Shown: positions 1 to 64,000 of the stretch, one piece after another | How positions within the stretch are numbered: the first letter of the stretch is position 1 | Layout: each line of letters begins with the position of its first letter | Sequence record: NC_048053.1 | Direction: 5' to 3' (one strand) | DNA: 64,000 nucleotides | Notes under the pieces: model-generated | The model's input: only the letters and a program-made list of their open reading frames with translations | What the model was told of the DNA's origin: nothing | Database searches by the model: none | Program-made: the position numbers and the translations under genes

Positions 1-3
1 CAT

Positions 4-1467
4 ATGGAACTTTATTCACTGCCGTTAGAAATAAAGGCACTTAGAACAGTGACGAATCCGGATATTAAAAAGGCGCACCGTGTAAGTATGCTCGGACGCC
101 TTTCACCGGATCTGTTTAGTTCTGAGGTAACAAAGAAAGCGTATAAACGTATTTCGAAGTTGCTCGAATCACGCTCGATGATTCTTGATTGGGAGGATCT
201 GTTAGAAGATCCAAACTTGAACGTTGATTATCGCGACGAACTGCGCAGCGCCGAAGAAGCGCCAGCGAAGGGCATGAAAGGATTCGAGCGAATTCTTGAT
301 CCGCTTTTAAAATATCGCAAACGTCGAACCATTATGAATGTGGGGCGCAGCATTGCGAAAGATCTGGAAGGTGATGAAGACGATTTCGATGAAGACGATT
401 ATCTTCTCAAGCTCGCCGATCATCTTAATCAGGCGAAAGGTGGATCGGTTAACGAACGTGTTCATTCTTTTGGAGGAAAGAAATCGAACGCGTTGAAACT
501 CGCGAAGAAAGTTCTTAACTCGCCGTCAGAGGTTCTGTATAAAACAGGCTACGTTGAATACGATAGTCGAAATGCAGGTTTACCTACGACTGGTGTTTTT
601 ATTCTCGGTGCAAGTACATCCGGCGGTAAATCTGTTTTCAGTATGAACCTTGCGGATCGAATGGCGCGTGCAAACGGTATCCACTGTCTCAAGATAACTC
701 TTGAAATGACAGAAGAACAGGAAATGAACCGTATGCTCGCCATGATCAGTGGCGTTGATTTCTGGAAAATCAAACAGAACAAACTGACGAAGAAAGAGAA
801 GAAAGCTGTTCTGAAAGCAGCGAAGATTTACGATAACCAACTGCGTAAATCTGGCGCACGTAACAGTTTCGTTTCTCCTGATCGCGGCATGAGTATTGAT
901 GACGTGCTTTATATGGCAACGGCATACAATGCAGAAGTGACCGTGCTCGATTACGTTGGTCTTCTCGAAGGTGTTGATGATGGCGACCAGTGGAAAAATC
1001 TCGGTAGCGTTGTGCGTCGTGCGAAAGTTCATGCGCAGCAAAGCGGGAAGTTGATTATCATTCTGGTTCAGATTGATAGCGACACTGGTAAAATCCGTTA
1101 CTCACAAGCAATGAAGGAACACGCCGACGTTGTTTGGACGTGGAACTATTCTGATCCGGAAGTTCGTGAAACTCACGTTCTGCCGATTCAAGTAATCAAA
1201 GCGCGTGATGGTGAGCTATTCGATCTTCCTCTGCGTGAGGCGTTTGAGAAAATGCAGGTGCTTGATGGTGAAGGTGCGACCGCAACTTATTCAACTTCGG
1301 ACGATAACAAATCGCAATTCCGAAAAGGCGGTAGCAAGAAAAAACCTCTCGAACTTGCAGACCTGAAACCTAATCGACGTGCCGGAATGTTGGTTAACGC
1401 TGCGTATGATGACGATGGCGATAGCGGCAAGTCGAAGAAGAAGAAACGGAAATCTGCGCTTGAGTAA
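4..1467 (+). CDS. dnaB: Replicative DNA helicase, DnaB/SF4 family
   Basis: Walker A GASTSGGKS, LEM motif, Walker B VLDYVGLL, LVQ motif, Arg finger KARDG; 487 aa with basic C-tail. Confidence 0.92.
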   Translation: MELYSLPLEIKALRTVTNPDIKKAHRVSMLGRLSPDLFSSEVTKKAYKRISKLLESRSMILDWEDLLEDPNLNVDYRDELRSAEEAPAKGMKGFERILDPLLKYRKRRTIMNVGRSIAKDLEGDEDDFDEDDYLLKLADHLNQAKGGSVNERVHSFGGKKSNALKLAKKVLNSPSEVLYKTGYVEYDSRNAGLPTTGVFILGASTSGGKSVFSMNLADRMARANGIHCLKITLEMTEEQEMNRMLAMISGVDFWKIKQNKLTKKEKKAVLKAAKIYDNQLRKSGARNSFVSPDRGMSIDDVLYMATAYNAEVTVLDYVGLLEGVDDGDQWKNLGSVVRRAKVHAQQSGKLIIILVQIDSDTGKIRYSQAMKEHADVVWTWNYSDPEVRETHVLPIQVIKARDGELFDLPLREAFEKMQVLDGEGATATYSTSDDNKSQFRKGGSKKKPLELADLKPNRRAGMLVNAAYDDDGDSGKSKKKKRKSALE

Positions 1468-2239
1468 ATACGAATCTCCCTACGGCGTATTAGAATCAGA
1501 TGAACTGGTTCCACGCTGGACATTCCCTTGTGATGGAAGAATATCACCAGTGGAAGAAAATTGGATGTTGGGCGATATGAGCAACACGGTATCGCCCGTG
1601 CGGTTGACACGCGGAATTCACAAAATTCACAATCAGGATTTTGATTATGACGGAACTGATGAAATCGATCTCGACGAAACCGCAGATGCAATTCAAAAAA
1701 CAGAATCGCGTCTCCTTATCAGACCTGAACTTCGCGGAATCCGCAACCGCTCCAAAAAGAATGGTATTGGTGCGGAAAATGTTATCGAAGTCTCTGACGA
1801 TCAAGTAAGCGATATTATCGATCATGTAGAAGAAAAGGCAGATTCGTTTCGCAGCATGTTGTTGCGCCGAACTGTTCCGTTACTTCTTGGTTATGATATT
1901 GCGGCAGGTGAGTCCGAAGCAATTGTGCGCGACATTCTGAAAACCGATATTGAAATTGACGATGAGTTAGTTGGATATATCGGTCGTGTTACTCTCGCAG
2001 ATATGATCGGCGAGTCGATGAAATCGTGCGACAACCTACCTGAATCAGTGCGTGCTGACGTGCTTAAAGATTGGTTGATCAAAGCGTTTGATGGAGTGCG
2101 TGCTGACCATAGCCGTGCCAATAAAAGCAGTCTTGTGCGTCGTCTGAAAAACGAATACGAAGGCATGATTGCAAATGGCAAGGTTCCGTTGATTGGAACA
2201 TCAAGAGGATTGTCGCAGCGTCATGGCAAAGAAACCTAA
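1460..2239 (+). CDS. Hypothetical protein immediately upstream of terL (possible small terminase)
   Basis: Open frame; TTG start at 1460 overlapping the helicase stop; function from position only. Confidence 0.7.
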   Translation: MSKYESPYGVLESDELVPRWTFPCDGRISPVEENWMLGDMSNTVSPVRLTRGIHKIHNQDFDYDGTDEIDLDETADAIQKTESRLLIRPELRGIRNRSKKNGIGAENVIEVSDDQVSDIIDHVEEKADSFRSMLLRRTVPLLLGYDIAAGESEAIVRDILKTDIEIDDELVGYIGRVTLADMIGESMKSCDNLPESVRADVLKDWLIKAFDGVRADHSRANKSSLVRRLKNEYEGMIANGKVPLIGTSRGLSQRHGKET

Positions 2240-5036
2240 AGTAGCGGCGGTTCAATTAAAACCGAAGCGTATTTTAGCCTTTGAAACTTTGCTGAACGAT
2301 GGCGAAGATGAAGGTGAGGATCTAACTTTCGTAGAAGAGAAAAAAGGTACGGACGTTTCTTTTCTACAGGAAGGTGAAGTAAATATTGTGGATCTCGTTG
2401 ACCTAGCGTTGAAAGATAAATCGCTGGTTCCGCGAGATCTTAAATTTGATGACAGTGCTTGTCCTCAAGCGAAAAACTTTTTGGAGTGGGTTACTTCTCC
2501 CCATTTTCTAAAGCAGACGCCTTATCTGGAACAGGCACTTATCGGCCTGCGTTTATTCGGTGAGATCTGTCCTCGTTGTTCTGATCTGGATTGGTTGCCT
2601 ACCGAAGCGCACGAACCGCAAGAAGGTTTGGCGGGAATTCGAAAACACCTTACCTTACTTGAACATGGCGAGTGTCCGAAATGCGGCGCTCGTCGCAGTG
2701 AGTTGATGCACTCAAAAGAACTTAACTTCTACAACGAACTTGCGGTGAACGCAGGGCAGCGTTGCGTGGGTGCTTCAACTCCAGTTATTACTGAACGTGG
2801 TTTGTTGCCGATTAGTCATATGTTTATCGGACACGATTCGCCGGGATTTCATCTGCCTCGCATGAACATGTGCGCAAATACCGGAAACAAACTGGATCGT
2901 GTTAAGCAACTTTATGTGAGTACCGAAGGCACAACTAAACGCGTTGTGTTGCAAAACGGTATGCACATTGATGCGACGCCTGATCATCCTCTTAGAACTG
3001 AAACAGGTTTTAAGCGCGTTAAGAAATTGACCACGGAAGATCATGTTCAAATTTGTTTGGGAACAAACGTGTGGGGCAAAAAAGTTACTTTGCCTATCAC
3101 GATTGAAGAGGCTGGCCTTGCTACTCGCGATGCCGCGCTGGAATTTCTCAGACGCAACTCACTACCGATAGAAAATGATAAACTTATTTACACGTCCACT
3201 GCGCCAAAAGCGCAAATGGCTTGGTGTATTTTGCTTAACGCTGGTTTTCTCCCTGTTGTCCGAAATGTTGGCAATGAGTATTCTGTTGTATTTGATCTTA
3301 ATTCTCAACCTATCTCAAAATCTCTCTTCATAAAGATTGATAGCATTGAGGATACTGATGATCAGATAACTTATGATTTGGTGATGGATGGAATGCCTCA
3401 GTTTATTGCTGGCGGCCTTCTGAATCATAACAGCGGTAAGAGTATCGTTGTTGCGATGTGTTCCACGTATCTTACACATATCATCTTAAAGTCTCAGTCT
3501 CCCACTGGTATTCTTGGAATCAGTAACACGACAATTCTTCACGGAACTTTCGTAGCGCTGACGCAATCACAAGCGAAAGATACTTTGTGGACACCGTACT
3601 TCAACATGATATCTGATAGTCCGTGGTTCCAAAAATATCACGAAGTTATCAGGCGACAAGAAAGAAAATACGGTATCGAAGTAATGAAGATCCGTGACAC
3701 GTTTGTGTTATACGGACACCGTAACTTGATTGTCTATCCGGCTGGCCCTGATGGTCGTATTCTCCGTGGACGCACACGAATTTTTGGCGCTCTCGATGAA
3801 ATCGCGTACTTCGATAACGATGCGGATAGTAAGAAAGTAAAAGTTAGTGCCGGGATGGTTTACGGCGCACTTGATCGATCTCTTGCAACCGTGCGTGCGG
3901 CAGAGGATAAACTGATTGCCGCAGGCTATGATCGCGCATTTACTGGATACATGTTTAACGTAAGTAGTCCGGTTCATGCGCGAGATAAAATCAATGAACT
4001 GATGCGAAGCAGTGTTGGCAGTACAAAACTATTAGGCATTCACGCGCCTACATGGAAAATGAACCCAACAATGCCGCGCAATAGTCAGTTTTTGGAAGAA
4101 GCGTTTCGTCGCGATCCAATTGGTGCTGCGCGAGATTACGGCGCGGAAGCTCCGTTGTCTGCGAATCCATTTATCACTCAGCCTGTTTTTATCACGAAAG
4201 CAATTCGCGAGAAAGGCAGAAACATGTGCGTGTACAGTCATAAGATTGTTCGCCACAAAGATGGTTCGCGGCAGCGTTACGGAACTCTGGTAAAAGCTGC
4301 ATCAACAACTCAACCTAGTATCATGGCGCTCGATGCTGGTTATAGTAATAACAGTTTCGCTATGGTAGTTGGAAGTCGAAATGCAGCGGGAATTATTAGC
4401 GTTGATTGTATCGCAGAAATAATTCCTTTGCCCGGTATTCCCCTTAACTATACGTTAATCTTCGATGAATTGTTGCTGCCTTTGTGTCAGAAACGAAACG
4501 TAAAAGTTTTGCTGGCTGACCAATGGAACAGTATTAAGCTGTTGCAGGATGCCAAACTAAAAGGCGGGATTGATGAAGCAGATAAATACAGTCTCAAGTA
4601 TCAAGATTTGTGGACGGTAAAAACTTTGCTGGAGTCAGAAATTCCTCGCTTGAGTTTGCCTCGTATGCAGCACGCGGAAACAATCTCAGATACGTTGCTT
4701 TATGATGGTGAAAACTATCCGTACTGTTTTGAAAATAAACCTACCGAACACCTTATCATGCAAATTCAAACGGTGCAGGACACCGGGAGAAGTGTAATTA
4801 AAAACATGGGCGCAACGGATGATAGTTGGCGTGCTATGGCGTTAATGGTTTGGGGATTCGAAAGCGGAAACTACGAAGAAGCATTAACCATTAGAGAAGA
4901 AGTTCGCGTTAATCGTGATCCGTCTCGACTTGGTGTTTCTAAAGGCCGTAGGAATACGGGAAGCGCCTCAAGTACCGCGCTGTCTAGTGGTAGTCCGTTA
5001 GGTTCTGTCAGGACGCGAAGAATAGGACAAAAATAA
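2223..5036 (+). CDS. terL: Terminase large subunit, intein-containing precursor
   Basis: Walker A GQR|SGKS split by intein, Walker B IFGALDE, RNase H-like nuclease IMALDAG; N-terminal CPRC/CPKC. Confidence 0.9.
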   Translation: MAKKPKVAAVQLKPKRILAFETLLNDGEDEGEDLTFVEEKKGTDVSFLQEGEVNIVDLVDLALKDKSLVPRDLKFDDSACPQAKNFLEWVTSPHFLKQTPYLEQALIGLRLFGEICPRCSDLDWLPTEAHEPQEGLAGIRKHLTLLEHGECPKCGARRSELMHSKELNFYNELAVNAGQRCVGASTPVITERGLLPISHMFIGHDSPGFHLPRMNMCANTGNKLDRVKQLYVSTEGTTKRVVLQNGMHIDATPDHPLRTETGFKRVKKLTTEDHVQICLGTNVWGKKVTLPITIEEAGLATRDAALEFLRRNSLPIENDKLIYTSTAPKAQMAWCILLNAGFLPVVRNVGNEYSVVFDLNSQPISKSLFIKIDSIEDTDDQITYDLVMDGMPQFIAGGLLNHNSGKSIVVAMCSTYLTHIILKSQSPTGILGISNTTILHGTFVALTQSQAKDTLWTPYFNMISDSPWFQKYHEVIRRQERKYGIEVMKIRDTFVLYGHRNLIVYPAGPDGRILRGRTRIFGALDEIAYFDNDADSKKVKVSAGMVYGALDRSLATVRAAEDKLIAAGYDRAFTGYMFNVSSPVHARDKINELMRSSVGSTKLLGIHAPTWKMNPTMPRNSQFLEEAFRRDPIGAARDYGAEAPLSANPFITQPVFITKAIREKGRNMCVYSHKIVRHKDGSRQRYGTLVKAASTTQPSIMALDAGYSNNSFAMVVGSRNAAGIISVDCIAEIIPLPGIPLNYTLIFDELLLPLCQKRNVKVLLADQWNSIKLLQDAKLKGGIDEADKYSLKYQDLWTVKTLLESEIPRLSLPRMQHAETISDTLLYDGENYPYCFENKPTEHLIMQIQTVQDTGRSVIKNMGATDDSWRAMALMVWGFESGNYEEALTIREEVRVNRDPSRLGVSKGRRNTGSASSTALSSGSPLGSVRTRRIGQK
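2763..3431 (+). mobile_element. Intein (223 aa) in the TerL P-loop, endonuclease domain apparently degenerate
   Basis: Cys1 (CVGAST), block B DATPDH, block F TYDL, terminal HN followed by Ser+1. Confidence 0.93.
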
Positions 5037-5099
5037 AGTAATTTGGAGATATACAGCGGGAATACTATTCCCGCTTGTCCTATTCAAAAGGGGAATAAA

Positions 5100-5315
5100 A
5101 TGAGTAAAAGATATTTCAATCCGTTGACCGCTAACGTCGCTTCTTCTACATCTTCTGTAAAGAAAGATGAGGTGGCTTCAACTTCTGCATTCAACATTAC
5201 CGATCCTTCGGTCTGTCCGAAATGCGATAGCTCCACTGTTGAAACAAAACTTTTATCTAGTGAGCCTGTTCGCTTTTGCACAAATTGCAGAGTAGTTATG
5301 GCGCTTCCAGAATAA
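5100..5315 (+). CDS. Small zinc-ribbon protein
   Basis: CPKC...CTNC; ATG 5100 after GGGA. Confidence 0.75.
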   Translation: MSKRYFNPLTANVASSTSSVKKDEVASTSAFNITDPSVCPKCDSSTVETKLLSSEPVRFCTNCRVVMALPE

Positions 5316-5327
5316 CGGGGAAATCTA

Positions 5328-7271
5328 ATGGGTATCAAACTCGGTCGTGAAGTTCGCGAGCCTCAAATATCAAAGAGCAGCGAAAGCGCGAAGAAAGCAA
5401 AGACTCGCCCGTTAGGATCGAAATCACAAGAGCGTGCTCAGGCAAATATCCAATCAATGTCAAAAGTTGCGAAACCTTTTCGCTCAACTTCGAGTGGCGC
5501 GGGAATGAGCGGCGGCAATATGCAAGTCGGCAGTGTTCCGCTTGATATTGATTTGGGGCCAATGTTGGAAGGCATGGATTATGATGCCGATGACCGACAA
5601 CTTTTTAATCTCTATCGTGATATTTATTTCTTCGATCCTATCGGCGGCAGTTACGTCGATCTATTCAGTACCCTTCCGTTCTCGGATGTAAGTTTCAGCG
5701 GCGCAAAAGATAGTGTGCTTGAAGCGTACTATGAAGTGAACGAACGTTTGTCGCTTTCCTCCAGTATGCCGAACATCACAACTGATCTTCTGGTCACTGG
5801 TGCATTCTGTGGAAGCATGTTGTATAACAAGGAACGTAAAAAATTCATCGACCTGATGACGCACCGCTACGATAACATCGAAGCAACGCCGTTCCCGTTA
5901 ATGTCGCAAGATCCAATTTTCGAATTGCGCGTGCCTCAAGATGTTAAGCGTGCTTTTTCAAAAGAAAGTCGCCGCGTCGATGCTCTGCGTAAAGAACTCG
6001 GTGCAGGTTTCGTTGATAAGATGCTCAACGAAAATATGGTTGAACTCGATCCGATTGGTACGATTTATATTCCGCGCAAAACTTTTACCTTCGGTGAAGG
6101 CGTAAGTGCGTTTCGTCGTATGCTTCCGATCTGGCTGATTGAGAAAAACTTGTATCGTGGCACACTTATCGAATCCGGTCGCCGTCAGCGTGGTATTCTT
6201 CACGCTCAGTTAGGCGATGGCGATCAGTGGGAACCGTCGCAAGAAGAAATGGACTTCATCACTGACTTACTTCTGAATGCGGATAGTGACCCAATCGGTT
6301 CTATCATCACAACGCGTTTGGGTGTGAACATTAGTGAATTCCGTCAGGGCGGTGATTTCTGGAAGATTACCGATATTTGGGATCAGACTGCATCATTCAA
6401 GATGCGCTTGCTTGGAATTTCCGAAGCATTACTTTCCGGCGAAGCAAACTATGATAGTGCCGCAACTGGTCTAACTGTATTTATCGAATCACTCCGCGCC
6501 TATCGCGATTTTGTAACGCGCAAAGTTTATTATGAAAAAGTTTTCCCGCTTATCAGTATGATGAACGGTTACGCTATCGGTAAGAATGGCAAGATTATGA
6601 AAAAATCTGGCCTGATGGATGGCAGCTTGAATGAAATCATGTATCGTTTGAATGACGGTAGCAAACTGTTTATTCCTAACGTGCATTGGTCTAAGCAACT
6701 GCGTCCTGATATTGACAGCGCAATGATGGAAAACTTGCGTGCGATGACTGAACTTGGTGTTCCGGTTCCGTTGCGTAGTATTGCTGCGGCTGGCGGTTTT
6801 AACTTTGATCAGTTATTGATGGATCAGGATGAAGATCTCGCGCTCCGTCATAAACTTCTGGCGTACAAAAAACGTCAGCAAGAAATTGATAAGCAATACT
6901 CTATCGAAGATTCTGCTGGCGGTGACGGCGATAGCTATTCTTCTGTATCGTCTACCGGACGCGGTATGCAGAGTGTTCTCGGTGTGCCTAATGTTCTCGG
7001 AAGTCAGTCTGCTGTTCTTGGTGGCGTGCGCCGTCCGGGATTGAAAGGTCGTGATTTCGGCGAGCAATCCGAAATCTTCGAAATCGGTAAAACTGGCAAG
7101 AAGAAACATGTGTTCCGTCAGGCACGCGCGAATCAAAAAGCAAACGACGCGATCTACAAGACCATTCAGAATTACGAGCGTAATAAAACTATGCCTCTGG
7201 ATTCTGGCCTTGTGACTCGCGAGCCTACTGCTTACGAAACGCGTGCTATGCGTCGTGCAGGATTGTTCTGA
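5328..7271 (+). CDS. Probable portal protein
   Basis: 647 aa, directly downstream of terL; portal-like segment LLGISEALLSGEANYDSA. Confidence 0.72.
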   Translation: MGIKLGREVREPQISKSSESAKKAKTRPLGSKSQERAQANIQSMSKVAKPFRSTSSGAGMSGGNMQVGSVPLDIDLGPMLEGMDYDADDRQLFNLYRDIYFFDPIGGSYVDLFSTLPFSDVSFSGAKDSVLEAYYEVNERLSLSSSMPNITTDLLVTGAFCGSMLYNKERKKFIDLMTHRYDNIEATPFPLMSQDPIFELRVPQDVKRAFSKESRRVDALRKELGAGFVDKMLNENMVELDPIGTIYIPRKTFTFGEGVSAFRRMLPIWLIEKNLYRGTLIESGRRQRGILHAQLGDGDQWEPSQEEMDFITDLLLNADSDPIGSIITTRLGVNISEFRQGGDFWKITDIWDQTASFKMRLLGISEALLSGEANYDSAATGLTVFIESLRAYRDFVTRKVYYEKVFPLISMMNGYAIGKNGKIMKKSGLMDGSLNEIMYRLNDGSKLFIPNVHWSKQLRPDIDSAMMENLRAMTELGVPVPLRSIAAAGGFNFDQLLMDQDEDLALRHKLLAYKKRQQEIDKQYSIEDSAGGDGDSYSSVSSTGRGMQSVLGVPNVLGSQSAVLGGVRRPGLKGRDFGEQSEIFEIGKTGKKKHVFRQARANQKANDAIYKTIQNYERNKTMPLDSGLVTREPTAYETRAMRRAGLF

Positions 7272-7579
7272 TGAAATTTAATTTCAATGTTCCGTGCTCC
7301 GGTACGGAACGTCGCATATGCTACCAACATCCGGTTTTTCCAAACTACGGTTTGGCCTTGTCTGTAAATGAAAATCGTACTGCGCTTACTTGCTGTATTG
7401 TTTTCGGTGATATTAGTGATTACCGGGATTTGGAAATAATCTCGGATCTCACTGCGCCAATTGATGTTTTTGTTTGGGCTTTTACCATAATGCAGAAAAT
7501 TCAAAATACTGTAAATGGTATAAGTGTAGACGTGGAGAATCTTCTCTCCACAAGTAAATACTTCTATCAGGAGAAATAA
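7271..7579 (+). CDS. Hypothetical protein
   Basis: 102 aa ORF, TGATG coupling with portal stop. Confidence 0.65.
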   Translation: MKFNFNVPCSGTERRICYQHPVFPNYGLALSVNENRTALTCCIVFGDISDYRDLEIISDLTAPIDVFVWAFTIMQKIQNTVNGISVDVENLLSTSKYFYQEK

Positions 7580-7580
7580 A

Positions 7581-7955
7581 GTGAGTGAACTGTTTCCGCA
7601 TCGCGTTCTTCCCGCAAAAACGAAAGGCTTTGTTTTCGTAGTTGTTGCCGAAGACGAAGACGTTCAGGATCTGGTCGAAGGTGCTATTCAGGCCGAAAAA
7701 ATCCTCAACGAAAAGTTTGAAACGGATGCTAACTCTGGTCTGACTCCGGAAGACGCTCGTAATCCGGAAGAAGTTGATATGGTTTACGCCGACGCGGTTT
7801 CGCTGCTGGAAGACAATAACTTCCCGCTGGCTGAATGCTTCATCGTTACCAGTGTAACGGTTGTCGGCGATCTGGTAGTTGTTGTTGCGTCACTTGGCGA
7901 CGTTGACGACGAGGACGAAGACGACGAAGAACTCTCAGAAGAAGATTTCGAATAA
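7581..7955 (+). CDS. Acidic hypothetical protein
   Basis: GTG start after AGGAG; D/E-rich C-tail. Confidence 0.75.
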   Translation: MSELFPHRVLPAKTKGFVFVVVAEDEDVQDLVEGAIQAEKILNEKFETDANSGLTPEDARNPEEVDMVYADAVSLLEDNNFPLAECFIVTSVTVVGDLVVVVASLGDVDDEDEDDEELSEEDFE

Positions 7956-7974
7956 AAAGTTTCGGGAGGCAGCA

Positions 7975-8463
7975 ATGCCTCCTGTTCTTTCGGGGAATTC
8001 TATGACAGATTCAAATAATGAAAGGCATCGACTGATTTGCAGCGTGCCAGAAAGTTTGCCGCCTTTCGATAGTGCTTTAATCGATCTCGATAAAAAGGGA
8101 ATGTTAAAGTTGCTTCTGTCTGCCGCTCCGGACGTATGCCAAATCGTTACTCTGTCTAGTCCGAAAACGCCTCTCGCAAAATACTTCCCAATGCTTTTCA
8201 GAAAGAAATTTCGTTGCGTAAGTTTCTCGTTGGAATTTCCGAACGATCTGCTTTTGTCCGGTCGTGTCGTACATTTATTTGTGCGCAATAAACCGTTTAC
8301 TACTCTGTCTCCGTTGTTCTATCGAGGTTCGAGTTGTTTGCATGAACTCAGTCAGTGCTCAGGGCGCGTAATCGATTTGTATGTTGGCGGCCTGAAATTT
8401 CACGAAGCGCTGAAAGAACGTTACGGGATAAAAGAGTCGATTGTTTTTATGGAGGAACAGTGA
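7975..8463 (+). CDS. Hypothetical protein
   Basis: ATG 7975 after GGGAGG; fills the gap between neighbours. Confidence 0.7.
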   Translation: MPPVLSGNSMTDSNNERHRLICSVPESLPPFDSALIDLDKKGMLKLLLSAAPDVCQIVTLSSPKTPLAKYFPMLFRKKFRCVSFSLEFPNDLLLSGRVVHLFVRNKPFTTLSPLFYRGSSCLHELSQCSGRVIDLYVGGLKFHEALKERYGIKESIVFMEEQ

Positions 8464-9497
8464 GTAGATCATTTGGTTCCATTTCCGAAGAAAGCGAACC
8501 AAAATCAAAAGTAACGCAACTCACACCGAAAGTTGTTTTTCGCAAGAAGCCTACGCTTCATGTTTTTGATGCAAGCAACTGGTTGTGCCGCGCCTACTTT
8601 GTGTCGCAGAATCAAAATCGGAAATTGACCGCACCTGATGGAACACCTACAGGCGCAGTTTATATCTTCATGACGATGGTTGACGCAATGCTTACGCAGA
8701 TTCGTCGCGATCCTCGCGGGGCATACGTTGCGTTTTGTTTTGACGGTCGTTCCAATAGTACGTGGCGATATCGTGCCATTCGTAATTGGAGTGCGGAACA
8801 AACGAAAGACACAATCGAAAAAGTCTTTCCGAAAAGCAGTGATTACAAAGGCAATCGTGACAGAACAAAAACTGCCGACTTGCCTATTCAAATGGATTTG
8901 GCGCAAGAAATATTAGAAGCGTATGGTGTATGGGCGCGTCGTAAAACTCCCTACGAAGCTGATGACATTATCGGTACGCTCTCTCATCGTTTTAGTTCGA
9001 AGTGTTTTGTTGATATCTATTCGCGCGACAAAGATACGTTACAACTTGTAGACAATCCGCGTGTTCAAGTTATAATGGCAGCGCAGTCAAACGCTATCGA
9101 AAAACGATACACATTAAAAAATGTTCATTCGCATTTCGGCGTATCTCATGAACGCATCGTAGATTTTCTTGCGATGTGCGGAGACACTGCTGATAACGTG
9201 CCGGGATTGCCGGGCGTTGCGGAAGGAACAGCAATAAAACTCTTAGAGGAATATGGAAGCCTCGAAAATTTAATTAAAGCTGCGCCTACGATCAAATCAA
9301 ATGCTCGCTGGCGAAATGCTATTATAGGAAAGTACCCGCTGATGGATCTGGATCTACAGCGTGAGTTGGTTACGATTGATCGCAATGTTCCGATGTTGCC
9401 TAAGAAACTTTCTGATTTCGAAATCAGAGAGCCAGATTTGAAAGCAATAAAGGACTTAAAGAAGCGACTCAAATTTAAACGTATATTTGAAATCTAA
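8460..9497 (+). CDS. 5'-3' exonuclease / flap endonuclease (PolI N-terminal, T5 D15 / T4 RNase H-like)
   Basis: HVFDASNWLCRAYF, YEADDIIGTL, SRDKD, GDTADNVPGLPGVAEGTA; GTG start after GGAGG. Confidence 0.93.
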   Translation: MSRSFGSISEESEPKSKVTQLTPKVVFRKKPTLHVFDASNWLCRAYFVSQNQNRKLTAPDGTPTGAVYIFMTMVDAMLTQIRRDPRGAYVAFCFDGRSNSTWRYRAIRNWSAEQTKDTIEKVFPKSSDYKGNRDRTKTADLPIQMDLAQEILEAYGVWARRKTPYEADDIIGTLSHRFSSKCFVDIYSRDKDTLQLVDNPRVQVIMAAQSNAIEKRYTLKNVHSHFGVSHERIVDFLAMCGDTADNVPGLPGVAEGTAIKLLEEYGSLENLIKAAPTIKSNARWRNAIIGKYPLMDLDLQRELVTIDRNVPMLPKKLSDFEIREPDLKAIKDLKKRLKFKRIFEI

Positions 9498-9508
9498 GGG
9501 TATTATCT

Positions 9509-9958
9509 ATGGACGTTCAAACTCGCTTGGCAAATTTTATAGAATCTTACCACTCTGCGTTTCAATCTGATGATTGCGAAGCTGTTGATATTCGCCTCGT
9601 CAATGTTGTGCGCACTGTTCAAGGAAAAGATCCTGAAATTATTCCGAAAGACTTGTTCAACTCCTTCTTGTTCCAGATTGCGTACAAACGTTTTTACGAA
9701 CACGCACAAACTAAACTCGATCTGTCGTTGATTGTACTGGCGGCCTGTATTAGCAGCCTGCCGGGTGAAGTAGTAATGCTTTGTTCTTATTGCTACCTCA
9801 AAGGCATTTCAAACTTCGATGAGTTTGCTCTTGATGTTGGGTTCGATTCCTGTCCTTCCGATTTCAGCGCGGCATGGGATGCGCAAAAAGTTGAAGGCGC
9901 TAATGCGCTGGATATGTTATCGGAAGTTGAAGCCTACCGTACAAAACAGTTAGGGTAA
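9509..9958 (+). CDS. Hypothetical protein
   Basis: 149 aa ORF in gene-dense tandem array. Confidence 0.7.
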   Translation: MDVQTRLANFIESYHSAFQSDDCEAVDIRLVNVVRTVQGKDPEIIPKDLFNSFLFQIAYKRFYEHAQTKLDLSLIVLAACISSLPGEVVMLCSYCYLKGISNFDEFALDVGFDSCPSDFSAAWDAQKVEGANALDMLSEVEAYRTKQLG

Positions 9959-9963
9959 GTGCT

Positions 9964-10548
9964 ATGGATCTATCTGCAATTGGTTATGCAGCAAAAGATT
10001 TTCGTGTGATTCCGGTACATGATAAATCTTTCGTGCGCGATTTCCTTCATGGGGAATTTAAAGTGATGGGCATAGAGTGTAATGCTCGCGCATCATATAA
10101 TAGTCCAATTCAGACTAGACTAAAATCCATCTTCCCAAATTTGGCAGAGCAAATGAAATCTGTTCAGCCAAATAATAAGTTGTTGGGTACGACAATTCTT
10201 TCTGCTGTTAACACGCATTCGCACATACAATGCGGCTTGATTGCGAACATGTTTATCTCAACTGGATTTGGTTTAGACCGAACTGGAAAAAATAAAAGTC
10301 ATACTCCTGTAAATCGTTTTAGTGAAAAATTTCTGATCGAATCATTTCGAAATCTTGTGGCGCAACTCAGGCGACGCAATATTAACCCTGACCGCCAGAT
10401 TGCGGTACAGCGTTTCTATGGTGGCCCTGGGGGCGTTGAGTGGAAGAAAGTACAGGACGTGCTTGATTTGATTTGCGAAGAACATCGCATAAACATTCTG
10501 GCATATCTCCCGAAAGACTATGACACGCAGTTTGTGTCCGGTACTTAA
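9964..10548 (+). CDS. Divergent macrodomain protein (Poa1p/DarG/TARG1-like)
   Basis: IANMFISTGFG and IAVQRFYGGPGGVEWKKVQDVL resemble the IAxPxIGxGxGGLxWxxV macrodomain motif. Confidence 0.65.
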   Translation: MDLSAIGYAAKDFRVIPVHDKSFVRDFLHGEFKVMGIECNARASYNSPIQTRLKSIFPNLAEQMKSVQPNNKLLGTTILSAVNTHSHIQCGLIANMFISTGFGLDRTGKNKSHTPVNRFSEKFLIESFRNLVAQLRRRNINPDRQIAVQRFYGGPGGVEWKKVQDVLDLICEEHRINILAYLPKDYDTQFVSGT

Positions 10549-10563
10549 CCACTAAGGTGCGTT

Positions 10564-10878
10564 ATGATTCGACAAATTGTACACATCGCATTCGGAGACG
10601 ATACCGATACAGATCAGGAATTGATTGAGTGTATTGATTGGGACAAAGAACTCGGTTCCGTTACGTTGAGTTTCGCACGCGGCGCAACGGAAGTTATTAA
10701 AGCACTCCAAAACAACGAAAGCCTTTATGCGCAATCGTCGGAAGGAATCTATCGTGTTCAGTATTATTGTCCTTTCCGGTTTCTGGTTCCCGAAGCGAGC
10801 GCGGAGATATCGCGCATTACTTTGGGGTTGCGGTTAGTCACTTTCCATCCGGGGCAGTTTCTCGTGATGGCGGAATAA
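10564..10878 (+). CDS. Hypothetical protein
   Basis: 104 aa ORF with AAGGT SD. Confidence 0.7.
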   Translation: MIRQIVHIAFGDDTDTDQELIECIDWDKELGSVTLSFARGATEVIKALQNNESLYAQSSEGIYRVQYYCPFRFLVPEASAEISRITLGLRLVTFHPGQFLVMAE

Positions 10879-10883
10879 CAAAT

Positions 10884-11528
10884 ATGTTCGATAAAAATGA
10901 GATTGATAAACTTGTTCTGGAAATGGACTTAGGCAATGTGCTGCGTCCTACTGATGAGCTTGTTTCAGAGGTTCTCTCCCACGGGAAAACTCGCGTTCTT
11001 TCAAACTCCGGGGAAAATCTTGATCCATTCACTAAGCAATTTTTCGCTTTCTGCTGGACTCAAGTTGGGCGTTTTGGATTCAACAATCTTAATGCTGTTG
11101 AGATTGGATTCCTTACGCACATCCAGCCTTTCTATATCGCCTGCGCAATCAGTCGCTACGGTATGGATTGGGCCACTAAGTTTCTGCATATGAAAAGAAT
11201 CACGGCAATTCACCGAAGCAAATTCAGTGTGATTAAATTTCGTGATAATTATTTTTCAGTGCTGTACTTAGAACGTAATCTAAATTCAGGCCATTCCCTT
11301 AACAACATAACTCGCGAGTATCGCGGTTATATCAAGGCCGATGATGTTTCGGGATTGCGCGAAGCGGTTGCTAATTCTGGTTCATCTATCTGCGCGGTAT
11401 TCGCAGAGAAACCGATTTTCCGACTTCCGACTGACGACGAACGTAAGGCAGACGCAAAGCCTAAGCGCAAACGCACACCGAAAGGAGATTACAATCCTCG
11501 GTATAGCGGCGTCGATGCTGACTTATAA
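10884..11528 (+). CDS. Hypothetical protein
   Basis: ATG 10884 just after upstream stop; ends before a terminator. Confidence 0.7.
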   Translation: MFDKNEIDKLVLEMDLGNVLRPTDELVSEVLSHGKTRVLSNSGENLDPFTKQFFAFCWTQVGRFGFNNLNAVEIGFLTHIQPFYIACAISRYGMDWATKFLHMKRITAIHRSKFSVIKFRDNYFSVLYLERNLNSGHSLNNITREYRGYIKADDVSGLREAVANSGSSICAVFAEKPIFRLPTDDERKADAKPKRKRTPKGDYNPRYSGVDADL

Positions 11529-11531
11529 TTG

Positions 11532-11557
11532 AATGGGCGGCGCTTGCTGCCCATTTT
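11532..11557 (+). terminator. Intrinsic terminator
   Basis: TGGGCGGC-GCTT-GCTGCCCA hairpin followed by TTTT. Confidence 0.7.
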
Positions 11558-11571
11558 CATAAGGCGCAAAT

Positions 11572-11892
11572 ATGATTAGCGACATTACAGAGAATTTTAT
11601 TTATTGTTCACCTAGCGGAATTCCATTTCGCGTAAAAGAGATTGCTGCACACGGACAAGATTGTTCTCTGGCTATGGTTGTCTATGAGAATTTGGAACCT
11701 ACGAAAGATTATCCGGCATTTAAAACGTGGGTTCTTCCTGAATCTTTGTTTGTGAAACAGTTCTCTGAATATTCAGAAGGAAAGTTTTATGAACGAAACA
11801 ACATTGTTGCATCATCTAAAATCGCGCCATTGGAATGCGGAGAAGCATTTCGGTTGGCTGTCTCCAAATCAACTGACTGTTCCTTTGTATAG
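11572..11892 (+). CDS. DUF1653-like small SH3-fold protein
   Basis: FRVKEIAAHGQD..MVVYENL..WVLPESLFVKQF pattern. Confidence 0.6.
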   Translation: MISDITENFIYCSPSGIPFRVKEIAAHGQDCSLAMVVYENLEPTKDYPAFKTWVLPESLFVKQFSEYSEGKFYERNNIVASSKIAPLECGEAFRLAVSKSTDCSFV

Positions 11893-12299
11893 TTTTGATC
11901 GCGCATTGCGCGGGGTTCAGGTATACACTCCGGAAGCGCCGAAGAAAGATCCTAATCCGAAAGCGTGTCGTTATTTTACGCGAGTATTTGGTGGCAAACA
12001 GTTGGTGTGGGGAACGGAAATTATACCTGAACGGGACGACCGTATTTTTAACTGAATCAGTTTTCAAAGCGTGCGCTCTCCATAGCGTTGGAGCTAACGC
12101 GTGGTCTGTTCTTGGAAGCAAAGTGAATGTGCAATTGAAACAACAATTGAGTTTGCTTGGTCTACGCTTTGTTTGTGTTGGAGATAACGATAAGGCAGGA
12201 GAAGAATTTGCAGAAACTTTTCTGCATGGATGCACGTCTAACGATCTTGATGAGCTATCTCAAGATAAGCTGCGTGAATTGGTTAACAAATTCAGGTGA
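11789..12299 (+). pseudogene. Primase-like TOPRIM protein split by a +1 frameshift near 12030-12050
   Basis: 5' frame 11789-12055 joins TOPRIM motifs VFLTES and VGDNDKAG in frame 11895-12299; joined length ~169 aa. Confidence 0.7.
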
Positions 12300-12303
12300 A
12301 GAA

Positions 12304-12483
12304 ATGAATAAAGAACAAAAAGAATTACTTGCCGCTGTTGAGACTGCTTACGGTGGAAAGCCGAAAGTTATTTGTGATGAAACAAATAACACGGTCGAGG
12401 ATATTGAGAATAATAATCTGAATCTCACTATCGTTCTTCCTCTGCCTGCAAAGTTTATTAAGTTTGAAGCAGTAGTTCAATAG
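12304..12483 (+). CDS. Small hypothetical protein
   Basis: ATG 12304 after AGGTG; 59 aa. Confidence 0.6.
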   Translation: MNKEQKELLAAVETAYGGKPKVICDETNNTVEDIENNNLNLTIVLPLPAKFIKFEAVVQ

Positions 12484-12491
12484 GAAAACGT

Positions 12492-13334
12492 ATGATTCAC
12501 GCGAGTCCAATTAAGTTTCAAGGGAACAAGCGCCAGCTAATGCCTGTTATTACTAGCCTTCTCCCTACTGGCTGCACACGGATGATTGATGCTTTTGGTG
12601 GTAGCGGTGTTGTTACTGCCAACGTGCAATTTAAATCGCGTCTGTATATTGAAAAACATCCTCAAGTTTTCGAAATCGTTAAGCATATTTCGCAGAGCGA
12701 TCCGAAAGCAACTGTTCGCCGTATTAAAAACATGGTGAAGAAATTCGCGCTTACTAATAGCAACGAAAGACAGTTTGAGGATTTCAAAAAGTACGCGAAT
12801 TCTAAAAACGATCCGCTGTTGTTTTATATCCTGCATCGTCACGCACATAGTAACCTTCTGCGTTTCAATCTCTCTGGCGAATTCAACACGCCATTTGGTG
12901 ATCGTGGTCTGCTTGGTCGAATGGATGAAGTCGAACAGGAGATCACTAAGTTCTGTGAGCTTATGGAAGGCGTGCAATTCTACTGCGGCAGTTACACGCG
13001 CGTAGTAGAAGAACTCAATCGCAGAAAGCAACTCAATGCGAAAACGTTTTTCTATTTCGATCCTCCTTATCTGGCCTCTGGCGCGAACACATACGCCAAA
13101 TGGACAGAAGACGACGAACAACGCTTGCTGAACAATCTGGCAGGGCTTTCAAAACGTAACGTTCGTTGGATGTTGAGTAACGTTACTGAACATCGGCATT
13201 TCAAAAACCAGTTCCTGATTAAATGGTTGAAGAAAAATGATGTAAAGGTACATAAGATCGACAAGCATTATTGTTTGGCGAACTCTCATCGCGATTCTCA
13301 TGGAACAAAAGAGATTATCGTGACCAACTATTAG
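12492..13334 (+). CDS. dam: DNA adenine methyltransferase (T4 Dam/D12 class)
   Basis: SPIKFQGNK, DAFGGSG SAM motif, RFNLSGEFNTPFG, catalytic DPPY. Confidence 0.93.
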   Translation: MIHASPIKFQGNKRQLMPVITSLLPTGCTRMIDAFGGSGVVTANVQFKSRLYIEKHPQVFEIVKHISQSDPKATVRRIKNMVKKFALTNSNERQFEDFKKYANSKNDPLLFYILHRHAHSNLLRFNLSGEFNTPFGDRGLLGRMDEVEQEITKFCELMEGVQFYCGSYTRVVEELNRRKQLNAKTFFYFDPPYLASGANTYAKWTEDDEQRLLNNLAGLSKRNVRWMLSNVTEHRHFKNQFLIKWLKKNDVKVHKIDKHYCLANSHRDSHGTKEIIVTNY

Positions 13335-13347
13335 TGTGGGGTTAATC

Positions 13348-13491
13348 ATGCTTAGTTTTATCAAACACTGCGATAAAGACTTCATCGAAACAGTTCAGCG
13401 TAGCATTCTGTTGCGTGTGATTGTCTATGTAAGTTTGGCGGTCAACGCTCTCCTGCTGACCAATCTCGCCGTAAAACTTTTTATCAAGTAA
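13348..13491 (+). CDS. Small single-pass membrane protein (47 aa; absent from ORF track)
   Basis: MLSFIKHCDKDFIETVQRSILLRVIVYVSLAVNALLLTNLAVKLFIK; exactly fills the dam-13499 gap. Confidence 0.65.
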   Translation: MLSFIKHCDKDFIETVQRSILLRVIVYVSLAVNALLLTNLAVKLFIK

Positions 13492-13498
13492 GGATTGT

Positions 13499-14218
13499 AT
13501 GGAAAACTTCGCTGCTATCTCTGCCAAAAGTTTAGGTAGATTCGAGGCATACGCAAAGTGGGAATCGAAATTTGATCACGGTTCTAGTTTTGATCTCTTT
13601 GTGAAACAGTCCGAAGCTGTGCGCAAGGCTCTTTATCTCAAAGAGGAAGATCTCGATCTGCTTGGCGACGTTTGGCGAACTTATCACGTTGGTATTCCGT
13701 CTGCGAATCATCAAGTCAACATTTTGATCGCAGCGTTGAATCTCGATCCTATTCAGGAAGTTTTGCTTCGCTACAAAAACATTTACGATCAGAAAACGAT
13801 TGTTGCTACCTACGAATTAGGTGTAAACATCTACGAAGAGACTGTTCTTATTCAGACTGCTCGCCGACTGATTGATAGTAATATCGCCATGTACTGCGCA
13901 GAAGTGTTGACAAAAGATTACGATGACCGCGATTCAAATCGCTGTCTTGCTTTTCCCGGTATGCCAAATCTGCATCCACTTCTGGAAATCGCTTTCGAAT
14001 ATACAGCAAAATATTTGCTTGACGGCGATACGTTGGTCGGCAGCATGATGACTCGTTTTAACGATCAGCCTATTATTTATCGCTACCCGATGGATATGTC
14101 AGAAGACGGTAACGTTGTTATTCTGACAGGCAGTGGATCTATTTATTTGTTAGGCAAACCGCCGCGTACAGATACTGCGGCAAATCATTTGAAAGTTGTA
14201 AGGAACAACGATGACTGA
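13499..14218 (+). CDS. Hypothetical protein
   Basis: 239 aa ORF, AAGGA SD. Confidence 0.75.
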   Translation: MENFAAISAKSLGRFEAYAKWESKFDHGSSFDLFVKQSEAVRKALYLKEEDLDLLGDVWRTYHVGIPSANHQVNILIAALNLDPIQEVLLRYKNIYDQKTIVATYELGVNIYEETVLIQTARRLIDSNIAMYCAEVLTKDYDDRDSNRCLAFPGMPNLHPLLEIAFEYTAKYLLDGDTLVGSMMTRFNDQPIIYRYPMDMSEDGNVVILTGSGSIYLLGKPPRTDTAANHLKVVRNNDD

Positions 14219-14444
14219 TGTACTGAACGAGAAAGGCGAAGTATTAGGCCACGCCGACGATCCGGGCTTGCCGGGAACTCCCGGCGTTGCAGGCATTCCT
14301 GATAAACAGGAAGACCCGTTCGCCGATGAAAACTTTTTTGACAATCTGGAAATCGACGAAGATCGTATTCTGGAAATGCAGAAAGGTGGCGGTGAAATTC
14401 TGGAACCGTCCAATAAATGCGAAAGCGGTGCATGTGAAATCTAA
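14211..14444 (+). CDS. Small acidic protein ending in an NrdA-type redox tail CESGACEI
   Basis: 77 aa, AAGGA SD, overlap with upstream stop; C-terminal CxxxxC. Confidence 0.8.
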   Translation: MTDVLNEKGEVLGHADDPGLPGTPGVAGIPDKQEDPFADENFFDNLEIDEDRILEMQKGGGEILEPSNKCESGACEI

Positions 14445-14445
14445 T

Positions 14446-14478
14446 CTGTAAATAAGGGGTAAGGAAACTTACCCTTTT
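14446..14478 (+). promoter_or_regulatory. CTGTAAATA motif (candidate phage promoter) fused to hairpin/terminator
   Basis: CTGTAAATA then GGGTAAG-GAAA-CTTACCC-TTTT. Confidence 0.65.
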
Positions 14479-14517
14479 CTATTTGTGGTAGCTTTTTAAC
14501 TTTAATGGGGAAACCAT

Positions 14518-15096
14518 ATGACTTTCGAACCTGAGCACTTTCATTTCAGCCTTGCGCATGAGAAAAACTTCCTCGCATATTCCAGTATGCGTTTGATCGG
14601 TGCAACACTGACGAAAGAAAACTTCTTCGAGAAAGTTTTTCGTCCGGCAGGTGAAAAGCTGGATAGCGAGATCATGCAAATCTTCACCGATCTTCCCGGC
14701 ACGGAAGAAATGCACGCCAATATTGGGTTCGATGCCAATCGCGACTACGAAAAGGTGTTGCATGAAATTCAATTGGCGTATGAATATCATTACGACCTCT
14801 GGCGTCAAACGCACGAAGCATTAGAAAAAGTTGTTCTGAATGTGCTTTGCGCAGTGAGTGATAACAATGCTCATATGCGTTCGCCTCACTGGAAAATTCC
14901 GGACGATGTTGATTCTCGCATTTGTGTTTACGGCTGTCATTGTGGTTTCCTTGTACGACTTGCAGATCAATTCTTTGTGCGCCCTCGCCTACGCAAAGAG
15001 CTGCTCTCAAAAGATTATCCGCCAGCGATTCGTGTTCAGATTGCGGTATCTCCGAATCGCGATTTTAACTTTGCAACTCTACGCCGTGCATTCTAA
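14518..15096 (+). CDS. Hypothetical protein
   Basis: 192 aa ORF with GGGG SD. Confidence 0.75.
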   Translation: MTFEPEHFHFSLAHEKNFLAYSSMRLIGATLTKENFFEKVFRPAGEKLDSEIMQIFTDLPGTEEMHANIGFDANRDYEKVLHEIQLAYEYHYDLWRQTHEALEKVVLNVLCAVSDNNAHMRSPHWKIPDDVDSRICVYGCHCGFLVRLADQFFVRPRLRKELLSKDYPPAIRVQIAVSPNRDFNFATLRRAF

Positions 15097-15461
15097 TGAA
15101 AGAAATTCTTATCTCTCGCGAAAGAAGATCTGAAATGTTCAAACAACTTCTGGCACTTCAAACGCAATACTTCCTTGCGCGTAAATGGAAGTGGCGCGAA
15201 GGTTGGTGCGCTGGAGAGGAATGTGATGAATGGACGGATGAATCAGGCTCTATTATGTGGGCGTCTGTTCAGGATTATATTTTCTCACCAGCGAACATTA
15301 TAAACTTCATGGAGAAGCATGAAATCTCTATTGAGCATAACGGAAAAGAAAGTTACACGGCAATAACTAATACCGGGATTGTCGGTCACGGCATTTGTCA
15401 CCGTAGCGCCGTATTGACTGCAATGATAAATCACTACAGGAAAGAAAATGGAATCAATTAA
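15096..15461 (+). CDS. Hypothetical protein (weak NinX/DUF2591-like C-half)
   Basis: TAATG coupling; IINFMEKHEISI..SAVLTAMI pattern. Confidence 0.65.
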   Translation: MKEILISRERRSEMFKQLLALQTQYFLARKWKWREGWCAGEECDEWTDESGSIMWASVQDYIFSPANIINFMEKHEISIEHNGKESYTAITNTGIVGHGICHRSAVLTAMINHYRKENGIN

Positions 15462-15942
15462 TCTTCCGATCAAAGATCGTGTTCAGCATTATCCGTTCCT
15501 CGCGGCAGCGTTTAATTTGGCGAACATTTCTAAAGCGCGTCGTCGAGCGTGTGGCGCTGTTCTAGTGCGCAACATTAACGGCATTCCCACAATCATTAGC
15601 AGTGGCGTTAATGGCACTGAACCGAAAGAAGAAAATCTTTGTGAGACTCATGATCTCACTTTATCTTTACCGGGTACGGTTCACGCAGAAATTAATTGTG
15701 TGTCTGTTTTACGTCCTTCTTTGTTGGATACGGACATTCTCTATATCACGGATTCGCCGTGTGAATTCTGTCTGGAGTTTCTGAAAACAACAAATATCCG
15801 CACGGTTGTTTTCGCTCGTTGTTATCGCATTACAGAGCATATGGAAAAAGCGGAAGGCTTTCGCTTCATTCACATTCCGGAACAGGCAGTAATTGATTAT
15901 ATGACCAGTTCCGTGAACCGTATGGCGCAGGTTATTTCGTAA
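15448..15942 (+). CDS. cd: dCMP deaminase
   Basis: RRACGAVLV, SGVNG, HAE and SPCEFC zinc motifs. Confidence 0.92.
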   Translation: MESINLPIKDRVQHYPFLAAAFNLANISKARRRACGAVLVRNINGIPTIISSGVNGTEPKEENLCETHDLTLSLPGTVHAEINCVSVLRPSLLDTDILYITDSPCEFCLEFLKTTNIRTVVFARCYRITEHMEKAEGFRFIHIPEQAVIDYMTSSVNRMAQVIS

Positions 15943-15951
15943 GGCGATAAA

Positions 15952-16404
15952 ATGGAACAAGTCTACAAATGTCGAAACTGCAATCACATATATGATGGAA
16001 TTGTTAGTAGCTGTGATTGCAATAACGAACCGTTCAAATACACAACGTATTTGGCGATCCCAAAACCAACTTTGCGTAATCCAAAACTGATCGATCAATC
16101 GCTTATTTCTCCGGGCGTGTGGGTACGCAAAGGAACAACAATTTTTGCAGTGAATCCCAATAAGAAATTTATTGTAGGAACTAGTTCTTCTGAATGTGAC
16201 GATCCGGCGCAGGAAGCAGAAGCTGCAATTGCTAATGCGCGCGTAATGGGTGCAAGCAAATTAATGCTCGAAACTTTAATGGTTCTCCAATCGCATTTTC
16301 GTACACGCATTGCAGTTAATCCTGCTGCTGATGCGCCGCGTTCAATGCTGGAGTTGATCAATAACGCAATTCAGTACGCAACCGTTGATTCAGAACAGGA
16401 ATAA
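15952..16404 (+). CDS. Hypothetical protein with N-terminal Zn ribbon
   Basis: CRNC..CDC. Confidence 0.7.
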   Translation: MEQVYKCRNCNHIYDGIVSSCDCNNEPFKYTTYLAIPKPTLRNPKLIDQSLISPGVWVRKGTTIFAVNPNKKFIVGTSSSECDDPAQEAEAAIANARVMGASKLMLETLMVLQSHFRTRIAVNPAADAPRSMLELINNAIQYATVDSEQE

Positions 16405-16406
16405 AA

Positions 16407-17282
16407 ATGGACTATTATTTTTCACTCGAAGAACTAAGAACGTGGGCGCGAATCTGTCTGATCGTGATTGTGTTTGGCTCTCTCTTTTACTCAGCTTACA
16501 GCAACTATATCCGCAATAAGTATGAGAAGATCGCGCGTCGTATGTTTAATGTCGGCGAACTTGCGGCAGGGCAAGTGTGGCAGCACTACCGCAACAAACG
16601 TTTCTACACAATTCAAGTTGTGAGTAATGTAATTGCCAATGGCAAAGAGTGGCCTCTCACTATCGTATATATGACAGCGAAAGGTTATGCTGTTTATAGT
16701 CGTCCGGCACATGAATTTATTCGCAAGTTTAAATTGGTGGATGAAGAATCTAACGCACGCGAAACTCCGACGCAGAATCTTCTGGCGTTAATGTCATATG
16801 TGACTGGAAGAGTATCGTTGCCTGAACCGGGATCGGAGTGGATTCGCGAATACGGAGTGCCCACAGGAAAAATTAACGCATTAGGCCATCTGGAAATGCG
16901 TTTAATGAAAGAAAAGATTGTGGTCGATACCGTAACTAACCTCAATCAACCGTGTCCGTATGTGAACTATACAGATCAAAACGGTTCGAAGAAAACCATT
17001 ACTCTGCATCACTTCCGGCAAAGTTATGTAAAAGAACAAGTGATTACTGATCGTGTATCACATTGCATTCTAAGCAATCAAAATGTGGAAGCGTTGAAAG
17101 AAGCCACGCTTCGCGATGGTGATCGTGTAACTGTAAATCAGGTAGTAGATGACGAATTTATTGTTGTTGACTACTGCGGTATCTCTGCGAAACTCGAATT
17201 TAATTCCACTAAAGGTTTTTACGTGGGCGCAGAATATGTTATTAACGAAGGCTGTCTGACGATAGGGAAAAATGATGAGTAA
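16407..17282 (+). CDS. Membrane-anchored protein with DUF1653-like domain(s)
   Basis: N-terminal TM ICLIVIVFGSLFYSAY; GQVWQHYRNKRFY..IVY..YSRPAHEF. Confidence 0.7.
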   Translation: MDYYFSLEELRTWARICLIVIVFGSLFYSAYSNYIRNKYEKIARRMFNVGELAAGQVWQHYRNKRFYTIQVVSNVIANGKEWPLTIVYMTAKGYAVYSRPAHEFIRKFKLVDEESNARETPTQNLLALMSYVTGRVSLPEPGSEWIREYGVPTGKINALGHLEMRLMKEKIVVDTVTNLNQPCPYVNYTDQNGSKKTITLHHFRQSYVKEQVITDRVSHCILSNQNVEALKEATLRDGDRVTVNQVVDDEFIVVDYCGISAKLEFNSTKGFYVGAEYVINEGCLTIGKNDE

Positions 17283-18027
17283 TTATCCGCAACTGGATCT
17301 CACCAAAGAGCGTGATTTCGAAATGTATGCCTATGACAATTACGATTGTCTTTATATGGGGCGCGTCGATGCAATAAAAGAAGAAGGGCGTCCTGTAAGC
17401 GATCCTAAGCGTACAGAAGATCAATGGCGTACAATTCCCGGTTGCGTTATTCAACTCGCAAATACAGCAATGGCTTTTCCTGCGCCGCTTTCGAAAAAAG
17501 CAAATTGGGTTGCTGCGGTAGATGAAAGCTGCTGGTTCATGCGTGGTGAGACAAACATCAATACGCTCAATTCCAAAATTTGGGATGAGTGGGCTGATGA
17601 GTCTGGTGAGTGTGGCCCGATTTATGGTGAAATGTGGCGGCGTTGGCCTGACCTCAAAGCATTCTTCGATTACACGCAACCTACTGGCGTGTGTCCGTCC
17701 CCTGATGTTCTTCGCATACGCAAAGAAATTCTGCGTATGCGTGCTGCTGGATACAAAGAAACTTTAATGAACGATGGTCGCATTCTGTTCGAAGGTGAAA
17801 TCGATCAGTTGTTGGAAGCATTAATTGCAATCAAAGAGCGTTCACGCTCGCGTCGTATTCGTGTTCAGGCGTTCAATCCTTCTTATTTGCATATGCAGGG
17901 ATTACCGCCGTGCCATACTGGTTTTGAATTTAACGTGTTGCCTTCGACTCTGTATGAGCAAACGATCATGCGTGCGGCACACGGCGAAGCATTCGAAGAA
18001 ACTTTGCACGTCAGCGTGTTCCTGCGT
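17272..18027 (+). CDS. thyA: Thymidylate synthase, exon 1
   Basis: IWDEW, GPIYG, SRRI, catalytic PPCH, ends ...FLR. Confidence 0.92.
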
Positions 18028-19153
18028 TCACTACATTGAGCGCCATTGGGTAGTAATGCCCTTTGCAAACTCCATTAAAACGGGAACCTCTCGAAAGAGA
18101 CAATCCGTTGCTAAATTTCCAAAGAATGATAATTTCAAACGGTAGACCTAGAAACCTATCGGAGAAAATATCATGACTGCGTATGTGTACAGGCTTGTCC
18201 ATAGACCTACTGGAAAGTTTTATTTGGGATCGACTGACGATATAGATTACAGGAAATACCAACACCTGAACAATCTTGAGAAAGGCCGTCATCCTAATTG
18301 CAGACTTCAAAAACTATTCGATAAAAAGAATGGCAAGAATTTTGAGTGGGAAGTGTTCCCTGTCAAAAACAGAAAGGCAGCATTTGAGCACGAACAAAAG
18401 CTGTTGGCAAAATACCACGACAACAAACTTATGTTGAATATTGGAATGCACACTGTTGGCGGAGATAACCTTACTCGAAATCCACGTAGGAAAGAAATCA
18501 TTGAGAAGATCGGACGCGGTGCAAAAGGCGTTTGGGATAATCTTAGTGATGAACAATATCAGGAACGTGTCGCCTTAGTTCAAGGTGAAAACAATCCGAT
18601 GTATGGAAAGACTCACACGAAAAAGGTTAAGAAAAAACTTAGCGAATTCCACAAAGGGAATACTTATGCTCTAGGATGCAAGCGCTCCGAAGAGACTAAG
18701 AAAAAGTTAAGTGAGAGTGCATCGAAACGAACCGGAAAGAAAAATGCTTTCTACGGCAAGAATCATTCCGAAGAGGCCAAAGCGAGAATGCGCGAGGCAG
18801 CACTAGCGCGAGATCCTTTAGATAAAGCTCAAAGAAAAGATATCAGTGTGGATGGAAAAGTTTTTATTTCTCTTAACGAGGCTTCGCGTCAGTTAGGAAT
18901 TCCAGCACCAACTTTGAGTTACCGATGCAAAAGTAAAAACCCTAAATACGCAAATGTTTTCTATTTGGAATAAATGCCCAACGACTATCGAAAGCACGAT
19001 TAATTTCGGAAGCGAGTAGAGTAGGATGCAAGCTAATGGCATTCGAAATGTGGAGAGTCCTCGAAAGAGGATTGTGATATAGTCTGATCTGCATAGTGAT
19101 ATGCAGCGGTCGAAAGACGGCGAGGAAAGTTGCGCTTCCTTGTGAACATAATG
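18028..19153 (+). mobile_element. Group I self-splicing intron (1126 nt, IA2-like)
   Basis: P1 GCGU|UCA-cuacau-UGAGCGC with U.G at the splice site; Q CAATCCGTTGC; P7 GACTA/TAGTC; P3 CTCCA/TGGAG; terminal G 19153; splicing restores LRSSDTLLGLPFN. Confidence 0.93.
18173..18973 (+). CDS. Intron-encoded GIY-YIG homing endonuclease, I-BmoI/I-TevI-like
   Basis: YVYRL..FYLGST, conserved R/E/N, NUMOD3-type repeats (GENNPMYGKTH, KRSEETKKKLS, FYGKNHSEE), C-terminal EASRQL HTH. Confidence 0.93.
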   Translation: MTAYVYRLVHRPTGKFYLGSTDDIDYRKYQHLNNLEKGRHPNCRLQKLFDKKNGKNFEWEVFPVKNRKAAFEHEQKLLAKYHDNKLMLNIGMHTVGGDNLTRNPRRKEIIEKIGRGAKGVWDNLSDEQYQERVALVQGENNPMYGKTHTKKVKKKLSEFHKGNTYALGCKRSEETKKKLSESASKRTGKKNAFYGKNHSEEAKARMREAALARDPLDKAQRKDISVDGKVFISLNEASRQLGIPAPTLSYRCKSKNPKYANVFYLE

Positions 19154-19504
19154 TCAAGTGACACCCTATTAGGCTTGCCGTTTAATGTTATCGGCTACTG
19201 TTCTATCTTCCATTTGTTCGCAAAATATTGCGGCCTGAATATCGGTAGCTTTACGATTGACAGCACCAATACGCATGTTTATGAACATCACTGGACGGCG
19301 CTTGATAAGCAACGTGAACAATTCGAAGAACTGGTGGCAGAAGTTCGTAGCACTGGTAATCCGATGCAGTATCCGATCATGCGAATCGATCCGAAAATTT
19401 TTGCACTGGAACCGAAAGAACTTCTCGATTCAATCAGCGTAGAAATGTTCAATCTGGAAGGTTACAATCCGAAAGGTAAGATTACCGGGCGCGTAACCAA
19501 ATAA
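19154..19504 (+). CDS. thyA: Thymidylate synthase, exon 2
   Basis: SSDTLLGLPFN, THVYEHH; spliced CDS 368 aa. Confidence 0.92.
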   Translation, partial: SSDTLLGLPFNVIGYCSIFHLFAKYCGLNIGSFTIDSTNTHVYEHHWTALDKQREQFEELVAEVRSTGNPMQYPIMRIDPKIFALEPKELLDSISVEMFNLEGYNPKGKITGRVTK

Positions 19505-19509
19505 GATAT

Positions 19510-19531
19510 GGCGGCCTTGTGCCGCCTTTTT
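19510..19531 (+). terminator. Intrinsic terminator
   Basis: GGCGGC-CTTGT-GCCGCC-TTTTT. Confidence 0.8.
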
Positions 19532-19544
19532 CGTAGGAATCGCC

Positions 19545-20270
19545 ATGCCTATCATGCGTAATTGGTTTCACTTCGCGGCAGTACATCGTGATAATATTCG
19601 CGACGTGCGCATTCAGTTTGAATCACAAGAGGATGTAGATCACAACGAAATGTATCAACACAAAATCGGATCTCCGGTTGTGCTCGGTATAAGTCAAGGT
19701 GATAAAAATATTTCACATTTCATTGATGCGACTGTTCTCGCTGTGCGTTTCAGTGAAAGAGTTTGTTACGATATCGCTGTGCCTGTCGGTAACTCTGGCG
19801 TAATGGCAGTGATGAAAATGATTTCAGGAAGCAATTTACGCTCACCTGATGCTGTGTACGAACCGGAACCGGAACCAATTGTAGAAAAAATTTCTCCGCT
19901 TTCCCTCGTACCGAAAGAATCGGTAGAAACAAATGAAGCAGAAGAATTGAGTCCGATTGGGTGCGTGCGTTTTCCCGAAACTTATTTCGGCGAGCAAGTT
20001 TCTGATATGCCTCCACGGGCGCATTACGTGAAGGTGAAGAGTTTAAAAATTTCTGGCGCAATGCAGTCAGAAGAAAACCATTTTCAAATCGGAGACGAAG
20101 TTATTATTCCTAACTCTCCTAATCCCATGCGTGGATTAATCTACGCTATCAACGTTAGTCAGCATTTCTCATATGACATTGCAGTGCCTACGCGTGACGG
20201 CTACTATGCGATCCATCGTGATATTGATGCTGAATATATTGAAGCTGCAAACCCGACTGAGGAAGAGTAA
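19545..20270 (+). CDS. Hypothetical protein with two SH3-like repeats
   Basis: HKIGSPVVL..YDIAVP and FQIGDEVII..YDIAVP. Confidence 0.75.
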   Translation: MPIMRNWFHFAAVHRDNIRDVRIQFESQEDVDHNEMYQHKIGSPVVLGISQGDKNISHFIDATVLAVRFSERVCYDIAVPVGNSGVMAVMKMISGSNLRSPDAVYEPEPEPIVEKISPLSLVPKESVETNEAEELSPIGCVRFPETYFGEQVSDMPPRAHYVKVKSLKISGAMQSEENHFQIGDEVIIPNSPNPMRGLIYAINVSQHFSYDIAVPTRDGYYAIHRDIDAEYIEAANPTEEE

Positions 20271-20917
20271 TGTTTAAATATCCGTTCAAAGTGTTAGGCG
20301 TTGAGGCTGTTGGCAAACAAGGCCGTGCAGAAATCTATATCGAAAGTTTTGTTCCCGCAATAGGCTCAATCGTTCCTATCGATCTGCATCCTTTTGCTGA
20401 ACATGGTCTTTGGGTAGTTTCCGGTTTTGAAAACGGCGCTGTTCAAATTTCAACTGATCGCATTATGATTGTTGATCCGTTTGGTCTGGTGAAATATATC
20501 AATGCGGGTGTTTTCCAGAACGAAGATTCAGATTTGCGCAGCAATCTCGTCAGTAAATTTGTGAATGAATTCGTAAATGAACTGGCGCGTGCTGAAAAGA
20601 AATTTCCCAACTGGAACAAAGATGCTGTCTATGCCGCAAGCATTATGGGCGAGGAAAGCGGAGAAACTCTGCAAGCTGCTTTGGACTACCAACAAGCACC
20701 TGAGCATAGCGACGAACTGAAAGCGAATATTCTCGCCGAAGCTGTTCAAACTGGCGCAATGGCACTTCGACTTCTGATCAACGGTGATAGCTTTGAGCAT
20801 GATAGTAAATCACTCTCCGTTGCCGATGTTGATTCAATCCGAAAAATGTTGGAACTTGAAATATCTCCTACAGAGATCGTCGAGTTCCTCAAAGAACTGA
20901 TTCGAGAAAAAGGATGA
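20270..20917 (+). CDS. Protein with C-terminal MazG-like NTP pyrophosphatase domain
   Basis: ELARAEKKFP, MGEESGETLQA, EAVQTGAMALR. Confidence 0.65.
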   Translation: MFKYPFKVLGVEAVGKQGRAEIYIESFVPAIGSIVPIDLHPFAEHGLWVVSGFENGAVQISTDRIMIVDPFGLVKYINAGVFQNEDSDLRSNLVSKFVNEFVNELARAEKKFPNWNKDAVYAASIMGEESGETLQAALDYQQAPEHSDELKANILAEAVQTGAMALRLLINGDSFEHDSKSLSVADVDSIRKMLELEISPTEIVEFLKELIREKG

Positions 20918-20926
20918 TTCCGTATA

Positions 20927-21157
20927 ATGAAACTGCGGCGCAGATTTCTTTCTATCTTATTTTTTTATTGCCTACTTGTGTCTCTTGGCGCTGCTGTATC
21001 GTGGTGCGTATGTCGAGTATATAAAGTGATGCACGTTCACTTAAAAACGTTTGCGGGATGTAACGACAAAGAGGCACACATTGTTTTGGTCTTAACACTG
21101 GCGGCAATAGCTAATCTGCCTGTTCAGCTTTTGCATTTCGTACTCACGCTAATTTGA
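20927..21157 (+). CDS. Small membrane protein
   Basis: Two hydrophobic segments. Confidence 0.6.
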   Translation: MKLRRRFLSILFFYCLLVSLGAAVSWCVCRVYKVMHVHLKTFAGCNDKEAHIVLVLTLAAIANLPVQLLHFVLTLI

Positions 21158-21186
21158 AAGGGAAAGAATATTAGCGCGAGGTAAGC

Positions 21187-21498
21187 ATGTTCAAACCATT
21201 TAGATTTTTCGGACAGGAGAGAGCGCCGTCTAATGGATTTTATCACATACGAAATTTCGTGCGAGATATTCCATTAGATGCCGGATATGAGGAAATTGAA
21301 ATCGAGTTTACTCCGGCAGAAATGAAAGCAATGTATCGACCGTCACTCGGTATTGAGGTTTACGACATTGACGATCAGATTGAAATAACTTCTGTTGGAG
21401 TTCTCGGAAGCAAATTGATTGTTCGTTTACAGAGACGCACTGGAAAATTTGCGCACATCAAAGCGGTATGGGAAGAGAGGTATCTTTATGCTTCTTGA
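21187..21498 (+). CDS. Hypothetical protein
   Basis: GAGGT SD, 103 aa. Confidence 0.7.
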   Translation: MFKPFRFFGQERAPSNGFYHIRNFVRDIPLDAGYEEIEIEFTPAEMKAMYRPSLGIEVYDIDDQIEITSVGVLGSKLIVRLQRRTGKFAHIKAVWEERYLYAS

Positions 21499-21892
21499 TT
21501 CCGGAATGGTTGTAGAAGATTATACTGGAACGTATCTGGTGCTGCGCGGCATTCCTCCGCGTGATGGTTATGTTGTAGAAACAGAGGACGTTCCTTATAT
21601 AAAGTTGTCTTCATCTGGTCGTGGTCATATTTTGGAATATATTTATGTTCCCGAAAGAATGAGAGGGCACAAACTTTCATTGTCCTTACTGGAAGTTCTG
21701 TTTGAATATCAGGAGAAGAATAAAATCGACTTTCTGAAATTTGAATGTATTTGCAAACCCTTCTGGCGAAAAGTTTCGGCGAAATTTCCGAAGCGTGTTT
21801 TCTTCCCTCCAACTGTGCTGCAAAAAACCAACGTCGCTGTTGTGCGCCTGCCACACATAAGACCCTCCGCAATCAAGATTGGAAAACTGTAA
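21488..21892 (+). CDS. GNAT-fold acetyltransferase-like protein
   Basis: LEYIYVPERMRGHKLS motif A; ATG 21488 after GAGG. Confidence 0.6.
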   Translation: MLLDSGMVVEDYTGTYLVLRGIPPRDGYVVETEDVPYIKLSSSGRGHILEYIYVPERMRGHKLSLSLLEVLFEYQEKNKIDFLKFECICKPFWRKVSAKFPKRVFFPPTVLQKTNVAVVRLPHIRPSAIKIGKL

Positions 21893-21918
21893 ATATAAGG
21901 GGAAAGGATATCCCCTTA
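21887..21918 (+). promoter_or_regulatory. CTGTAAATA motif plus hairpin
   Basis: CTGTAAATA then TAAGGGGA-AAGGATA-TCCCCTTA. Confidence 0.6.
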
Positions 21919-21937
21919 ACTTACTGAGAGGCCAATC

Positions 21938-22642
21938 ATGAAAACACTCACTCCCGTCATTTCCTGCCACTGGTTCCATAACGGTGATTTTCCCGGCGAG
22001 AATCCTGATTATGAAGGAACCGTTGTGCGCTACTTCCGCCACCCCGATCATTCCGGCGATTCTATTTGTCCTCACTGCAATAATAAATTTCATGATCACG
22101 GTTTCGTAGATCGTTCCGATTCTATGATCGTCTGTCCGGGCGACGTGCTTTTCAGTTTCTATGCCAACGATGTGATTGAAAATCTCGGAAAGATCAGCGC
22201 CAAATCCTACAAAGAAATTTTCGGCGCGGAAGCCCTGCTCAAAGCACAACAAAACAATCGTTCGTTTTCCTCCGGCGATACTCGCGAAGAAATTTTTCGT
22301 CGCAAATTCTCGCAAGAGTTCGCACCTAAAATTCGTTCGTATCTGAATGCGAAATTGGCGGCACATTGCGAACAGTCGGTTGAATTAAATTTTGCACCGC
22401 CTTACCCGCCAAAGAATCTGAATACTTTGGACTGGCATGTTAATCGCCTCAACGAAACAGTGGTTGAATACTGGACGCGCATTGCGACTGATTATCCTGA
22501 AAGCAAAAAACGTCTCCCTAGTGTTGTGAACGTTTGGGATTCTCCGCTGTTCAAAGAAGTACAGGAACAACTCAAACCTTTTGATCTCAAACTTTTCGCA
22601 GAGGAAGAATTTAATGAGCGATTCCCCAATTGGCAAAATTGA
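21938..22642 (+). CDS. Hypothetical protein with Cys/His metal-binding N-domain
   Basis: VVRYFRHP..CPHC..HDHG..VCPGD. Confidence 0.75.
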   Translation: MKTLTPVISCHWFHNGDFPGENPDYEGTVVRYFRHPDHSGDSICPHCNNKFHDHGFVDRSDSMIVCPGDVLFSFYANDVIENLGKISAKSYKEIFGAEALLKAQQNNRSFSSGDTREEIFRRKFSQEFAPKIRSYLNAKLAAHCEQSVELNFAPPYPPKNLNTLDWHVNRLNETVVEYWTRIATDYPESKKRLPSVVNVWDSPLFKEVQEQLKPFDLKLFAEEEFNERFPNWQN

Positions 22643-23084
22643 TTTCGATTCCAATCCGTCCGTACTGGAAGTAGAGGCTTTCTTAGAGCACTACAACTGG
22701 ATCAGCTACAACGGTATTATGCGCGTTAAGAATAACGGCAAGTTGCTGGTCTATTCTGTTGATATTCGCAATCTGTACAATATTGTTGCTCGTCGTGTTG
22801 AAGCCTACAACAAAGACGGCAAACGGGTAGATGCGATGCGTCTTGTTTTGCATTTTGAATATCGTGAAATGCAGACAGCTATTTATCCGACGGACGATCT
22901 CCTGTGGCAAAATATTCTGTGCGCATTTATCTTTCTGCGCGATCATTATCAGAACATTCAGACCACTGTTGAATACTCGCCTTCGATTTTCCGCATCGAA
23001 CCGAAAGCAAGCTATGACGACAATGTGTATAACAATGTTGACGTTAACTCACCGTATAACTGGAGCGTGATTGAAAATGAGTGA
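22614..23084 (+). CDS. Hypothetical protein
   Basis: ATG 22614 after GAGG. Confidence 0.7.
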   Translation: MSDSPIGKIDFDSNPSVLEVEAFLEHYNWISYNGIMRVKNNGKLLVYSVDIRNLYNIVARRVEAYNKDGKRVDAMRLVLHFEYREMQTAIYPTDDLLWQNILCAFIFLRDHYQNIQTTVEYSPSIFRIEPKASYDDNVYNNVDVNSPYNWSVIENE

Positions 23085-24042
23085 CGATTTAAACTCTCGC
23101 GGAATGATTGACCTTCCGGAAATTTATTTTTCTCCGGAATGGCGTGAAGCGAATCCTGACACTAATCCTATGGACGCTATTCCAAAACAGTATCGCGACG
23201 TACTGCTAGAGAAACAGGATCGCCATGTCACAATCATTCGCCCTATCGACGAAGACACCGAAAGCAATAACATGTTTACCTGTGCGATTGATCTTCCGGT
23301 GCCGTCCAATGTTCTGCGGAGCATTATCGAAGGGCATATGTCGCTGGAAGTTTTTTGCACTGAAAAACAGTTGGTGTTGGTAGGCAACAAGCATTTCGAC
23401 ACAATCGATCTTTTTCGTTTTTATGGGTGGCGAGATAAAGCGAAGGAAATTCTTGCGCCGCTCTATGTCGATCTTTGGCAGCAACTTAAAAAGATTCCGA
23501 ATATGGAATTTTACGTTGATGATCAGGAAGGCATTCTGGTACGCAAAGGCGGCGTAGATCTGAGAGGGTTCTACACTCCGTTTGAATTGGTTTCTCGCGC
23601 TATTGCTGCTCATGCCATTCACGAAAAAGTAGTGATGAATATCACCACGGTAAACAGCGCAGAAGGTGAAACGGAAATTGTTGTTCCGGAAATCACTGGA
23701 AACATAACCTACGAAGATATGGCTACGGAATTCAATAAACGTTTGAAACCGTTGCAGCCTCTTTTCGAAAAGAACGGAATTTTCACTGCGTTCTTTGCGC
23801 GTAGCAGTACGCATGACGGGATTGATATTGTTTCGGTTCTGCCTAATGGCATGGGCGGTTATGTCAATCTGTCTCTTACTCTGAGTCTGTATCTGTACGG
23901 CAACAATCTCATGCAGCCTAAGTTGAAGCAGGAAGGCGATATGTTTATGGTTAGCTGCGAAGATACTGATGCCTTCGTTGCTGCGGATTGTGCAGCGTGG
24001 ATTAACTTTAAGGAAATGGCAAGTGAATATAATCTCTGCTGA
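23077..24042 (+). CDS. Hypothetical protein
   Basis: ~321 aa ORF, GGAG SD. Confidence 0.75.
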   Translation: MSDDLNSRGMIDLPEIYFSPEWREANPDTNPMDAIPKQYRDVLLEKQDRHVTIIRPIDEDTESNNMFTCAIDLPVPSNVLRSIIEGHMSLEVFCTEKQLVLVGNKHFDTIDLFRFYGWRDKAKEILAPLYVDLWQQLKKIPNMEFYVDDQEGILVRKGGVDLRGFYTPFELVSRAIAAHAIHEKVVMNITTVNSAEGETEIVVPEITGNITYEDMATEFNKRLKPLQPLFEKNGIFTAFFARSSTHDGIDIVSVLPNGMGGYVNLSLTLSLYLYGNNLMQPKLKQEGDMFMVSCEDTDAFVAADCAAWINFKEMASEYNLC

Positions 24043-24886
24043 TAGCAGTGCGAAACTCGGTCTTTGGATCGTCGTTGAGCCAGAAGAAAACGAAGTGATC
24101 ATGGAAGGAACTTTCGAGCATACCTATGTCGGAAAAATTCTTCTGGAAAACACAACGATCAAAAAAGTCGGCGAACAGTATCATATCACGTATGAAGATG
24201 TGAGTCTGCCCGGTCATACGGAAGTGTATGATCATGTGGCGATGTTCCATGCGCACGCGCTTTCTCCTTATTTCGAAAACATCAACGCAGTTGAGCACGG
24301 TTGTCTGCCGTCTGATTTTCCTGCGCCGATGATCAAGAAGATGCAGGAAGCGATCAAAGATAAAGGCCAGACACTGACCGCTAACGAACTGTTCGGAAAA
24401 CTTACGATCAACATCTTCGAAAAAGAAGAATTGGTTGCTACGTTTGAAGCGCCAACGGCTGAGGCGTATCTGGATTATCTCGTTAGCGGATTGCCTCGCG
24501 CAAAGAATTTCTACGATCACCGTGCGAAAACGTTCGGGCATTACGGCAATGACAAAACCGAAGCCTATGTGGAACAGCTTAACGATAAACTGAGCGCTGC
24601 GGCAAATGCGGTCGGTGTTCCTGTTTCCTATGCGTTCTTTGATGCCAACGCGCTGCATTTCGTTGTTGGTTTCCGTAACGGACGTTCTACGGTTCAGAGT
24701 TATCCGGGCTGCATTCTGAATTTTCTCGAAGAGAATCAGATCGAAGTTCCGTTTGAAGTGATTACCGAAGAAAACACTTTTGCGTTTGGTAGTGGTATTG
24801 AGAAAGTTCTTCCGAAACATATTCTTCATACCATGAACAATCTGAACAAATGGCCTATTTTGCAATTGATCGGTAAAGTGCGGTAA
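24023..24886 (+). CDS. Hypothetical protein
   Basis: GTG 24023 after AAGGA. Confidence 0.75.
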   Translation: MNIISADSSAKLGLWIVVEPEENEVIMEGTFEHTYVGKILLENTTIKKVGEQYHITYEDVSLPGHTEVYDHVAMFHAHALSPYFENINAVEHGCLPSDFPAPMIKKMQEAIKDKGQTLTANELFGKLTINIFEKEELVATFEAPTAEAYLDYLVSGLPRAKNFYDHRAKTFGHYGNDKTEAYVEQLNDKLSAAANAVGVPVSYAFFDANALHFVVGFRNGRSTVQSYPGCILNFLEENQIEVPFEVITEENTFAFGSGIEKVLPKHILHTMNNLNKWPILQLIGKVR

Positions 24887-24887
24887 T

Positions 24888-24920
24888 CTGTAAATAAGGG
24901 ATGTGTAGCGCATCCCTTTT
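24888..24920 (+). promoter_or_regulatory. CTGTAAATA motif fused to terminator hairpin
   Basis: CTGTAAATA then AGGGATGTG-TAG-CGCATCCCT-TTTGTTTT. Confidence 0.65.
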
Positions 24921-24935
24921 GTTTTGGAGGAAAGA

Positions 24936-25271
24936 ATGTTAGTGATTGATAAGCGCACGCCTGCAAATATCGAATACCGGGAGCTTTCAATAAGTGGGCT
25001 TGTCGGTACGCGGCTTGTTTCTTTGCTTGGGACAAGTATTTTTGCGGAACTGGCGCACGGAAACATTCAAGCAGAACTGGAATTCTATTTGAATGCTTGG
25101 GACATTCCTAATCAGGCAGAACTGCATCAATTTACTGGCGAAACTTCTGACGCTGCGTTGGAGCTAACGAAGTTCTGCGAAGGTAAAAAGCGTGTTGCTG
25201 TTTGCCGCGATTGGATGAATCTTACTATTCATATGTCGGATATCTCTAATGTTGAACAAACGTCTAACTGA
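24936..25271 (+). CDS. Hypothetical protein
   Basis: ATG 24936 after GGAGG. Confidence 0.7.
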   Translation: MLVIDKRTPANIEYRELSISGLVGTRLVSLLGTSIFAELAHGNIQAELEFYLNAWDIPNQAELHQFTGETSDAALELTKFCEGKKRVAVCRDWMNLTIHMSDISNVEQTSN

Positions 25272-25536
25272 ATTGGAAGCAATTCTTAAAACTATTAAAA
25301 CAGACGACGCGGCAGTTAGTGGCGCATTGGATAAAATCAAACAGATTCGTGAAGAAGAAAATGAAGTACCAAAAGTATTCACGGTGAAACATTACGTGTC
25401 TGATGATCATCCATCACTGCGGGGAATAGGAGTAGATATTTTTGTTGCGGAGGATCGCGATGAAGTTGAAGAATTTGCTGCTGACCTTAACCGCTTACTG
25501 GCGAGAATTCCTCCTCACAAAAATTCGCAGGGTTGA
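25249..25536 (+). CDS. Hypothetical protein
   Basis: 95 aa ORF. Confidence 0.65.
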   Translation: MLNKRLTELEAILKTIKTDDAAVSGALDKIKQIREEENEVPKVFTVKHYVSDDHPSLRGIGVDIFVAEDRDEVEEFAADLNRLLARIPPHKNSQG

Positions 25537-25888
25537 GTTTCGCCGTGCGAAGTTTCGCGAAGTCGCTGACGCTTTCTTGCTGTATGAGTCGTTAAGAAAT
25601 TTCGATGATCTGTATAGCGTGTGGGATTACGGCACGGTGTATGCTGCATTCCACAAAAGTATTCTGATTGGCTACATGTCCATTTCTGACGATGAGCTGA
25701 TCAGTTTTTATGTTTGCCCTGAGTGGCGAAATAAAGGCTTGGGAAATGCCTTATTGGAGAGATACTCTCCGCTTGTATCACATGTTATGGTGTGGCGTGA
25801 TAATAAAAAAGCATTCCACCTATACAATAAATATGGTTTTCGAAAAGAAATCCACTCCACTGAAACAGTTGTTGTGTTAGGAAAATAA
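25460..25888 (+). CDS. GNAT family N-acetyltransferase
   Basis: FYVCPEWRNKGLGNALL and NKKAFHLYNKYGF motifs; start uncertain (GGAGG before ATG 25460). Confidence 0.8.
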   Translation: MKLKNLLLTLTAYWREFLLTKIRRVEFRRAKFREVADAFLLYESLRNFDDLYSVWDYGTVYAAFHKSILIGYMSISDDELISFYVCPEWRNKGLGNALLERYSPLVSHVMVWRDNKKAFHLYNKYGFRKEIHSTETVVVLGK

Positions 25889-25890
25889 TA

Positions 25891-26046
25891 ATGGATATGT
25901 TAACCGCGTTCGTTTTCTTTATCATGATTATCCTTATGCTGATAGTCGGCGCAGTTACAGTGTTGTTGTTCGCAATCAAAAATTTCCCAATTATTTCGGC
26001 TATCGTTGTTGCAGCGGTGGTCGTCTATTTCATCAAACGCAAATGA
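25891..26046 (+). CDS. Small two-TM membrane protein (51 aa; absent from ORF track)
   Basis: MDMLTAFVFFIMIILMLIVGAVTVLLFAIKNFPIISAIVVAAVVVYFIKRK; fills gap, AGGA SD. Confidence 0.7.
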   Translation: MDMLTAFVFFIMIILMLIVGAVTVLLFAIKNFPIISAIVVAAVVVYFIKRK

Positions 26047-26053
26047 GGAAAGA

Positions 26054-26467
26054 ATGACTACAATTTATTACGGCGAACGAATTCAGCAAGCAGTAGATGG
26101 CAATAAAACTGACGTGCCGTTTGTTACTGTCTCGCTTGATACTGAAACTCCTAATCCGGAAGAAGTTGCGATCACTCATCGCCTTCTTATTCTCGGTGCC
26201 ATTGGCGCAATTCTCGTTACGGAAACTTTGGAAGAACTTTATATTCCTATCCAACTGGACGAGATCAATAACGTGTTTCTGGAAGAACAGTGGCACTCTC
26301 TGCGCAGAAGTCATCCGGTTAAAACAGTTAAATTCCGCGATGAGAACGACAACACGGGCTACGGCAAGCTGGCGCAGGAACTTCAAAAATATCGCCGCGC
26401 TGGTTTGATGATCATGAAAACCGATGTAGGCGCAACTGCTGAAATTGTGGAGATTGAATTATTATGA
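26054..26467 (+). CDS. Hypothetical protein
   Basis: ATG 26054 after GAGG. Confidence 0.7.
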   Translation: MTTIYYGERIQQAVDGNKTDVPFVTVSLDTETPNPEEVAITHRLLILGAIGAILVTETLEELYIPIQLDEINNVFLEEQWHSLRRSHPVKTVKFRDENDNTGYGKLAQELQKYRRAGLMIMKTDVGATAEIVEIELL

Positions 26468-27183
26468 CAAGTGAGCAAATCAATGCGGCTGTTGCTAAAA
26501 CATTGGATATGTTTCGCAGTCTAAGCGAACATGCCAAAGAACAAAATCTGTTTCTCGATTTTGAACAAAGCGGTGCAGTTGTACATTACCCGAAGCGCAT
26601 CATCAATTCTCGCCAGACGTATTCTTTGTACGATCTGATAAGCATGGCGATGATCGCTGTAGTCGCTGATAAAAAGTTTTCAGTGTGCATTAACACAACG
26701 GCTGGTGAAAATTTTCTACAACCTTTCGTAGAATTCGAAGGCACTGAGCCTAAGCTGGATGATGTTTTTGTAGCATTGAATGACTCGCTGGATAAATTCA
26801 TCGCTGACAATCCTATCGATGGGCTGAAATGCGGCTGGCGCTACGCACCTGAGCCGGGCATTAACGATGATCGTTCCAGTGCGCCGTTTGCACTTCTTAG
26901 CAATATTTATGCTAATGGTGCGTTTACGGATATCCGATTCACTCGCGATTTTCTTTTCTTCTTTGTTCTGTCGGATGCTATTCGCTATTCCGAAAAACAT
27001 CGTGTGCGCGAAGGCAGTACCGAAAGTTATTCGTACATCGGATTGCCGGATGAATTACATTCCGGATATCACGAAGCAATGAAAGAAATTCTTGAGAAAG
27101 TGCAGAAAGCTATTCTCGAAGATGCTTTCAGAAAGCAGTATTCGGTTCAACCTAAAACAGAGGTTCGCTCCGATGTTCAGTGA
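26464..27183 (+). CDS. Hypothetical protein
   Basis: ATGA overlap, 239 aa. Confidence 0.75.
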   Translation: MTSEQINAAVAKTLDMFRSLSEHAKEQNLFLDFEQSGAVVHYPKRIINSRQTYSLYDLISMAMIAVVADKKFSVCINTTAGENFLQPFVEFEGTEPKLDDVFVALNDSLDKFIADNPIDGLKCGWRYAPEPGINDDRSSAPFALLSNIYANGAFTDIRFTRDFLFFFVLSDAIRYSEKHRVREGSTESYSYIGLPDELHSGYHEAMKEILEKVQKAILEDAFRKQYSVQPKTEVRSDVQ

Positions 27184-27484
27184 AAATAAAGAACTCGAAA
27201 GAATCATGGTTCGCATGGCTGAACGTTTTGATTCTTTTTATCACCGCCTGTACTGTCTGAAACTCGAAAAAGGAATGGAAGCAGAATTACGTGGGCCAAC
27301 TGCCTGCTGTCCAAAATCCGGATCGGATGCGGATATGCTGGAAGAGATTCTGCATTTTCAAAATAAAATCATCACGACGATTGCGGAAATTCGCGCACTG
27401 CAATCTAATGACTCTGCAAAGAGTTACAGCCTTACCGCCAGTGATATTTATTTGGCGGTTCCACAACTGGAATGGATTGAATGA
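27173..27484 (+). CDS. Hypothetical protein
   Basis: ATG 27173 after GAGG. Confidence 0.65.
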   Translation: MFSENKELERIMVRMAERFDSFYHRLYCLKLEKGMEAELRGPTACCPKSGSDADMLEEILHFQNKIITTIAEIRALQSNDSAKSYSLTASDIYLAVPQLEWIE

Positions 27485-27840
27485 AATCTTTAAAACTTAT
27501 GTTCTGCCTTTTGTTTGTTTCCTGTTTCAGCTTCGGAAGCACTATCGTAACTTCTGTCGGAAACAGTACATTTGTTTCGGATAGTAACGGAACAACGGTA
27601 TACAACAAGGTGGGAAATCAGATTTACGGAAGCGATGGAACATCTGTAAATAGGTATGGTAACACCACTATTCTGAATGACGGGCAAGGCAATTCCACCA
27701 TCTATAATAAAGTTGGTAACAGCACGTTAGGCAGCGACGGCACGCTGATTCAGAATGTAGGCGGCAGCACTTTTATTACTGACGGCAACGGTAAAACAAC
27801 TGTTTGCTCTCATGTAGGAAACTCAACCTTCTGCAATTAG
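27481..27840 (+). CDS. Secreted beta-hairpin repeat protein
   Basis: Signal peptide; six (V/Y)G(N/G)xT..DG repeats. Confidence 0.8.
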   Translation: MKSLKLMFCLLFVSCFSFGSTIVTSVGNSTFVSDSNGTTVYNKVGNQIYGSDGTSVNRYGNTTILNDGQGNSTIYNKVGNSTLGSDGTLIQNVGGSTFITDGNGKTTVCSHVGNSTFCN

Positions 27841-27848
27841 GAAAACCT

Positions 27849-28601
27849 ATGCGCCCGTTATTTGAATTGCGTCAAATGGAATCTTTGTTTTGGTATGCTG
27901 AAAATATTTTGCGAATCGCGCAGAAACTTCCGCTAATTCCTATGCCAAACTATCAGACGGAACAAAATTCTATTCTGAACGAAGAAGAGATTATTTCTCG
28001 AATTGAACAGATTAAAGGTTCGCTGTCGCGTCTTACGAAACATACAGCGTTCTATACTCGAATTCAAAACGAGTGTTCGTTTCTTGAAATCGAACAGATA
28101 GATCTTAACTTCCAAAAAATTGACGCTATCGTTGCTGTGGTAGATCGTGCGATTGCAGAGAGGGGAAGAATCCTATCGATAAGTTCATCCACGTATCTTC
28201 TCAATCAAGAAGAAGTTATGCCACCGCTAACGATAACTGAATTCACAAGCAGTTATTCAATACAGGCGCATCGCAATATTTACCATCACGCGTTGCAAGC
28301 AGAAGCATTCGAGTGGATGTGTTGCTTGGATGCGTGCCTATCGCATGGAAACTTAGGCGAGCTTTTACCGGAACCTCCGCAACCTGTCGGAGCGCCTAGC
28401 GGCAATCTTTACGATTACAACGATCAAATCTGTGCTTCAATTTCGCAAAGAACCATGCGTGCATTGCACGAACGAACTACTTACATGGTTTCGACTTACG
28501 GATTAGAAGTCCTCTTCCCTTGCCTTGTTGACAACATTCGGATGCTTGACGAAGACGTTCAGGAACGAATGGAGGAACGACGCAGAAGTAAAGGAGACTG
28601 A
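27849..28601 (+). CDS. Hypothetical helical protein
   Basis: ATG 27849 after AGGA. Confidence 0.7.
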   Translation: MRPLFELRQMESLFWYAENILRIAQKLPLIPMPNYQTEQNSILNEEEIISRIEQIKGSLSRLTKHTAFYTRIQNECSFLEIEQIDLNFQKIDAIVAVVDRAIAERGRILSISSSTYLLNQEEVMPPLTITEFTSSYSIQAHRNIYHHALQAEAFEWMCCLDACLSHGNLGELLPEPPQPVGAPSGNLYDYNDQICASISQRTMRALHERTTYMVSTYGLEVLFPCLVDNIRMLDEDVQERMEERRRSKGD

Positions 28602-28602
28602 A

Positions 28603-28863
28603 ATGTTTTCGGGGAAAACTGTTTTTGAATTGAAGGCCACGCACGGATTACCTCTCGATGTATCGGTTGATCGAATCATTGTTCAAAACAATATGGCAAT
28701 CGACTGGCCTGAATTTATTCGCACCGCACGTAAAAATCTTCGTTGGGATTTTCAAACAATTTCAGATATTGAAAATGCTTTGATGGATGCTGACGTGGAT
28801 CGTAACGTAGCAGCGGGAATTATCTCTCGCTGTAAACTATGGGTTATGCAAAACCCGATCTGA
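28603..28863 (+). CDS. Small protein resembling an alanyl-tRNA synthetase helical segment
   Basis: SGKTVFELKATHGLPLD..AIDWPEF vs AlaRS GxxAFxLYDTYGFPLD..VDxxGF; AAGGAG SD. Confidence 0.65.
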   Translation: MFSGKTVFELKATHGLPLDVSVDRIIVQNNMAIDWPEFIRTARKNLRWDFQTISDIENALMDADVDRNVAAGIISRCKLWVMQNPI

Positions 28864-28923
28864 AAAACTAATAGTGCTATAGTTCAAAAGTTCTATAGCC
28901 TACTTCCTAGAAGGAATGAAGTC

Positions 28924-29565
28924 ATGAAAAAAGAAACTCTGGATAAAGTCGAAAACGTTATCGCCGATGCAACTCCGGAAGCAGTTGAATCTCTGGATTT
29001 GAAACCTGTGCGTAAGTACAAACAGCATACGAACTACTCAAGTGCGTTTGCTATTGGTGAACATGCGGAGTTGTGTTTTGATTTGTCCGAGCAAATCCCT
29101 TTTGGTCGAATCGAAGGGGTTGAGTTTGGCGTAAATGGAATTAGCTATACTGTTGCTGTGGCGGTTAATGCAGGTACGCAGGAAAATCCGGAATACGAAT
29201 TCCATAGCGGTCGTCCTCTTGTTGGTGTGGATGAGCGGCTTCTGGCTTCTCACACGTCAACTCTTCCTAATGCTATTGCTGGCAAATATCCCACGCTGGA
29301 AGGTTGTAATTTTCAAGTCGGCGATATTGTGCGATTCAAATTCGAAGATCATATTGCGAAAGTTGGCGCAACGATCCCGGTGCTCATTTGGGGAGTCGAT
29401 TACACCAAAGGTAAGATCATGTATGACGTGAGCGTTGATGCAGATGAGTATCAAAACACTTCTGCGTACAACGATATCTATGAGCGTTATCTGAAACACT
29501 CAATTGATCGCGTCGATTCAATTTTCATTCAACCAATTGGCGGGTGGGAACTTGAAACAAATTGA
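28924..29565 (+). CDS. Hypothetical protein with two SH3-like repeats
   Basis: FAIGEHA..YTVAV and FQVGDIV..YDVSV. Confidence 0.75.
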   Translation: MKKETLDKVENVIADATPEAVESLDLKPVRKYKQHTNYSSAFAIGEHAELCFDLSEQIPFGRIEGVEFGVNGISYTVAVAVNAGTQENPEYEFHSGRPLVGVDERLLASHTSTLPNAIAGKYPTLEGCNFQVGDIVRFKFEDHIAKVGATIPVLIWGVDYTKGKIMYDVSVDADEYQNTSAYNDIYERYLKHSIDRVDSIFIQPIGGWELETN

Positions 29566-29713
29566 ACTGCTGCCTCATCAAAAAGAGGTTATGAAACTCA
29601 TAGGTAATTCCCAAACGTTGACCCTCGCGTTTGATCCGGGAAATACTTTTATGTGCCTTTCTATTCGTCCTAATAAGGAACAGAAAAATGTCAATGCAAA
29701 AGATCGTAATTGA
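29552..29713 (+). CDS. Small hypothetical protein
   Basis: TTG start after GGGTGG; 53 aa bridging two genes. Confidence 0.45.
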   Translation: MKQIELLPHQKEVMKLIGNSQTLTLAFDPGNTFMCLSIRPNKEQKNVNAKDRN

Positions 29714-30053
29714 GAGCGGCCTCGATTTTGGGGATGCGTGGTCGAAGCTATTAAGTAACGTTCACAACGATTCGAAAACCTTGCTGGTTATTGACCGTGA
29801 AGGTTGGAACGGGGCTGATCAGTATGTGCGTATTATTTCTCCGCAGGCACCACATCCGGACGATTCGCCCGACGCATTCCCGCAGAATCCGTATTTCACT
29901 ATGCGCGATAATAACGCCGATGCTGACGGAACTTTTTCGCCATTCGCTGTACTGAAAACCACGCAGAACAAAGTTTTTCCGTGGACTCCTTCGCAGGGCG
30001 ATCTGTTCGGCAAAGATTGGCGCATTTCTTCGGTGACAGTAAATGCAGAATAA
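29688..30053 (+). CDS. Tad2-like (DUF2829) anti-defence nucleotide-sponge protein
   Basis: LDFGDA..REGWNG..PWTPSQGDLFGKDW. Confidence 0.78.
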   Translation: MSMQKIVIESGLDFGDAWSKLLSNVHNDSKTLLVIDREGWNGADQYVRIISPQAPHPDDSPDAFPQNPYFTMRDNNADADGTFSPFAVLKTTQNKVFPWTPSQGDLFGKDWRISSVTVNAE

Positions 30054-30402
30054 AAATCCTGTGATGCTGGCTGTTAAAATGCAGTTTGTTGAACAGATTG
30101 CAAAAGGCTTCGAAGACATTGCAGTTTTTCGTATCGCCTGCACAATTAATCAGGATAAGAAATTCAATCCGGATGTTGTGTTTGAGAAGGCGAAGAATCG
30201 CATGTTCCCGGACGGCATGGAGAAAGCGATTGTATCAGGTTACGATTATTTGGTGCTGAAAGCGCATGTTGACGGCAGCGAAATTCTGATCAAGCCGGGT
30301 ACGATTATTTTTGTTCGTGAGGATTCGCATGTTGGCGTAATCACTACGAGCGACGGCGTTCCGGATGTTTCGATCCGTGATGGAGAATTGATTGTCAACT
30401 AA
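30043..30402 (+). CDS. Hypothetical protein
   Basis: 119 aa ORF. Confidence 0.7.
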   Translation: MQNKNPVMLAVKMQFVEQIAKGFEDIAVFRIACTINQDKKFNPDVVFEKAKNRMFPDGMEKAIVSGYDYLVLKAHVDGSEILIKPGTIIFVREDSHVGVITTSDGVPDVSIRDGELIVN

Positions 30403-30880
30403 GGGGAAGTTCGTGACAGCGATACGTGGGTTCGTAACGCGACTTCTCTGCACGCACGATTGGAAACGTTTTCGAACTATTCATGGTGACGAAGCCAATT
30501 ATGCGCGTAGCGAATGGCGTTGCACAAAATGCAACAAACATCGCTATAGTATTTTCATCAACGAAATGGAACAAGATGTTCCTAAAGAACCGTTGCTAAA
30601 ACGTATTGCGCATTCGATACGCTACATGATCGGAAGCATTGCGTTTCATTGCCTCAACAAAGAAGACCGCGATGCAATTTATCGCGACTATCGAATGGGG
30701 CATGAGTTGCGAACGGTTGAAGCGTGGATGTGCGAATTTCCGCAGGCGGTAGAAACAGCACGTTATCTGCGTGTCCATAGTTACGGATACAAAGACGATT
30801 TGCCTGCTGACCATCCGGATCGCCGCGCAGCGCAGGATATCTCCTGTTGGCGAGAAGACTTTAGGCGTCAATTCAAATAA
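30392..30880 (+). CDS. Hypothetical protein with CxHxW...CxKC Zn-binding N-domain
   Basis: LLCTHDWK..WRCTKC. Confidence 0.7.
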   Translation: MSTKGKFVTAIRGFVTRLLCTHDWKRFRTIHGDEANYARSEWRCTKCNKHRYSIFINEMEQDVPKEPLLKRIAHSIRYMIGSIAFHCLNKEDRDAIYRDYRMGHELRTVEAWMCEFPQAVETARYLRVHSYGYKDDLPADHPDRRAAQDISCWREDFRRQFK

Positions 30881-30881
30881 A

Positions 30882-30922
30882 CTGTAAATAAAGGCTATCA
30901 GCATATTGTTGGTAGCCTTTTT
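30882..30922 (+). promoter_or_regulatory. CTGTAAATA motif fused to terminator hairpin
   Basis: CTGTAAATA overlapping AAAGGCTATCAGC-ATATT-GTTGGTAGCCTTT-TT. Confidence 0.65.
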
Positions 30923-30938
30923 CACTTTCTGGAGCGTA

Positions 30939-31532
30939 ATGATGGAACTTAATGAGATTGATCGTTGGCAACAATGCTTGCAAGAATTTGGCGGCATTCC
31001 GGTAGGCACGCGAGTTGATAGTGTTCCTATCAGCGTTGTAGATAATATCCGTCACTATCTTGAGCCGAAAGGTTCCCGCGTTTTTCTTTTGCCTTACTAC
31101 GGTCTTGAAATTGCGGTGGATGTGCAAGACAATGTTGATTTGAACATGGAGACGATCCCAAATCGTTTCATTACCGAAGGCGCTCGCGAAAAATTAAGCG
31201 TTGTAGATGAGTGTGGCACGCCCGATATTCATTACCTCGGAATAAAAGAAGTTATTCAGGAAATGATTCTGCAAATTCGTGCGTACTATGATTCTGTTCA
31301 GATGCACCGCTTTGATGATTTTCTCATTTATTCTGAAACTGAATTTGGTATGTGGGAATTGTGGTTCCACAAAAGCGGAGACTGCACTGTAACTCACGCG
31401 CCAAAATATATGGACTTCAATGCGTGGGTGGAAGAAAATTCTCAAACGTATATCGGCATTAGTGGCCTGAATGTCCCGAATGCAATCTATGAGATCGAAG
31501 GTACAGATCTCCTGCGTAAATTTGTGTGGTGA
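30939..31532 (+). CDS. Hypothetical protein
   Basis: ATG 30939 after GGAG. Confidence 0.7.
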   Translation: MMELNEIDRWQQCLQEFGGIPVGTRVDSVPISVVDNIRHYLEPKGSRVFLLPYYGLEIAVDVQDNVDLNMETIPNRFITEGAREKLSVVDECGTPDIHYLGIKEVIQEMILQIRAYYDSVQMHRFDDFLIYSETEFGMWELWFHKSGDCTVTHAPKYMDFNAWVEENSQTYIGISGLNVPNAIYEIEGTDLLRKFVW

Positions 31533-31756
31533 ACATGATTCGTTTTATTTTGTTTCTTCTTTACTGCGTGCCTGCGTATTTCTTCTCGTTCGGTTTAGGC
31601 CAGATTGTGATGGACATTTACGGTAACGTGTTCAAAGCAACTGGAGCACTAACTATCTGTTTCGCTTTTCTGATGATTATGTTTTGGGTTGTTACCCGAA
31701 TGATTCGCCGCAGAAAAGTTTATCTCAACGAATTTTTCTATACGGTGCGTGAATGA
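31526..31756 (+). CDS. Small two-TM membrane protein
   Basis: Two hydrophobic helices, basic C-tail. Confidence 0.7.
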   Translation: MVNMIRFILFLLYCVPAYFFSFGLGQIVMDIYGNVFKATGALTICFAFLMIMFWVVTRMIRRRKVYLNEFFYTVRE

Positions 31757-32022
31757 AAAAACTTCTGCTAATAGTTTTTCTTCTGGTTGGATGCAACGAT
31801 CCTAAAGATACGGTCTACACCAGTCAGATGTTAGTCGAACATAATTGCGTTGCTACGGGAGCATATCTCTTTCAGGAAGAATCAACGCAATTTAACGGGC
31901 AAATCACAAGTCAAAGACGAGTTAAGTATTACATCTACTCTTGCGAAGGCGGCAAGAAAATGTCTGAGACTTTGATTGTCGATCCTAACAAACAGATGCC
32001 TGAAATTGGAGAGGCACCATAG
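31753..32022 (+). CDS. Lipoprotein
   Basis: MKKLLLIVFLLVG-C lipobox. Confidence 0.8.
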   Translation: MKKLLLIVFLLVGCNDPKDTVYTSQMLVEHNCVATGAYLFQEESTQFNGQITSQRRVKYYIYSCEGGKKMSETLIVDPNKQMPEIGEAP

Positions 32023-32030
32023 GAATTCTT

Positions 32031-32462
32031 ATGAACGATATTCGTGTTGATCGTCCTATAGTTTTAGATTTAAATCCGTCTCGCAGAATCACTGTACGCA
32101 ATTGCTATCAGGCGTTGCAGCAACTCACTATTATCTATAATGCCGAAGTTGGTTACGATGATCCGCTTGATACTAACAATGATCGCTGCTTCGCGTACCA
32201 CACGGCTTTGGTTCCAGATAAAGATATGCGTCAATGGTGTGCGTTGATGCGTCAGTGGAGTGTTATTAATCCGGATACAAAAGAGCGTGTATGGGTAATG
32301 TATTTCGATATGCCCACCAACGTTACGTTTCAAACGTGCGCCGATCTCTGGAATCAGTATGTCAAACGCGCAACTGAATCTATCCCTTCGGTACGCATGG
32401 AAGAAATGTGTAAAGTCTTTCTTGAAGAGACAGATTTCATGGAAAGCTACAAGGGGGAGTAA
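32031..32462 (+). CDS. Hypothetical protein
   Basis: 143 aa ORF, AGGA SD. Confidence 0.7.
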   Translation: MNDIRVDRPIVLDLNPSRRITVRNCYQALQQLTIIYNAEVGYDDPLDTNNDRCFAYHTALVPDKDMRQWCALMRQWSVINPDTKERVWVMYFDMPTNVTFQTCADLWNQYVKRATESIPSVRMEEMCKVFLEETDFMESYKGE

Positions 32463-32469
32463 GAACTCT

Positions 32470-33309
32470 ATGTTGAAGAAAATAAAGTTTGCTGAATCTC
32501 TGCGTTACTTCAAAGAAGAACGAGAAGAACAACGTGCCGAAAAATTGGTTGGTCGTGAATTCAATTTTGAAAGCGGTCGTATCAATGTTCTGGTTGGTGA
32601 GAACGGCAGCGGCAAAAGCTCTTTACTGGAATCTTTGGCAAAGAAAATTCTGGCGTACAACTACGGACATACGCGCCTTGATGATCGCCTCATTCGTTTT
32701 AATGATGAATACTGGTCGAAGGAAGATCCGGATCGTTGGTACAGCGACGAAATCTATATGCCAGATGTTTCTCTTGAAACTGAATCGCCAATTTACGGCA
32801 TGTATATGTCTCCTGATTGGAAACCGTGCGACGCTCTAAATTGGGCGCACGCTCTTTGCTACGGTTTAGGCAAAGAGGCTACGGATCATTTCAAACGCAC
32901 CGAACAATTTTCTTCTGGTCAGGGCATGAGCAATGTCATAACGCATATTGCAATGGCGCTGAAAGAACGTAGCCCGGAAGTAAGTTTGGAAGAAGTGAAA
33001 TATCATATTCGCCCGGAAGATAATAACCATCTTGCGAAGCGAGCGAAGTTCTTACAAAAACTTCTGCCTGCTGCTGGAAGTAATATCGTTGCGATGTTTG
33101 ACGAACCTGAGCGTACTTTGGATTTAGGTTCGCAACTTGCTTTCTGGCAACTGATGAATGATATTGCTCAACGCGAGCATGTACAAATCGTTATTGCGTC
33201 GCATAGCTGTATTCCATTAATGTCGCCGGATAAATTCAATTTCATTGAAATGAATGAAGGCTACAAAGAAAGGTTGCTAAATACAACTGCAAATCTTTCT
33301 TTCAAATAG
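32470..33309 (+). CDS. ABC-type (SMC/AAA_21-like) ATPase
   Basis: Walker A GENGSGKS, signature SSGQG, Walker B AMFDEPE, H-loop IASHS. Confidence 0.88.
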   Translation: MLKKIKFAESLRYFKEEREEQRAEKLVGREFNFESGRINVLVGENGSGKSSLLESLAKKILAYNYGHTRLDDRLIRFNDEYWSKEDPDRWYSDEIYMPDVSLETESPIYGMYMSPDWKPCDALNWAHALCYGLGKEATDHFKRTEQFSSGQGMSNVITHIAMALKERSPEVSLEEVKYHIRPEDNNHLAKRAKFLQKLLPAAGSNIVAMFDEPERTLDLGSQLAFWQLMNDIAQREHVQIVIASHSCIPLMSPDKFNFIEMNEGYKERLLNTTANLSFK

Positions 33310-33320
33310 GAAGATTATTT

Positions 33321-33722
33321 ATGAAGGCTTTAAGTGTTAAGCAACCTTATGCGTGGTTACTGGCTAATGGTTTTAAAGATATTGAAAACCGTAGCTGGCA
33401 TACAAAGATGCGCGGGGATGTTTTAATTCATGCTTCAAAGGGAATGACTCGTAAAGAATACGCAGAAGCAAAAGAACTGTGTGATCAGTTGTCTGTAAAA
33501 ATTCCTGCGTTTGAAGATCTGGATCGCGGTTGTATTGTAGGCAGCATGGAGATTTTTGATTCAGTTAACGAAAGCGATTCGCCGTGGTATTTCGGGCAAG
33601 TAGGTTTCTGTGTGCGTAAAGCAAGGCCATGTAAACCCATTCCAATGAAAGGTAAATTGAATTTCTTCGAGACTGGAATTGCAAAAGGGGATCTAAAATG
33701 GATTCGCAGAACAACGAAATAA
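33321..33722 (+). CDS. ASCH domain protein
   Basis: ALSVKQPYA..GFKDIENR..LIHAS..GCIVG. Confidence 0.9.
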   Translation: MKALSVKQPYAWLLANGFKDIENRSWHTKMRGDVLIHASKGMTRKEYAEAKELCDQLSVKIPAFEDLDRGCIVGSMEIFDSVNESDSPWYFGQVGFCVRKARPCKPIPMKGKLNFFETGIAKGDLKWIRRTTK

Positions 33723-34531
33723 AAATGTCCGTTGGTACTATGACGGGCATGAAACTGAACTGTAGTCGCTTGCCTCCAGACCTTTGGAATTCTGTGCTTC
33801 GCGAACAACAACGTTTATCCCGTTTGTTGGATATGAATCGATCTCCTTATCGTGTTATATTTAGTGCGCTTCCGTGGAGTTGGAATTTTCCTTCGCATGA
33901 ACAGGCTGAGGGACGATTGAATCGCGGCATGTCTCCGTTTGTTCCTCTACCTGATTGCGAGCATGATCCTTTCTTTCAAGTTTTTGATACTCACGCTAAA
34001 GAACTTTGCAGCGCGATGGGTCTTGATCATAAACTGCTGGAAGAGTTTACTGAAACTACGGATCGTAACATGCTTAAAACAATGGGTGTAGATCCAGAAG
34101 TTCTCGCAGAACATTGCATACATCGTTCGAAAGTTAAAGTAGGGAACGATGACCGTTTATATTCATTAGCTCGCCGTCCGGGAAAAGCGACGCTGGCTAT
34201 GCAGCACCGTTCTGACACGCGAACTATTACAGCAAGCCTTCTTTATTCAGGACTCGATCCGGATAAAATTTTAATTATCGATCCGAAAATCGAACCTCAA
34301 CAAAGTTGGTCAAAAGAGCTTGAAGAGTTTCCGCGTACCTTCGAGGGAACCTTTACGGTTGAAAACAAAGAGGATTTAAAAAACTTTATTGAATCTCTTG
34401 CGCCAAAACTGACCATTCCTCACTATGCAGCGAAGCCGGAAATCAATTTATCTCCGCGTTCGAAACGTAAATCGTTGATTCGTGCATCGCGTAAACTAAA
34501 TAAACATGCGAGAAAAAATGGACGCAAATAA
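33698..34531 (+). CDS. Hypothetical protein with basic C-tail
   Basis: 277 aa ORF. Confidence 0.7.
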   Translation: MDSQNNEIKMSVGTMTGMKLNCSRLPPDLWNSVLREQQRLSRLLDMNRSPYRVIFSALPWSWNFPSHEQAEGRLNRGMSPFVPLPDCEHDPFFQVFDTHAKELCSAMGLDHKLLEEFTETTDRNMLKTMGVDPEVLAEHCIHRSKVKVGNDDRLYSLARRPGKATLAMQHRSDTRTITASLLYSGLDPDKILIIDPKIEPQQSWSKELEEFPRTFEGTFTVENKEDLKNFIESLAPKLTIPHYAAKPEINLSPRSKRKSLIRASRKLNKHARKNGRK

Positions 34532-35048
34532 TCTGATTGCCTTCCTTGCGATGTGGGCTATTTTCGGATCAACTTTCGCACTGCTTGATTTTATTGAAGC
34601 GCTGTATAAGAAGATTCGAAAGAAAAGCCATTTGAGTTGGATTCAAACTTTCGTGTATCCGGCTATGGTTATTATTCTGTGGCCTGTGGTGATAGTTACG
34701 TTAATTTTACAAGTGTGTTTTCCAAAAACGTTTGCGCGATTCCGCAAGTGGTTCGATTTTAAAACTCGCTTCTATCCGGTTCCGATATACAAAACCGAAG
34801 AGTTTGATCCTCGCCTTTTGAAATCAAAATTGTGTGAAGTGTCTGTTCTCGAATGGCAGAAGCCGGGTTATCAGTACGAAACGACTTTGGATCTTTATGT
34901 CTACCGTAACGATAAAACGGGAATGCTTAGAATAGCAGTTAACTATTCTGAATCGAGTGGCAAATTTAAATATGTGTCGCACTGGCAAACATGGATAGGA
35001 AAACACAATCTTTTCAACTCCAGATTAATAGAGGAACAAAATGAGTAA
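34518..35048 (+). CDS. Two-TM membrane protein
   Basis: Two N-terminal hydrophobic helices. Confidence 0.7.
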   Translation: MDANNLIAFLAMWAIFGSTFALLDFIEALYKKIRKKSHLSWIQTFVYPAMVIILWPVVIVTLILQVCFPKTFARFRKWFDFKTRFYPVPIYKTEEFDPRLLKSKLCEVSVLEWQKPGYQYETTLDLYVYRNDKTGMLRIAVNYSESSGKFKYVSHWQTWIGKHNLFNSRLIEEQNE

Positions 35049-35361
35049 ATGTCTTTCTCTCACTCAACTGCTCGATATTCGCAAAAAGATGATCTCGATT
35101 GTTGATGATCGTCGTATTAAACTTTCTGAAAAAGGAATGGAAGATCCTAACCAGACCAATTGGTCGATCAGTAAAGTTCCGACAAAAGTTAGCACTGCGT
35201 ATCAGGATATTGGATTCCTGTGTGACCATGTTTCACGTCTGGAATATCTTATTGAAATGCAGGACACCGACGAAGCTAACGAACTTTCGGAAGAACGTTC
35301 CAAAGAGTTGTTGGATTCTTTACCTCCGGAATTCCATGAGGAAACTGATGATAGCGAGTAA
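35041..35361 (+). CDS. Hypothetical protein
   Basis: GAGG SD. Confidence 0.7.
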   Translation: MSKCLSLTQLLDIRKKMISIVDDRRIKLSEKGMEDPNQTNWSISKVPTKVSTAYQDIGFLCDHVSRLEYLIEMQDTDEANELSEERSKELLDSLPPEFHEETDDSE

Positions 35362-35671
35362 AGGAATTAATCGTGCTCCTGAGCCTGCGAAGTTTGAAGA
35401 ACTGATTTATGGCGATGTTGATAATGCGTTTCGCCGTCTGACCAGTTTACTCGTGCGTGTATCTAAAAGGGAGAAACTGCATAGCATGACAGGCTTCATT
35501 TATTCCCGCGAAACGCTAAAAGGCACTCCTGCTCATTTGGTAACGTCGAAATTTACAGGAGACAATCAGCGTGTGATGCTGGATAAGGACGAGGGAATGT
35601 CTAAACTCCATTTCACAATAACGGCTAAACCAGACGGAACGATTACCTCGCATGTTGATCACTGGATTTAG
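35348..35671 (+). CDS. Hypothetical protein
   Basis: ATG 35348 after GAGG. Confidence 0.65.
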   Translation: MIASKGINRAPEPAKFEELIYGDVDNAFRRLTSLLVRVSKREKLHSMTGFIYSRETLKGTPAHLVTSKFTGDNQRVMLDKDEGMSKLHFTITAKPDGTITSHVDHWI

Positions 35672-36032
35672 ACGAACCGAAGTTGTGAGCATGAGGAACG
35701 GCAATACCAACTTCGATATTCGAATAGATCGTCAAAGTAAGTGGGGGAATCGTCATTACATGAATGACGATTCCCCTGCTGAAAGAGATCGAGTGTGTGA
35801 TGAACACGAAAAGGAATTGTGGGAAAAGATTCACGCCGGGGATATTTCTCTGAGTGAATTAGAAGAACTCTACGGAAAAAGATTAGGCTGTTGGTGTAAA
35901 CCTAAACGCTGTCACGGCGATGCGTTAGCTGAGGCTGCGGAATGGGCGCACCGATTAATGGTTATTCTGAGGCGACTTAGAAGGAAAAAGAATGCCAAAC
36001 GCAAGCGTATTAAAAAACAGAAAGTGTTGTAA
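35652..36032 (+). CDS. DUF4326 family protein
   Basis: IDRQSKWGN..LYGKRLGCWCKPKRCHGDAL; start uncertain. Confidence 0.85.
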   Translation: MLITGFRRTEVVSMRNGNTNFDIRIDRQSKWGNRHYMNDDSPAERDRVCDEHEKELWEKIHAGDISLSELEELYGKRLGCWCKPKRCHGDALAEAAEWAHRLMVILRRLRRKKNAKRKRIKKQKVL

Positions 36033-36207
36033 GTGTGGATGGCCTGTTGTATTTCTTCTATGCAACAAAGAGCTTATGACTACACCACCTTACAGCAATT
36101 TTGATTATTGGGAATACTGCGCCAACAAAACGTGCGAACATCACGAAGGGCAAGGTATTTATAGCGCTACAGGCAACGCTGATTTTGTTGAGGTAGAAAA
36201 TGACTAA
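35992..36207 (+). CDS. Small Zn-binding protein
   Basis: CCKC..YCANKTCEHH. Confidence 0.65.
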   Translation: MPNASVLKNRKCCKCGWPVVFLLCNKELMTTPPYSNFDYWEYCANKTCEHHEGQGIYSATGNADFVEVEND

Positions 36208-36445
36208 GAAGGCTCAACGCGAAATTAAAAGTATTACAGTACGTCCGGATAAAGAAATCACGGACGCATTCAATGAACTTTGCCGCGAAGTTGGTATTCC
36301 TCCTGCAACGTACATTCGCCGCTTCATGGAAAATTGTACGCGTGAAAATCGTCTTCCTATTGAGCACCTGCCTCAAGATATCGTTGACCGTATGCGCCGC
36401 GCCGTAACTGAGCATGACCGACTGAAATTTATCTTGGGAGAATAA
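36200..36445 (+). CDS. RelB/DinJ-like ribbon-helix-helix protein
   Basis: ITVRPDKEI..LCREVGIPPATYIRRFM..ENRLPIE matches RelB/DinJ pattern. Confidence 0.7.
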   Translation: MTKKAQREIKSITVRPDKEITDAFNELCREVGIPPATYIRRFMENCTRENRLPIEHLPQDIVDRMRRAVTEHDRLKFILGE

Positions 36446-36454
36446 CTGTAAACA
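36446..36454 (+). promoter_or_regulatory. Variant motif CTGTAAACA (candidate promoter)
   Basis: Directly after a stop codon, 28 nt upstream of next ATG, one mismatch to CTGTAAATA. Confidence 0.45.
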
Positions 36455-36482
36455 ATAAGTATCTCATAAAAGGAAGCAAAGA

Positions 36483-37067
36483 ATGAATCTGAATCCGGAA
36501 GAAAGCCGTCTGTATAGTGAAGCTGTTATTTTAGCGTGTCGCGCACATCACGGACAGTTTCGCAAATATACAGGCGAACCTTATGTGCTGCATCCAATCG
36601 AAGTAGCAGAAATTCTTCGCCGCCATGACAGAGACATTAAAGTTATTTGCGGCGGAGTGTTACATGATGTTGTTGAGGACACCGAAATCACAAGCGCAGT
36701 TATTCAAACAATGTTCGGAGAGGAAATCTCAAACATCGTTGAAGGCGTTACCAATGTTTCGGAAGATAAAAGTCTTCCTCGCCATGTTCGCTTTTGGCGT
36801 AACGTTAAACATCTTGCGCACGCTAGCGAGCAAAGTCAGGATGTTAAATGCGCCGACATTATCAGCAACTGCCGCAACTTTCGTTTAGGCAATGAAAGTT
36901 TCACTGCGCAGTATATGGCAGAGAAAAGTATTGTTATCGAACATCTTTACGAAGCCGATTCCGGTCTGATTATGGAAGCAAAGGATGCAATTGAAAAGAA
37001 TCTGTTTGGCATTCAGGCAGAATTTCAATCGTGTGTTTCTAAACTCTGGAAAAATAAAACGGAGTAG
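36483..37067 (+). CDS. HD-domain (p)ppGpp hydrolase (SAH/Mesh1-like)
   Basis: HHGQFRKYTGEPYVLHP, LHDVVEDT, VKCADIISN. Confidence 0.88.
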   Translation: MNLNPEESRLYSEAVILACRAHHGQFRKYTGEPYVLHPIEVAEILRRHDRDIKVICGGVLHDVVEDTEITSAVIQTMFGEEISNIVEGVTNVSEDKSLPRHVRFWRNVKHLAHASEQSQDVKCADIISNCRNFRLGNESFTAQYMAEKSIVIEHLYEADSGLIMEAKDAIEKNLFGIQAEFQSCVSKLWKNKTE

Positions 37068-37070
37068 CGT

Positions 37071-37466
37071 ATGTTTCAGCGCTTCGGTATCGATCAGCAC
37101 ACAACGCTGCAAAGAATGAAAAAGCGTGCAAGGCGTAACGCTCTCTTTGTTCTGTCTCAAGGCAAAAAGGAATGCGCTCTTTCCGCTTACATCTATTCCC
37201 ACGAAATCGAAGCGAATACATTCGCGCTCGCTTTTGAGGAAATCAAGCCTCAAACACTAAACTCAATTCTGCTGATTGAAGCAGAAGTTCTTAATTTTGT
37301 GCGTAAGAACGATAGAGTGTTCGAAATCGTGGATGGCGTTGAAATTCAAATGGGAAAATTCAATCCTAAAGTTTCGCGCTTCTTGGGATGTAAAGACTTA
37401 CCGCCAAATAACGTGGTATCTCTGGAGAAAACTAATGGAAGGAAAATTGAAGCGGATATTGGATGA
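37071..37466 (+). CDS. Hypothetical protein
   Basis: GGAG SD. Confidence 0.7.
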   Translation: MFQRFGIDQHTTLQRMKKRARRNALFVLSQGKKECALSAYIYSHEIEANTFALAFEEIKPQTLNSILLIEAEVLNFVRKNDRVFEIVDGVEIQMGKFNPKVSRFLGCKDLPPNNVVSLEKTNGRKIEADIG

Positions 37467-37665
37467 GGTTCGAAAGACTCACAATGTCGTTGAGGTTGAT
37501 TGCTTTACCGAAGTGCGTGTTCCTCCTGCCTGCAAAATCTTTTTCATGTGCGGCGGTATCGGACAAAAACATTTCTATGGGAAGGCGTTTCTGAAACAGA
37601 TCGCCAAATATAAAAATCTCGTCGTACATGTGAACGGCGACAACTGTTCATATATAGCGTACTGA
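37435..37665 (+). CDS. Hypothetical protein
   Basis: ATG 37435 after GGAG. Confidence 0.6.
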   Translation: MEGKLKRILDEVRKTHNVVEVDCFTEVRVPPACKIFFMCGGIGQKHFYGKAFLKQIAKYKNLVVHVNGDNCSYIAY

Positions 37666-37672
37666 GGTTATC

Positions 37673-38134
37673 ATGGAAGCAAGACTCGTTTATAATAAGG
37701 TTCGTTCTGGATCTGAGTATGACGGTGCAAATCTCGTTGTTCGCGCATACATGCAGCAAAGTTCGTTTGGCAATCAAGCGTTGCTTTATGCTGATGTTAT
37801 CTACACCGAAAATTGTCGCCGGGTAGTCAAACAATTCACTAATACCAATCCCATTCGACTTGCGGAAGAGGTTGCAGATTTTGCAAATGACCGTATGCTC
37901 TCAAGCGACGTTATTTATTGCAGTAATGATTTACCGGATCACACACGCAGTCAGGCCGATATTGCCAATCGTTTCAAGCTGGCGTTCTGCGCAGAGATAG
38001 AAGCGATCACGGACGAAGACCGACGCATTCGTGAGGCACGCGAAAAAGATAATGAGCGTCATGAAAAAATTCTCGCTCCGTATCGTGATCGTAAAATTGA
38101 AGAGGCGAAGCAGAAAATCTTCGGAAACAAATGA
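37673..38134 (+). CDS. Hypothetical protein
   Basis: GAGGT SD. Confidence 0.75.
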   Translation: MEARLVYNKVRSGSEYDGANLVVRAYMQQSSFGNQALLYADVIYTENCRRVVKQFTNTNPIRLAEEVADFANDRMLSSDVIYCSNDLPDHTRSQADIANRFKLAFCAEIEAITDEDRRIREAREKDNERHEKILAPYRDRKIEEAKQKIFGNK

Positions 38135-38331
38135 CAGACAAAATTGTAGTTATTGGTTTGGCTGGAATGCCTGTAGGGAAAAAACTTCTTGATAGCTTAT
38201 CTCAAGTTGCAGTTATCCCTGTTGAAACGCCACCTTCTTATTTCGATAACCGCCACAATATTCCTAATCCGAAGCGGAATTTTAAATCTGTAAATAGAGT
38301 TCCACAAAGGATAAAACGGGGTAGACGATGA
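38131..38331 (+). CDS. Small protein with basic C-tail
   Basis: ATGA overlaps at both ends. Confidence 0.65.
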   Translation: MTDKIVVIGLAGMPVGKKLLDSLSQVAVIPVETPPSYFDNRHNIPNPKRNFKSVNRVPQRIKRGRR

Positions 38332-38927
38332 TCGGACTTTCACTGGAACAGCGCGTCAAGGATGGCGTGCTTTCTCAAGAAGAATATTATGTTGCTGGCG
38401 TGATGTTGGGATTGGGATTTTTACGCTACGACGAAAATAAAAAGTTTCGCGTGTTGGATATGCTGACCGATCCTATTACGGATGAAGAGAAAGCTATGCA
38501 GCAACGCTATCACGAAAAGGCTTTCGGCGCTGATTGGAAACCTACCGATATCTTTTGGATTGAGGAAGAGAATTCTCCATTAGGTGCGCAGCAAGTTCGC
38601 CATTTGATTTACGTTGTCCAGTGCGAAATCGCTAAAAAGAATTGGATTGAAGATCCGATTGCGAATAATGAAATTTTTCAGCGTGTGGTAAAAATTGAAA
38701 TCGAGTTCTATTCGATTGAATCAGCACGCGAGGAAATTCGAAAGCTGGCAAAACAAATGGAACAGGGCTACGTGGAATCCGCGTTTTCTTATTTCCATGA
38801 GCCAGAAGCATTCCGACCGACCAAAGGCAATTTTGCTTCGATGGATCGCAAACGCATCTACAGGCAAAACCATAATCCGAAACATACGCGCATGTCGCAG
38901 TATAAAAACTATCGGAGAAAAATGTGA
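38328..38927 (+). CDS. Hypothetical protein with basic C-tail
   Basis: 199 aa ORF. Confidence 0.7.
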   Translation: MIGLSLEQRVKDGVLSQEEYYVAGVMLGLGFLRYDENKKFRVLDMLTDPITDEEKAMQQRYHEKAFGADWKPTDIFWIEEENSPLGAQQVRHLIYVVQCEIAKKNWIEDPIANNEIFQRVVKIEIEFYSIESAREEIRKLAKQMEQGYVESAFSYFHEPEAFRPTKGNFASMDRKRIYRQNHNPKHTRMSQYKNYRRKM

Positions 38928-39289
38928 ATATCAAACGTTTCATACAGAGGCACTTTGCTACGTGGTTTTGCGTTGACTATATGATTGTGTTGTCTCCGAA
39001 TAATGTACAGGCAGAAATCACGCGCCACGTTCGAATCGGAACCAAGATTTTCAGTTTCTCGGACAAGAACATTATCGGTCAAATTACGCGCACCCAAGAA
39101 ACTGTAAATTGGATGCGTAAGGGTTCATTCATTTCCGGCAACTCGACGATGGCGAAAGCGCTTACCAAAGAGTATCAAGAATTCTCGCAGTCTTCGCACA
39201 AGAGTTTTAAATCTTATCGCTCTGCGAAACTAGCTCAATCGTTGCTGGATACTCTCAAAATTTCGAAACCAATTATGGAGTCAAAATGA
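38924..39289 (+). CDS. Hypothetical protein
   Basis: GTGA overlap, GGAG SD. Confidence 0.7.
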   Translation: MNIKRFIQRHFATWFCVDYMIVLSPNNVQAEITRHVRIGTKIFSFSDKNIIGQITRTQETVNWMRKGSFISGNSTMAKALTKEYQEFSQSSHKSFKSYRSAKLAQSLLDTLKISKPIMESK

Positions 39290-39996
39290 GTCTGGCAGAT
39301 AAGATCGGCAGTGGCGAAATGGAAGTTGAATATAAAAATCGCGTCACGCGTTTAGCGCAGGCAATGGCGCGAGGCGAACTTCCTATGCCGCGCAGCATAA
39401 TTGACTACAAAAACTTTGTTCATGTTGAAGTCGATTATCAATCGAAAAATATTATTACTGAGAACATGGTTTCTGCGCGTGCTACGATTCCGTTGGGAAA
39501 TGGGCTTATGTGTATCTGCCCACATAACGAAAATCTGAAATCTATCGAAGGTTTCATTTCGTATAGCGATGCAATCGGAAGAGTAGTTGAAAAAGCCGTC
39601 GCATCTGCGGAAACTCTCATTAAAAGTGCGATCAACGAGGCACGCGAAATTTTACGCAGTAGTCTCTATGTGCCTCCGCTGTTCCTGCTGTCAACCGACA
39701 AAAAATCTGTAAAGAATTTATATAGCTGGTTGACCGAAAACACGCAGATCGATGAAGGAACTATCGCCGGGATTATTTCTGTCACTGAAATGAATCCGCT
39801 TGATGTTAGTTATCTACGCGTGTCCGAAGGTAAAGTAGAGCCTATGGACTCAACCGAATTTGCTTTATCGTTAAGCAGTCATTTCAACTTCACGTCTATT
39901 CTGAATTTTGTTTCGTCGCACAAAACAAAAGATATTCCGTGCATGGATGAAGTGATCCAATACCACAAACATGTTTCTATTGCCAAAAGGTACTAA
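39286..39996 (+). CDS. Hypothetical protein
   Basis: ATGA overlap, GGAG SD. Confidence 0.7.
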   Translation: MSLADKIGSGEMEVEYKNRVTRLAQAMARGELPMPRSIIDYKNFVHVEVDYQSKNIITENMVSARATIPLGNGLMCICPHNENLKSIEGFISYSDAIGRVVEKAVASAETLIKSAINEAREILRSSLYVPPLFLLSTDKKSVKNLYSWLTENTQIDEGTIAGIISVTEMNPLDVSYLRVSEGKVEPMDSTEFALSLSSHFNFTSILNFVSSHKTKDIPCMDEVIQYHKHVSIAKRY

Positions 39997-39997
39997 A

Positions 39998-40702
39998 ATG
40001 AAAGAGAAAGGACAAAAAGCTACTCCGGTGCGCGGTTCCGCAAAATCCGCTCCGATTGCCCCCATCACTCCGGCAACTACCGGTTCCCGAACAACTGCGC
40101 CTGCGCGTGTTGTCACCAACAACGAAAACTCTCCGATCCGCGTGCTGGCAAATCTGTCTGAATCGCTCGCAACTTCCTGTGGTGTATTCCACGAAGCAAT
40201 GGCGAAAGTCGGTATGTATTCTCTCGGCGCAGAAGGCATTGCTGATCGCGTTAACGATCTGCTGTCTGCTCAGAATAGCGATGTGCAAAGCTATCAAAAA
40301 GAAGACAACTCCGCTGCTGCAACTATCGTGTATGCAGGACGTATGCTGGCTTTAACTTCTGCGATGTTCGAAGCGATTGTTTACGGCGTGGAAGACAGCA
40401 AAAAGGCATGTGATGGCGAAGAAGATCGCGAAGCACTGGCAACGGATAAAACGTTTGCAGGTCGCCGCCTGTCCGATGCGTATCTTGACGCGTGCTCTAC
40501 CTCCAATACCGCTCGCGATCAACTGGACAGTATTTCGATTTCTATTTTCGGCACCGAAGTAGAGATCGAACGTGCGGCGTCTGCCTGTTCTGACAGCATG
40601 TGTGTTGGCGTTGCCTTCATGCTGGAAGCGATGGTTCGTCGCATGGACAATATGCTGAATGCAGTCAATACGCTGACGTATCGCGTAAACGAAAGCATGT
40701 AA
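39998..40702 (+). CDS. Hypothetical helical-bundle protein
   Basis: Disordered N-terminus, amphipathic helices. Confidence 0.75.
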   Translation: MKEKGQKATPVRGSAKSAPIAPITPATTGSRTTAPARVVTNNENSPIRVLANLSESLATSCGVFHEAMAKVGMYSLGAEGIADRVNDLLSAQNSDVQSYQKEDNSAAATIVYAGRMLALTSAMFEAIVYGVEDSKKACDGEEDREALATDKTFAGRRLSDAYLDACSTSNTARDQLDSISISIFGTEVEIERAASACSDSMCVGVAFMLEAMVRRMDNMLNAVNTLTYRVNESM

Positions 40703-40736
40703 TTCCTTTTCAACATTTAATCAGGAAATATCTACA

Positions 40737-41492
40737 ATGGCAGAACGTGATAAAAATACCGGGCGTTTCCGGAAAAGTGAAGGCAAGAAAGAAGTGCAAC
40801 CGCAAAAAGAAGATGTGCAAGAAACAGAACTTTTCGAAGCACAAACTGAATCGGAATCCCTACCTGATTCTATTTCTATGCAGTCTTCCGCTGTAGGATC
40901 GTTGGCGCAGGATCTCGAACTGCGTTTCTGCAATCTCGGCCTCACAACCAAAACTCCGGTTTACGAGTATTTCAACTGCGAAGATGATTGCGATGAGGAT
41001 GAAGGGCAAGAACTCTCATCCGATGAAGAAAACTATCACTACGCGTTTGCGAACATCGCAAATCGTTTGTCTTCTTCAAATCGCGCCGCTGGCACCAACC
41101 ACCGCGCATTCAACGTTGTCCGTTTCCCGGCAATCAATAGCCTGCTGGCACTGAACTTTGTTCTGAATAGTGCAATGCGTGCATTCGATAACAACAACGG
41201 CGAAGCGATTCGTTCGTTCAGCGAGCGCACTGGTGATGGTTTCGTTGGTTTCGGTGAGAACGAATGTTTCTTCAACGAACTGGCTTCCAACGCACGTCGT
41301 CTCATGAACGAGTTAAGCATCAATCTGCTCGGTCGCGAAACGGTACACATCGATGGCGAAGAGTCGCTCAACTATGAGCGTGTTGAATCGCAAAACCTTC
41401 TGGATCATTTGTCTGGCGTTTCTGGTGTTATGTCAACCATTCTCGCGCACGGCAAATCATTCGAAAAACAGTTAGGCGAACTGCTGGCGTAA
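40737..41492 (+). CDS. Hypothetical acidic helical-bundle protein
   Basis: AGGA SD; last gene of + arm. Confidence 0.75.
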   Translation: MAERDKNTGRFRKSEGKKEVQPQKEDVQETELFEAQTESESLPDSISMQSSAVGSLAQDLELRFCNLGLTTKTPVYEYFNCEDDCDEDEGQELSSDEENYHYAFANIANRLSSSNRAAGTNHRAFNVVRFPAINSLLALNFVLNSAMRAFDNNNGEAIRSFSERTGDGFVGFGENECFFNELASNARRLMNELSINLLGRETVHIDGEESLNYERVESQNLLDHLSGVSGVMSTILAHGKSFEKQLGELLA

Positions 41493-41495
41493 AAT

Positions 41496-41531
41496 AAAAA
41501 GGGGAAGCCGTTTGGCCTCCCCTTTGTTGTT
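41496..41531. terminator. Bidirectional intrinsic terminator between convergent arms
   Basis: AAAAA-GGGGAAGCC-GTTT-GGCCTCCCC-TTTGTTGTTT. Confidence 0.85.
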
Positions 41532-41998
41532 TATAGCGCGACTCCAATTGCAATTAATGCAACCAATCGCGTAATAGTCAGTTGTAGATCCGCTGCTTTC
41601 TGTTCCCTTATTCGCGCATCACGTTCAGCGCTCAAATCTTTCGCAAGAGCGTTCGATCTCAATTCCTCAGACTTCGCCAAATCTAACAGCTTATTCCTTT
41701 CGTCGATTGTTTTATTAAGCACAACAACAAGAGAGTTTACCTCTTCTGTTCTGTTTTTAGCGCCGGAATATAGCTTGATCAAATCAGCCATTCCTTTGTT
41801 ATCCAGTGTTGCCAGCTTTTTACCTTCGAAAACTTTTACTGTTATTTCCGGCTTAGGTGGAACCTCAACCTTCTCCCACGTTAGATTTTCTACGCGGGGA
41901 ATTTGTTGGATGGATGTTTTTTCCTGCTCTGGAATCTTATTAAGATTGACTCCACACCCAACCAACAAAAAAGCAACGAGAAGGATTAACTTCTTCAT
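41531..41998 (-). CDS. Outer-membrane lipoprotein spanin (o-spanin, with hydrophobic C-end)
   Basis: Lipobox LVG-C, coiled coil, overlaps i-spanin candidate by 4 nt. Confidence 0.72.
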   Translation of the reverse strand: MKKLILLVAFLLVGCGVNLNKIPEQEKTSIQQIPRVENLTWEKVEVPPKPEITVKVFEGKKLATLDNKGMADLIKLYSGAKNRTEEVNSLVVVLNKTIDERNKLLDLAKSEELRSNALAKDLSAERDARIREQKAADLQLTITRLVALIAIGVAL

Positions 41999-42276
41999 AG
42001 CTTTTTATATTCCTCCGCTAGATCATCCATATCTTTGTTCTGATCAGCTTGTGCGTCAGGCTTCCTTTCTTCATTCAGCTTCTTAACATCGGTCGCAACT
42101 TCTTCGGCATCTTGCTTTTGTTGATCGATTGCCTTCTCACGAATTTTGTCTTCCGCTTTCTGGAGTTCCGAAATACCGTTGGATGTTTTACTGCGATTGG
42201 GACGAACCAAAAAGATTCCTACCACAATCGCAAGAAATCCAACGAACGCCAGCCAATATTTTTTCAGCTTTTGCAT
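41995..42276 (-). CDS. Inner-membrane spanin (i-spanin)
   Basis: N-terminal TM followed by charged coiled coil. Confidence 0.7.
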   Translation of the reverse strand: MQKLKKYWLAFVGFLAIVVGIFLVRPNRSKTSNGISELQKAEDKIREKAIDQQKQDAEEVATDVKKLNEERKPDAQADQNKDMDDLAEEYKKL

Positions 42277-42283
42277 ACATCAC

Positions 42284-42613
42284 TCACTGATTGTCAGATT
42301 TTGCGTTTGAGTCGTTCGCGTTGTTACGGTTCGATCCGTTGTTGATAAGGTTTTCAGCCATAAACGCAACAGAGAAGAACGTAATGTGATTAGTTTCGCC
42401 AGAACCGATCAGGTTGATGAAAAGGCCAATACTGACGAACACACTCGCTACAGTAGAGAACGGGTTATTCGTCCAGTATTGACGCCAATCTAAACCTTCA
42501 CGTTTTGTCTTTTGAACATAATTGACAAGAACGCCACCTACCCAAGTGCAAACATAGCCGAACAACTGAAACAGATCATAGTGTTTAATTGCTTCTTGCA
42601 CATCAGGTAACAT
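42284..42613 (-). CDS. Probable holin
   Basis: 109 aa, 2-3 TM segments, polar C-tail, upstream of spanins. Confidence 0.6.
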   Translation of the reverse strand: MLPDVQEAIKHYDLFQLFGYVCTWVGGVLVNYVQKTKREGLDWRQYWTNNPFSTVASVFVSIGLFINLIGSGETNHITFFSVAFMAENLINNGSNRNNANDSNAKSDNQ

Positions 42614-42623
42614 GCTTTACCTC

Positions 42624-42863
42624 TTAAAGTTTACTATCGTCGATTTTGCCTTCTTTGAACAACTCCAGTTTACGAGCTTTCCATTTGGCGCTTACGTCAG
42701 TGAAAAATTCGCTTAACTGGTCATCGTCCAGTTGAGAAGGACTACTCACTTCGCGAGCTTCAAGTTCTGCACGAAACAGATTCTGATATTCTTCTTGCAG
42801 CAAAGAAAGATCAGCGCTCAGTGAAGTAAATTCTTTTGCAGCCAATGCCACTACAGTTTTCAT
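42624..42863 (-). CDS. Small acidic hypothetical protein
   Basis: 79 aa ORF, AAGGT SD. Confidence 0.7.
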   Translation of the reverse strand: MKTVVALAAKEFTSLSADLSLLQEEYQNLFRAELEAREVSSPSQLDDDQLSEFFTDVSAKWKARKLELFKEGKIDDSKL

Positions 42864-42880
42864 AAGTGAATACCTTTGGT

Positions 42881-43513
42881 TTACCGGAGTCGTAACCGTA
42901 AATTAGCAATAATAGGACTTTTGCTAAGATCGACCGGAGTTGTTTGGGTAAGCGCCAGATTACCGCCTACCAGTTTAAGATCCGCTGTGCTATCTTCGTC
43001 ACCGACTGTCCCTAACGCAGCGATATAAATTTGGTTGCCGTTGTTCAGTACAGGAATCGTGTCGCTATTGCAAGCAAGATATCCAGAACCATAAGTTACT
43101 GCAAGAGCAAACCACGTTGGTTTTCCTGCGCGATGAATTCTCGCCTGTCTGGTAGCAATAGGATCTGATTCAAAACCATTTGGCGTAGGTGCAGTCATTC
43201 CCGTATCGCCCTGATAGTTAAGATTCAAATCTATTTCATTAACGTCAGAAGCCAGCGAAGAAATAATTCCATAACGCCACCCAACAAAACCCATATACTG
43301 CGATTGGTGCGGAGAAATAACATTATAGAGATTCGCTTGTCGTGGCGCATTGGTCATGCCTGCGGCAAATCGTTGTCGAATAGTTGCGGTGTCCGGCATT
43401 GTGCCGTCGAAAAACATTAATGCGGCAGGCAACGCAGTCATTGAAGAACTACCGCTTTGCTTCTGCGCCCAACGATAAAAAAGAGCGCGGGGAGTTCCGG
43501 GAACAAAACGCAT
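42881..43513 (-). CDS. Virion fibre-family paralog
   Basis: FFDGTMP, GKPTWF, GTVGDEDSTADLKL. Confidence 0.7.
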   Translation of the reverse strand: MRFVPGTPRALFYRWAQKQSGSSSMTALPAALMFFDGTMPDTATIRQRFAAGMTNAPRQANLYNVISPHQSQYMGFVGWRYGIISSLASDVNEIDLNLNYQGDTGMTAPTPNGFESDPIATRQARIHRAGKPTWFALAVTYGSGYLACNSDTIPVLNNGNQIYIAALGTVGDEDSTADLKLVGGNLALTQTTPVDLSKSPIIANLRLRLR

Positions 43514-44421
43514 TAGCTTGCCTCCATTACGCTTGACGGTAAAGCAATTCGTGCAGAATGTATATTAGGAGAAATGCCGTCGCGTGCAACTGTATCGGAA
43601 ATGGTGATATCCGTTCCAACATCGAGAATCAATCCAATATAGTTATTTTTAACACCGTCAACCATATCGCTCGAATAAGACAGATCGCCAGTAGGACGAA
43701 TCAAAACAATTTTATCAATTGTCTCATTAACGAAAGCGTTATCCTTCGGCAATACTTCCCACAAATAAACAAAACCTTTCGCAGCGTTGCTCAGGCCGGT
43801 ATAGCGAATATAACGCGCTTTGAAATTAACGTAACCTGTACGTGCAGTGACTGGAACGTTAGTCCACGTAACCCCATCCAGACTGTAATCAATTTGAATT
43901 GCAGTGTAGTTGGTTGTGTTGTACGCCATCATTGTGAACTTGCGGAAATCAAAATCTGTTCCGTAGTCTGCAATCATCGCGCCCGGTGTTCCTCCAGTGT
44001 AACCACCAGTAGGATAAAATTCATATTCGCGAGTGTTCTGCGGGAAGTATCCGGAATAGTTACGCAGCAATCCCAAAACGTTCGTTCCGTCATATGTTGC
44101 TTGCGTATCTTGCGGATAAATTCGTACAGGGAATGCTTGCACATAAAGCAGATCGTTTTGCGATCCATCCTGATAGAACTTCGCACCATATCCGGGATAA
44201 CGGGAATTGGAATTTCTGTGAGAGAGTGTGACTGTGCTATTAAAGTTTCCTGTAGCCACAAGAGAAACATCTAAGAAGCAACTTGCACGAACGTGTTTTA
44301 AATCTTCTCTGATATCGCCAGTGGGTTCCTTCCCACTGACCATAAACAGCGCTCCACAAATATTGTTTTGCGCGAGAAAATCCATAATACGGTCGCGAAC
44401 AGTTTTCAATTCGACGAGCAT
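43513..44421 (-). CDS. Virion fibre-family paralog with discoidin (F5/8C)-like insert
   Basis: MVSGKEP; YSLDGVTW..KARYIRY. Confidence 0.7.
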   Translation of the reverse strand: MLVELKTVRDRIMDFLAQNNICGALFMVSGKEPTGDIREDLKHVRASCFLDVSLVATGNFNSTVTLSHRNSNSRYPGYGAKFYQDGSQNDLLYVQAFPVRIYPQDTQATYDGTNVLGLLRNYSGYFPQNTREYEFYPTGGYTGGTPGAMIADYGTDFDFRKFTMMAYNTTNYTAIQIDYSLDGVTWTNVPVTARTGYVNFKARYIRYTGLSNAAKGFVYLWEVLPKDNAFVNETIDKIVLIRPTGDLSYSSDMVDGVKNNYIGLILDVGTDITISDTVARDGISPNIHSARIALPSSVMEAS

Positions 44422-44431
44422 ATTATTTTCC

Positions 44432-44986
44432 TTAGTATTGGATATTAAGATCCGTCATGCGATAGCCTTGACCGAGGACGATATTGCTACCAACGATTTT
44501 TAATTCCGCGTCGCTGTCTTCATTGCCGCACGTACCGATAATGATATCGTCAACACTAGTGCCTCCTGTGAATGCTGCCCACGTACTAGCATCCGTAGTT
44601 GACGCACTGGAGCGCATTGCAACAAAGAATGTTGGAGTTCCGTTTGCAGCGCCAATCAGATCGGTTGTAACAGCGGTAAAGTTCACATTGATCTTTCTGT
44701 TACGCGAACCATCTGCATTTTTTCCAATCGTTACTGTAGGACGACGCCCTACGGTGAGGGAATAATGCTGACAGCCTAAGAACTGAGTTTGCGCGATTCC
44801 CAAAGCCGCCAGAAAAGTAGCTGGCGCAATAGTCATATTCTGCGCAATTGCAGCAGGCAAAACAAGATCAGGCATCGTGCCATTAAATAAACCCACTCGA
44901 CACTGAACGCTCGATGAAGTAGGGGTAAAAATTTCCATCAACGCAGTGAGTGCTTTTGATGCAACCATATCCTTATTAGAAATCAT
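44432..44986 (-). CDS. Virion fibre-family paralog
   Basis: LFNGTMP, GTPTFF, GTCGNEDSDAELKI. Confidence 0.7.
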   Translation of the reverse strand: MISNKDMVASKALTALMEIFTPTSSSVQCRVGLFNGTMPDLVLPAAIAQNMTIAPATFLAALGIAQTQFLGCQHYSLTVGRRPTVTIGKNADGSRNRKINVNFTAVTTDLIGAANGTPTFFVAMRSSASTTDASTWAAFTGGTSVDDIIIGTCGNEDSDAELKIVGSNIVLGQGYRMTDLNIQY

Positions 44987-46065
44987 AATGCCCCCAATTC
45001 AGTAATAGGAAGAACAGTCGTAAAGAACGGAGGATACAAATTCGATCCTTGTTCGAACGTTAGACCCGTCGGAATGAAAAGATCCGTTGTTGGGATTTTC
45101 TTAGGATCGTCTGTTACAGTGTACGCGGATAGAGCGACATTTCGATCATCCATCAACGCTTTTTCATTAGCGAGCATGATATTGCAACTGGCGGTTGTAC
45201 CCAATAAGCCTGAATCGTATGTTGCCTGAGACATATTAAATGGCATCAAAATAACATGACCGATTTTTCCAAAGGTGCGAGGAGAACCGTTCACATACTT
45301 TCCAAAGAAACGCAAGCCGCTAGGATACAGCCATTGCTGTACTCGAAGAATTCGAGTACGGAAATAACGAGCGGTAACTTTTCCGTTTAAAATCGGAACC
45401 ATTGTTGCATCGTTTGCAGTAGGCTGAACGTTCATTGTGGCAGTAACATCTGTCCACACTCCATTAATCTGAGCTTGAAGAACAGAGTTAAACATGGAGT
45501 TAGTTGCTTCACCCGTCTGTCCAGAAATTCGCATCACGCCTGTAATTTCAACATCAGCGCCAAAATCATATTCAGCCACAATTGTTTTGGTAGGATCTGC
45601 CGGATCAAGTTGCGCCCAAAAACCGCCAGTCGATGTAGCGAGAACATTTACGGAAGCAGCAGAACCAACAAGGCGAGGCATCTGGTCCATTGCAAACATA
45701 TTGATGATTTGCTGATTTGGCGTACTTGCCATGTTTGCGTTTGACGTGTCATTGAGATCACGATAGCGATTGATTTTTGTTTTTGGTAAAACTTGCTTGC
45801 CATAAACAGTATCAACTTCTTGCCACGCACTGTGCAGCGCCCAAAGGCGTGATTGTTCTGCGCGGTTCAGAGGCTGCATGATCATTTTGCCGCCAGTTGA
45901 ATACTGACCATTCATGTAAGGAACAGCAACCAAACAATCGTTAATGATTTTTTGAATATCCGGCGCATCGAGTTGAGCTTGCGTTGGAATAGTTCCTTCC
46001 ATGAAGAAAGCCATATACAAAGAAGACGCTACCACGCGTTTTTCTTGAAGATCTAAAAGTTTCAT
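44983..46065 (-). CDS. Virion fibre-family paralog with discoidin-like insert
   Basis: FMEGTIP; YDFGADVEITG..NGVWT..TARYFRTRI. Confidence 0.7.
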   Translation of the reverse strand: MKLLDLQEKRVVASSLYMAFFMEGTIPTQAQLDAPDIQKIINDCLVAVPYMNGQYSTGGKMIMQPLNRAEQSRLWALHSAWQEVDTVYGKQVLPKTKINRYRDLNDTSNANMASTPNQQIINMFAMDQMPRLVGSAASVNVLATSTGGFWAQLDPADPTKTIVAEYDFGADVEITGVMRISGQTGEATNSMFNSVLQAQINGVWTDVTATMNVQPTANDATMVPILNGKVTARYFRTRILRVQQWLYPSGLRFFGKYVNGSPRTFGKIGHVILMPFNMSQATYDSGLLGTTASCNIMLANEKALMDDRNVALSAYTVTDDPKKIPTTDLFIPTGLTFEQGSNLYPPFFTTVLPITELGAL

Positions 46066-46661
46066 ACATCCTCGCTGATTTTCATTCGCAGACGTTCAAC
46101 TGCGAAATTGATTTTGTAAGTTCCATCGCCGTTGTTCACCAACGGCACGCCCATAGTCAGGAAGTCAGTGAAACTTAGTTCAAAGAAATTATAACAAGCC
46201 TGAGACGCGTTAACCGTACCGGATGAACTATTCTGCATACAGGCAATCAATGTTGTGAAATTAGTTGATGCAAGCGCAGTGCCTAGCGTGAAATCCATTG
46301 CCATATAGCGACCGTCATTCATCATTTCAATTCGACAACAAGCACCAACGCTTGTATGTAGAACAGAAGTAATATCCGTTCTGTTTGCTGTTAACCATGT
46401 ACGAATTTGAGTAACGGTCGGGCCATCACCATAGGTAGCGAAAATATTATGCCAATCGCTATCCGTCATCGAACCGCCAGTTAATGCAAGAAAGTTTGTA
46501 TCTGAATTTATTGTGCTGTCATAATCCAAACGTTCATCGCGTGCCTCTGCTGCACTAGACCCCTGATAGTTCCAAATACCAACGGCAGTGTTCACGCTAT
46601 TAGCGGCAGTCCAATCAATTTTCTGGCGAATGTTTCGAAGTGCTTTTGAAACAATCATCAA
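46062..46661 (-). CDS. Virion fibre-family paralog (divergent)
   Basis: WNYQGSSA; coupled in the array. Confidence 0.55.
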   Translation of the reverse strand: MMIVSKALRNIRQKIDWTAANSVNTAVGIWNYQGSSAAEARDERLDYDSTINSDTNFLALTGGSMTDSDWHNIFATYGDGPTVTQIRTWLTANRTDITSVLHTSVGACCRIEMMNDGRYMAMDFTLGTALASTNFTTLIACMQNSSSGTVNASQACYNFFELSFTDFLTMGVPLVNNGDGTYKINFAVERLRMKISEDV

Positions 46662-47581
46662 AGACTCCTGTTATTAAAACGAATCTTCGGACAGTAGAGA
46701 ATATTTTCTCCATCGCTCACAAGAGTTCGAAGAGTAAACGGTTTTGGAGTTCCATCGCCGTGACCAACTTCTTCCGCGAAATATGGAATCAACGGACTCT
46801 TTTGAAAATCTCCGCAAACTCGCGTGTTAGTGTGCGCAACCACAACCCAATCGGGAAGAGTAGTTGGCGGCGTTGTGTATGGCTGCGAATCACTAAGCAG
46901 AGTAATTGCGCCCATAGTAGTGAACGTGCCTGTAGCATAAATGCGAAAACGTTTTGCTGTTTGCGGATTCGATGCTGCATACATTGTTGTGTCACCAGTC
47001 ATAGGCGACCACGTTCCCAAACTTGTTTCAGTACCGTCATCAGCAACTGCATTCACGTTAAAAATGAGCGCGGTTCCTTCACGCACAAGATGCGTAAGTT
47101 TTACAGGCGAATCAAACTCAACAATAAGATTACCATCGCCTACAGTTTCCGGACGATAATCAGCACCAATCAAAGGAGAAGCGCCTGCAAACAAATGGGA
47201 GATAGTTCTTTTTGAAGCGCTTGTTTCCAGAATGCGATTCGGAATCAATGCACGAAAATTAATTCCCCAAATATTTCTGTAGAAGCTAACACCTTTATAG
47301 AAATAGCGAGCCTGTGGAATCAAATGCACAATGTTTGTTTTACTGATAAAAGAAACTACTCCTTTAGAAACTCCTGCGCATTTGTTGTAGAGATCCGCAA
47401 GAGAATCTTGTTTGAAAATCTGTGCAACAGCCGCTTCATTTGCAGGCAGAGCACCGGGCATTAAAAATGCTGTCCATGCAGCACCTGTAAACATGTGGCG
47501 CGTAACAGTATTCTCTGCGGTGTTTCCCGCACGCGCTCCGAACATACTCTGTGCGCGAACATGCGAATCAATTATTTTCAT
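46658..47581 (-). CDS. Virion fibre-family paralog with discoidin-like insert
   Basis: FLMPGALP; VEFDSPVKL..AKRFRIY. Confidence 0.68.
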   Translation of the reverse strand: MKIIDSHVRAQSMFGARAGNTAENTVTRHMFTGAAWTAFLMPGALPANEAAVAQIFKQDSLADLYNKCAGVSKGVVSFISKTNIVHLIPQARYFYKGVSFYRNIWGINFRALIPNRILETSASKRTISHLFAGASPLIGADYRPETVGDGNLIVEFDSPVKLTHLVREGTALIFNVNAVADDGTETSLGTWSPMTGDTTMYAASNPQTAKRFRIYATGTFTTMGAITLLSDSQPYTTPPTTLPDWVVVAHTNTRVCGDFQKSPLIPYFAEEVGHGDGTPKPFTLRTLVSDGENILYCPKIRFNNRSL

Positions 47582-48048
47582 TATCCTACATGGCCTCCGA
47601 CCGGAATAAATACATAGTCAGGTTCCTTCACACTGATTGCACTAACAAGGAAATCAACAATCGGGTTATCCTGAGCAACGTACTCGATGCCATTTGCTTT
47701 CGGCGTAAACGGCGCAGAACTTACATATGTGTTGTCCAAATCTTTCGCTTCGGTGTTCTGCGTATTCATTTGCGGAAACACAAAGTTTTTCTGCCACTGC
47801 GTTCTGAGATACTGAGAACTTTCTGGATACACTAAAGAACTTCTCACCATCCACGGACGCATGAGAATGTACCCTGAGAATTGATCGGCAGTTAAAATCA
47901 GAGCGTTTTTACTGACAGCACTGAAACCGATAACGTAACTTGTATCGAAAACAATTTGAACGGATTTCAATTGCCCTCGAAATGCGCCCCAAACTAAACC
48001 GTTCTGAATAAAATAGTTCTTATCATACGCAGGAACGTTAACAATCAT
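47581..48048 (-). CDS. Virion fibre-family paralog (short, divergent)
   Basis: GAFRGQL; coupled in the array. Confidence 0.5.
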   Translation of the reverse strand: MIVNVPAYDKNYFIQNGLVWGAFRGQLKSVQIVFDTSYVIGFSAVSKNALILTADQFSGYILMRPWMVRSSLVYPESSQYLRTQWQKNFVFPQMNTQNTEAKDLDNTYVSSAPFTPKANGIEYVAQDNPIVDFLVSAISVKEPDYVFIPVGGHVG

Positions 48049-48061
48049 TTCTTTCTCCTGC

Positions 48062-49081
48062 TTACAGTTTGTTTATTGTTGATTGAGCCAATCCATACCC
48101 CGCACCATTCGCGGAAGATAGATAGAATTGCCCGATACGGAAGATGCTCAATTTAGACAAATCGAACGCAAGCGAATAATCAACAGGAGTTGAAAAACTT
48201 GTGTCGCTTTGTTTGTACAGTTTCAACTGCACGCCGTTCACATACAAACGAACAATACCGCCAACACGCCGCAAAGTGAGAGTCGATCCGTACTGAACGT
48301 TTTCAGAAACATAGATTTCATCTGCGTTGGTCTGTGTGCGTGTGACAATATAGCGAATCATCTGCGGAGAATTCGACATGTACTCAAAATACAAAGTAAG
48401 GCCGTCAACAGGTTTATTGTTTGACCCAATTTCACTGGTAAAAGAGAACATCGGAAAAACGGAAAAACCTGCATTGAAATAGTTGATTGCTCCAATAAAT
48501 TCGAAATCACCTGTTCCAATCTGGCGCATCAGACCTGTTTGAATATCGTCGAACTGATAGTACGGCGGATCTGCGTATCCAGAACGAAACCAGATTTGAG
48601 GAAAAGTTGCAGACGAAACAGGGATGGTATCGATGTTCTGCAAGCGCAATGCAAACGCATTAACAGTTACAACACTTCCTTCGCCCGTTGAGTCTACAGA
48701 AGAACCAGAATCAACATGTAATAAATTTACGTCTTTTCCGATCTCAAAAGAGAATGGAACTATACCGCCTAAAACAAGATGCGTAGGTTTTCCGATTGCG
48801 CTGCATGTGATATTGCATTTCGAAAAGTTAAGCTGATTTCCTACCAGCGTGCGCGTACAATCATTTCCTGTTCCGAGCAGTACGCCTATATCACTTGTCA
48901 GTTTTGTAACGTCAAAATAATAGCCTGCGCCATTTGGCCTGAAATTCAAGCAAGTCAAAAGATCCTTTTCTGTCTTGCCTGTATTCAGTGAAATAACGTA
49001 AGCGGCTTTATCGTCTGAGGCAGACGCAAATAAACGCGTTAGCTGCGGAATCAGACTCAAATCAAACACTTTGTATTCCAC
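48062..49081 (-). CDS. Virion fibre-family paralog with C-terminal beta-sandwich
   Basis: GKPTHLV, EIGKDVNL; RRVGGIVRLYVNG. Confidence 0.65.
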   Translation of the reverse strand: MEYKVFDLSLIPQLTRLFASASDDKAAYVISLNTGKTEKDLLTCLNFRPNGAGYYFDVTKLTSDIGVLLGTGNDCTRTLVGNQLNFSKCNITCSAIGKPTHLVLGGIVPFSFEIGKDVNLLHVDSGSSVDSTGEGSVVTVNAFALRLQNIDTIPVSSATFPQIWFRSGYADPPYYQFDDIQTGLMRQIGTGDFEFIGAINYFNAGFSVFPMFSFTSEIGSNNKPVDGLTLYFEYMSNSPQMIRYIVTRTQTNADEIYVSENVQYGSTLTLRRVGGIVRLYVNGVQLKLYKQSDTSFSTPVDYSLAFDLSKLSIFRIGQFYLSSANGAGYGLAQSTINKL

Positions 49082-49107
49082 GATTTCACCTTATAAATTC
49101 AATCAAG

Positions 49108-50682
49108 TTAAATTTTCTTTCCCTGAACTATTTGGAAGTTCTTAATGTAGGCCGTCGGCAAACTCGCCGCACCGTAGACACCCAACATTTGAATAGGTTG
49201 CAGTGTGTACGGAAGGATTGTGTATTGGAACGAATCAACTACGGTGCCATCCACGCTGAATTTATGTGTTCCTGTGTCTGAATCGTACTGATACACAACA
49301 CGAACAAAATCAGTTGTAAGCAATGCTGTATAGTTAGCAAAAGAACGAGCAACTTTAGTTCCTTGTTGGTTGTTCCAGATACAGAATCCAGTTTCGTTGC
49401 TTCTATCCAAAGATAAAATAAAACGATCTGTGTACGAAGTTTGTACCACAATTAAATCCATCTCCGCATTCGAGGCAGTTGTATCTTGCCGATAATCAAA
49501 CGAGAGATAGAAAGATTTAGTAAAATCAATATCAACGGTGGCGGGAAACGACAATCGCGATCCAGATGTGCCTCTAATGCTACCGTCGCTTTGTTTAGGC
49601 CATCCGGTAAACGTCAAATCGTTTCCTAGATAGTCTTTTGACGGACTGCTATTAAAATTCTCTGCCGAGATTGCGATACGTGCATTAGGTTCAATCCACG
49701 AAGGCAAAGTATTTGCAGCGCTTAAAGTTTTCGCCGTGCGTACTTGCAACACTTCCGGGAATTCACCTGTAGAAATTGCGAGTGATTCGAGTTCGATGAG
49801 TTCACCACTTCCTTTTGCGCCAACCTTAACAGCAATCATGCGAATGTCTGCGGTTCCTGCGGCAAGCGCACCGTTATTGCTATCAGCGATCAACAGAATT
49901 GCGTAACCGATATTTTTTGTTACTTTCGTAGTTGATTTGTCGCCAATGCTAACAGGAAGACAACGACGCACCGAAGAGTTTCCTACAGCGCGTAAAATAT
50001 CAGTTGTTATTGCGCTAGGTGCAGCGTTGGTTGCTACGTTTACAGGAACAGATAAGTTAACCGATGTTCCGGAAGCAGTAGCGCCAGCAGTTGTTGATGC
50101 CGCGATGATCTGCAAACTAGCCGCCGCGTTTTTGTTTGGCGAATCAGACAGAGCAGCGTCAAAAGTTATCAAACTATCAAACACCAGATCCGCAACGGTT
50201 GCTGTTTGCGCTGTCATATTTCCAACGTAATCTGTAAGCTGCATCGGAGCAGAAACAGGGAAGCCGGGAAACAGCCCAATGGACGGATGCAATTTCATTT
50301 TCTTATTGCCTGTCAGCAAATCAGTCGCATACGCCGTGTCAATATCAAACGTGGATGCGCTCGCTGTAGTGCGACGAGGAATAATATTTTTCGGATAGTG
50401 AATCGTTACGCCGAGTTTTGGATCGTACACACTGCCGGGAACTGCTTTAATTCCGTGTGTGTACGGCTGCGACATTAGCAACCCTTCCGATGTAGGTTGC
50501 AAAACGATTCGACTCGCACCAACACAATCAGCAATAAGTTTACGATGATCTAAAAAGTATTGCGAAAGATCCGAAGGAATTGTTCCTTCGAAAAAATACG
50601 CTTCTACTTCAATTCCGGTACTCCACGTTCCGGGAAGTTGCGCCACGGAAAACGGAAGTAAGTTAGAACCTAAAAGCCTCAT
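49108..50682 (-). CDS. Virion fibre-family paralog with C-terminal LamG/ConA-like domain
   Basis: FFEGTIP, KVGAKGSGELI; FYLSFDY..HKFSVDG..IKNFQI. Confidence 0.72.
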   Translation of the reverse strand: MRLLGSNLLPFSVAQLPGTWSTGIEVEAYFFEGTIPSDLSQYFLDHRKLIADCVGASRIVLQPTSEGLLMSQPYTHGIKAVPGSVYDPKLGVTIHYPKNIIPRRTTASASTFDIDTAYATDLLTGNKKMKLHPSIGLFPGFPVSAPMQLTDYVGNMTAQTATVADLVFDSLITFDAALSDSPNKNAAASLQIIAASTTAGATASGTSVNLSVPVNVATNAAPSAITTDILRAVGNSSVRRCLPVSIGDKSTTKVTKNIGYAILLIADSNNGALAAGTADIRMIAVKVGAKGSGELIELESLAISTGEFPEVLQVRTAKTLSAANTLPSWIEPNARIAISAENFNSSPSKDYLGNDLTFTGWPKQSDGSIRGTSGSRLSFPATVDIDFTKSFYLSFDYRQDTTASNAEMDLIVVQTSYTDRFILSLDRSNETGFCIWNNQQGTKVARSFANYTALLTTDFVRVVYQYDSDTGTHKFSVDGTVVDSFQYTILPYTLQPIQMLGVYGAASLPTAYIKNFQIVQGKKI

Positions 50683-51180
50683 TTAGAATTCCCCTGATAC
50701 GCGATTGACACTCGCATAGAATTTCCCGTTAAGAAAATTCGCGTCCGACAAAATTAAATCCGCACCGCTTCCTTCTTTGCCAATCGTGAGCACTAAGAAA
50801 CCACCGTAAGGAGTTGATCCGATGTTAGTGTTAATCACGATGCAGTTATACAGACTGAGAAACGAATCAACGGTTCCAATAAAACTTGCAGACAAAAGAG
50901 CCTTCACGCGAAACTTTAATTTATTCGTTCCCGTATTCAACCACGAAATAGGATAGCAGTTGTTGAAAGTTGTCAGATTGAATTGCGCAGTAGCACCGAT
51001 TGCAGTCAGCGTTGTTCCTTCACTTACAACGATGTTTTGAGGATCGGGAATATTCGCAGCGGCAACCGTGTGAACGATATTTTCAAGACCGTACTTAACA
51101 GGCGGTTCGTCGGATGGACGCTTACCTTCTGCCGGAATAGGCACGTTAGACGTGTAAATGGGAAGACGAATTATTTCCAC
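50683..51180 (-). CDS. Virion fibre-family paralog
   Basis: TIGKEGSGADLIL; GTG start after AAGGAG. Confidence 0.68.
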   Translation of the reverse strand: MEIIRLPIYTSNVPIPAEGKRPSDEPPVKYGLENIVHTVAAANIPDPQNIVVSEGTTLTAIGATAQFNLTTFNNCYPISWLNTGTNKLKFRVKALLSASFIGTVDSFLSLYNCIVINTNIGSTPYGGFLVLTIGKEGSGADLILSDANFLNGKFYASVNRVSGEF

Positions 51181-51219
51181 GATTTTCTCCTTTGTTTAAT
51201 TCAAATTAGATGAATCGGA

Positions 51220-51228
51220 TACTTACAG
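51220..51228 (-). promoter_or_regulatory. Variant motif CTGTAAGTA (candidate promoter of fibre array)
   Basis: Minus-strand AATCTGTAAGTA in AT-rich spacer ~40 nt before the 51180 start. Confidence 0.4.
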
Positions 51229-51262
51229 ATTAATAATAGGAGAGTAATCAGTAAGAATGAAT

Positions 51263-52315
51263 TTAAAGATCAAGAACCGCCTCGAATTCAAAATTTTCAA
51301 CTTCTTTGGCGGTAACAGTTGGCACTGTATTTGGAAGATCCGAACCAGATTGCAGTAAGTCTGAAATGAAATCTCTCACAACTAAACGTATTTCATCTTT
51401 CCTGCGCGTCGCACTTATGCCAAAACCTAACGAGACATTCTCATCAGGTTCACTCGATGCCACGAATGGAAGTGCAGTCAGATTCTTAGCAACGGCGTTT
51501 GCCGAAGTATATTCAGGCAAGCGATACGAATAAGAAGATCCGTAGGCCGTATAATAGTATTCCTGATAGCTGGAGCGTAACAAATAAATACCGGGCGCGG
51601 ATTCTGTAGTGCGACTAAAATTTGTTGTCCCTACAACGCTGGGAGAAATAGCTGTGGCTGTGGCTTTGCAGTTTCCATCCATTGAAACTTTCAATTGATT
51701 CAAATAGGAAGTGTATACTCGCGTATATTCCCAACGACCATAATAGCTATATGATGAATAGGAGTACGTGTAGTCCTGAGCAACACTTAAATCTACAGGC
51801 TGAGTCGCTTTCAAATTGTTTTGAGTTAAACGTGTTGGCATTAAAATCATTTGAGTTGCCAGCACACTGCCATCGCCCACATAATAACGATACGGAGTGT
51901 TTTTAATTCCTCCGTATCCAATATCTCCTTTCTTCAAAATACCTTGAGTGCTTGTGGAAAAATTGCTTCCGGATTCCCACAAACTAGGTGCGAGACAAAA
52001 CAACTTAAACAGATCAAGAGTTGTTCGAGAAAAAGTTGTTGGGAATGTTAAAGTTGATTGTGTCTCAAGAGGCAAATCTTTTATGTTCATGTATGTGAGA
52101 TAAAGCCGCGCACCATGCACGCCAGCAAGAGGTGAACAATTGAGATTTTTATCGGAATCAATATCGAAAGTAATCGATCTGGCATTTGGAAGTATGTTTA
52201 TAACACTGGCAATGTCAGAAGGCTTCGGTGTGTCTGCATCGAAAAGATATTGTATAGCCTCCGATTCTTTTAGTTCTCTTTGGGTGATAACTGTTCCTAC
52301 ACTGCAAAATTTCAT
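51263..52315 (-). CDS. Probable virion protein, distant member of fibre family
   Basis: YLFDADTP N-motif; Tyr/Ser/Thr-rich. Confidence 0.6.
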   Translation of the reverse strand: MKFCSVGTVITQRELKESEAIQYLFDADTPKPSDIASVINILPNARSITFDIDSDKNLNCSPLAGVHGARLYLTYMNIKDLPLETQSTLTFPTTFSRTTLDLFKLFCLAPSLWESGSNFSTSTQGILKKGDIGYGGIKNTPYRYYVGDGSVLATQMILMPTRLTQNNLKATQPVDLSVAQDYTYSYSSYSYYGRWEYTRVYTSYLNQLKVSMDGNCKATATAISPSVVGTTNFSRTTESAPGIYLLRSSYQEYYYTAYGSSYSYRLPEYTSANAVAKNLTALPFVASSEPDENVSLGFGISATRRKDEIRLVVRDFISDLLQSGSDLPNTVPTVTAKEVENFEFEAVLDL

Positions 52316-52362
52316 CTGATACTTTCCTATAGATCAAGAATCAATTTTAGAAAAAGGCCGCA

Positions 52363-52431
52363 CTGTGAAAGCTGAATACCATTCGCGAGGGATACAGGGC
52401 GCAAACCTGATCCGAGAGAATTTTTCACCAG
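52363..52431. ncRNA. Candidate structured RNA / long intergenic hairpin
   Basis: Nested stems GTGAAAG/TTTTCAC, ATTC/GAAT, GGAT/ATCC, CAGG/CCTG with loop GCGCAAA. Confidence 0.35.
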
Positions 52432-52462
52432 AAAATAAAAAAGGGAAGGCCGAAGCCCTCCC
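52432..52462 (-). terminator. Intrinsic terminator with UUCG tetraloop
   Basis: Minus strand GGGAGGGC-TTCG-GCCTTCCC-TTTTTTATTTT. Confidence 0.9.
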
Positions 52463-52477
52463 CATTAAATTACTGAA

Positions 52478-53854
52478 TTACGGAGTAACAACAAACTGGT
52501 TAGCACCTGCAACAAACACGATGTAAACTTTCATCGCCTGTGCAAGAGTTACAGTTAGGCTGTTAGCATCAACCAGAGTGATTTCGTCCGGAATGATTTG
52601 TTTACCCGTTGAATCCAGAACAACAACAGTACCGAAACGCTGACCAGCATTGTGCGTAAAGGTGTAAGAGGTTGAACCCTCACCAGTGCCGCCAGTGTTA
52701 TCCTGAACGTAAGTTTTTGCGCTAGTTGCAACGCTATCAACAACAAACTTACGAGTAGCTGCCGCGCCGTCAACTTCCTGCATTTCGCCGGAGAAGATCA
52801 AATGATCAATAGTGCCGCCGTCTGCATCAATGAAGCCAGCAGATTTAACAGCGGTAATATCCAGATCGATAGTTGACGTTTCAGTATTGCGCGTTAAACC
52901 GGAACCAACAATGTTGTTTGCCAGTTGCGCAAAACCAACACCGCCGTTAGCAACGCGAACACCGTTAGCGCTTTTAGAAAGGCTTGCGCCATCCAGCTTA
53001 ACGTTCAGGCCATCGCTATCAACAGAAACACCGCCAGCAGCGTTAACTTTTACAGACAGTTCATTGCCATTCAGATTCAAACCGAGGCCAGCAGTTACGC
53101 TTGCCATACCGCCGAAGTTCGCCCACGCGTTACCATCAAAACGAACGTATTGATTGGTATCGGAGTTCCACGCAATTGCACCTTCCGCGCGATCTTGAGT
53201 AGGAGTAAAGACAATTTCAAAAGCGTCAGTGTGATATTCAACAATCACATCATCAACAACGCCATCGATAGTTCCGAAATCTGCGTGCAGGTTCGCAACA
53301 TCAGTCAGAACATAACGCTTGCCTTCGACTTTTTGCGGTTGAAGGACACCATCAACTTGCATCCCGTCAACGTCTTGCTGCCAGTTCAAACCAGCAAGAG
53401 CATTTTCGATATCAATCTTACGAGCTGCATCGGTGCCATTAACAGGCGCAGCAAGATCGCTAATACCGAAACCGCCAGCAGAAAGATTTGCCGCAAGCGT
53501 ACCTTCTGCGCTAACAGAAAGTTTGCGTGCGAGCAAACCGCCAACGTAACCTTTACTTACAGCCGCAACATCAGCCGCAGCGGATTGATCAGCAGAACTT
53601 AATTCAAGTACGCCAGTCATTGCTGTGGTGCCGTCTGCTTTCACGTAGCCAGACAGATCCGGAGAACTACCTTCACCAAACGTTTTGATCGCAGTGCCAT
53701 CAAAATATTTGTATACCTTATCGGTAGTGTTGTACCAGATCCATGCTTCCTGATTTGCAACCAGCGAACCGAGCGTTGGGTCAGTTGCACGTTTTTCACC
53801 ACGAAGGTTAAAAATCTGAGCACCCGCCATCAACGTCATATTGCCTAGTTTCAT
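52478..53854 (-). CDS. Fibre/whisker-like virion protein
   Basis: DLAAPVNGTDAARK fibre motif, GLGLNLNGNELSV beta repeats, C-terminal FTHNAG domain. Confidence 0.7.
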   Translation of the reverse strand: MKLGNMTLMAGAQIFNLRGEKRATDPTLGSLVANQEAWIWYNTTDKVYKYFDGTAIKTFGEGSSPDLSGYVKADGTTAMTGVLELSSADQSAAADVAAVSKGYVGGLLARKLSVSAEGTLAANLSAGGFGISDLAAPVNGTDAARKIDIENALAGLNWQQDVDGMQVDGVLQPQKVEGKRYVLTDVANLHADFGTIDGVVDDVIVEYHTDAFEIVFTPTQDRAEGAIAWNSDTNQYVRFDGNAWANFGGMASVTAGLGLNLNGNELSVKVNAAGGVSVDSDGLNVKLDGASLSKSANGVRVANGGVGFAQLANNIVGSGLTRNTETSTIDLDITAVKSAGFIDADGGTIDHLIFSGEMQEVDGAAATRKFVVDSVATSAKTYVQDNTGGTGEGSTSYTFTHNAGQRFGTVVVLDSTGKQIIPDEITLVDANSLTVTLAQAMKVYIVFVAGANQFVVTP

Positions 53855-53872
53855 GGATAATCTCCAGTTGCC

Positions 53873-54622
53873 TTAGTAAAAATTCTCATCACATTGATCT
53901 AAAGAACAACGTAACTTTTCATACGCGTTTTTTCTCATGTCGTATGAGGACACGTATTTGTCATCGAGCATATATTTCGCTCGCGCAGTTACCGTCGGAA
54001 GATACGAAAGCAAACCGTGACCACGATAAGTTTCCCAACGAGTAACCGGATAAGAGACTTGATCAATCTCCATAGCCGTGAGATCGATCTTATCAACATA
54101 CACGAATGGACGTTCACGCTCCACAATAAGATAATCTATTTCATGCAGATTAAACATTGTGTGTTGCATATATCCAATGACGTAATCGGTGATAAGACGG
54201 AAAGTTTCTTCTTTATCGAGACTGAGGCGAAGCGAAAACGCATTCACTACACCCGGCAAACATTTATGCCGCATTTCAATCCAAGCATTACTGAATCGAA
54301 CATCGAAATCATCAGGATTATCACGCATCAATTCATGAACGTAAGTTTCCATTCCGATAAAAGATTCGATGATCTGCTTTCCGTTTTCATCAGTAGGAGT
54401 AGCGCCTACTCCAGAACGAATAAAGCGCTTCTCCACTTCTTGTAACCAATCAGTTGCTGACGCGAAATACTGCAAAAGTGTTTCTCGCGCCTGTGCAGTA
54501 AATTGGTGACGATTGGTTTCAAGAATTTCCGAAAGCATGAACGCCTTAGCTTTATAAAAATCTGCATATCGTTCCGCAGTATATCTCCGAAACTCAATGT
54601 TGTTTTTCAAAAAGCCTTTCAT
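53873..54622 (-). CDS. Hypothetical protein
   Basis: GGAG SD, ATGA overlap. Confidence 0.75.
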   Translation of the reverse strand: MKGFLKNNIEFRRYTAERYADFYKAKAFMLSEILETNRHQFTAQARETLLQYFASATDWLQEVEKRFIRSGVGATPTDENGKQIIESFIGMETYVHELMRDNPDDFDVRFSNAWIEMRHKCLPGVVNAFSLRLSLDKEETFRLITDYVIGYMQHTMFNLHEIDYLIVERERPFVYVDKIDLTAMEIDQVSYPVTRWETYRGHGLLSYLPTVTARAKYMLDDKYVSSYDMRKNAYEKLRCSLDQCDENFY

Positions 54623-55110
54623 CGCAAACTCCTGAGATCGCCTAGACGGTCATCGTCGTGCGCTCCTGTGGTTGTTGAGTAAATAGCGCCTGAGATACTA
54701 TGCAATTTCTGCCGCACCAAAGACACTTCCGTATGCAGGTCGTTCATCGATTGCATCAAATCGCGAACAACACCGTTTGTAAATTGAGTATCGCGACCAA
54801 GTGCGTTTAAAGAGCGCTCCAATTCATGCGTTGCTCGCAGAACATCGGATAGCATCTTTACCGAACCTGCATCTTGATTCTCTTCTTTCAGTTTAGAAAT
54901 TAAAGTTTTGATTGCTTCCAAACCTTCGGAAACTTCCGAAGTATCTAAACCACCTTCGGCCTCTTTCCTTTTATATTCTTTCAGTTCTTCCAGAGAAGGA
55001 ATCACCTTAAAATAATAAAATGCGCCGCCCGCAATCAAGGCAACGCACGCAAGGATAGTAGGCGTATTAGATCCCAAAAGCTGACCGATTAAATCCAGCA
55101 ATGCGCCCAT
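54619..55110 (-). CDS. Membrane protein with long coiled coil
   Basis: TM TILACVALIAGGAFYYF then heptads. Confidence 0.75.
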   Translation of the reverse strand: MGALLDLIGQLLGSNTPTILACVALIAGGAFYYFKVIPSLEELKEYKRKEAEGGLDTSEVSEGLEAIKTLISKLKEENQDAGSVKMLSDVLRATHELERSLNALGRDTQFTNGVVRDLMQSMNDLHTEVSLVRQKLHSISGAIYSTTTGAHDDDRLGDLRSLR

Positions 55111-55111
55111 T

Positions 55112-55387
55112 TTATTTTCCTTTGCAAGTATTATTCAGACTCACAATTAATCGAACCGCCCCGGAATTTACGTCGGTCGTCTGAACCACTCGCGCAACTC
55201 TAGGAGGGAACTCAATGCAGTTCCCTAGAGTGCTATCCGAAACGCATACGGCAGTAACACAACTCACAATTTCGTCGCCAAGAATATTGGAAGGCGTATA
55301 AGATTTTCTGCTAGATGCGAATGCAAGAATCAGAACGAATCCTACGAACAAAACAATGAGTAGCTTTGCCTTTTTTGCACCAGTCAT
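55112..55387 (-). CDS. Membrane-anchored small Cys-containing protein
   Basis: ATG 55387 after AGGAG; N-terminal TM, 4 Cys. Confidence 0.7.
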   Translation of the reverse strand: MTGAKKAKLLIVLFVGFVLILAFASSRKSYTPSNILGDEIVSCVTAVCVSDSTLGNCIEFPPRVARVVQTTDVNSGAVRLIVSLNNTCKGK

Positions 55388-55423
55388 TAAAGCCACTCCT
55401 TCCCGAAACTTTCTAGAAATAAA

Positions 55424-56287
55424 TTATCGAGAAAGTGTTCCATCAAGGGAGGGCAGAATATTTTTCATCAAGATTTGTTCGTCTTCTGATTTGAGGTTTT
55501 CTGGACGCACTAAAAGCTCAACAGAGAGTTTTGAATCTTGATAAACAGGACGCAAGGCAATATCTAAATTGATATAAGAGAATCTGCCAATAGTGGTATG
55601 CACGCGATTGATTGCGTTAATGTAGTGGTTGACTTGACCTCGATCTATTACCGTGGAAAACTCATCATCCACCACGTAATTCAATCCGCTGACAATGAAG
55701 CCTTTTTCTTTGCCTTGCAGTTCCATCAATGTCTTTTTCAATTGCTGCAAAGTTTGGATATAAAAAACTTCATGTTCAGCTTTAATGCAGGACGAAACAA
55801 CATCATCGCTGTCTCGTGAAATTGATTGCGTTCCAAGAAGAATATATAAAGGAACATTTTTTCTATCAGCAGATTCAACAAGGAAATTTATTTTTTCGCA
55901 CATAGGTTGAAACGTCTGAATGAAAAGATACGCGTTTTTATACTTCTCTTGAATATCAGTGGGAAGGTAGCTTAGAAAGTCTTTGTCTATGCTGACTAAT
56001 CTCTTCGGATGATAAAATTCAATTTTTTGAGACACTGCATCCATGTACTCATCGAATTCAGGACGAGACAAATTTTTAATGATAGGAACATAAAGCACAA
56101 CGGTAGGTTGTTGCAGCATCCTTGCCGCAACAGTTGTGCCGTAGAAAGATCCTGCATAGCTCTGAACCATTACTACGGAGTCGATATCGGCACGTAAACC
56201 ATTAGACCAAAACCAGAGACAGGCTCCAAAAACTCCGCTAATAATGTTTCTGGCGCTGAGGGATCTGTATAGACTTTTTCCGGCCAC
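55424..56287 (-). CDS. Probable secreted protein, periplasmic-binding-protein-like
   Basis: GTG 56287 after GGAG, signal-peptide-like N-end; VVMVQSY..YHPKRLVSID pattern; alternative start ATG ~56170. Confidence 0.55.
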   Translation of the reverse strand: MAGKSLYRSLSARNIISGVFGACLWFWSNGLRADIDSVVMVQSYAGSFYGTTVAARMLQQPTVVLYVPIIKNLSRPEFDEYMDAVSQKIEFYHPKRLVSIDKDFLSYLPTDIQEKYKNAYLFIQTFQPMCEKINFLVESADRKNVPLYILLGTQSISRDSDDVVSSCIKAEHEVFYIQTLQQLKKTLMELQGKEKGFIVSGLNYVVDDEFSTVIDRGQVNHYINAINRVHTTIGRFSYINLDIALRPVYQDSKLSVELLVRPENLKSEDEQILMKNILPSLDGTLSR

Positions 56288-56973
56288 ACAATTTCTCCAC
56301 TCAAATCTGTACAGAAACAAAAACCTTTTCCTTCTCCGAACTCATGAGTAAACGCCCAAAGCGGAGAAGGTTCTTCCTGAATTGTAACCATGCCGCGAAC
56401 AGCACTGGAATTAATTGCATCATCAACTTTCGCACTTAACAAACGAACAGTTTCATTCAGAGTGTTAACGCGCCCGGTGTTTGCTGTAGTGCGAGCATTG
56501 AGATTACTTAGCATCACACTGAAACCGGAAGATAGCTGAGATTTAATTGCATCAGCATACGAACGCGGAATAACTTCGTTGGCTACAAACGCGCTGACAG
56601 TGCGCGGCAACAAAGGCGCTTCAAGCTGACCGCCTTTAGCAGAAAGAATGACAGGTTCAGGCAAGTCACTTTGATCCCATTGCTGAACAGCAACGAAATC
56701 ATCGTACTCTGAAATCAGTTCCCACGTAAATTGTTTGCCGTTAGATGCAACCTTATTCACGCGTTTATAAACTGATTTGTAATCCTGCGCATCGATATCA
56801 GTTACAACCCAAACTCCATCAAGAGGGAAAACATGATCTGTGGGTTCGTTGTCTGAAAGAATCACAACAACTTCTGGCGCAAGTCGATAAACAATATCAT
56901 TGGTCGAACTCAATCCTTGTTGTCGCGCCAAATCAACAAGAGTATCAACGTAGTTGCTCAACTTACTCATCAT
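56173..56973 (-). CDS. Virion/fibre-associated protein
   Basis: ATG 56973 after GGAGG; coiled coil and C-terminal FTHEFG domain. Confidence 0.7.
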   Translation of the reverse strand: MMSKLSNYVDTLVDLARQQGLSSTNDIVYRLAPEVVVILSDNEPTDHVFPLDGVWVVTDIDAQDYKSVYKRVNKVASNGKQFTWELISEYDDFVAVQQWDQSDLPEPVILSAKGGQLEAPLLPRTVSAFVANEVIPRSYADAIKSQLSSGFSVMLSNLNARTTANTGRVNTLNETVRLLSAKVDDAINSSAVRGMVTIQEEPSPLWAFTHEFGEGKGFCFCTDLSGEIVWPEKVYTDPSAPETLLAEFLEPVSGFGLMVYVPISTP

Positions 56974-57421
56974 GCGCCTCCAAAATATCGGCAAAATGTT
57001 TAGAGTACGCTTCGGCAAAGAACGGCAGATTTGAAAGATCAATTTCAATCACGCTGTAAGCACCGTTATCATAAACTAAAACTTTTTGCGGTTTATATGG
57101 CGCAAGCGTTAACGCAGCGAGAAACGCACGACCAAACGCGCCTGAGATATTCACATGCACATTAAGTTCAGGCACATAAATTTCTTCTTGCAGTCGCGTT
57201 TGATAGTTTTCCAAAACATCCGTTGGCAGAGACAAAAGTTTCGGCGCTTCGTAGTCAGGACGCACATCAATTGTTTTGCGATCCGGATAATAAATAAAAG
57301 CAGATGGATCGCCAAGATATCGCCCGAATAGTTCCGAATCAACTTCGATGGAGGTAGGCGTTTCTTCGCGCACACGCCCGTAAATTTCTCCTGTCTCCGC
57401 ATTCACGCTAAGATAAATCAT
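56963..57421 (-). CDS. Tail fibre assembly chaperone-like protein
   Basis: Directly downstream of fibre gene; acidic 152 aa. Confidence 0.5.
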   Translation of the reverse strand: MIYLSVNAETGEIYGRVREETPTSIEVDSELFGRYLGDPSAFIYYPDRKTIDVRPDYEAPKLLSLPTDVLENYQTRLQEEIYVPELNVHVNISGAFGRAFLAALTLAPYKPQKVLVYDNGAYSVIEIDLSNLPFFAEAYSKHFADILEAHDE

Positions 57422-57422
57422 T

Positions 57423-58241
57423 TTAATCCCCTATTGCGGAATAGTAGAAATCCCAACCTACAGTATTCGCACCAGTGGACTTGAGCATGAAGCCACCAAG
57501 CAGAACGTTCTCTTTAACTGCCGTGCCATCAGTGTTGTAGATGGAATAAGTTTTTGCCTGATTCGTTGCGTTATTCAAGAACGTAATCGTAAGCGATGCA
57601 CAACGGTTCAAGAAAGGTTTGTTGAATGCAACGTTAATCGCACTCTGAGAAGCAGGCGCAATTGCACGACCGAAGTTTGTTGTGCGTCCAGTGTTAGGAT
57701 CGTAATCACTTCCAACAAACGCACCAACAATTTCTTTTCCGGTTAACGGATCTAAAACTGGAGAAACTTCGTATTCATTTATAATTGCATCACGACCAGC
57801 AGGGCCAGTCGGGCCAATTGCACCAGTCGGGCCAACCGGGCCAGTTTCACCAGTCGGGCCAATCGGGCCAGTATTTCCAGTTGGCCCTTGTCGTCCTCTT
57901 GTTCCACGAATTCCCGGACAACCCGGTTCACCGTCGCGCCCGTCTTTGCCGTCTTTGCCGTTATTTCCCTGAATGCCTTGCTTACCTTGTTTCCCTTCTT
58001 TACCTGCTTTCATTTGATCCGCAGTAGGTAAACCAGAAACAGATTTTTGCGTGCCGTCCTGAAAAATAATCGTTAACGTTCCTGTTTGACTATCAAAGGA
58101 AACGCTCGACAAATCCGCGCTAGGATCATCTTTGTTCTCATCACGAAAGCCAACCTGATTTTCTGAAACTTTCGCAAGAACTTGATTGACTGTTCCGCCC
58201 TTCGGATCAATTAGAGCGGGATCTACTTGTACCAATCCCAT
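57423..58241 (-). CDS. Collagen-like tail fibre protein
   Basis: 24 Gly-X-Y triplets; C-terminal FG..VAFNKPF..C..AIG fibre-tip domain. Confidence 0.82.
   Translation of the reverse strand: MGLVQVDPALIDPKGGTVNQVLAKVSENQVGFRDENKDDPSADLSSVSFDSQTGTLTIIFQDGTQKSVSGLPTADQMKAGKEGKQGKQGIQGNNGKDGKDGRDGEPGCPGIRGTRGRQGPTGNTGPIGPTGETGPVGPTGAIGPTGPAGRDAIINEYEVSPVLDPLTGKEIVGAFVGSDYDPNTGRTTNFGRAIAPASQSAINVAFNKPFLNRCASLTITFLNNATNQAKTYSIYNTDGTAVKENVLLGGFMLKSTGANTVGWDFYYSAIGD
57789..58004 (-). repeat. Collagen (Gly-X-Y)24 coding repeat
   Basis: GKEGKQ...GPTGPAGRD; DNA repeats of CCAGTCGGGCC on + strand. Confidence 0.95.
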
Positions 58242-58252
58242 ATTTAAATTCC

Positions 58253-58453
58253 TCAAACAAGGCTGATAAATTCAGGCTCGTTAGGTTGACCATAGTTCGG
58301 ATTTTTCAGTTTCGTATTGTTCGGAGTCATACGAACCCAAACAGTTACGCCGTCTGGACGAGTCCAGCGAACCTTCATCCCACCTTTGGTTAAATTAGAG
58401 ATCCATGCACCAGTAGACGGATTTTTTATTGCTAATCTTCCAATTGCAGGCAT
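58253..58453 (-). CDS. Small hypothetical virion-module protein
   Basis: GGAG SD; W..MTPNNTKLKNP motif. Confidence 0.65.
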   Translation of the reverse strand: MPAIGRLAIKNPSTGAWISNLTKGGMKVRWTRPDGVTVWVRMTPNNTKLKNPNYGQPNEPEFISLV

Positions 58454-58463
58454 GTTTCTTTCT

Positions 58464-58493
58464 CCAAAAGAATTGGCGGCATTACACCGCCAA
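58464..58493 (-). terminator. Intrinsic terminator
   Basis: Minus strand TTGGCGG-TGTAATG-CCGCCAA-TTCTTTT. Confidence 0.7.
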
Positions 58494-58497
58494 CGTA

Positions 58498-61400
58498 TTA
58501 CAGGTCAACAATCGAAATTGAGTAAGTGCAGTTTGAACCAGTAAAGAAGACTTCAATGTATTTGAAATCTCGCGTTGTATCGTGATCCATAAAATATGTG
58601 CCACGCGCTGTAGCTCGAACCGCAGTTACACCAACACGACGCAAGTGCATTTCACCGCTGCCGCCTGTCCAATCAACTCGAATGCGGAATGCGCCTCGAC
58701 GTGCCTGAGACTCAACGTTGTGAATGAAAACGCGACTGACATATTTTCCAGAGTTATAGCTTCCGGACATTCCTTTCACACTATCATCACGCGTGTTGTA
58801 ATCCCAAGCTGTACCGTCACCAGTACCCTGCATTCGTACATCGTAATAAGGCGTGTAATCCAACTCCGCATAGTGAGCAATATAAATTTCATGTTGCCCG
58901 CCAGAGTTAGGAAGGTTTCGATAAATCGGACCAGACGGATAATCGTAAGGCGCTTGTCCACCTTTCGGAGAAGAATCAAGCCACAAACCATCACGGAAAA
59001 TATCTACACGGTCAGGAACAGTATAGTGTTCAGACCACAAAATAAATACGCCCGTGTTGTTTCGATAAAGTTGTCGTCTCCATTCAACACCTTGACCGCC
59101 GGAACTCGCAGCACTACCAAACGGAGTACCATCATCATCCAAGATCGTACATGCGCCGACGCTACGAGTAAATTCAGAACGAGAAAGATCAGAAAGAACG
59201 AGATAAAAATATTCATCACCTTCTGTCAATTTATCCTGATACACTTGCACCGAAACTTGAACTGTCTGCACGCCAACCGGGAATAAAAGTTGGCGAGGTT
59301 CAATTGGAATGTAGTCTTGAGGATCGCCAACGTTTCCGTTTGTTCTCACATCAGAATACCCACCGAGGCCGCCCCACAATCCGGTCATGCCGCTAATCAG
59401 TTGATGACTTCCAATCTGATTACGCACGCTATCCATATCCAAGTTTTCACCGCTGTATGCGCCGGAATAGTTCACGTAAAAACGGTTAGCCAACATGTTC
59501 GCGCTATGGAATACGTTTGATTGTCCAGTAAGAACCATCATACCTGTACCACGACGAACAGAGTTTTCTAGTGCTTTCGTAAATGCAATTCCGATTTTTG
59601 CAGCAGGATTTGGATTCGCAGAAATAAAGATAACGATAACGTATTGGTCGAAGATAAGAGCAGATGGAGCGCCGCCGTAAAGCTGTGTCCATCCTGCAAC
59701 GTCAACCGTGAACTGCATACTTCTTAAATGGTTTACTAACGTTGAACCGAAATCATTTGCGCCACCTTCATTAATTCGATAGGCACCAGTTGGATAAGGA
59801 CTGCCAGTGAATGAATCGCCGACAATTAAAATCTTATCGTTTCGGTGTCCGTGTCCTAACCAATCAATTGCGTTAGTAAGGAACTGACGAGTCTGCGCAT
59901 TGTTTGCCAGATTGTTATTGGTGAATGCGTCGAGGCTGCCGCCCCACACAACACGCGTAGTCTGATAGTCAATATACGAGAACGGAGAAACGCCGCCCGG
60001 TGTAATCATTCGCCGAGCAGTAGTTTCATTACTTACGCAGCGTGCAGTACCGTCGCGAGTTTGCACCGTCATTGTAATCGCACGACCCATAACTACTTCA
60101 CTCGCAGTAACAGTAAATGTCACCGTTGAGTATCCGAGATTGCTTCCTTCGACAACTGAAACATCATTGACGGAGAATGTCGGATAGTTACCGAGATCCA
60201 TACACGGATGTTCGACGCTTACTACAAAATCTTTTGCTTCATACATCGGCAATTTATGGAAACGAACATCGCGCAATTCTGCGTTATGTTTTACTCCATA
60301 GTATTTACTTCCATCCGGATCATCCAACACTTTATAGTAGTTGGAATGTTGGCTCGCCTGATCATTAAAAAGACCTTTGTTTGTTACCGCAGGCTTTGAA
60401 AAGAGTTGAGTACCAGTGACATAAGGCCAGCCATTCGGATCAAAGGAGTAGCCAACGTCGAAAGTAGAATTCGGATCGCTGGACATTGAACCTTTGTACA
60501 TTTCATTTATTGCATTTCCTTCACCTACGCCGGGACTACCAAAACAATTGTATGCCCCGCGATACTGGAAGTTTGTATCTTCCCATACACGGCGACTTGC
60601 ACCGATGCGATACATTGCAGCAGGCAACCCGCCAGTAAGACGGTTGTAAGAACACTCATCAAACATTGTGACAAGTACCCAATAGTTTCCGTCAATGCTA
60701 TTCAGATATGCAGCCATAGCCGCAGCATTTGCAATGCCGTCTGCGCTTCCTTCTCCGGCTGATCCGTGAATGTCAAAACTTCTACGTTCAACAAGTTCGC
60801 GCGTTGCTTTACTGATTTTATAAACGTTCAGCGAACGAACATCGTCGTAACGTGTTCCATTAATAACTGTGAAACCGGGATTGCTGCCGGAAGCATTAGG
60901 AACACCATAGCCAACAACGTGGCAAAAATATTGGGAACGCGCAGCGAGAGATTGAGCGCTATCATTCTGCCAAGTTATTTTATGGTAGCCTGCTTGAATT
61001 CCATTGCGCCAGTCATCGGGCTTATATGGATACACGCTAATATCGTAATCCACACTAAAGCCATCTTCCGGATCAGCGCAACAATAATCTTTGTAGAAAA
61101 ACGGGGAATTCAAACGCACGTCATCGTTGATATCAACGTCAGCGCACATGAATGGAATCCACGTTCCCGGTTGTCCACTCATTGAAGATTGCCGCGCTTC
61201 TCCTGTATCGGTAAACCAATATCCCTGCGCAGAACGATAACCTAGTTTATAGTGAAGCTGTTCAACACCATTCCATGCAACGTGATTATTGTATGCGTTA
61301 ATATTCGCATCATGAGCGCGTTTGGTGCAAACAATATTCGTATCGCGATTGGCATAAATACCAATTGGATTAAAAATTGCGTTGAAGTTAGCTACACCTT

Positions 61401-62031
61401 CACCTGGCCCTTTTTGCAACACAACAAAAGAAATTCCTTCTTTGATTGCATTGCGAATCGCTGCCGCCATCGTATCGTTAATGGTTCGGCCTGTGCTTGA
61501 AAGCAGGAAAATTGTCAGGGCAAATTGTTTGAAATAATGAGGCTGTCCGTCATAGCCGTATGCACCGGAAGCAATTTCATTAACGTGATGCGGAAGAACA
61601 TCGTAACGTTTCTTCTGCAAGAAATAACAGAACTGACCCCACTGACCAAAGTTAGTGCGATCAGTAACTGACGCGCTATCACTCATAATCAGAATACTTT
61701 TTCCGTGAGTGAAGTTTGCGCCCATATCCATCATAATGCGAAGTTGGCGCAGCATTCCCGTAATGCTGTTTACGTTTTCTTTAGAGTAGTCGCCGACCCA
61801 ACCGCCGCTAGGATTAACTTCAAAGGAATACGGAGTGAGAAACGCGCCATTCATAAACGCGCCACCGTAACCGCAAATAAATCCGGAAGCGTGACCGTCA
61901 ATTGCAATTCCGGTCATCGTTCCGCGATCTTCTGCCATGTTTGCGTCAGCCCAACTTTGGGTATTCGAACCACCACCGCCCGAATACCCGAAAGTAAGAC
62001 CTCGCAGATATAAACAACTCCGCTTGATCAT
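58498..62031 (-). CDS. Large mosaic tail/fibre protein (ILEI, Calx-beta, two flavodoxin/GATase-like domains)
   Basis: ILEI: RSLNVYKI..RRSFD..LVTMFDE..YRGAY; Calx-beta: FSVNDVSVVEG..DGTA / DY..LLFPVG..EGDEYFYLVLS..ILDDD. Confidence 0.78.
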   Translation of the reverse strand: MIKRSCLYLRGLTFGYSGGGGSNTQSWADANMAEDRGTMTGIAIDGHASGFICGYGGAFMNGAFLTPYSFEVNPSGGWVGDYSKENVNSITGMLRQLRIMMDMGANFTHGKSILIMSDSASVTDRTNFGQWGQFCYFLQKKRYDVLPHHVNEIASGAYGYDGQPHYFKQFALTIFLLSSTGRTINDTMAAAIRNAIKEGISFVVLQKGPGEGVANFNAIFNPIGIYANRDTNIVCTKRAHDANINAYNNHVAWNGVEQLHYKLGYRSAQGYWFTDTGEARQSSMSGQPGTWIPFMCADVDINDDVRLNSPFFYKDYCCADPEDGFSVDYDISVYPYKPDDWRNGIQAGYHKITWQNDSAQSLAARSQYFCHVVGYGVPNASGSNPGFTVINGTRYDDVRSLNVYKISKATRELVERRSFDIHGSAGEGSADGIANAAAMAAYLNSIDGNYWVLVTMFDECSYNRLTGGLPAAMYRIGASRRVWEDTNFQYRGAYNCFGSPGVGEGNAINEMYKGSMSSDPNSTFDVGYSFDPNGWPYVTGTQLFSKPAVTNKGLFNDQASQHSNYYKVLDDPDGSKYYGVKHNAELRDVRFHKLPMYEAKDFVVSVEHPCMDLGNYPTFSVNDVSVVEGSNLGYSTVTFTVTASEVVMGRAITMTVQTRDGTARCVSNETTARRMITPGGVSPFSYIDYQTTRVVWGGSLDAFTNNNLANNAQTRQFLTNAIDWLGHGHRNDKILIVGDSFTGSPYPTGAYRINEGGANDFGSTLVNHLRSMQFTVDVAGWTQLYGGAPSALIFDQYVIVIFISANPNPAAKIGIAFTKALENSVRRGTGMMVLTGQSNVFHSANMLANRFYVNYSGAYSGENLDMDSVRNQIGSHQLISGMTGLWGGLGGYSDVRTNGNVGDPQDYIPIEPRQLLFPVGVQTVQVSVQVYQDKLTEGDEYFYLVLSDLSRSEFTRSVGACTILDDDGTPFGSAASSGGQGVEWRRQLYRNNTGVFILWSEHYTVPDRVDIFRDGLWLDSSPKGGQAPYDYPSGPIYRNLPNSGGQHEIYIAHYAELDYTPYYDVRMQGTGDGTAWDYNTRDDSVKGMSGSYNSGKYVSRVFIHNVESQARRGAFRIRVDWTGGSGEMHLRRVGVTAVRATARGTYFMDHDTTRDFKYIEVFFTGSNCTYSISIVDL

Positions 62032-62039
62032 TTTTATTT

Positions 62040-63998
62040 TTACCCGTAAGTGACTGTTACGTTAACTCGCAAATCAACGTATTGCTCATCATCCTGTGGA
62101 GTATAAACAGTAACAACGCCGACCCAACCATTAGCTGCGCTAGGCAACTGCGCAAGACTTGCAGTGTAGATCGTACCAGTCCATGTAAAACTTGTTGAAA
62201 CAGCAACGATACTTCTGTTACCGATTGTTAAAGGCCACGGTTCATATTCCAAGTTGCCCCACAAGTCACCATGTTTTGTTTCGTTTGTTTTCTGGAAATA
62301 TCCACCAGTTGACGCAACAGCAGGAGTTAATGCGCTTCCTCTTCCTGCGCCTGTCCAACGGTTTCCATCAACAGTTGCAATTCTGAAATTCAGATTCACT
62401 GTATGGTCAACGTTACCCCAATAACGCAGAACGCCTTTGCTCATCGTCCAGATAGAGTTATTAGGATTGTTTGGATCATCAACAGAGAGACAGTTATAAG
62501 GAACAGAAAAATCTTGCACATTAAGTTTAGGAGGCTGAATTGGGCACCAGACAAAATAACTCCAATCACATCCGATACCACTCGTTACGCGCACCGTGAT
62601 ATTGCTACGGAGAACGTGTTCCGGATACTTCCAGAATTCGAGTGTTCCTGATTGTCCTGCCAAAAGATTTTCAGTATCGAGCAGATTCATTTCCTGATCG
62701 AAAACTTCAAACTTCGTATCGAAACTTCCGGCACGCACATCAACTAAGCCTGCGCGAATATCCGTTTGTGTTCCTAATGCAAAGTTATCTTCTGTAGTTG
62801 GATGCCCTGCGCTCACTACCCAATCATACTGACAAGGGAAGCGATATTCGCGTGCGCCTCTTTCGTTCGGACAATACAGAGAATAGTAGAAGCTATTAAT
62901 AGAATTATTTTTTCCAAAATCTTTCGCCACAACTCTAACCATAAGATCAAAGTTTTGTGTGCCTGTAGGATCGTAGTAAAAATAAAGATAGCCGCGACCA
63001 GTTTGTGCTTCTTGTGTTGACGCAATTCTTCGGCCTGCATGATAAACTTCGATGTAATCTAAGTTATCCCATGACGTATAGTTAAGATAAGTCCAACCAA
63101 CGTTGTTGCCGATGTAGTGATAGTATTCGAATGCGCTGCTATCAACAATACGATCTGCAATAGGCCAAACAGTTGCGTGACACGGCGCAGGAAAAATTGG
63201 TGTGCCAATGTATTCAGGAACAATAACATCCGGATAAGTTAAAACGTCATATGCCGCCTGACTATCCAGCGCTAAGTTTGCGCGGTCAGTAGTTGCATTG
63301 AGTTTTGGCGGTATGACTTGTAAACTCCAGTTCGCACCTTGAGAAGTACGAACACGGATCATGATACGCATATCTTCTGCATCAGGATCGTTAAGGAATT
63401 TAATTCGACCACGACCGCCAACTTTTCCGCACGTAGATGCAACGCGAATTCCTTCGGCGTAAACATCCACACTTAAACCGTCTGCGTGATACGACGCAAA
63501 AGTTATTTCAACGTAACCTTCTTGTCGAGGAATTGCGAAAATAGTTTCAGTGATTTGTGCGCCGCGAGAATGAACACTCGCCCACGGAACATTTGGATTC
63601 GTCCACGTTCCTAAACCTGCTTGCGATGCAAGACCAGTCGGATCGTAACTTTCAATTGTTCTTATTCCCGGTCGAGTAATATAACGCGACGTAGGAGGAA
63701 CGTTTCCAATTCCAACACCGAAACCGGTTCGCGCAGCATCCGGTAAATCATATCCAGCAGGATAACCTTTTAACGGATCATATTTAGGGCCACGCGAACC
63801 GTCGCCAGTACCGGAACCTTTTGTTGTGGAAGTTGGAGCGCCACCACAATTCCCGATTTCCTGATTGATACAAGGATCGTCATAGTTAGGATCAAACTCT
63901 GCATCAATATCGTACCAGCGTTTTCCATGCAGACCGCGAACAGAAAAAGTATCGACTGTTAATGGTTGCCACGTATTTTCTTTTGTTCGGATGAACAT
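62040..63998 (-). CDS. Virion protein with three tandem beta-sandwich repeats (may extend beyond window)
   Basis: Three repeats of G.V.....D..EV....R.AST....G.G.L.F.......VRV......W.....CP. Confidence 0.72.
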   Translation of the reverse strand: MFIRTKENTWQPLTVDTFSVRGLHGKRWYDIDAEFDPNYDDPCINQEIGNCGGAPTSTTKGSGTGDGSRGPKYDPLKGYPAGYDLPDAARTGFGVGIGNVPPTSRYITRPGIRTIESYDPTGLASQAGLGTWTNPNVPWASVHSRGAQITETIFAIPRQEGYVEITFASYHADGLSVDVYAEGIRVASTCGKVGGRGRIKFLNDPDAEDMRIMIRVRTSQGANWSLQVIPPKLNATTDRANLALDSQAAYDVLTYPDVIVPEYIGTPIFPAPCHATVWPIADRIVDSSAFEYYHYIGNNVGWTYLNYTSWDNLDYIEVYHAGRRIASTQEAQTGRGYLYFYYDPTGTQNFDLMVRVVAKDFGKNNSINSFYYSLYCPNERGAREYRFPCQYDWVVSAGHPTTEDNFALGTQTDIRAGLVDVRAGSFDTKFEVFDQEMNLLDTENLLAGQSGTLEFWKYPEHVLRSNITVRVTSGIGCDWSYFVWCPIQPPKLNVQDFSVPYNCLSVDDPNNPNNSIWTMSKGVLRYWGNVDHTVNLNFRIATVDGNRWTGAGRGSALTPAVASTGGYFQKTNETKHGDLWGNLEYEPWPLTIGNRSIVAVSTSFTWTGTIYTASLAQLPSAANGWVGVVTVYTPQDDEQYVDLRVNVTVTYG

Positions 63999-64000
63999 CG

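Follow-up and report, generated by a model that had tools for sequence, protein, structure and literature searches.

JA29_019, a small Dickeya jumbo-phage protein that ends in a copy of the NrdA redox tail, is a candidate trans-acting tail mimic

Why would a jumbo phage carry the last residues of a ribonucleotide reductase (RNR) on a small protein of their own? The question is raised by JA29_019, a gene in the window analysed here, which comprises bases 1-64000 (64,000 nucleotides) of Dickeya phage vB_DsoM_JA29 (MH460461.1). Its record places JA29, a jumbo phage with a genome of 253,323 bp, in the genus Salmondvirus and gives Dickeya solani as the host; JA29_019 is annotated there as a hypothetical protein. 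Its product ends ...LEPSNKCESGACEI-stop, and the NrdA protein of E. coli ends ...LVPSIQDDGCESGACKI-stop. A first-pass annotation of the window had described this open reading frame as a stand-alone protein bearing the redox tail of RNR; its particulars (position, length of 77 aa, acidic Gly/Pro stretches and the NKCESGACEI end) all proved exact. Its description of the surroundings as a nucleotide-metabolism neighbourhood also agrees with what we found, with dam, dCMP deaminase and thyA present by Pfam or record annotation, and the RNR body that it had not seen beside the open reading frame is absent there and from the rest of the JA29 genome. We propose that JA29_019 is a trans-acting mimic of the NrdA redox tail, with an auxiliary dithiol shuttle as the favoured direction of action, a reading to which we assign a probability of about 0.5. 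The features on which the argument draws are these:

12492..13334, + strand: dam, a Dam-type adenine methyltransferase (Pfam PF02086, E=3e-27)
13499..14218, + strand: JA29_018, the upstream gene, 239 aa (open reading frame list and record)
14200..14204, + strand: Shine-Dalgarno-like AAGGA, 6 nt 5' of the JA29_019 ATG (read from the sequence; kept in JA11)
14211..14444, + strand: JA29_019, 77 aa, ATG start, stop codon included (open reading frame list and record annotation)
14211..14303, + strand: variable N-terminal part of JA29_019, residues 1-31 (comparison with JA11)
14304..14441, + strand: conserved 46-residue module of JA29_019, residues 32-77 (family alignment)
14394..14441, + strand: NrdA-tail-like end, residues 62-77, EILEPSNKCESGACEI (BLASTP against E. 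coli NrdA; family profile)
14418-14420, + strand: Cys70 of JA29_019
14433-14435, + strand: Cys75 of JA29_019
14454..14487, + strand: intrinsic-terminator-like element 3' of JA29_019, with a 10-bp hairpin and T-run at 14454-14477 (terminator scan)
15448..15942, + strand: dCMP deaminase (Pfam PF00383, E=5e-11)
17272..19504, + strand: thyA, in two pieces, 17272-18039 and 19151-19504 (Pfam and record annotation)
18173-18973: GIY-YIG homing-endonuclease open reading frame between the thyA pieces (Pfam and record annotation)

The start of JA29_019 and the stop of JA29_018 share 8 nt, and the JA29_019 protein is acidic (20 Asp/Glu vs 5 Lys/Arg in all). The N-terminal part, which includes GLPGTPGVAGIP at residues 19-30 and four collagen-like Gly-X-Y triplets (14265-14300), is missing in homologues of 44-64 aa, and between JA29 and its sister phage JA11 it retains 9 identical residues of 31 and 38, with in-frame indels. 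The C-terminal module, which includes DENFFDNLEIDEDR at residues 39-52, runs from an acidic/hydrophobic motif through a short helix (RILEMQ) and GGGE to the tail; of the last 46 codons, the same comparison finds 25 unchanged, 12 that differ only synonymously and 9 that alter the amino acid. By this pattern of substitution, the module is under purifying selection and the N-terminus is drifting. The terminator hairpin is identical in JA11, and a terminator is likewise annotated 3' of the homologous gene in Miami. Judged by these comparisons, JA29_019 is a genuine phage protein of small size, and its last ~46 residues form the functional unit.

The genes around JA29_019 vary from phage to phage. 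JA29_018 has no match in Pfam, PHROG or NCBIfam, and no homologue of it lies beside the peptide gene in Alexandra, fHe-Yen9-02, PCH45, Miami or a metagenomic relative; across these same phages, no neighbouring gene was found to be conserved. JA29_019 itself has no match in Pfam, PHROGs, NCBIfam or PADLOC. The possibility that it is the precursor of a modified peptide was considered and rejected, as its neighbours carry no radical SAM, cyclase or protease Pfam domains and none of them is conserved across phages. Further downstream, the thyA and GIY-YIG region carries the Pfam domains PF00303, PF01541, PF07460 and PF20987, and a search of the split thyA for a group I intron returned no Rfam match at gathering score.

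We then asked how far the likeness to NrdA extends. With the E. coli nrdA of an annotated nrdA-nrdB locus (L009:1242-3527) as the reference, BLASTP aligns the end of JA29_019 to NrdA residues 754-761 with 7 of the 8 terminal residues identical, both stretches standing at the extreme C-terminus. CESGACKI is the end of 80 of 80 fetched Enterobacteriaceae/Erwiniaceae NrdAs, which are close relatives of the E. coli protein and include none from Dickeya, and it is also the exact end of the 54-aa homologue in Erwinia phage Alexandra. JA29_019 and NrdA have the same cysteine geometry, with four residues between the two cysteines and the second cysteine two residues from the C-terminus, and beyond the pair they share the Glu-Ser/Gly-Gly-Ala between the cysteines, the terminal Ile and the acidic run before. 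A profile of the last 46 residues of the family matches E. coli NrdA only at residues 751-761, end-to-end (E=5e-5, against that one sequence). Across 23 NrdAs this profile aligns with the last 11-18 residues at 9-23 bits; the longest alignments, to NrdAs other than that of E. coli, cover 16-18 terminal residues, as in EVVEsADSDCESGACKI (22 bits) from an NrdA with 88% identity to its E. coli counterpart.

Other searches returned less. When the last 85 nt of JA29_019 were compared by blastn with 5,426 complete E. coli genomes, a single, non-significant match was obtained (E=9), and it falls on the 3' end of nrdA. A PDB sequence search (HMMER, with both the peptide and the family profile) did not return NrdA, the shared stretch being too short for the filters; the matches that it did give, to a scaffold protein, AcrIIA13 and collagen, were weak and were set aside as irrelevant. 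That JA29_019 might be NrdA itself was also rejected, given its 77 aa, the lack of any Pfam domain (neither an ATP cone nor a ten-stranded barrel) and a genome without nrdA. Because the tail is present in all 36 family members and the last 46 codons are rich in synonymous differences, the NrdA-like match goes beyond chance. By residue identity, spacing and position, the end of JA29_019 is a copy of the gammaproteobacterial class Ia NrdA redox tail (Cys-x4-Cys-x-Ile-COOH, acidic before). The copy is not always exact, since most family members end in CEGGACKI as against CESGACKI in the 80 enterobacterial NrdAs. The phage tail thus resembles that of class Ia NrdA (Cys754/Cys759 in E. coli) in its CESGAC-x-I at the extreme C-terminus, the acidic residues before it, its cysteine spacing and its predicted flexibility, but it differs in being free or borne on unrelated small domains rather than on the RNR barrel, and in occurring in phages without nrdA.

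The same end recurs throughout a rare family of such peptides. Searching 50,697 phage records by tblastn locates the family in about 61, and every carrier is a jumbo phage of 212-294 kb that infects Erwinia, Dickeya, Klebsiella, Serratia, Yersinia, Salmonella and relatives; HMMER, run over the full set of 1.84 billion representative proteins, places the family in 33 clusters. Stand-alone homologues measure 44-94 aa (49 aa in PCH45, 52 aa in fHe-Yen9-02 and 46 aa in Miami); Alexandra and fHe-Yen9-02 do not count as independent lineages, since both are syntenic with JA29. The consensus of the module consists of the acidic/hydrophobic motif, the short helix and GGGEV-x-E-(A/P)-S-(N/D)-x, followed by CE(G/S)GACKI. 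The first-pass annotation had read the tail as a detached copy of the NrdA redox arm and had named the conservation of its cysteines as a point to check. Both parts of that proposal hold up: the two C-terminal cysteines are present in 36/36 members, the last of them two residues from the end in 36/36, and the likeness reaches 11-18 residues. Other positions are somewhat freer, with four residues between the cysteines in 30 members and two or three in the other 6, a final Ile in 35 and Leu in 1, and a penultimate Lys in 23 of the 36.

The module also occurs as the end of larger proteins, in nine clusters. In eight of these the N-terminal domain is of one or the other of two unrelated types, and P0031 has a third, unique N-terminal part; one fusion sits, in a related contig, at the locus of the 49-aa PCH45 gene. 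AF2 models of fused homologues with both domain types predict the helix and leave the tail disordered (pLDDT <50), the N-terminal domains themselves reaching a pLDDT of 62 for the P0012 type and 72.5 for the P0009 type. None of these models has a PDB match at E<0.001, and the fused proteins have no match in Pfam. Three relatives match phrog_10239, a family of 47 positions annotated as of unknown function (P0022 at 6.6e-9, P0026 and P0018 at ~1e-3). JA29_019 itself gives no match to it at E<=0.01, and its putative link to phrog_10239 comes through the family alignment.

If the tail is to act on a reductase, the genomes that carry it should indicate which one is at hand. The JA29 record annotates no RNR, tblastn with E. 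coli NrdA and NrdB finds no match in the genome of about 250 kb, and 20 large hypothetical open reading frames contain no RNR domain by Pfam. Four tail-carrying genomes were examined whole (JA29, PCH45, PhiEaH1 and ST4), and nrdA is absent from 4/4; for PCH45, PhiEaH1 and ST4 the absence of class II/III RNR is by annotation only. Serratia phage PCH45, which is known as a nucleus-forming phage, has nrdB and no nrdA, and its NrdB is 80% identical to that of E. coli with the C-terminal alpha-docking end intact. Erwinia phage PhiEaH1, in which a nuclear shell protein and the tubulin PhuZ are annotated, has neither gene, nor has the N4-like coliphage ST4. Phages with nrdB only have been noted earlier (PMC3653736), and a review counts the gene for the RNR beta subunit as one of those that over half of jumbo phage genomes conserve (PMC13282480). 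Because the carriers are without an alpha subunit, the likely partner of the peptide is host NrdA and/or its reductants.

These observations suggest where a free tail could act. After each turnover of class I RNR, the Cys pair of the alpha tail reduces the active-site disulfide and is itself re-reduced by thioredoxin or glutaredoxin (PMC11903788, PMC5704485); the tail, which thioredoxin reduces, competes with nucleotides for the active-site pocket (PMC11903788). The target of JA29_019 would be this re-reduction half-cycle in host NrdA. The peptide may be accepted as a substrate by host Trx/Grx, and/or its tail may enter the active-site pocket of NrdA where the enzyme's own tail would otherwise go. 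As an auxiliary dithiol shuttle, it would carry electrons to host NrdA and so support dNDP output for the 253-kb genome. We infer each of these binding and redox steps, as well as the direction of their effect, from sequence. The shuttle direction is preferred because both cysteines are strictly kept, because the variation in their spacing mirrors that of natural RNR tails, and because PCH45 couples the peptide with an orphan nrdB. Against the mimic reading as a whole, NrdA has its own tail in cis, so that the gain from a free one is not obvious; there is no conserved neighbour or partner gene indicating a pathway; the stretch in common with NrdA is short, PDB sequence searches failing to recover it; and the copy is inexact in most family members. 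The first-pass suggestion of an action on host NrdA and/or Trx/Grx therefore stands as the best reading in view of the missing phage RNR, whereas the sign of that action does not separate, boosting being indistinguishable from decoying or inhibiting.

An opposite sign of effect is a serious rival, although we consider it unlikely. Here JA29_019 would be a Sml1-like blocker or a redoxin decoy, the free tail occupying the NrdA pocket or titrating Trx/Grx and thereby throttling host dNTP synthesis. Tail identity and conservation fit this equally well, yeast Sml1 offers a parallel as a competitor of the R1 C-terminal domain, and a single pocket is already contested by the alpha tail and nucleotides (PMC11903788). 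The phage could gain host shut-off, or dNTP pools that stay under the detection level of dNTP-sensing defences; DRT2, DRT4 and DRT9 are triggered by the dNTP rise that phage NrdAB drives (bioRxiv 10.64898/2026.10.27.754916). In some distant tail families, moreover, a motif resembling the NrdB end would compete with the beta subunit. JA29_019, however, has no such likeness: its acidic N-terminal motif, tried as a copy of the NrdB end, scores z=-1.0, most of its family is likewise non-significant, and the family profile finds no match in NrdB. Carriers without nrdA would also depend on host NrdA for their de novo dNDPs, the nrdB supplied by PCH45 suggests boosting rather than blocking, and a pure blocker would not need both cysteines in every member.

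Whether the tail belongs to RNR at all can be judged from its distribution beyond this family. We searched 2.9 million IMG/VR contigs for C-E-x-G-[AG]-C-K-I-stop and obtained 73 matches, all with a true stop, against about 3 expected as estimated from the information content of the pattern. Twenty-three belong to true NrdAs, and for 21 of these nrdB lies in the available flanks. The other 50 are non-RNR open reading frames of 40-360 aa, none of which has nrdA or nrdB in its available flanks. Sorting by eye gives at least a dozen sequence groups among these 50, and all that the groups have in common is an acidic composition, an acidic-CE(G/S)GACKI end and, in many cases, a D-D-F/L-D-F/L-D type motif close to the N-terminus. 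In one group the tail is added to members of the Pfam N4 gp49/Sf6 gp66 family, and the L111-type tail family has no match among cultured phages. One of the tail-bearing open reading frames is zinc-ribbon-like. By this census, the tail is spread over unrelated scaffolds and the JA29_019 family is one instance of a wider phenomenon; what the first-pass annotation had presented as a single case is one family among many phage proteins that share the tail.

That breadth cuts both ways for the reading in which the Cys pair has nothing to do with RNR and serves instead in metal binding, another thioredoxin-linked switch or a docking signal, the likeness being convergent or the relic of a captured nrdA 3' end. 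We regard this as rather improbable. The shared stretch is only 8-18 residues long and HMMER against the PDB does not recover NrdA, many scaffolds of unknown function carry the tail (the N4 gp49 family and the zinc-ribbon-like open reading frame among them), and no RNR-related neighbour is conserved. Against this stand the excess of 73 matches over about 3 expected in 2.9 million viral contigs and the fact that the 23 NrdAs are the only proteins of known function among those matches. The extreme C-terminal position, the acidic run before the cysteines and the terminal Lys-Ile are all as in NrdA, and nrdA is absent from 4/4 whole genomes examined.

A tail supplied in trans to the phage's own enzyme is very improbable. 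In this version, which the first-pass annotation had put forward as re-reduction of a tail-less phage RNR, the peptide would be the missing piece of a split enzyme, comparable to NrdJa and NrdJb. There is precedent in that the class II redox domain is a gene of its own in Pseudomonas aeruginosa (PMC5704485) and in that phage RNR genes often lie in pieces (PMC3653736). In JA29, however, neither the annotation, nor tblastn, nor Pfam applied to 20 large open reading frames reveals an RNR of any class, PCH45, PhiEaH1 and ST4 have no nrdA, and 0/50 of the non-RNR tail open reading frames in IMG/VR have nrdA or nrdB in their available flanks; for JA29 we reject this version, as no RNR gene was found. 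Finally, that JA29_019 is a chance open reading frame or a decaying nrdA 3'-end fragment, as its shortness, low complexity and want of a family annotation might suggest, has next to no probability and is rejected in view of the Shine-Dalgarno site and conserved terminator, the synonymous-rich substitution pattern of the module and the tail-intact homologues in several distinct groups of jumbo phages.

How does a trans-acting tail mimic compare with what is already described? Regulators of the yeast Sml1 type are small and largely unstructured, and act on the large subunit, where the C-terminal tail regenerates the active site. The size and predicted disorder of JA29_019 fit such small disordered RNR regulators; Sml1, in contrast, is a cellular inhibitor without a Cys-pair tail and has no sequence relationship to the phage peptide. 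Among the works cited in PMC5704485, one names Sml1 as inhibiting regeneration via the R1 C-terminus. In class II RNR the redox domain may have its own gene, nrdJb (PMC5704485), a precedent for the separate encoding of the electron-delivering C-terminal part of an RNR. NrdJb, however, is a folded zinc-finger domain with more cysteines and a catalytic partner in the same genome, and it has no sequence likeness to class I tails (PMC5704485), whereas the phage peptide has two cysteines, is disordered in models and has no partner RNR in the phage.

Partial phage RNR sets with an orphan nrdB (PMC3653736; PCH45) are alike in that one class Ia component is supplied and the host is relied on for the rest, but they supply whole subunits, and here only an alpha appendage of 10-20 residues is at issue. 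The Grx-NrdB fusion of Facklamia ignava (PMC6187632) is likewise a natural rearrangement of the RNR electron-delivery chain; there, however, the reductant is fused to beta in one organism rather than set free as a viral tail. We consider NrdJb and small disordered regulators such as Sml1 the closest known kinds. The first-pass annotation knew of no system of this sort, and our literature search agrees: it found no description of stand-alone RNR-alpha tails in phages, nor was any curated family with an assigned function found for the peptide.

RNR sets the supply of dNTPs and is a classic point of phage takeover, and to our knowledge the phage strategies that act on it all use whole subunits. 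The distribution described above suggests that tail-only proteins may form an undescribed phage route to tap or throttle the host's supply of DNA precursors. A free mobile redox arm would, if the reading is true, be a much smaller means of acting on the host enzyme. Such proteins would provide natural trans-acting tails for studying the poorly understood re-reduction half-cycle of RNR, and the reading could give a function to the tiny acidic open reading frames that recur in phages. It is also relevant to the recent observation that phage-driven changes in dNTPs are sensed by several defence systems. More tentatively, and with doubt, we extend the idea to many lineages (jumbo, nucleus-forming, N4-like and uncultured phages), in which tail-only proteins might plug into host class Ia RNR and reprogramme deoxynucleotide supply without a phage RNR, some of them bearing a beta-docking-like motif. 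On this wider reading they would make up a new class of auxiliary metabolic genes, acting through short-motif imitation of the mobile arm of an enzyme, and a side benefit for the phage could be escape from defences that sense the dNTP rise driven by phage NrdAB.

The beta-docking-like motif was seen in a few other tail groups; for example, an N-terminal DFDDFDL is close to EFDDFDL, the alpha-docking end of one phage NrdB. When tail-bearing proteins were scored with a matrix of NrdB ends, 10 of 64 reached p<0.05 against shuffled sequences.

The two-cysteine C-terminal end typical of NrdA was found well beyond ribonucleotide reductases (RNRs), as 50 of the 73 viral ORFs in IMG/VR (loci L101-L173) that terminate in C-E-x-G-[AG]-C-K-I-stop were not RNRs. 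These 50 ORFs are small and acidic and are spread over many unrelated families, and some of the tail-bearing ORFs begin with a motif that matches the C-terminus of an NrdB from a phage. The tail, in the form ...CEGGGCKI, also ends members of the Pfam family N4 gp49/Sf6 gp66 (PF13876) in N4-like phages; among 945 phage records with this domain, the majority align to only part of the query.

L175:25065-25445, (-), tail-bearing PF13876 member of Escherichia phage ST4
L141, L152, L162, L166, L168 and L172, IMG/VR loci with further tail-bearing PF13876 members

JA29_019 has a collagen-like stretch upstream of its tail. Salmondvirus-type peptides contain four to five Gly-X-Y triplets in their variable N-terminal region, which accounts for the weak collagen matches returned by the PDB search, and the short homologues are devoid of this region.

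Window 14265-14300, collagen-like stretch (residues 19-30) of JA29_019

Serratia phage PCH45, which also carries a peptide of this family, possesses nrdB and lacks nrdA. Its NrdB is 80% identical to that of E. coli and retains an intact C-terminal docking end. Comparable nrdB genes, likewise host-like, occur in numerous further jumbo phages, and 52-kb coliphages have them as well.

L095:24783-25889, orphan nrdB of PCH45

Within the JA29 window, thyA is broken in two around a homing-endonuclease ORF (whole region, 17272-19504), a layout that resembles a thymidylate synthase gene interrupted by an intron; searched against Rfam at the gathering score, window 17800-19400 yielded no match to a group I intron model.

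Window 17272-18039, thyA, piece 1
Window 18173-18973, GIY-YIG/NUMOD3/I-TevI-type homing-endonuclease ORF
Window 19151-19504, thyA, piece 2

In the JA29 annotation, the 'putative DNA primase' is a fragment of 88 aa, overlapped in a different frame by a 134-aa ORF, and Erwinia phage Alexandra likewise has a pair of short neighbouring 'DNA primase' CDSs. Beyond the window, JA29 encodes two large hypothetical proteins with a KMPT-N domain (PF20294).

Window 11789-12299, 'putative DNA primase' region
L002:28413-30188, JA29 KMPT-N protein
L003:10443-12365, JA29 KMPT-N protein

Follow-up and report, generated by a model that had tools for sequence, protein, structure and literature searches.

Distribution of the word CTGTAAATA in phage JA29

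The window, i.e., the whole stretch of 64,000 nucleotides that we analyzed, corresponds to bases 1-64000 of the Dickeya jumbo phage vB_DsoM_JA29 (Salmondvirus; record NC_048053.1). It contains six exact copies of the nine-base word CTGTAAATA, all on the plus strand, together with the variants CTGTAAACA on the plus strand and CTGTAAGTA on the minus strand (Table 1). Four of the six exact copies are located at, or 1 nt past, an annotated stop codon (gp019, gp031, gp035 and gp049), and each of these four is followed within 0-3 nt by a hairpin, which carries a T-tract in three cases but not at 21887. These observations confirmed the description in an earlier note on this DNA, as well as its estimate that the word is rare by chance, with 0.39 copies present per shuffled window and none of 100 shuffles reaching six. 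The genome-wide enrichment on which its promoter reading depended was also borne out, as our scan of the whole JA29 genome identified 19 copies, against ~1.4 expected, and these are mostly intergenic. All 19 have the orientation of the genes in their arm, 17 lie between genes or extend over a stop codon, and no other k-mer is as strongly enriched in the intergenic regions of the genome (p ~1e-16).

Examination of individual sites in the window showed that the copy at 38288 overlaps the 3′ end of an unannotated open reading frame (38131-38331) and that the intragenic copy at 27644 is probably weak or a chance occurrence. On the minus strand, the promoter of gp084 is more likely the late-type word CTAATTT than the variant CTGTAAGTA located upstream of it.

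Table 1. Copies of the word, predicted transcript starts and hairpins in the JA29 window.
Feature	Position	Strand	Context	Folding energy and z-score
CTGTAAATA core	14446..14454	+	1 nt past gp019 stop (14444); 63 nt before gp020 ATG (14518)	
Terminator-like hairpin with T-tract	14454..14485 (stem 14454-14477)	+		-13.6 kcal/mol, z -3.2
Predicted transcript start, first fused cassette	near 14461	+		
CTGTAAATA core	21887..21895	+	motif TAA is gp031 stop (21890-21892); 42 nt before gp032 ATG (21938)	
Hairpin without T-tract	21896..21918	+		-11.2 kcal/mol, z -2.2
Predicted transcript start, 21887 copy	near 21902	+		
CTGTAAATA core	24888..24896	+	1 nt past gp035 stop (24886); 39 nt before gp036 ATG (24936)	
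Terminator-like hairpin with T-tract	24896..24928 (stem 24896-24918)	+		-13.7 kcal/mol, z -3.6
Predicted transcript start, 24888 copy	near 24903	+		
CTGTAAATA copy	27644..27652	+	intragenic, gp043; without upstream AA, T/purine signature or hairpin	
CTGTAAATA core	30882..30890	+	1 nt past gp049 stop (30880); 51 nt before gp050 ATG (30942)	
Terminator-like hairpin with T-tract	30890..30930 (stem 30890-30920, 14 bp)	+		-18.3 kcal/mol, z -6.8
Predicted transcript start, 30882 copy	near 30897	+		
Variant CTGTAAACA	36446..36454	+	directly past gp061 stop; 28 nt before gp062 ATG; no hairpin	
CTGTAAATA	38288..38296	+	31 nt before gp066 ATG (38328); no hairpin	
Variant CTGTAAGTA	51220..51228	-	11 nt upstream of CTAATTT word (51209-51203)	
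Terminator hairpin with T-tract, after CTGTAATAC	58494-58472	-	before gp094	-14.0 kcal/mol, z -3.8
Degenerate copy CTGTAATAC	58495..58503	-	motif TAA is gp095 stop	

Gene context and probable promoter class

Across the JA29 genome, the motif is located 27-40 nt before the start codons of the genes for DNA ligase, DNA polymerase, clamp loader, primase and SSB, and the same spacing is present ahead of the sigma, UvsE and accessory genes. The clamp loader is annotated as gp194. Virion-side genes, i.e., those for sheath, PAAR, endolysin and connector, carry the word CTAATTT instead. Since the motif precedes genes for replication, recombination, nucleotide metabolism, accessory functions and the sigma factor, and not virion genes, it looks to be of a middle class rather than of a late one. 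The T4 late word TATAAATA has 6 + 5 occurrences genome-wide, with no enrichment and no preference for strand or position. On the minus arm, the motif is located directly downstream of strong terminators, in the classical order of terminator and then promoter, and tandem copies at 243086-243211 and 249072-249140 form arrays upstream of single genes.

We saw no canonical sigma-70 promoters, and the strong sigma-70 matches in the genome are not intergenic; unusual activation is therefore needed in any case, and a short, conserved, intergenic word of which tandem copies exist could be bound by a phage activator or repressor rather than being the recognition element of the polymerase itself. We consider such a regulator site most improbable, since the word is strictly asymmetric, always co-oriented with its gene and placed where a -10 element must be, with no second promoter-like element before the start codon and with spacers down to 19-28 nt.

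Extended consensus, predicted start and conservation of the motif

The extended consensus of the motif is aAAW-CTGTAAA-ta, followed by five C-poor bases and then by T + purine at +14/+15, 6-7 nt downstream of the word, and the logo contains AAW upstream and a depletion of C from +9 to +16. A T is present at +14 in 22 of 39 motif sites, compared with 5 of 43 intragenic controls, and a purine at +15 in 35 of 39 sites, compared with 21 of 43 controls. The variant at 36446 has T/A at these two positions, and the signature is weaker in the phages Y3 and AD1. There is no -35 signal, with the information content from -50 to -5 at noise level. This anatomy suggests that the T + purine is likely the transcript start, at the seventh nucleotide after the 9-mer; one AD1 copy has only 19 nt between word and ATG, so that the start there can be at most ~8 nt downstream of it.

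Related phages of Erwinia, Yersinia and Pseudomonas have kept the motif at orthologous sites. For example, JA29, Y3, AD1 and fHe-Yen9-02 all carry it exactly 32 nt ahead of the sigma gene, with a spacer whose sequence has diverged, and it is also present ahead of SSB and primase in these four phages; phage PaBG contains a one-base variant, CTGTCAATA, before SSB. The GenBank record of phage Lu11 (JQ768459.1) contains features annotated as "putative middle/late promoter", and all five of the five that we read begin with CTGTAAAT.

Enrichment, orientation, logo and conservation thus all support the single-element phage promoter that had been proposed for this word, whereas the proposed analogy to T4 late promoters and gp55 was not supported, since TATAAATA is not enriched and there is no gp55 homologue. 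We conclude from these sequence patterns that CTGTAAATA very probably forms the core of a promoter that is specific to the phage and consists of a single, -10-like element. The word is invariably on the transcribed strand, is located at the borders of genes and frequently adjoins a stable hairpin, and this would also suit a signal acting in RNA, with polycistronic RNA being cut or processed at CUGUAAAUA by a host or phage endoribonuclease, and with the neighboring hairpin protecting the new 3′ or 5′ end. RNase E sites are usually AU-rich and single-stranded, and so is this word. We judge this very unlikely, since many copies are located just past strong terminators, where little RNA would arrive, and since the upstream A-tract with T/purine at a fixed distance is the anatomy of a promoter; the constant spacing to start codons, the tandem arrays ahead of single genes and the annotation of the motif as a promoter in Lu11 also argue against it.

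Hairpins adjoining the motif

Over the whole genome, a strong hairpin adjoins 6 of the 17 intergenic exact copies, compared with 7.2% of control intergenic positions. The association is real but modest: the fusion of motif and hairpin described in the earlier note stands above background, but it is not integral to the motif, as about two-thirds of the copies have no hairpin. The gap between word and stem in the fused copies is always -1 to +3 nt; at 14454, for example, the first base of the hairpin is the last base of the CTGTAAATA copy. The hairpins at 14454-14485, 24896-24928 and 30890-30930 have all the features of intrinsic terminators, i.e., a G+C-rich stem-loop, a U-tract and a location at a gene end, and the one at 21896-21918 falls outside this class since it has no U-tract. 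The stem of the latter is kept in distant relatives, where the U-tract is absent as it is in JA29, and the role of this hairpin is uncertain.

Relatives at ~47% protein identity retain the fused architecture at three orthologous junctions, and the hairpin sequence has been replaced at one of these three. Both motif and hairpin are kept at the junction orthologous to 21887 in three related genomes (L021, L022 and L024), and in the same genomes an unrelated hairpin occupies the position of the 30890 hairpin. Changes among relatives preserve pairing, and in the 24896 hairpin they consist only of loop changes and one G-C to G-T change. One cassette is common to the gp230/231 junction of JA29 and two further genomes (L025 and L026) and to the gp049/050 junction of L021, L022 and L024, and this recurrence at a non-orthologous junction suggests that cassettes may be portable. 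Comparison with JA13 and JA33 showed the cassettes to be more conserved than the flanking genes, e.g., the 14446 cassette is 100% conserved in both phages, with the flanking coding sequence ~89% identical. The 36446 variant is retained by JA33 and missing from JA13, in which another gene has taken the place of the upstream one; this replacement ends beside the 36446 copy, and other indels are not at cassettes. The 38288 site is CTGTAAACA in JA13 and JA33 and is conserved in L021, L022 and L024.

The predicted starts of the four fused copies in the window (Table 1) fall within the 5′ arm of the hairpin, with 2-7 nt of the arm remaining, and a "terminate and restart" geometry therefore fits the sequence. 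A start inside the stem is plausible, in our assessment with about equal weight for and against. If transcription started instead at the foot of the hairpin or ahead of it, RNA from the promoter would contain the whole terminator and be stopped in part, an attenuation that a phage antiterminator could relieve. Alternatively, the adjacency could simply result from fitting stop codon, promoter, terminator and ribosome site into 45-70 nt. The intergenic regions are indeed short and rich in hairpins, as the control value indicates, and part of the hairpin adjacency may come from the crowding of signals near stop codons. The motif occurs both before and after its hairpin, the regions of AD1 and Y3 that we examined contain no direct fusions, and several terminators in the window (e.g., 19510-19526) precede genes without a restart motif, so read-through or antitermination must also occur. 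We consider attenuation or simple packing unlikely, since the T/purine signature, kept at +14/+15 in four of six fused sites, puts the start midway along the 5′ arm, since the gap between word and stem is so constant, and since the geometry persists at the three orthologous junctions even with a replaced hairpin.

A candidate sigma factor

The sole recognizable sigma-like gene of JA29 is gp222, which matches PHROG 17569 at 3e-139. Its profile matches SigA region 2 (residues 156-233, E 0.013), and its homologues carry PF04542; region 4 of gp222 gave no sequence match, and the model of a homologue (P0001) contains three C-terminal helices (290-341) after a disordered linker. The gp55-like sigma that had been anticipated has no homologue here, with T4 gp55 giving no match below E = 1 in a phmmer search of all JA29 ORFs, and gp222 belongs to another lineage of the sigma-70 family. 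An assignment of the gp222 family to gp55 was rejected (hhalign probability 1.8%). We regard gp222 as a candidate reader of either CTGTAAATA or CTAATTT, and the presence of the motif ahead of the gp222 gene would suit autoregulation as well as a cascade with gp222 reading CTAATTT.

Discussion

The reading that we prefer, and hold to be somewhat more likely than not as a whole, is that CTGTAAATA is a phage promoter, combined at the fused sites with initiation inside the stem; a promoter of this type appears to be used also in the Lu11/PaBG/Y3/AD1 group of jumbo phages at large. From what the DNA shows directly (enrichment, orientation, position, logo and conservation of the word, and stability and geometry of the hairpins), we infer promoter activity, start site, efficiency of termination and identity of the factor. 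The reader would presumably be the host core RNA polymerase with a phage-encoded specificity factor, and the hairpins would act on the preceding transcription unit as ordinary intrinsic terminators or attenuators. JA-type phages have, in their accessory arm, the promoter word on the upstream stop codon or 1 nt past it, with the terminator immediately after it; RNA arriving from upstream would fold the full hairpin and stop, and RNA started at the motif, without most of the 5′ arm, would continue into the next block of genes.

A fuller version, in which portable "stop-and-restart" cassettes of 45-60 bp with initiation in the 5′ arm are part of a promoter program with three classes, is possible but somewhat doubtful as a whole. 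If true, one element would both end the incoming transcript and launch one that is blind to the terminator, the cassette would be copied between gene junctions as are the PeSLs of T4-type phages, and a jumbo phage would run on three promoter classes (CTGTAAATA, CTAATTT and a third motif) with no canonical sigma-70 promoters. A promoter word placed before a terminator hairpin is compact and is not a new kind of signal, and the promoter motif itself was already predicted in the relative Lu11 (the CTGTAAAT... annotation).

The T4 late promoter, TATAAATA, is read by gp55/gp33/gp45. Like the JA29 motif, it consists of one A/T-rich element that resembles a -10 box and lacks a -35 partner, the two have TAAATA in common, and both T4 and JA29 are large virulent myoviruses using the host polymerase. 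Unlike the T4 word, the JA29 motif contains G at position 2 and requires the preceding C and AAW, and it would drive replication and accessory genes, not virion genes, in a phage with no gp55 homologue.

Pseudomonas phage Lu11, whose record is reportedly associated with a 2012 paper by Adriaenssens et al. in J Virol (86:6369), belongs to the same phage group as JA29 (the sigma factors are 35% identical). The five annotated features that we read in it, each of 16 nt, begin with the same core word, CTGTAAAT, preceded by an A-tract (aaaa or aata), and their sites correspond to those in JA29, e.g., ahead of thymidylate synthase and of the gene following sigma (SSB position). The Lu11 features differ in being in silico predictions with no hairpin link annotated, in having many additional intragenic copies, and in that the regions examined contain no fused promoter-hairpin cassettes.

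In phage phiEco32, gp36 reads middle/late promoters that have tAATGTAtA as their single element, and transcription starts 6-8 bp past it (PMC8948821). As in JA29, this is an element of ~9 bp with no -35 box, the core TGTA is common to both words, and the start distance matches the T/purine signature of the JA29 motif; the element is read by host core polymerase with a phage sigma. The phiEco32 word is a different one and its sigma is of an unrelated lineage, and its promoters were mapped experimentally, whereas those of JA29 are inferred.

A parallel in layout to the fused sites is with the PeSL cassettes of T4-type phages, in which sigma-70-type early promoters with -35 and -10 boxes are combined with a stem-loop terminator that precedes the promoter, separates its two boxes or covers one of them (PMC2839356, PMC4122927). 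PeSLs also serve as linkers in recombination that shuffles genes. We found no strong sigma-70-like early promoter of this type at the JA29 cassettes, and no -35 signal. The JA29 cassettes instead contain the phage-specific single element, with a stem that begins between the last base of the word and 3 nt after it and covers the presumed start site, and their hairpin sequences mostly differ from one another. Both kinds are compact intergenic cassettes of promoter and terminator between small accessory genes, isolating each block.

A repeated word at gene junctions of the JA29 genome

Comparing the window with the genome of Dickeya jumbo phage vB_DsoM_JA29 (NC_048053.1; 253,323 bp; genus Salmondvirus), with bases 1-64000 of which it is identical, we confirmed six exact copies of the repeated 9-mer CTGTAAATA, all on the + strand (0.39 expected), and both variants listed in the earlier note. 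The genome-wide scan proposed there identified 19 exact copies, with ~1.4 expected from first-order Markov simulations. JA29 has three strand arms (+ 1-41.5 kb, - 41.5-175.7 kb and + 175.7-253 kb), which on the circular map are one + arm plus one - arm, and all 19 copies are on the sense strand of their own arm (15 on +, 4 on -). Seventeen are intergenic or overlap a stop codon, and in seven the motif's own TAA supplies the stop codon. An annotation-free k-mer test of intergenic versus genomic counts on the sense strand ranked CTGTAAATA and its extensions above all other words in the genome (16 of 19 intergenic, p ~2e-16). We rejected a multi-frame stop signal, since this leaves unexplained both the copies located 3′ of terminators and the conserved CTG and AAW.

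Relaxing the word to its core CTGTAAA gives 39 sense copies that are intergenic or at gene ends, with the logo a-A-A-W-CTGTAAA-t-a followed by a C-depleted stretch (7% C versus 20% in controls). T occupies +14 at 22 of these 39 sites versus 5 of 43 intragenic or antisense copies, and a purine occupies +15 at 35 of 39 versus 21 of 43. The region from -50 to -5 of the 39 sites has no information content, and there is therefore no -35 box.

Tandem arrays of the motif are present upstream of gp309 and downstream of the topoisomerase gene; in the latter, two of the three copies lie within a long hairpin, GGGATCTGT...ACAGATCCC, with a T-tract. The 38288 motif copy is in the 3′ end of an unannotated ORF of 66 aa that overlaps the start of gp066 (ATGA); the counterpart of this ORF is called as a gene in syntenic relatives (L021:18584-18814).

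Conservation in related jumbo phages

Phages JA13 and JA33 (~89% DNA identity) contain five of the six window copies in identical form, the 38288 copy reading CTGTAAACA, and the word, hairpin and leader are 100% conserved while flanking coding sequence is 89-94% identical. JA13 has an unrelated 1044-nt gene (JA13 35155-36198) in place of the small gene 5′ of the 36446 motif; the breakpoint falls between the motif position and the next gene's ribosome site, and the motif is lost. In three other genera, represented by Erwinia phage Y3, Dickeya phage AD1 and Yersinia phage fHe-Yen9-02, where the sigma factor is ~71% identical, the sigma-gene ATG lies exactly 32 nt after CTGTAAATA, as it does in JA29, while the spacer sequence has diverged. 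These three phages also contain aaaCTGTAAAC upstream of SSB and CTGTAAATA upstream of primase, and the + strand carries 15 of 15 CTGTAAA copies in the AD1 counterpart of the window arm. Pseudomonas phage Lu11 (sigma 35% identical, 51% G+C) has a GenBank record with 16-nt features labelled "putative middle/late promoter", including one at the SSB position and one upstream of thymidylate synthase; all five features examined start with CTGTAAAT, each behind an A-rich tetramer. PaBG contains aaaaCTGTCAATA upstream of SSB. In the metagenomic relatives L025 (2955-2963) and L026, the motif at the gp230/231 junction is GTGTAAATA (first C to G) with a conserved hairpin behind it, and position 1 is thus not invariant in the wider clade.

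Given the Lu11 annotation and this conservation, reading the word as a promoter is not new for the group. The papers describing the JA phages (Day 2018) and PaBG contain no promoter analysis, a literature search for the word itself returned nothing relevant, and we found no published transcript mapping for any group member. An Rfam scan of the window returned no family at gathering score, and an IMG/VR search with two window proteins matched JA29 and JA11 only.

A probable promoter, its predicted start and a candidate sigma factor

Taken together, CTGTAAATA is very probably a promoter. A sigma-70 extended -10 element was rejected, as the TG is wrongly spaced and TAAATA does not have the -7 T; a -35-like box was rejected because only 19-40 nt separate the motif from start codons, which is insufficient room; and a translational enhancer was rejected because some copies have a terminator between motif and ribosome site. 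One AD1 copy has only 19 nt between it and the ATG, a stretch that also holds the ribosome site, and this spacing together with the T and purine at +14/+15 places the predicted start at about the 7th nt after the 9-mer. For one CTGTAAA copy outside the window, the start is predicted near 186780. This agrees with the single-element promoters of phiEco32, where mapped starts have a 6-8 bp spacing (PMC8948821).

JA29 has few strong matches to the sigma-70 promoter consensus (10 or more of 12 positions), nearly all intragenic, with none found in intergenic regions. Canonical early promoters seem to be missing from this genome. No phage RNA polymerase is annotated in the whole genome, and gp222 is the only annotated sigma factor gene. 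For the gp222 protein, the PHROG match is 17569 ("sigma factor"); the alignment of its family profile with SigA structures is to region 2, and some homologues contain Pfam Sigma70_r2. In the predicted model of a 98% identical homologue (P0001), a helical N-terminal domain and the region-2 helices are followed by a disordered linker and then by three helices at the C-terminal end. A search with the family profile returned no second, paralogous sigma in JA29. The earlier note had compared the word with T4-type late promoters and suggested looking for a gp55-like sigma; JA29 contains no detectable gp55 homologue, and as the tests that define the T4 gp55 system failed here, that analogy is unsupported. 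A copy of CTGTAAATA precedes gp222 itself, which fits either a cascade, with gp222 reading CTAATTT, or autoregulation.

Hairpins fused to the word

Each of the four stop-adjacent words in the window leads, at -1 to +1 nt, into a hairpin of -11 to -18 kcal/mol with z from -2.2 to -6.8; as the earlier note had described, three of these stable hairpins have a T-tract. Across the genome, a strong hairpin begins at -1 to +3 nt of only 6 of 19 exact copies, and as 7.2% of control intergenic positions have such a neighbor, the enrichment is about five-fold and not absolute. Copies in the - arm show the classical order, terminator then motif. No direct fusion occurs in the AD1 and Y3 regions examined.

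The fused arrangement is retained at all three orthologous junctions (gp031/032, gp035/036 and gp049/050) in the metagenomic relatives L021, L022 and L024, which are syntenic with window 21-41 kb and have gp050 homologues 46-48% identical. At gp035/036, the stem differs only by G-C to G-T, in addition to loop changes. The gp049/050 hairpin of these relatives has no relation to the one that JA29 has there; over ~45 nt including T-tract and ribosome site, it is nearly identical to the JA29 gp230/231 cassette (195287), which suggests copying of at least one cassette from junction to junction. L025 and L026 contain the same hairpin at the orthologous gp230/231 junction, where a CT to TC swap preserves both pairs. 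Retention at orthologous junctions of these relatives argues that the fused architecture is under selection in this clade. A repeated mobile element was rejected, since the hairpin sequences are mostly unrelated to one another.

The predicted starts of the four fused window copies fall within the 5′ arms of their hairpins. RNA arriving from upstream would contain the complete terminator stem, while RNA begun at the word would be without the G+C-rich stem base adjoining the U-tract. This terminate-and-restart arrangement, put forward in the earlier note, fits the geometry and is plausible, with the chances about evenly balanced.

A near-identical terminator family, AAA(A/T)GGGTGGC-loop-GCTGCCC(A/T)TTT, is followed by CTAATTT or CTGTAAA within 12-50 nt in the JA29 - arm and is also present in Y3, AD1 and fHe-Yen9-02. 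The point in the window where the + and - arms converge is marked by a perfect hairpin of the bidirectional-terminator type, AAAGGGGAAGCC...GGCCTCCCCTTT, with energies of -17 kcal/mol on one strand and -21 kcal/mol on the other.

Downstream genes and two further intergenic words

Start codons follow CTGTAAATA at 27-40 nt, or at 39-63 nt with an intervening hairpin. The downstream genes encode NAD-dependent DNA ligase, two DNA polymerase genes, recombination endonuclease, clamp loader, primase, sigma factor, SSB and UvsE, in addition to blocks of small accessory genes. A distinct enriched word, CTAATTT(T), is located 23-37 nt upstream of virion and lysis genes, i.e., tail sheath, PAAR, a baseplate-region gene, endolysin and the gene after the head-tail connector, and is a candidate late promoter. 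Twelve of 17 sense CTAATTT copies are intergenic, usually directly past a terminator, and none of 12 is followed by a hairpin. The gp204 orthologue of AD1 and Y3 is also preceded by CTAATTT(T). As the two gene sets split by function, there is an apparent temporal program: judged from those functions, CTGTAAATA would be the middle-class word and CTAATTT the late-class word.

A third motif, CTCTGCAAA-N5-(G)TGTCCAAAAT, occurs at seven intergenic sites within 200-245 kb of the + arm, 50-126 nt upstream of gene starts. Its reverse complement shares the GG-N10-GC spacing of sigma-54 promoters; however, this points antisense and has TGGACA as its -24 box.

In JA29, a GIY-YIG homing endonuclease gene stands between the two annotated pieces of thymidylate synthase, gp025 and gp027, whereas JA11, JA13 and JA33 have the synthase gene uninterrupted. 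The arrangement resembles that of T4 td and has the look of an intron or an inserted homing endonuclease.

Features of the JA29 genome discussed in the text
Feature	Position	Strand	Detail
CTGTAAATA fused to hairpin	14446	+	1 nt past annotated stop; predicted start 14461, 7 nt into 10-nt 5′ arm; U-tract 14478-14485
CTGTAAATA fused to hairpin	21887	+	stop is TAA within word; predicted start 21902, 6 nt into 8-nt arm
CTGTAAATA fused to hairpin	24888	+	1 nt past annotated stop; predicted start 24903, 7 nt into 10-nt arm; U-tract 24919-24928
CTGTAAATA fused to hairpin	30882	+	1 nt past annotated stop; predicted start 30897, 7 nt into 14-nt arm; U-tract 30921-30930
CTGTAAATA fused to hairpin	195287, 241663		outside window
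CTGTAAATA	27644	+	intragenic
CTGTAAATA	38288	+	no hairpin; 31 nt upstream of start codon
Variant	36446		no hairpin; 28 nt upstream of start codon
Degenerate copy with hairpin	58503	-	
Tandem array	243086-243219	+	four copies, three at 27-nt spacing
Tandem array	249072-249148	+	three copies
Terminator then motif	136492, 150233, 163651, 166981	-	
AAA(A/T)GGGTGGC terminators	e.g., 125.5, 152.3, 159.8, 163.7, 165.7 kb	-	
CTAATTT(T)	21149-21155	+	
CTAATTT(T)	51209-51203	-	
CTAATTT(T)	e.g., 68.6, 76.4, 95.8, 112.4, 146.6, 159.8, 165.7 kb	-	
Third motif	200158, 212892, 220527, 224501, 232022, 233728, 245217	+	
Bidirectional terminator	41498-41525		
66-aa ORF	38131-38331	+	
Region replaced in JA13	36200-36454		
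Split thymidylate synthase	17275-19504		gp026 at 18173-18973
gp222	186806-187843		

Implications and comparison with known systems

These findings concern a group of jumbo phages (Salmondvirus, Alexandravirus, Sasquatchvirus, Lu11 and PaBG), some of which are considered for biocontrol of Dickeya and Erwinia. They provide predictions testable genome-wide, namely a word proposed as promoter together with its expected start, a second word as candidate late promoter, and a set of promoter-terminator junctions, through which the temporal program and the part played by the conserved phage sigma could be tested directly. If transcription does initiate inside the terminator stem, this would be a very compact natural insulator and a design idea for synthetic operons, and the concept of PeSLs, the promoter-terminator cassettes of T4-type phages, would reach beyond those phages.

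Among known systems, CTGTAAATA groups with the "middle/late" promoters predicted in silico for Lu11, and as a predicted single-element promoter it can be likened to those of T4 (late) and phiEco32. PeSLs isolate accessory genes and mediate shuffling, use sigma-70 promoters, and have a stem-loop that precedes the promoter, separates its boxes or overlaps one of them, -35 or -10 (PMC2839356, PMC4122927). The fused JA29 cassettes resemble PeSLs; however, their stem-loop covers the presumed start site, and their promoter is predicted to be phage-specific and not sigma-70. The closer match to classical PeSLs is the AAA(A/T)GGGTGGC family, a conserved terminator-then-promoter cassette.

Follow-up and report, generated by a model that had tools for sequence, protein, structure and literature searches.

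The thymidylate synthase locus of a jumbo phage raises the question of why one enzyme should be encoded in two pieces, with an endonuclease gene between them, and whether the intervening DNA is still on the move. The window, i.e. the whole stretch of 64 kb that was analysed, is 100% identical to the genome of Dickeya phage vB_DsoM_JA29 (MH460461/NC_048053), with unchanged coordinates. JA29 is a jumbo phage and its host, Dickeya solani, is a Gram-negative plant pathogen. At this locus GenBank lists two thymidylate synthase fragments and an endonuclease, nothing else being annotated, and the published JA29 genome paper nowhere mentions an intron. The comparisons given below indicate that the thyA gene of JA29 is split by a group I intron that carries its own homing endonuclease gene (Table 1). 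Introns with a homing enzyme are familiar as selfish elements, and JA29 adds one more case. The annotation of the locus can be corrected accordingly, from two "thymidylate synthase" fragments and an endonuclease to a single gene with a mobile intron.

The borders of the intron were derived from alleles that lack it. In the close relatives JA11, JA13 and JA33 the thyA gene is uninterrupted, which was verified at every base for JA11 and JA13. Exon 1 is collinear with the first 753 nt and exon 2 with the last 351 nt of the uninterrupted JA13/JA11 gene. Since the two exons together measure exactly 1104 nt, as does thyA in both JA13 and JA11, the intron could be delimited to the positions given in Table 1. 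The exons were scanned and compared singly (Pfam, sister-phage thyA), never as a joined sequence. The placement of the junction is ambiguous by 3 nt (TCA), an ambiguity that was settled by the group I rules, according to which a U precedes the 5' splice site and the intron ends in G. JA11, JA13 and JA33 were isolated on Dickeya solani, and JA11, JA13 and JA29 all come from UK water.

Table 1. Features of the thyA locus of phage JA29 (positions in the window)
Feature	Position	Strand	Description
thyA exon 1	17275..18027	+	251 codons, the last two Leu-Arg (CTG CGT); Pfam PF00303, E=4.8e-33, profile 3-169
CTGCG motif, positions -6 to -2	18022..18026	+	sequence reading; G18026 is -2; predicted place of cleavage
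Group I intron (IA2-like)	18028..19153	+	1126 nt; ends set by intronless alleles
Internal guide sequence	18038..18043	+	pairs with 18024-18029 to form P1 (RNAalifold, alignment A2, columns 9-14/24-29)
GGAG, putative ribosome-binding site	18161..18164	+	8 nt before the endonuclease ATG
Homing endonuclease gene	18173..18973	+	266 aa, intact; GIY-YIG, 3 NUMOD3 repeats, I-TevI-type helix-turn-helix; in P6 loop
P7 5' strand AACGACTA	18980..18987	+	just past the ORF stop codon; alignment A3, columns 38-42/178-182
P8 hairpin	19058..19071	+	RNAalifold pairs, compensatory changes
P7 3' strand GATATAGTC	19076..19084	+	RNAalifold pairing with the P7 5' strand
P9 hairpin	19089..19106	+	RNAalifold and Rfam alignment
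Terminal intron G (omega G)	19153	+	sequence reading; the preceding base is T, i.e. -2 of the intron-containing allele
thyA exon 2	19154..19504	+	116 codons plus stop; PF00303, E=1.6e-15, profile 169-264
Terminator-like hairpin and T run	19510..19526	+	3' of the thyA stop; consensus scan, pattern match only

The insertion lies between an Arg and a Ser codon, 21 nt (7 codons) upstream of the site of the T4 td intron, where exon 1 ends in ...QRSVDVFLG and exon 2 starts with LPFN. In JA29 the first residues of exon 2 are Ser-Ser-Asp, with Gly-Leu-Pro-Phe-Asn further on. The intron follows the codon of the conserved active-site Arg, within an R|S-x-D motif, and the alignments identify this position as the Arg|Ser site of the Bacillus I-BmoI intron. 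An earlier note on this DNA had claimed an insertion at the I-BmoI site rather than the T4 td site, with CTGCG and its G at -2 in exon 1 and a 266-aa ORF in the intron. The position was confirmed by the intronless alleles and by the T4 td alignment, and motif and ORF are both present. The assignment to the I-BmoI site is supported by the triplet CGT, with which exon 1 ends at this Arg in all 16 further thyA introns that were checked at the nucleotide level (from phiKZ-like Pseudomonas phages, Bacillus phages SPbetaL1 and LY2, Bacillus prophages, Gottfriedia, Clostridia, Deinococcus and metagenomic contigs). By translation, Erwinia phage Joad and Bacillus phage Bobb share this Arg|Ser junction; in Vibrio phage phiKT1028 the exon 2 motif was not found by pattern search and the junction was not placed. 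A large family of thyA introns has the I-BmoI insertion site in common, in hosts that range from Bacillus phages and prophages, Clostridia and Deinococcus to the jumbo phages of Pseudomonas, Erwinia and Dickeya.

The CTGCG motif stands in the register of the I-BmoI cleavage motif GCCCG (NNNNG) and of the homologous CNNNG of I-TevI (PMC12774661, PMC5009752). The G at -2 is dictated by the Arg codon, and a CNNNG by itself should occur by chance at 1/16 of the positions. In the case of I-BmoI, the same G-2T difference as that between the two alleles here shields the intron-containing allele from cleavage (PMC3161791).

At the gathering threshold of Rfam no RNA family was detected anywhere in the 64-kb window. 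The two halves of the JA29 intron give partial matches to RF00028 (23.6 and 28.7 bits), below the cut-off of 50 because the 801-nt ORF splits the model; homologues score 101.6 (L014, which has no ORF), 69.4 (OMKO1) and 50.7 bits (SPbetaL1). Homology with 14 further thyA introns inserted at this site extends over the entire core. In the family alignments RNAalifold found compensatory changes in 17 of the 23 predicted pairs of the 5' half and in 28 of 40 in the 3' half, located in P1, P2, P4, P5, P7, P7.2, P8, P9, P9.1 and P9.2, while the long-range P3 pairing was judged by eye only. P1 comprises 6 bp with a U18027-G18040 wobble at the 5' splice site; it is conserved and covaries in 13 homologues, with a compensatory change from G-C to C-G in the Bacillus intron. 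The UUGA adjoining the guide (18036-18039) could form P10 with the initial 4 nt of exon 2; the covariation of this pairing was judged by eye in alignments A2 and A3. The JA29 exon differs from that of JA13/JA11 at -1, -3 and -4, which are exactly the P1-pairing bases. For one alignment and a small tree the 5' and 3' parts of the intron were set together without the ORF; the resulting tree is poorly resolved, with a single starred branch, and was used for nearest neighbours only. RNA-library contigs that contain the locus (87-kb and smaller) held no exon-exon joint; all are unspliced and possibly represent phage DNA.

The protein encoded in the intron has a GIY-YIG domain (PF01541, 25.2 bits, cut-off 22.6), three stretches of NUMOD3 (PF07460, 53.9 bits) and a match to PF20987, the I-TevI DNA-binding domain (28.4 bits, cut-off 27). 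Structure matches were obtained with the catalytic and the DNA-binding domains of I-TevI, residues 179-256 resembling I-TevI DNA-binding domain 1i3j. The residues Y6, Y17, S20, R27, H31, N42 and E74 are conserved, and Y6, Y17, R27, H31 and E74 occupy I-BmoI positions; the invariant Asn of the GIY-YIG family is N89. A search for a zinc finger yielded no CxxC or CxC motif in the JA29 enzyme, whereas I-TevI has such motifs at 151 and 164. The ORF ends 6 nt before the 5' strand of P7 and is therefore situated in the P6 loop. A scan for sigma-70 promoters gave nothing upstream of the gene and fewer sites than in shuffled sequences, a result that is uninformative for a jumbo phage.

The intron ORF of Bacillus phage SPbetaL1 (266 codons) and the Bacillus chromosomal protein P0081 served as stand-ins for I-BmoI; the SPbetaL1 ORF agrees with I-BmoI at all 15 residues that PMC2853131 names. 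The JA29 enzyme shares 38% identity with the I-BmoI-type protein and 25% with I-TevI. The alpha-helix-1/loop region, which governs the cleavage-motif preference in I-TevI and I-BmoI, is unlike both in the JA29 enzyme. Residues 35-38 (LEKG) are as in I-TevI and unlike I-BmoI, while at position 39 JA29 and I-BmoI both have Arg. The predicted cleavage site, strand order and requirement for G-2 are extrapolations from an enzyme with which that of JA29 shares only 38% identity.

The enzyme could instead cleave in the manner of I-TevI, strictly at CNNNG with a need for both the C and the G, and read CTGCG/CTCAG in the thyA genes of Salmondvirus. Both C-6 and G-2 are found in the JA29 exon (CTGCG) and in intronless JA13/JA11 (CTCAG), the LEKG stretch points in the same direction, and a placement of the JA29 clade as sister to the I-TevI clade was not rejected (AU p=0.44). 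This reading is possible but rather unlikely, as position 39 agrees with I-BmoI, the zinc finger that acts as distance determinant is lacking, and the I-TevI group lies outside in the best-scoring tree. Moreover, the near-identical enzyme of a metagenomic phage contig (L109) differs from that of JA29 at 9 residues within 22-39, despite the same exon motif.

The contig L109, which is syntenic with JA29, also provides the clearest picture of mobility. Between the two phages the 5' core of the intron is 99.3%, the endonuclease gene 91.6% and the 3' core 95.6% identical, as opposed to 74.0% and 70.4% for the thyA exons and 57-66% for the neighbouring genes. The tract of high identity begins 12 nt upstream of the splice site. 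The age of the intron is far below that of the divergence in the surrounding genes, so that recent mobility is required, and a recent move between only distantly related jumbo phages is demonstrable from these identities. The thyA gene of JA13/JA11, without intron, is 86-91% identical to that of JA29; close to the site, 11 of 48 exon positions differ between JA29 and JA13 against a background of 12% (p=0.03), a modest enrichment. A co-conversion tract is only weakly visible in the comparison with JA13 and clear in that with L109. An intron that is 92-99% identical within a gene that is 70-74% identical makes a clean natural case of recent homing. In addition, JA29 with the intron and JA11/JA13 without it form a tractable pair from one host, in which homing, co-conversion and competition can be measured.

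These data also bear on the activity of the enzyme. The element might be a resident relic, in which the intron splices and the endonuclease no longer homes, being in decay or retained, for instance, as a splicing helper. Such a fate is seen in the family: the endonuclease genes of Gottfriedia acidiceleris (L009), Bacillus sp. (L015) and Clostridium nigeriense (L019) are broken, and one intron (L014) has no ORF at all. For JA29 we consider it very unlikely, however, as the ORF is of full length, retains every catalytic residue and has a good ribosome-binding site, and the intron is far younger than its surroundings. The codon differences between the JA29 and L109 endonuclease genes (34 synonymous-only versus 21 nonsynonymous) moreover fit a gene that is still under selection.

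In the protein trees the JA29 enzyme belongs to a clade of 21 rows (90/94 support), apart from the Bacillus I-BmoI clade, that consists of thyA-intron enzymes of phages of Gram-negative hosts (phiKZ-like Pseudomonas, Erwinia, Vibrio) and of metagenomic giant-phage contigs. Neither a position of this clade nearer to I-TevI nor one nearer to I-BmoI was rejected (AU p=0.44 and 0.54). A position of JA29 inside the I-TevI/zinc-finger clade was rejected (AU p=0.006), and a grouping with the T4 Seg proteins was not seen; the alignments and phylogenies that the earlier note had proposed thus found neither grouping. It is very unlikely that the JA29 element is the I-BmoI intron and endonuclease itself or a near descendant, moved over a long range from or to a Bacillus chromosome or prophage: insertion site, 266-aa length, domain order and short motifs are all shared, but the proteins are only 38% and the intron cores ~58-59% identical, the clades are separate, the ORFs occupy different loops (P6 in JA29, P8 in the I-BmoI type) and the two hosts have very different ThyA proteins.

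The description of the enzyme as I-BmoI-like consequently holds for its architecture and for its higher identity to I-BmoI than to I-TevI, but not in the sense of a close relative; the motifs that the earlier note listed for I-BmoI are indeed present in the SPbetaL1 ORF and in P0081. The suggestion that one lineage occurs in a Firmicute chromosome and in a phage of a Gram-negative host is correct for the family as a whole, which is found in both. The long-range exchange between Firmicutes and phage that was deduced from it could not be upheld: given the separate clade and the different ORF loop, there is no sign in the sequences of a direct transfer from a Firmicute to the Dickeya phage, and the recent transfer that can be made out is one between jumbo phages. 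The endonuclease/intron family is both old and widely distributed. Its members, which carry the ORF in P6, P8 or P9 and vary in the alpha-1/loop region, offer natural variants for work on the specificity of GIY-YIG enzymes.

Anatomy, homology, RNA covariation, intact catalytic residues and the comparative signs of recent lateral spread together make it highly probable that JA29 thyA contains a self-splicing group I intron with an active homing endonuclease. We infer that the element works as follows. The intron RNA would fold into P1-P9, with exon GCGU paired to the intron guide GCGC in P1, and remove itself, by which a ThyA of 367 aa would be restored. The product of the gene in the P6 loop is predicted to be a monomeric GIY-YIG homing endonuclease. 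As judged from its homologues I-BmoI and I-TevI, its C-terminal NUMOD3 and helix-turn-helix part would bind the thyA codons that follow directly downstream of the site, and the N-terminal nuclease would nick both strands of intronless thyA at the Arg codon, a few bases upstream (NNNNG, G at -2). In the repair of the break, with an intron-bearing genome as template, the intron would then be copied into the cleaved allele together with a few bases of exon. As the insertion turns the base at -2 into T, the carrier should be immune.

A more tentative and rather doubtful extension is that the JA29 intron spreads actively among jumbo phages diverged at the genus level and at the same time serves as a competition device, with retuning at residues 22-39. 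The endonuclease would then cut the intronless thyA of the co-occurring Salmondvirus phages JA11/JA13/JA33, and the amino-acid changes clustered at residues 22-39, in copies with 92% identity otherwise, would stem from an ongoing natural retuning of the cleavage-motif preference.

Among the closest known systems are the I-BmoI intron of Bacillus mojavensis and its near-identical SPbeta-type copies (SPbetaL1, P0081). These and the JA29 intron interrupt thyA behind the Arg codon (CGT|), share a group I core in which P1-P9 are homologous, encode a 266-aa enzyme with GIY-YIG domain, NUMOD3 repeats and C-terminal helix-turn-helix but no zinc finger, and change the target G at -2 into T in the intron-bearing allele. 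They differ in sequence (38% protein and ~58% core identity, in separate clades), in the ORF loop, which in the I-BmoI-type intron is P8, flanked by the two strands of P7, in the start codon (ATG in JA29, ATT or ATA in the I-BmoI-type ORFs compared), in the carrier, which for JA29 is a jumbo phage with a Gram-negative plant pathogen as host, and in the exon motif (CTGCG versus GCCCG). The T4 td intron likewise resides in a thymidylate synthase gene, with an IA2-type core and the ORF in the P6 region. I-TevI shares with the JA29 enzyme the GIY-YIG domain, the type of C-terminal DNA-binding domain and the predicted cut at the homologous Arg codon. However, the td insertion is 21 nt further downstream (after the Gly of FLG), and I-TevI has a zinc finger and a single NUMOD3-like element, with 25% protein and ~53% core identity.

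The phiKZ-like Pseudomonas phages (OMKO1, SL2, PA02 and others), Erwinia phages Joad and RisingSun and Vibrio phage phiKT1028 are, as JA29, jumbo phages of Gram-negative hosts, and their loci are likewise listed in GenBank merely as split thymidylate synthase and endonuclease. The introns of OMKO1 and Joad use the Arg|Ser site of JA29 and their enzymes belong to the JA29 clade (35-41% identity), whereas the ORF of OMKO1 follows P9 instead of lying in P6, and the phages are of different genera. Finally, gp210 of PhiPA3 is a jumbo-phage intron homing endonuclease that interferes with a co-infecting related phage without the intron (PMC11620839). It differs from the JA29 enzyme in its host gene and in its phage, a nucleus-forming member of the Chimalliviridae; with this precedent (PMC11620839), it is plausible that the JA29 endonuclease may also act as a weapon against intronless co-infecting phages.

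The element that splits thyA of the Dickeya phage vB_DsoM_JA29 is a real, intact group I intron, ordinary in kind, which carries a GIY-YIG homing endonuclease gene and occupies the I-BmoI site of the gene. Over 17272-19504 the sequence shows 100% identity to the genome of this phage (MH460461 / NC_048053), with the same coordinates; JA29 is a 253-kb jumbo phage of Dickeya solani belonging to the genus Salmondvirus. In GenBank the region holds two CDSs labelled "putative thymidylate synthase" (JA29_025 and JA29_027) and between them a "putative GIY-YIG family homing endonuclease" (JA29_026), without an annotated intron; the words intron, thymidylate, endonuclease and GIY-YIG are all absent from the paper describing the phage (PMC6143709). 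No second GIY-YIG gene was found in JA29. Immediately past the thyA stop, a GC-rich hairpin with a T run behind it resembles a terminator and is palindromic on the minus strand too.

The two thyA pieces match the Pfam Thymidylat_synt profile end to end (positions 3-169 and 169-264). As the exons are collinear with the uninterrupted thyA of the sister phages JA13 and JA11 (1104 nt) and add up to exactly this length, the intron can be delimited as in the table below. In T4 td, exon 1 ends with QRSVDVFLG and exon 2 starts with LPFN, which places the T4 site 7 codons (21 nt) downstream of that in JA29. The motif CTGCG occupies positions -6 to -2 of exon 1, with G at -2; the Arg codon prescribes this G, and a CNNNG match alone is statistically unremarkable. 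All elements that the earlier note had read from the sequence were thus recovered: the split gene, the Arg/Ser insertion site, its distance from the td site, the CTGCG motif and the 266-aa ORF. At the nucleotide level exon 1 ends in CGT at the same Arg in 16/16 further thyA introns, and the junction in the Erwinia phage Joad and the Bacillus phage Bobb is the same by translation.

Coordinates of the features in the window and in related loci (L-numbers)
Feature	Location	Length	Remarks
thyA exon 1	17275-18027	753 nt	collinear with JA13/JA11 thyA; last codons Leu-Arg (CTG CGT)
Intron	18028-19153	1126 nt	bounds from comparison with intronless thyA; compared for ORF position
thyA exon 2	19154-19504	351 nt	collinear with JA13/JA11 thyA; first codons Ser-Ser-Asp
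P1 exon strand, guide	18024-18027, 18040-18043		GCGU, GCGC
Endonuclease residues 22-39	18236-18291; L109:4064-4119		
Terminator-like hairpin	19510-19526		
Metatranscriptome query	17600-19600		
Other introns compared for ORF position	L004:1749-2871; L005:1726-2815		
I-BmoI-type ORF starts	L004:1989-1991; L093:3001-3003		ATT (phage SPbetaL1); ATA (Bacillus chromosome)
ORF-less thyA intron, Bacillales MAG	L014:3744-4020	277 nt	
C-terminal endonuclease fragment, same MAG	L014:2501-3007		upstream of thyA exon 1
Free-standing relatives beside intact thyA/td	L011:2501-3277; L016:2501-3253; L013:1390-2115; L007:2001-2804; L105:1801-2592		
Broken intron endonuclease genes	L009:2400-3300; L015:2400-3300; L019:2400-3300		
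Hint/intein matches in DNA methylase gene	L089:5684-6807		metagenomic jumbo-phage contig

The intron-encoded protein contains a GIY-YIG domain, three NUMOD3 stretches and an I-TevI-type DNA-binding domain (Pfam), and two solved I-TevI domains match its N- and C-termini; a zinc-finger motif was not found in it. Residues Y6, Y17, S20, R27, H31, N42 and E74 are located at I-BmoI positions. Two proteins stood in for I-BmoI: the product of the intron ORF of Bacillus phage SPbetaL1 (266 codons), which matches 15/15 of the I-BmoI residues named in PMC2853131, and P0081, the chromosomal representative of its cluster, which matches 13/15. The I-BmoI-type ORFs start with ATT or ATA and not with ATG, GTG or TTG, which is why some annotations hold only a 196-202-aa C-terminal product. 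The JA29 protein shows 38% identity to P0081 over its full length (E=9e-52), versus 25% to I-TevI (E=1e-18).

With the T4 Seg proteins as root, a tree of 117 rows placed I-TevI together with free-standing td-adjacent enzymes. An 87-row clade (SH-aLRT 94) was divided into a Firmicute/Deinococcus/Bacillus-phage group that includes the I-BmoI type, and a group of 47 rows (support 97) with JA29, the phiKZ-like Pseudomonas phage OMKO1, Joad, phiKT1028 and metagenomic proteins. A more careful 49-row tree had a polytomy at the base but contained both the JA29 clade, with 21 rows and 90/94 support, and the I-TevI/zinc-finger clade, with 93/91 support. A position of JA29 inside the I-TevI/zinc-finger clade was rejected (AU p=0.006), and in neither tree did it group with I-TevI or the Seg proteins. 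AU tests rejected neither the union of the JA29 clade with the I-TevI clade (p=0.44) nor a tree in which it joins the I-BmoI side and I-TevI falls outside; the latter (p=0.54) had the best likelihood by a slight margin. The description "I-BmoI-like" in the earlier note therefore holds for architecture, pairwise identity and common site, whereas a sister relationship with I-BmoI does not follow from the trees.

The two intron halves score 23.6 and 28.7 bits against the Rfam group I model. Both values are below threshold, which is no surprise given that the model is interrupted by an ORF of 801 nt; the ORF-less intron of the Bacillales MAG, at the same site, reaches 101.6 bits on RF00028. Both halves can be aligned with homologous thyA introns throughout P1-P6 and P7-P9.2, and RNAalifold finds compensatory changes at 17/23 and 28/40 predicted pairs. 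At the splice site the predicted P1 has a U-G wobble, and its fourth pair shows a joint change of exon C and guide G in the Bacillus intron. Where exon 1 of JA29 ends in CTG CGT, the intronless JA13/JA11 alleles have CTC AGA; they retain G-2, and the three positions at which they depart from JA29 (-1, -3 and -4) are precisely those that pair in P1. JA29-like phage contigs of up to 87 kb, with the intron unspliced, were found in metatranscriptome libraries of one organism (2024 study; runs X1, X2 and X5) and probably represent phage DNA in an RNA library.

All close relatives of the endonuclease with visible context are associated with thyA. Intron-encoded relatives split this gene in phiKZ-like Pseudomonas phages (41%), Bacillus phages SPbetaL1, LY2 and Bobb, Erwinia phages Joad/RisingSun, Vibrio phage phiKT1028, Gottfriedia, Clostridium, Deinococcus and metagenomic contigs of up to 259 kb (51-53% identity). 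The Arg/Ser junction was confirmed except in phiKT1028 and one Clostridium locus (L018), for which exon 2 was not found. Free-standing relatives adjoin intact thyA/td in Acinetobacter phages 133 and Ac42, Deinococcus caeni, a Methylophilaceae MAG and a Terrimicrobiaceae MAG. The closest relative of the D. caeni copy in the tree is the intron-encoded one of Deinococcus, its sister with 100/99 support, so that switches between the intron-borne and the free-standing state seem to occur. The intron endonuclease gene is broken by stop codons or frameshifts in Gottfriedia acidiceleris, Bacillus sp. FJAT-25509 and Clostridium nigeriense, whereas it is intact in close relatives; the broken copies resemble stages of the homing-endonuclease decay cycle. 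On L089 (51%-identical intron), the Hint/intein-splicing Pfam matches in a DNA methylase gene ~1.7 kb downstream would represent a second self-splicing element nearby.

The JA29 intron is evidently mobile, judging from sequence comparison. The 90% cluster of its endonuclease has two metagenomic members, one of which is encoded on L109, and a third intron copy (~94% identity) lies on an 87-kb contig in a metatranscriptome library. On L109, a 218-kb phage contig syntenic with JA29, nucleotide identity is 99.3% in the intron 5' core, 91.6% in the endonuclease gene and 95.6% in the 3' core, versus 74.0% and 70.4% in thyA exons 1 and 2 and 57-66% in five neighbouring genes. The identity tract starts at -12 in exon 1 and is gone by +9 in exon 2, a pattern consistent with homing in which a short stretch upstream was co-converted. 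The ThyA of JA29 is 77%/69% identical to that of L109 versus 94%/98% to that of intronless JA13, and synonymous-only differences affect 13% of the endonuclease codons between JA29 and L109, versus 29% (JA29-L109) and 25% (JA29-JA13) in thyA exon 2. On these comparisons the intron copies share an ancestor younger than the JA29/JA13 split, and the intron must have moved laterally between diverged phages. In the relatives with 51-53% identity (L089-L091), ThyA divergence about equals endonuclease divergence, which fits old residence. The JA29 and L109 endonucleases (92% identical) differ at 21 amino acids, 9 of them within residues 22-39. This stretch corresponds to the alpha-helix-1/loop "Block 2", which according to PMC12774661 sets the cleavage-motif preference of I-TevI and I-BmoI; both phages nevertheless have CTGCG as their exon motif.

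By analogy with I-BmoI and I-TevI biochemistry, the C-terminal domain would bind the exon 2 codons and the tethered nuclease would nick the bottom strand, then the top, a few bases upstream at the Arg codon, with G-2 as the presumed key base; the carrier allele would be immune, and repair would copy the intron into the cut allele. The JA13/JA11 alleles keep C-6 and G-2 and share 86% identity over the first 50 nt of exon 2, so that they are plausible natural targets. For the suggestion that the element may be a weapon against intronless phages, PhiPA3 gp210 is a precedent (PMC11620839). The intron should be useful as a natural example and test system.

In I-BmoI, T versus G at -2 shields the intron-containing allele from cleavage (PMC3161791). 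Since the JA29 intron ends in T and G, its intron-bearing allele has T at -2, the identical difference. In I-BmoI-type introns the ORF lies in P8, between the two P7 strands, and in OMKO1 after P9, preceded by the entire P1-P9 core, whereas JA29 and ten further family members examined carry it before the P7 5' strand, in the P6 loop. Within a single intron lineage and at a single site, related endonuclease ORFs occupy three different loops, which implies that the ORF has relocated or that ORFs have invaded repeatedly. T4 td also has its ORF in the P6 loop, and JA29 thus combines the I-BmoI site with an I-TevI-style ORF position.
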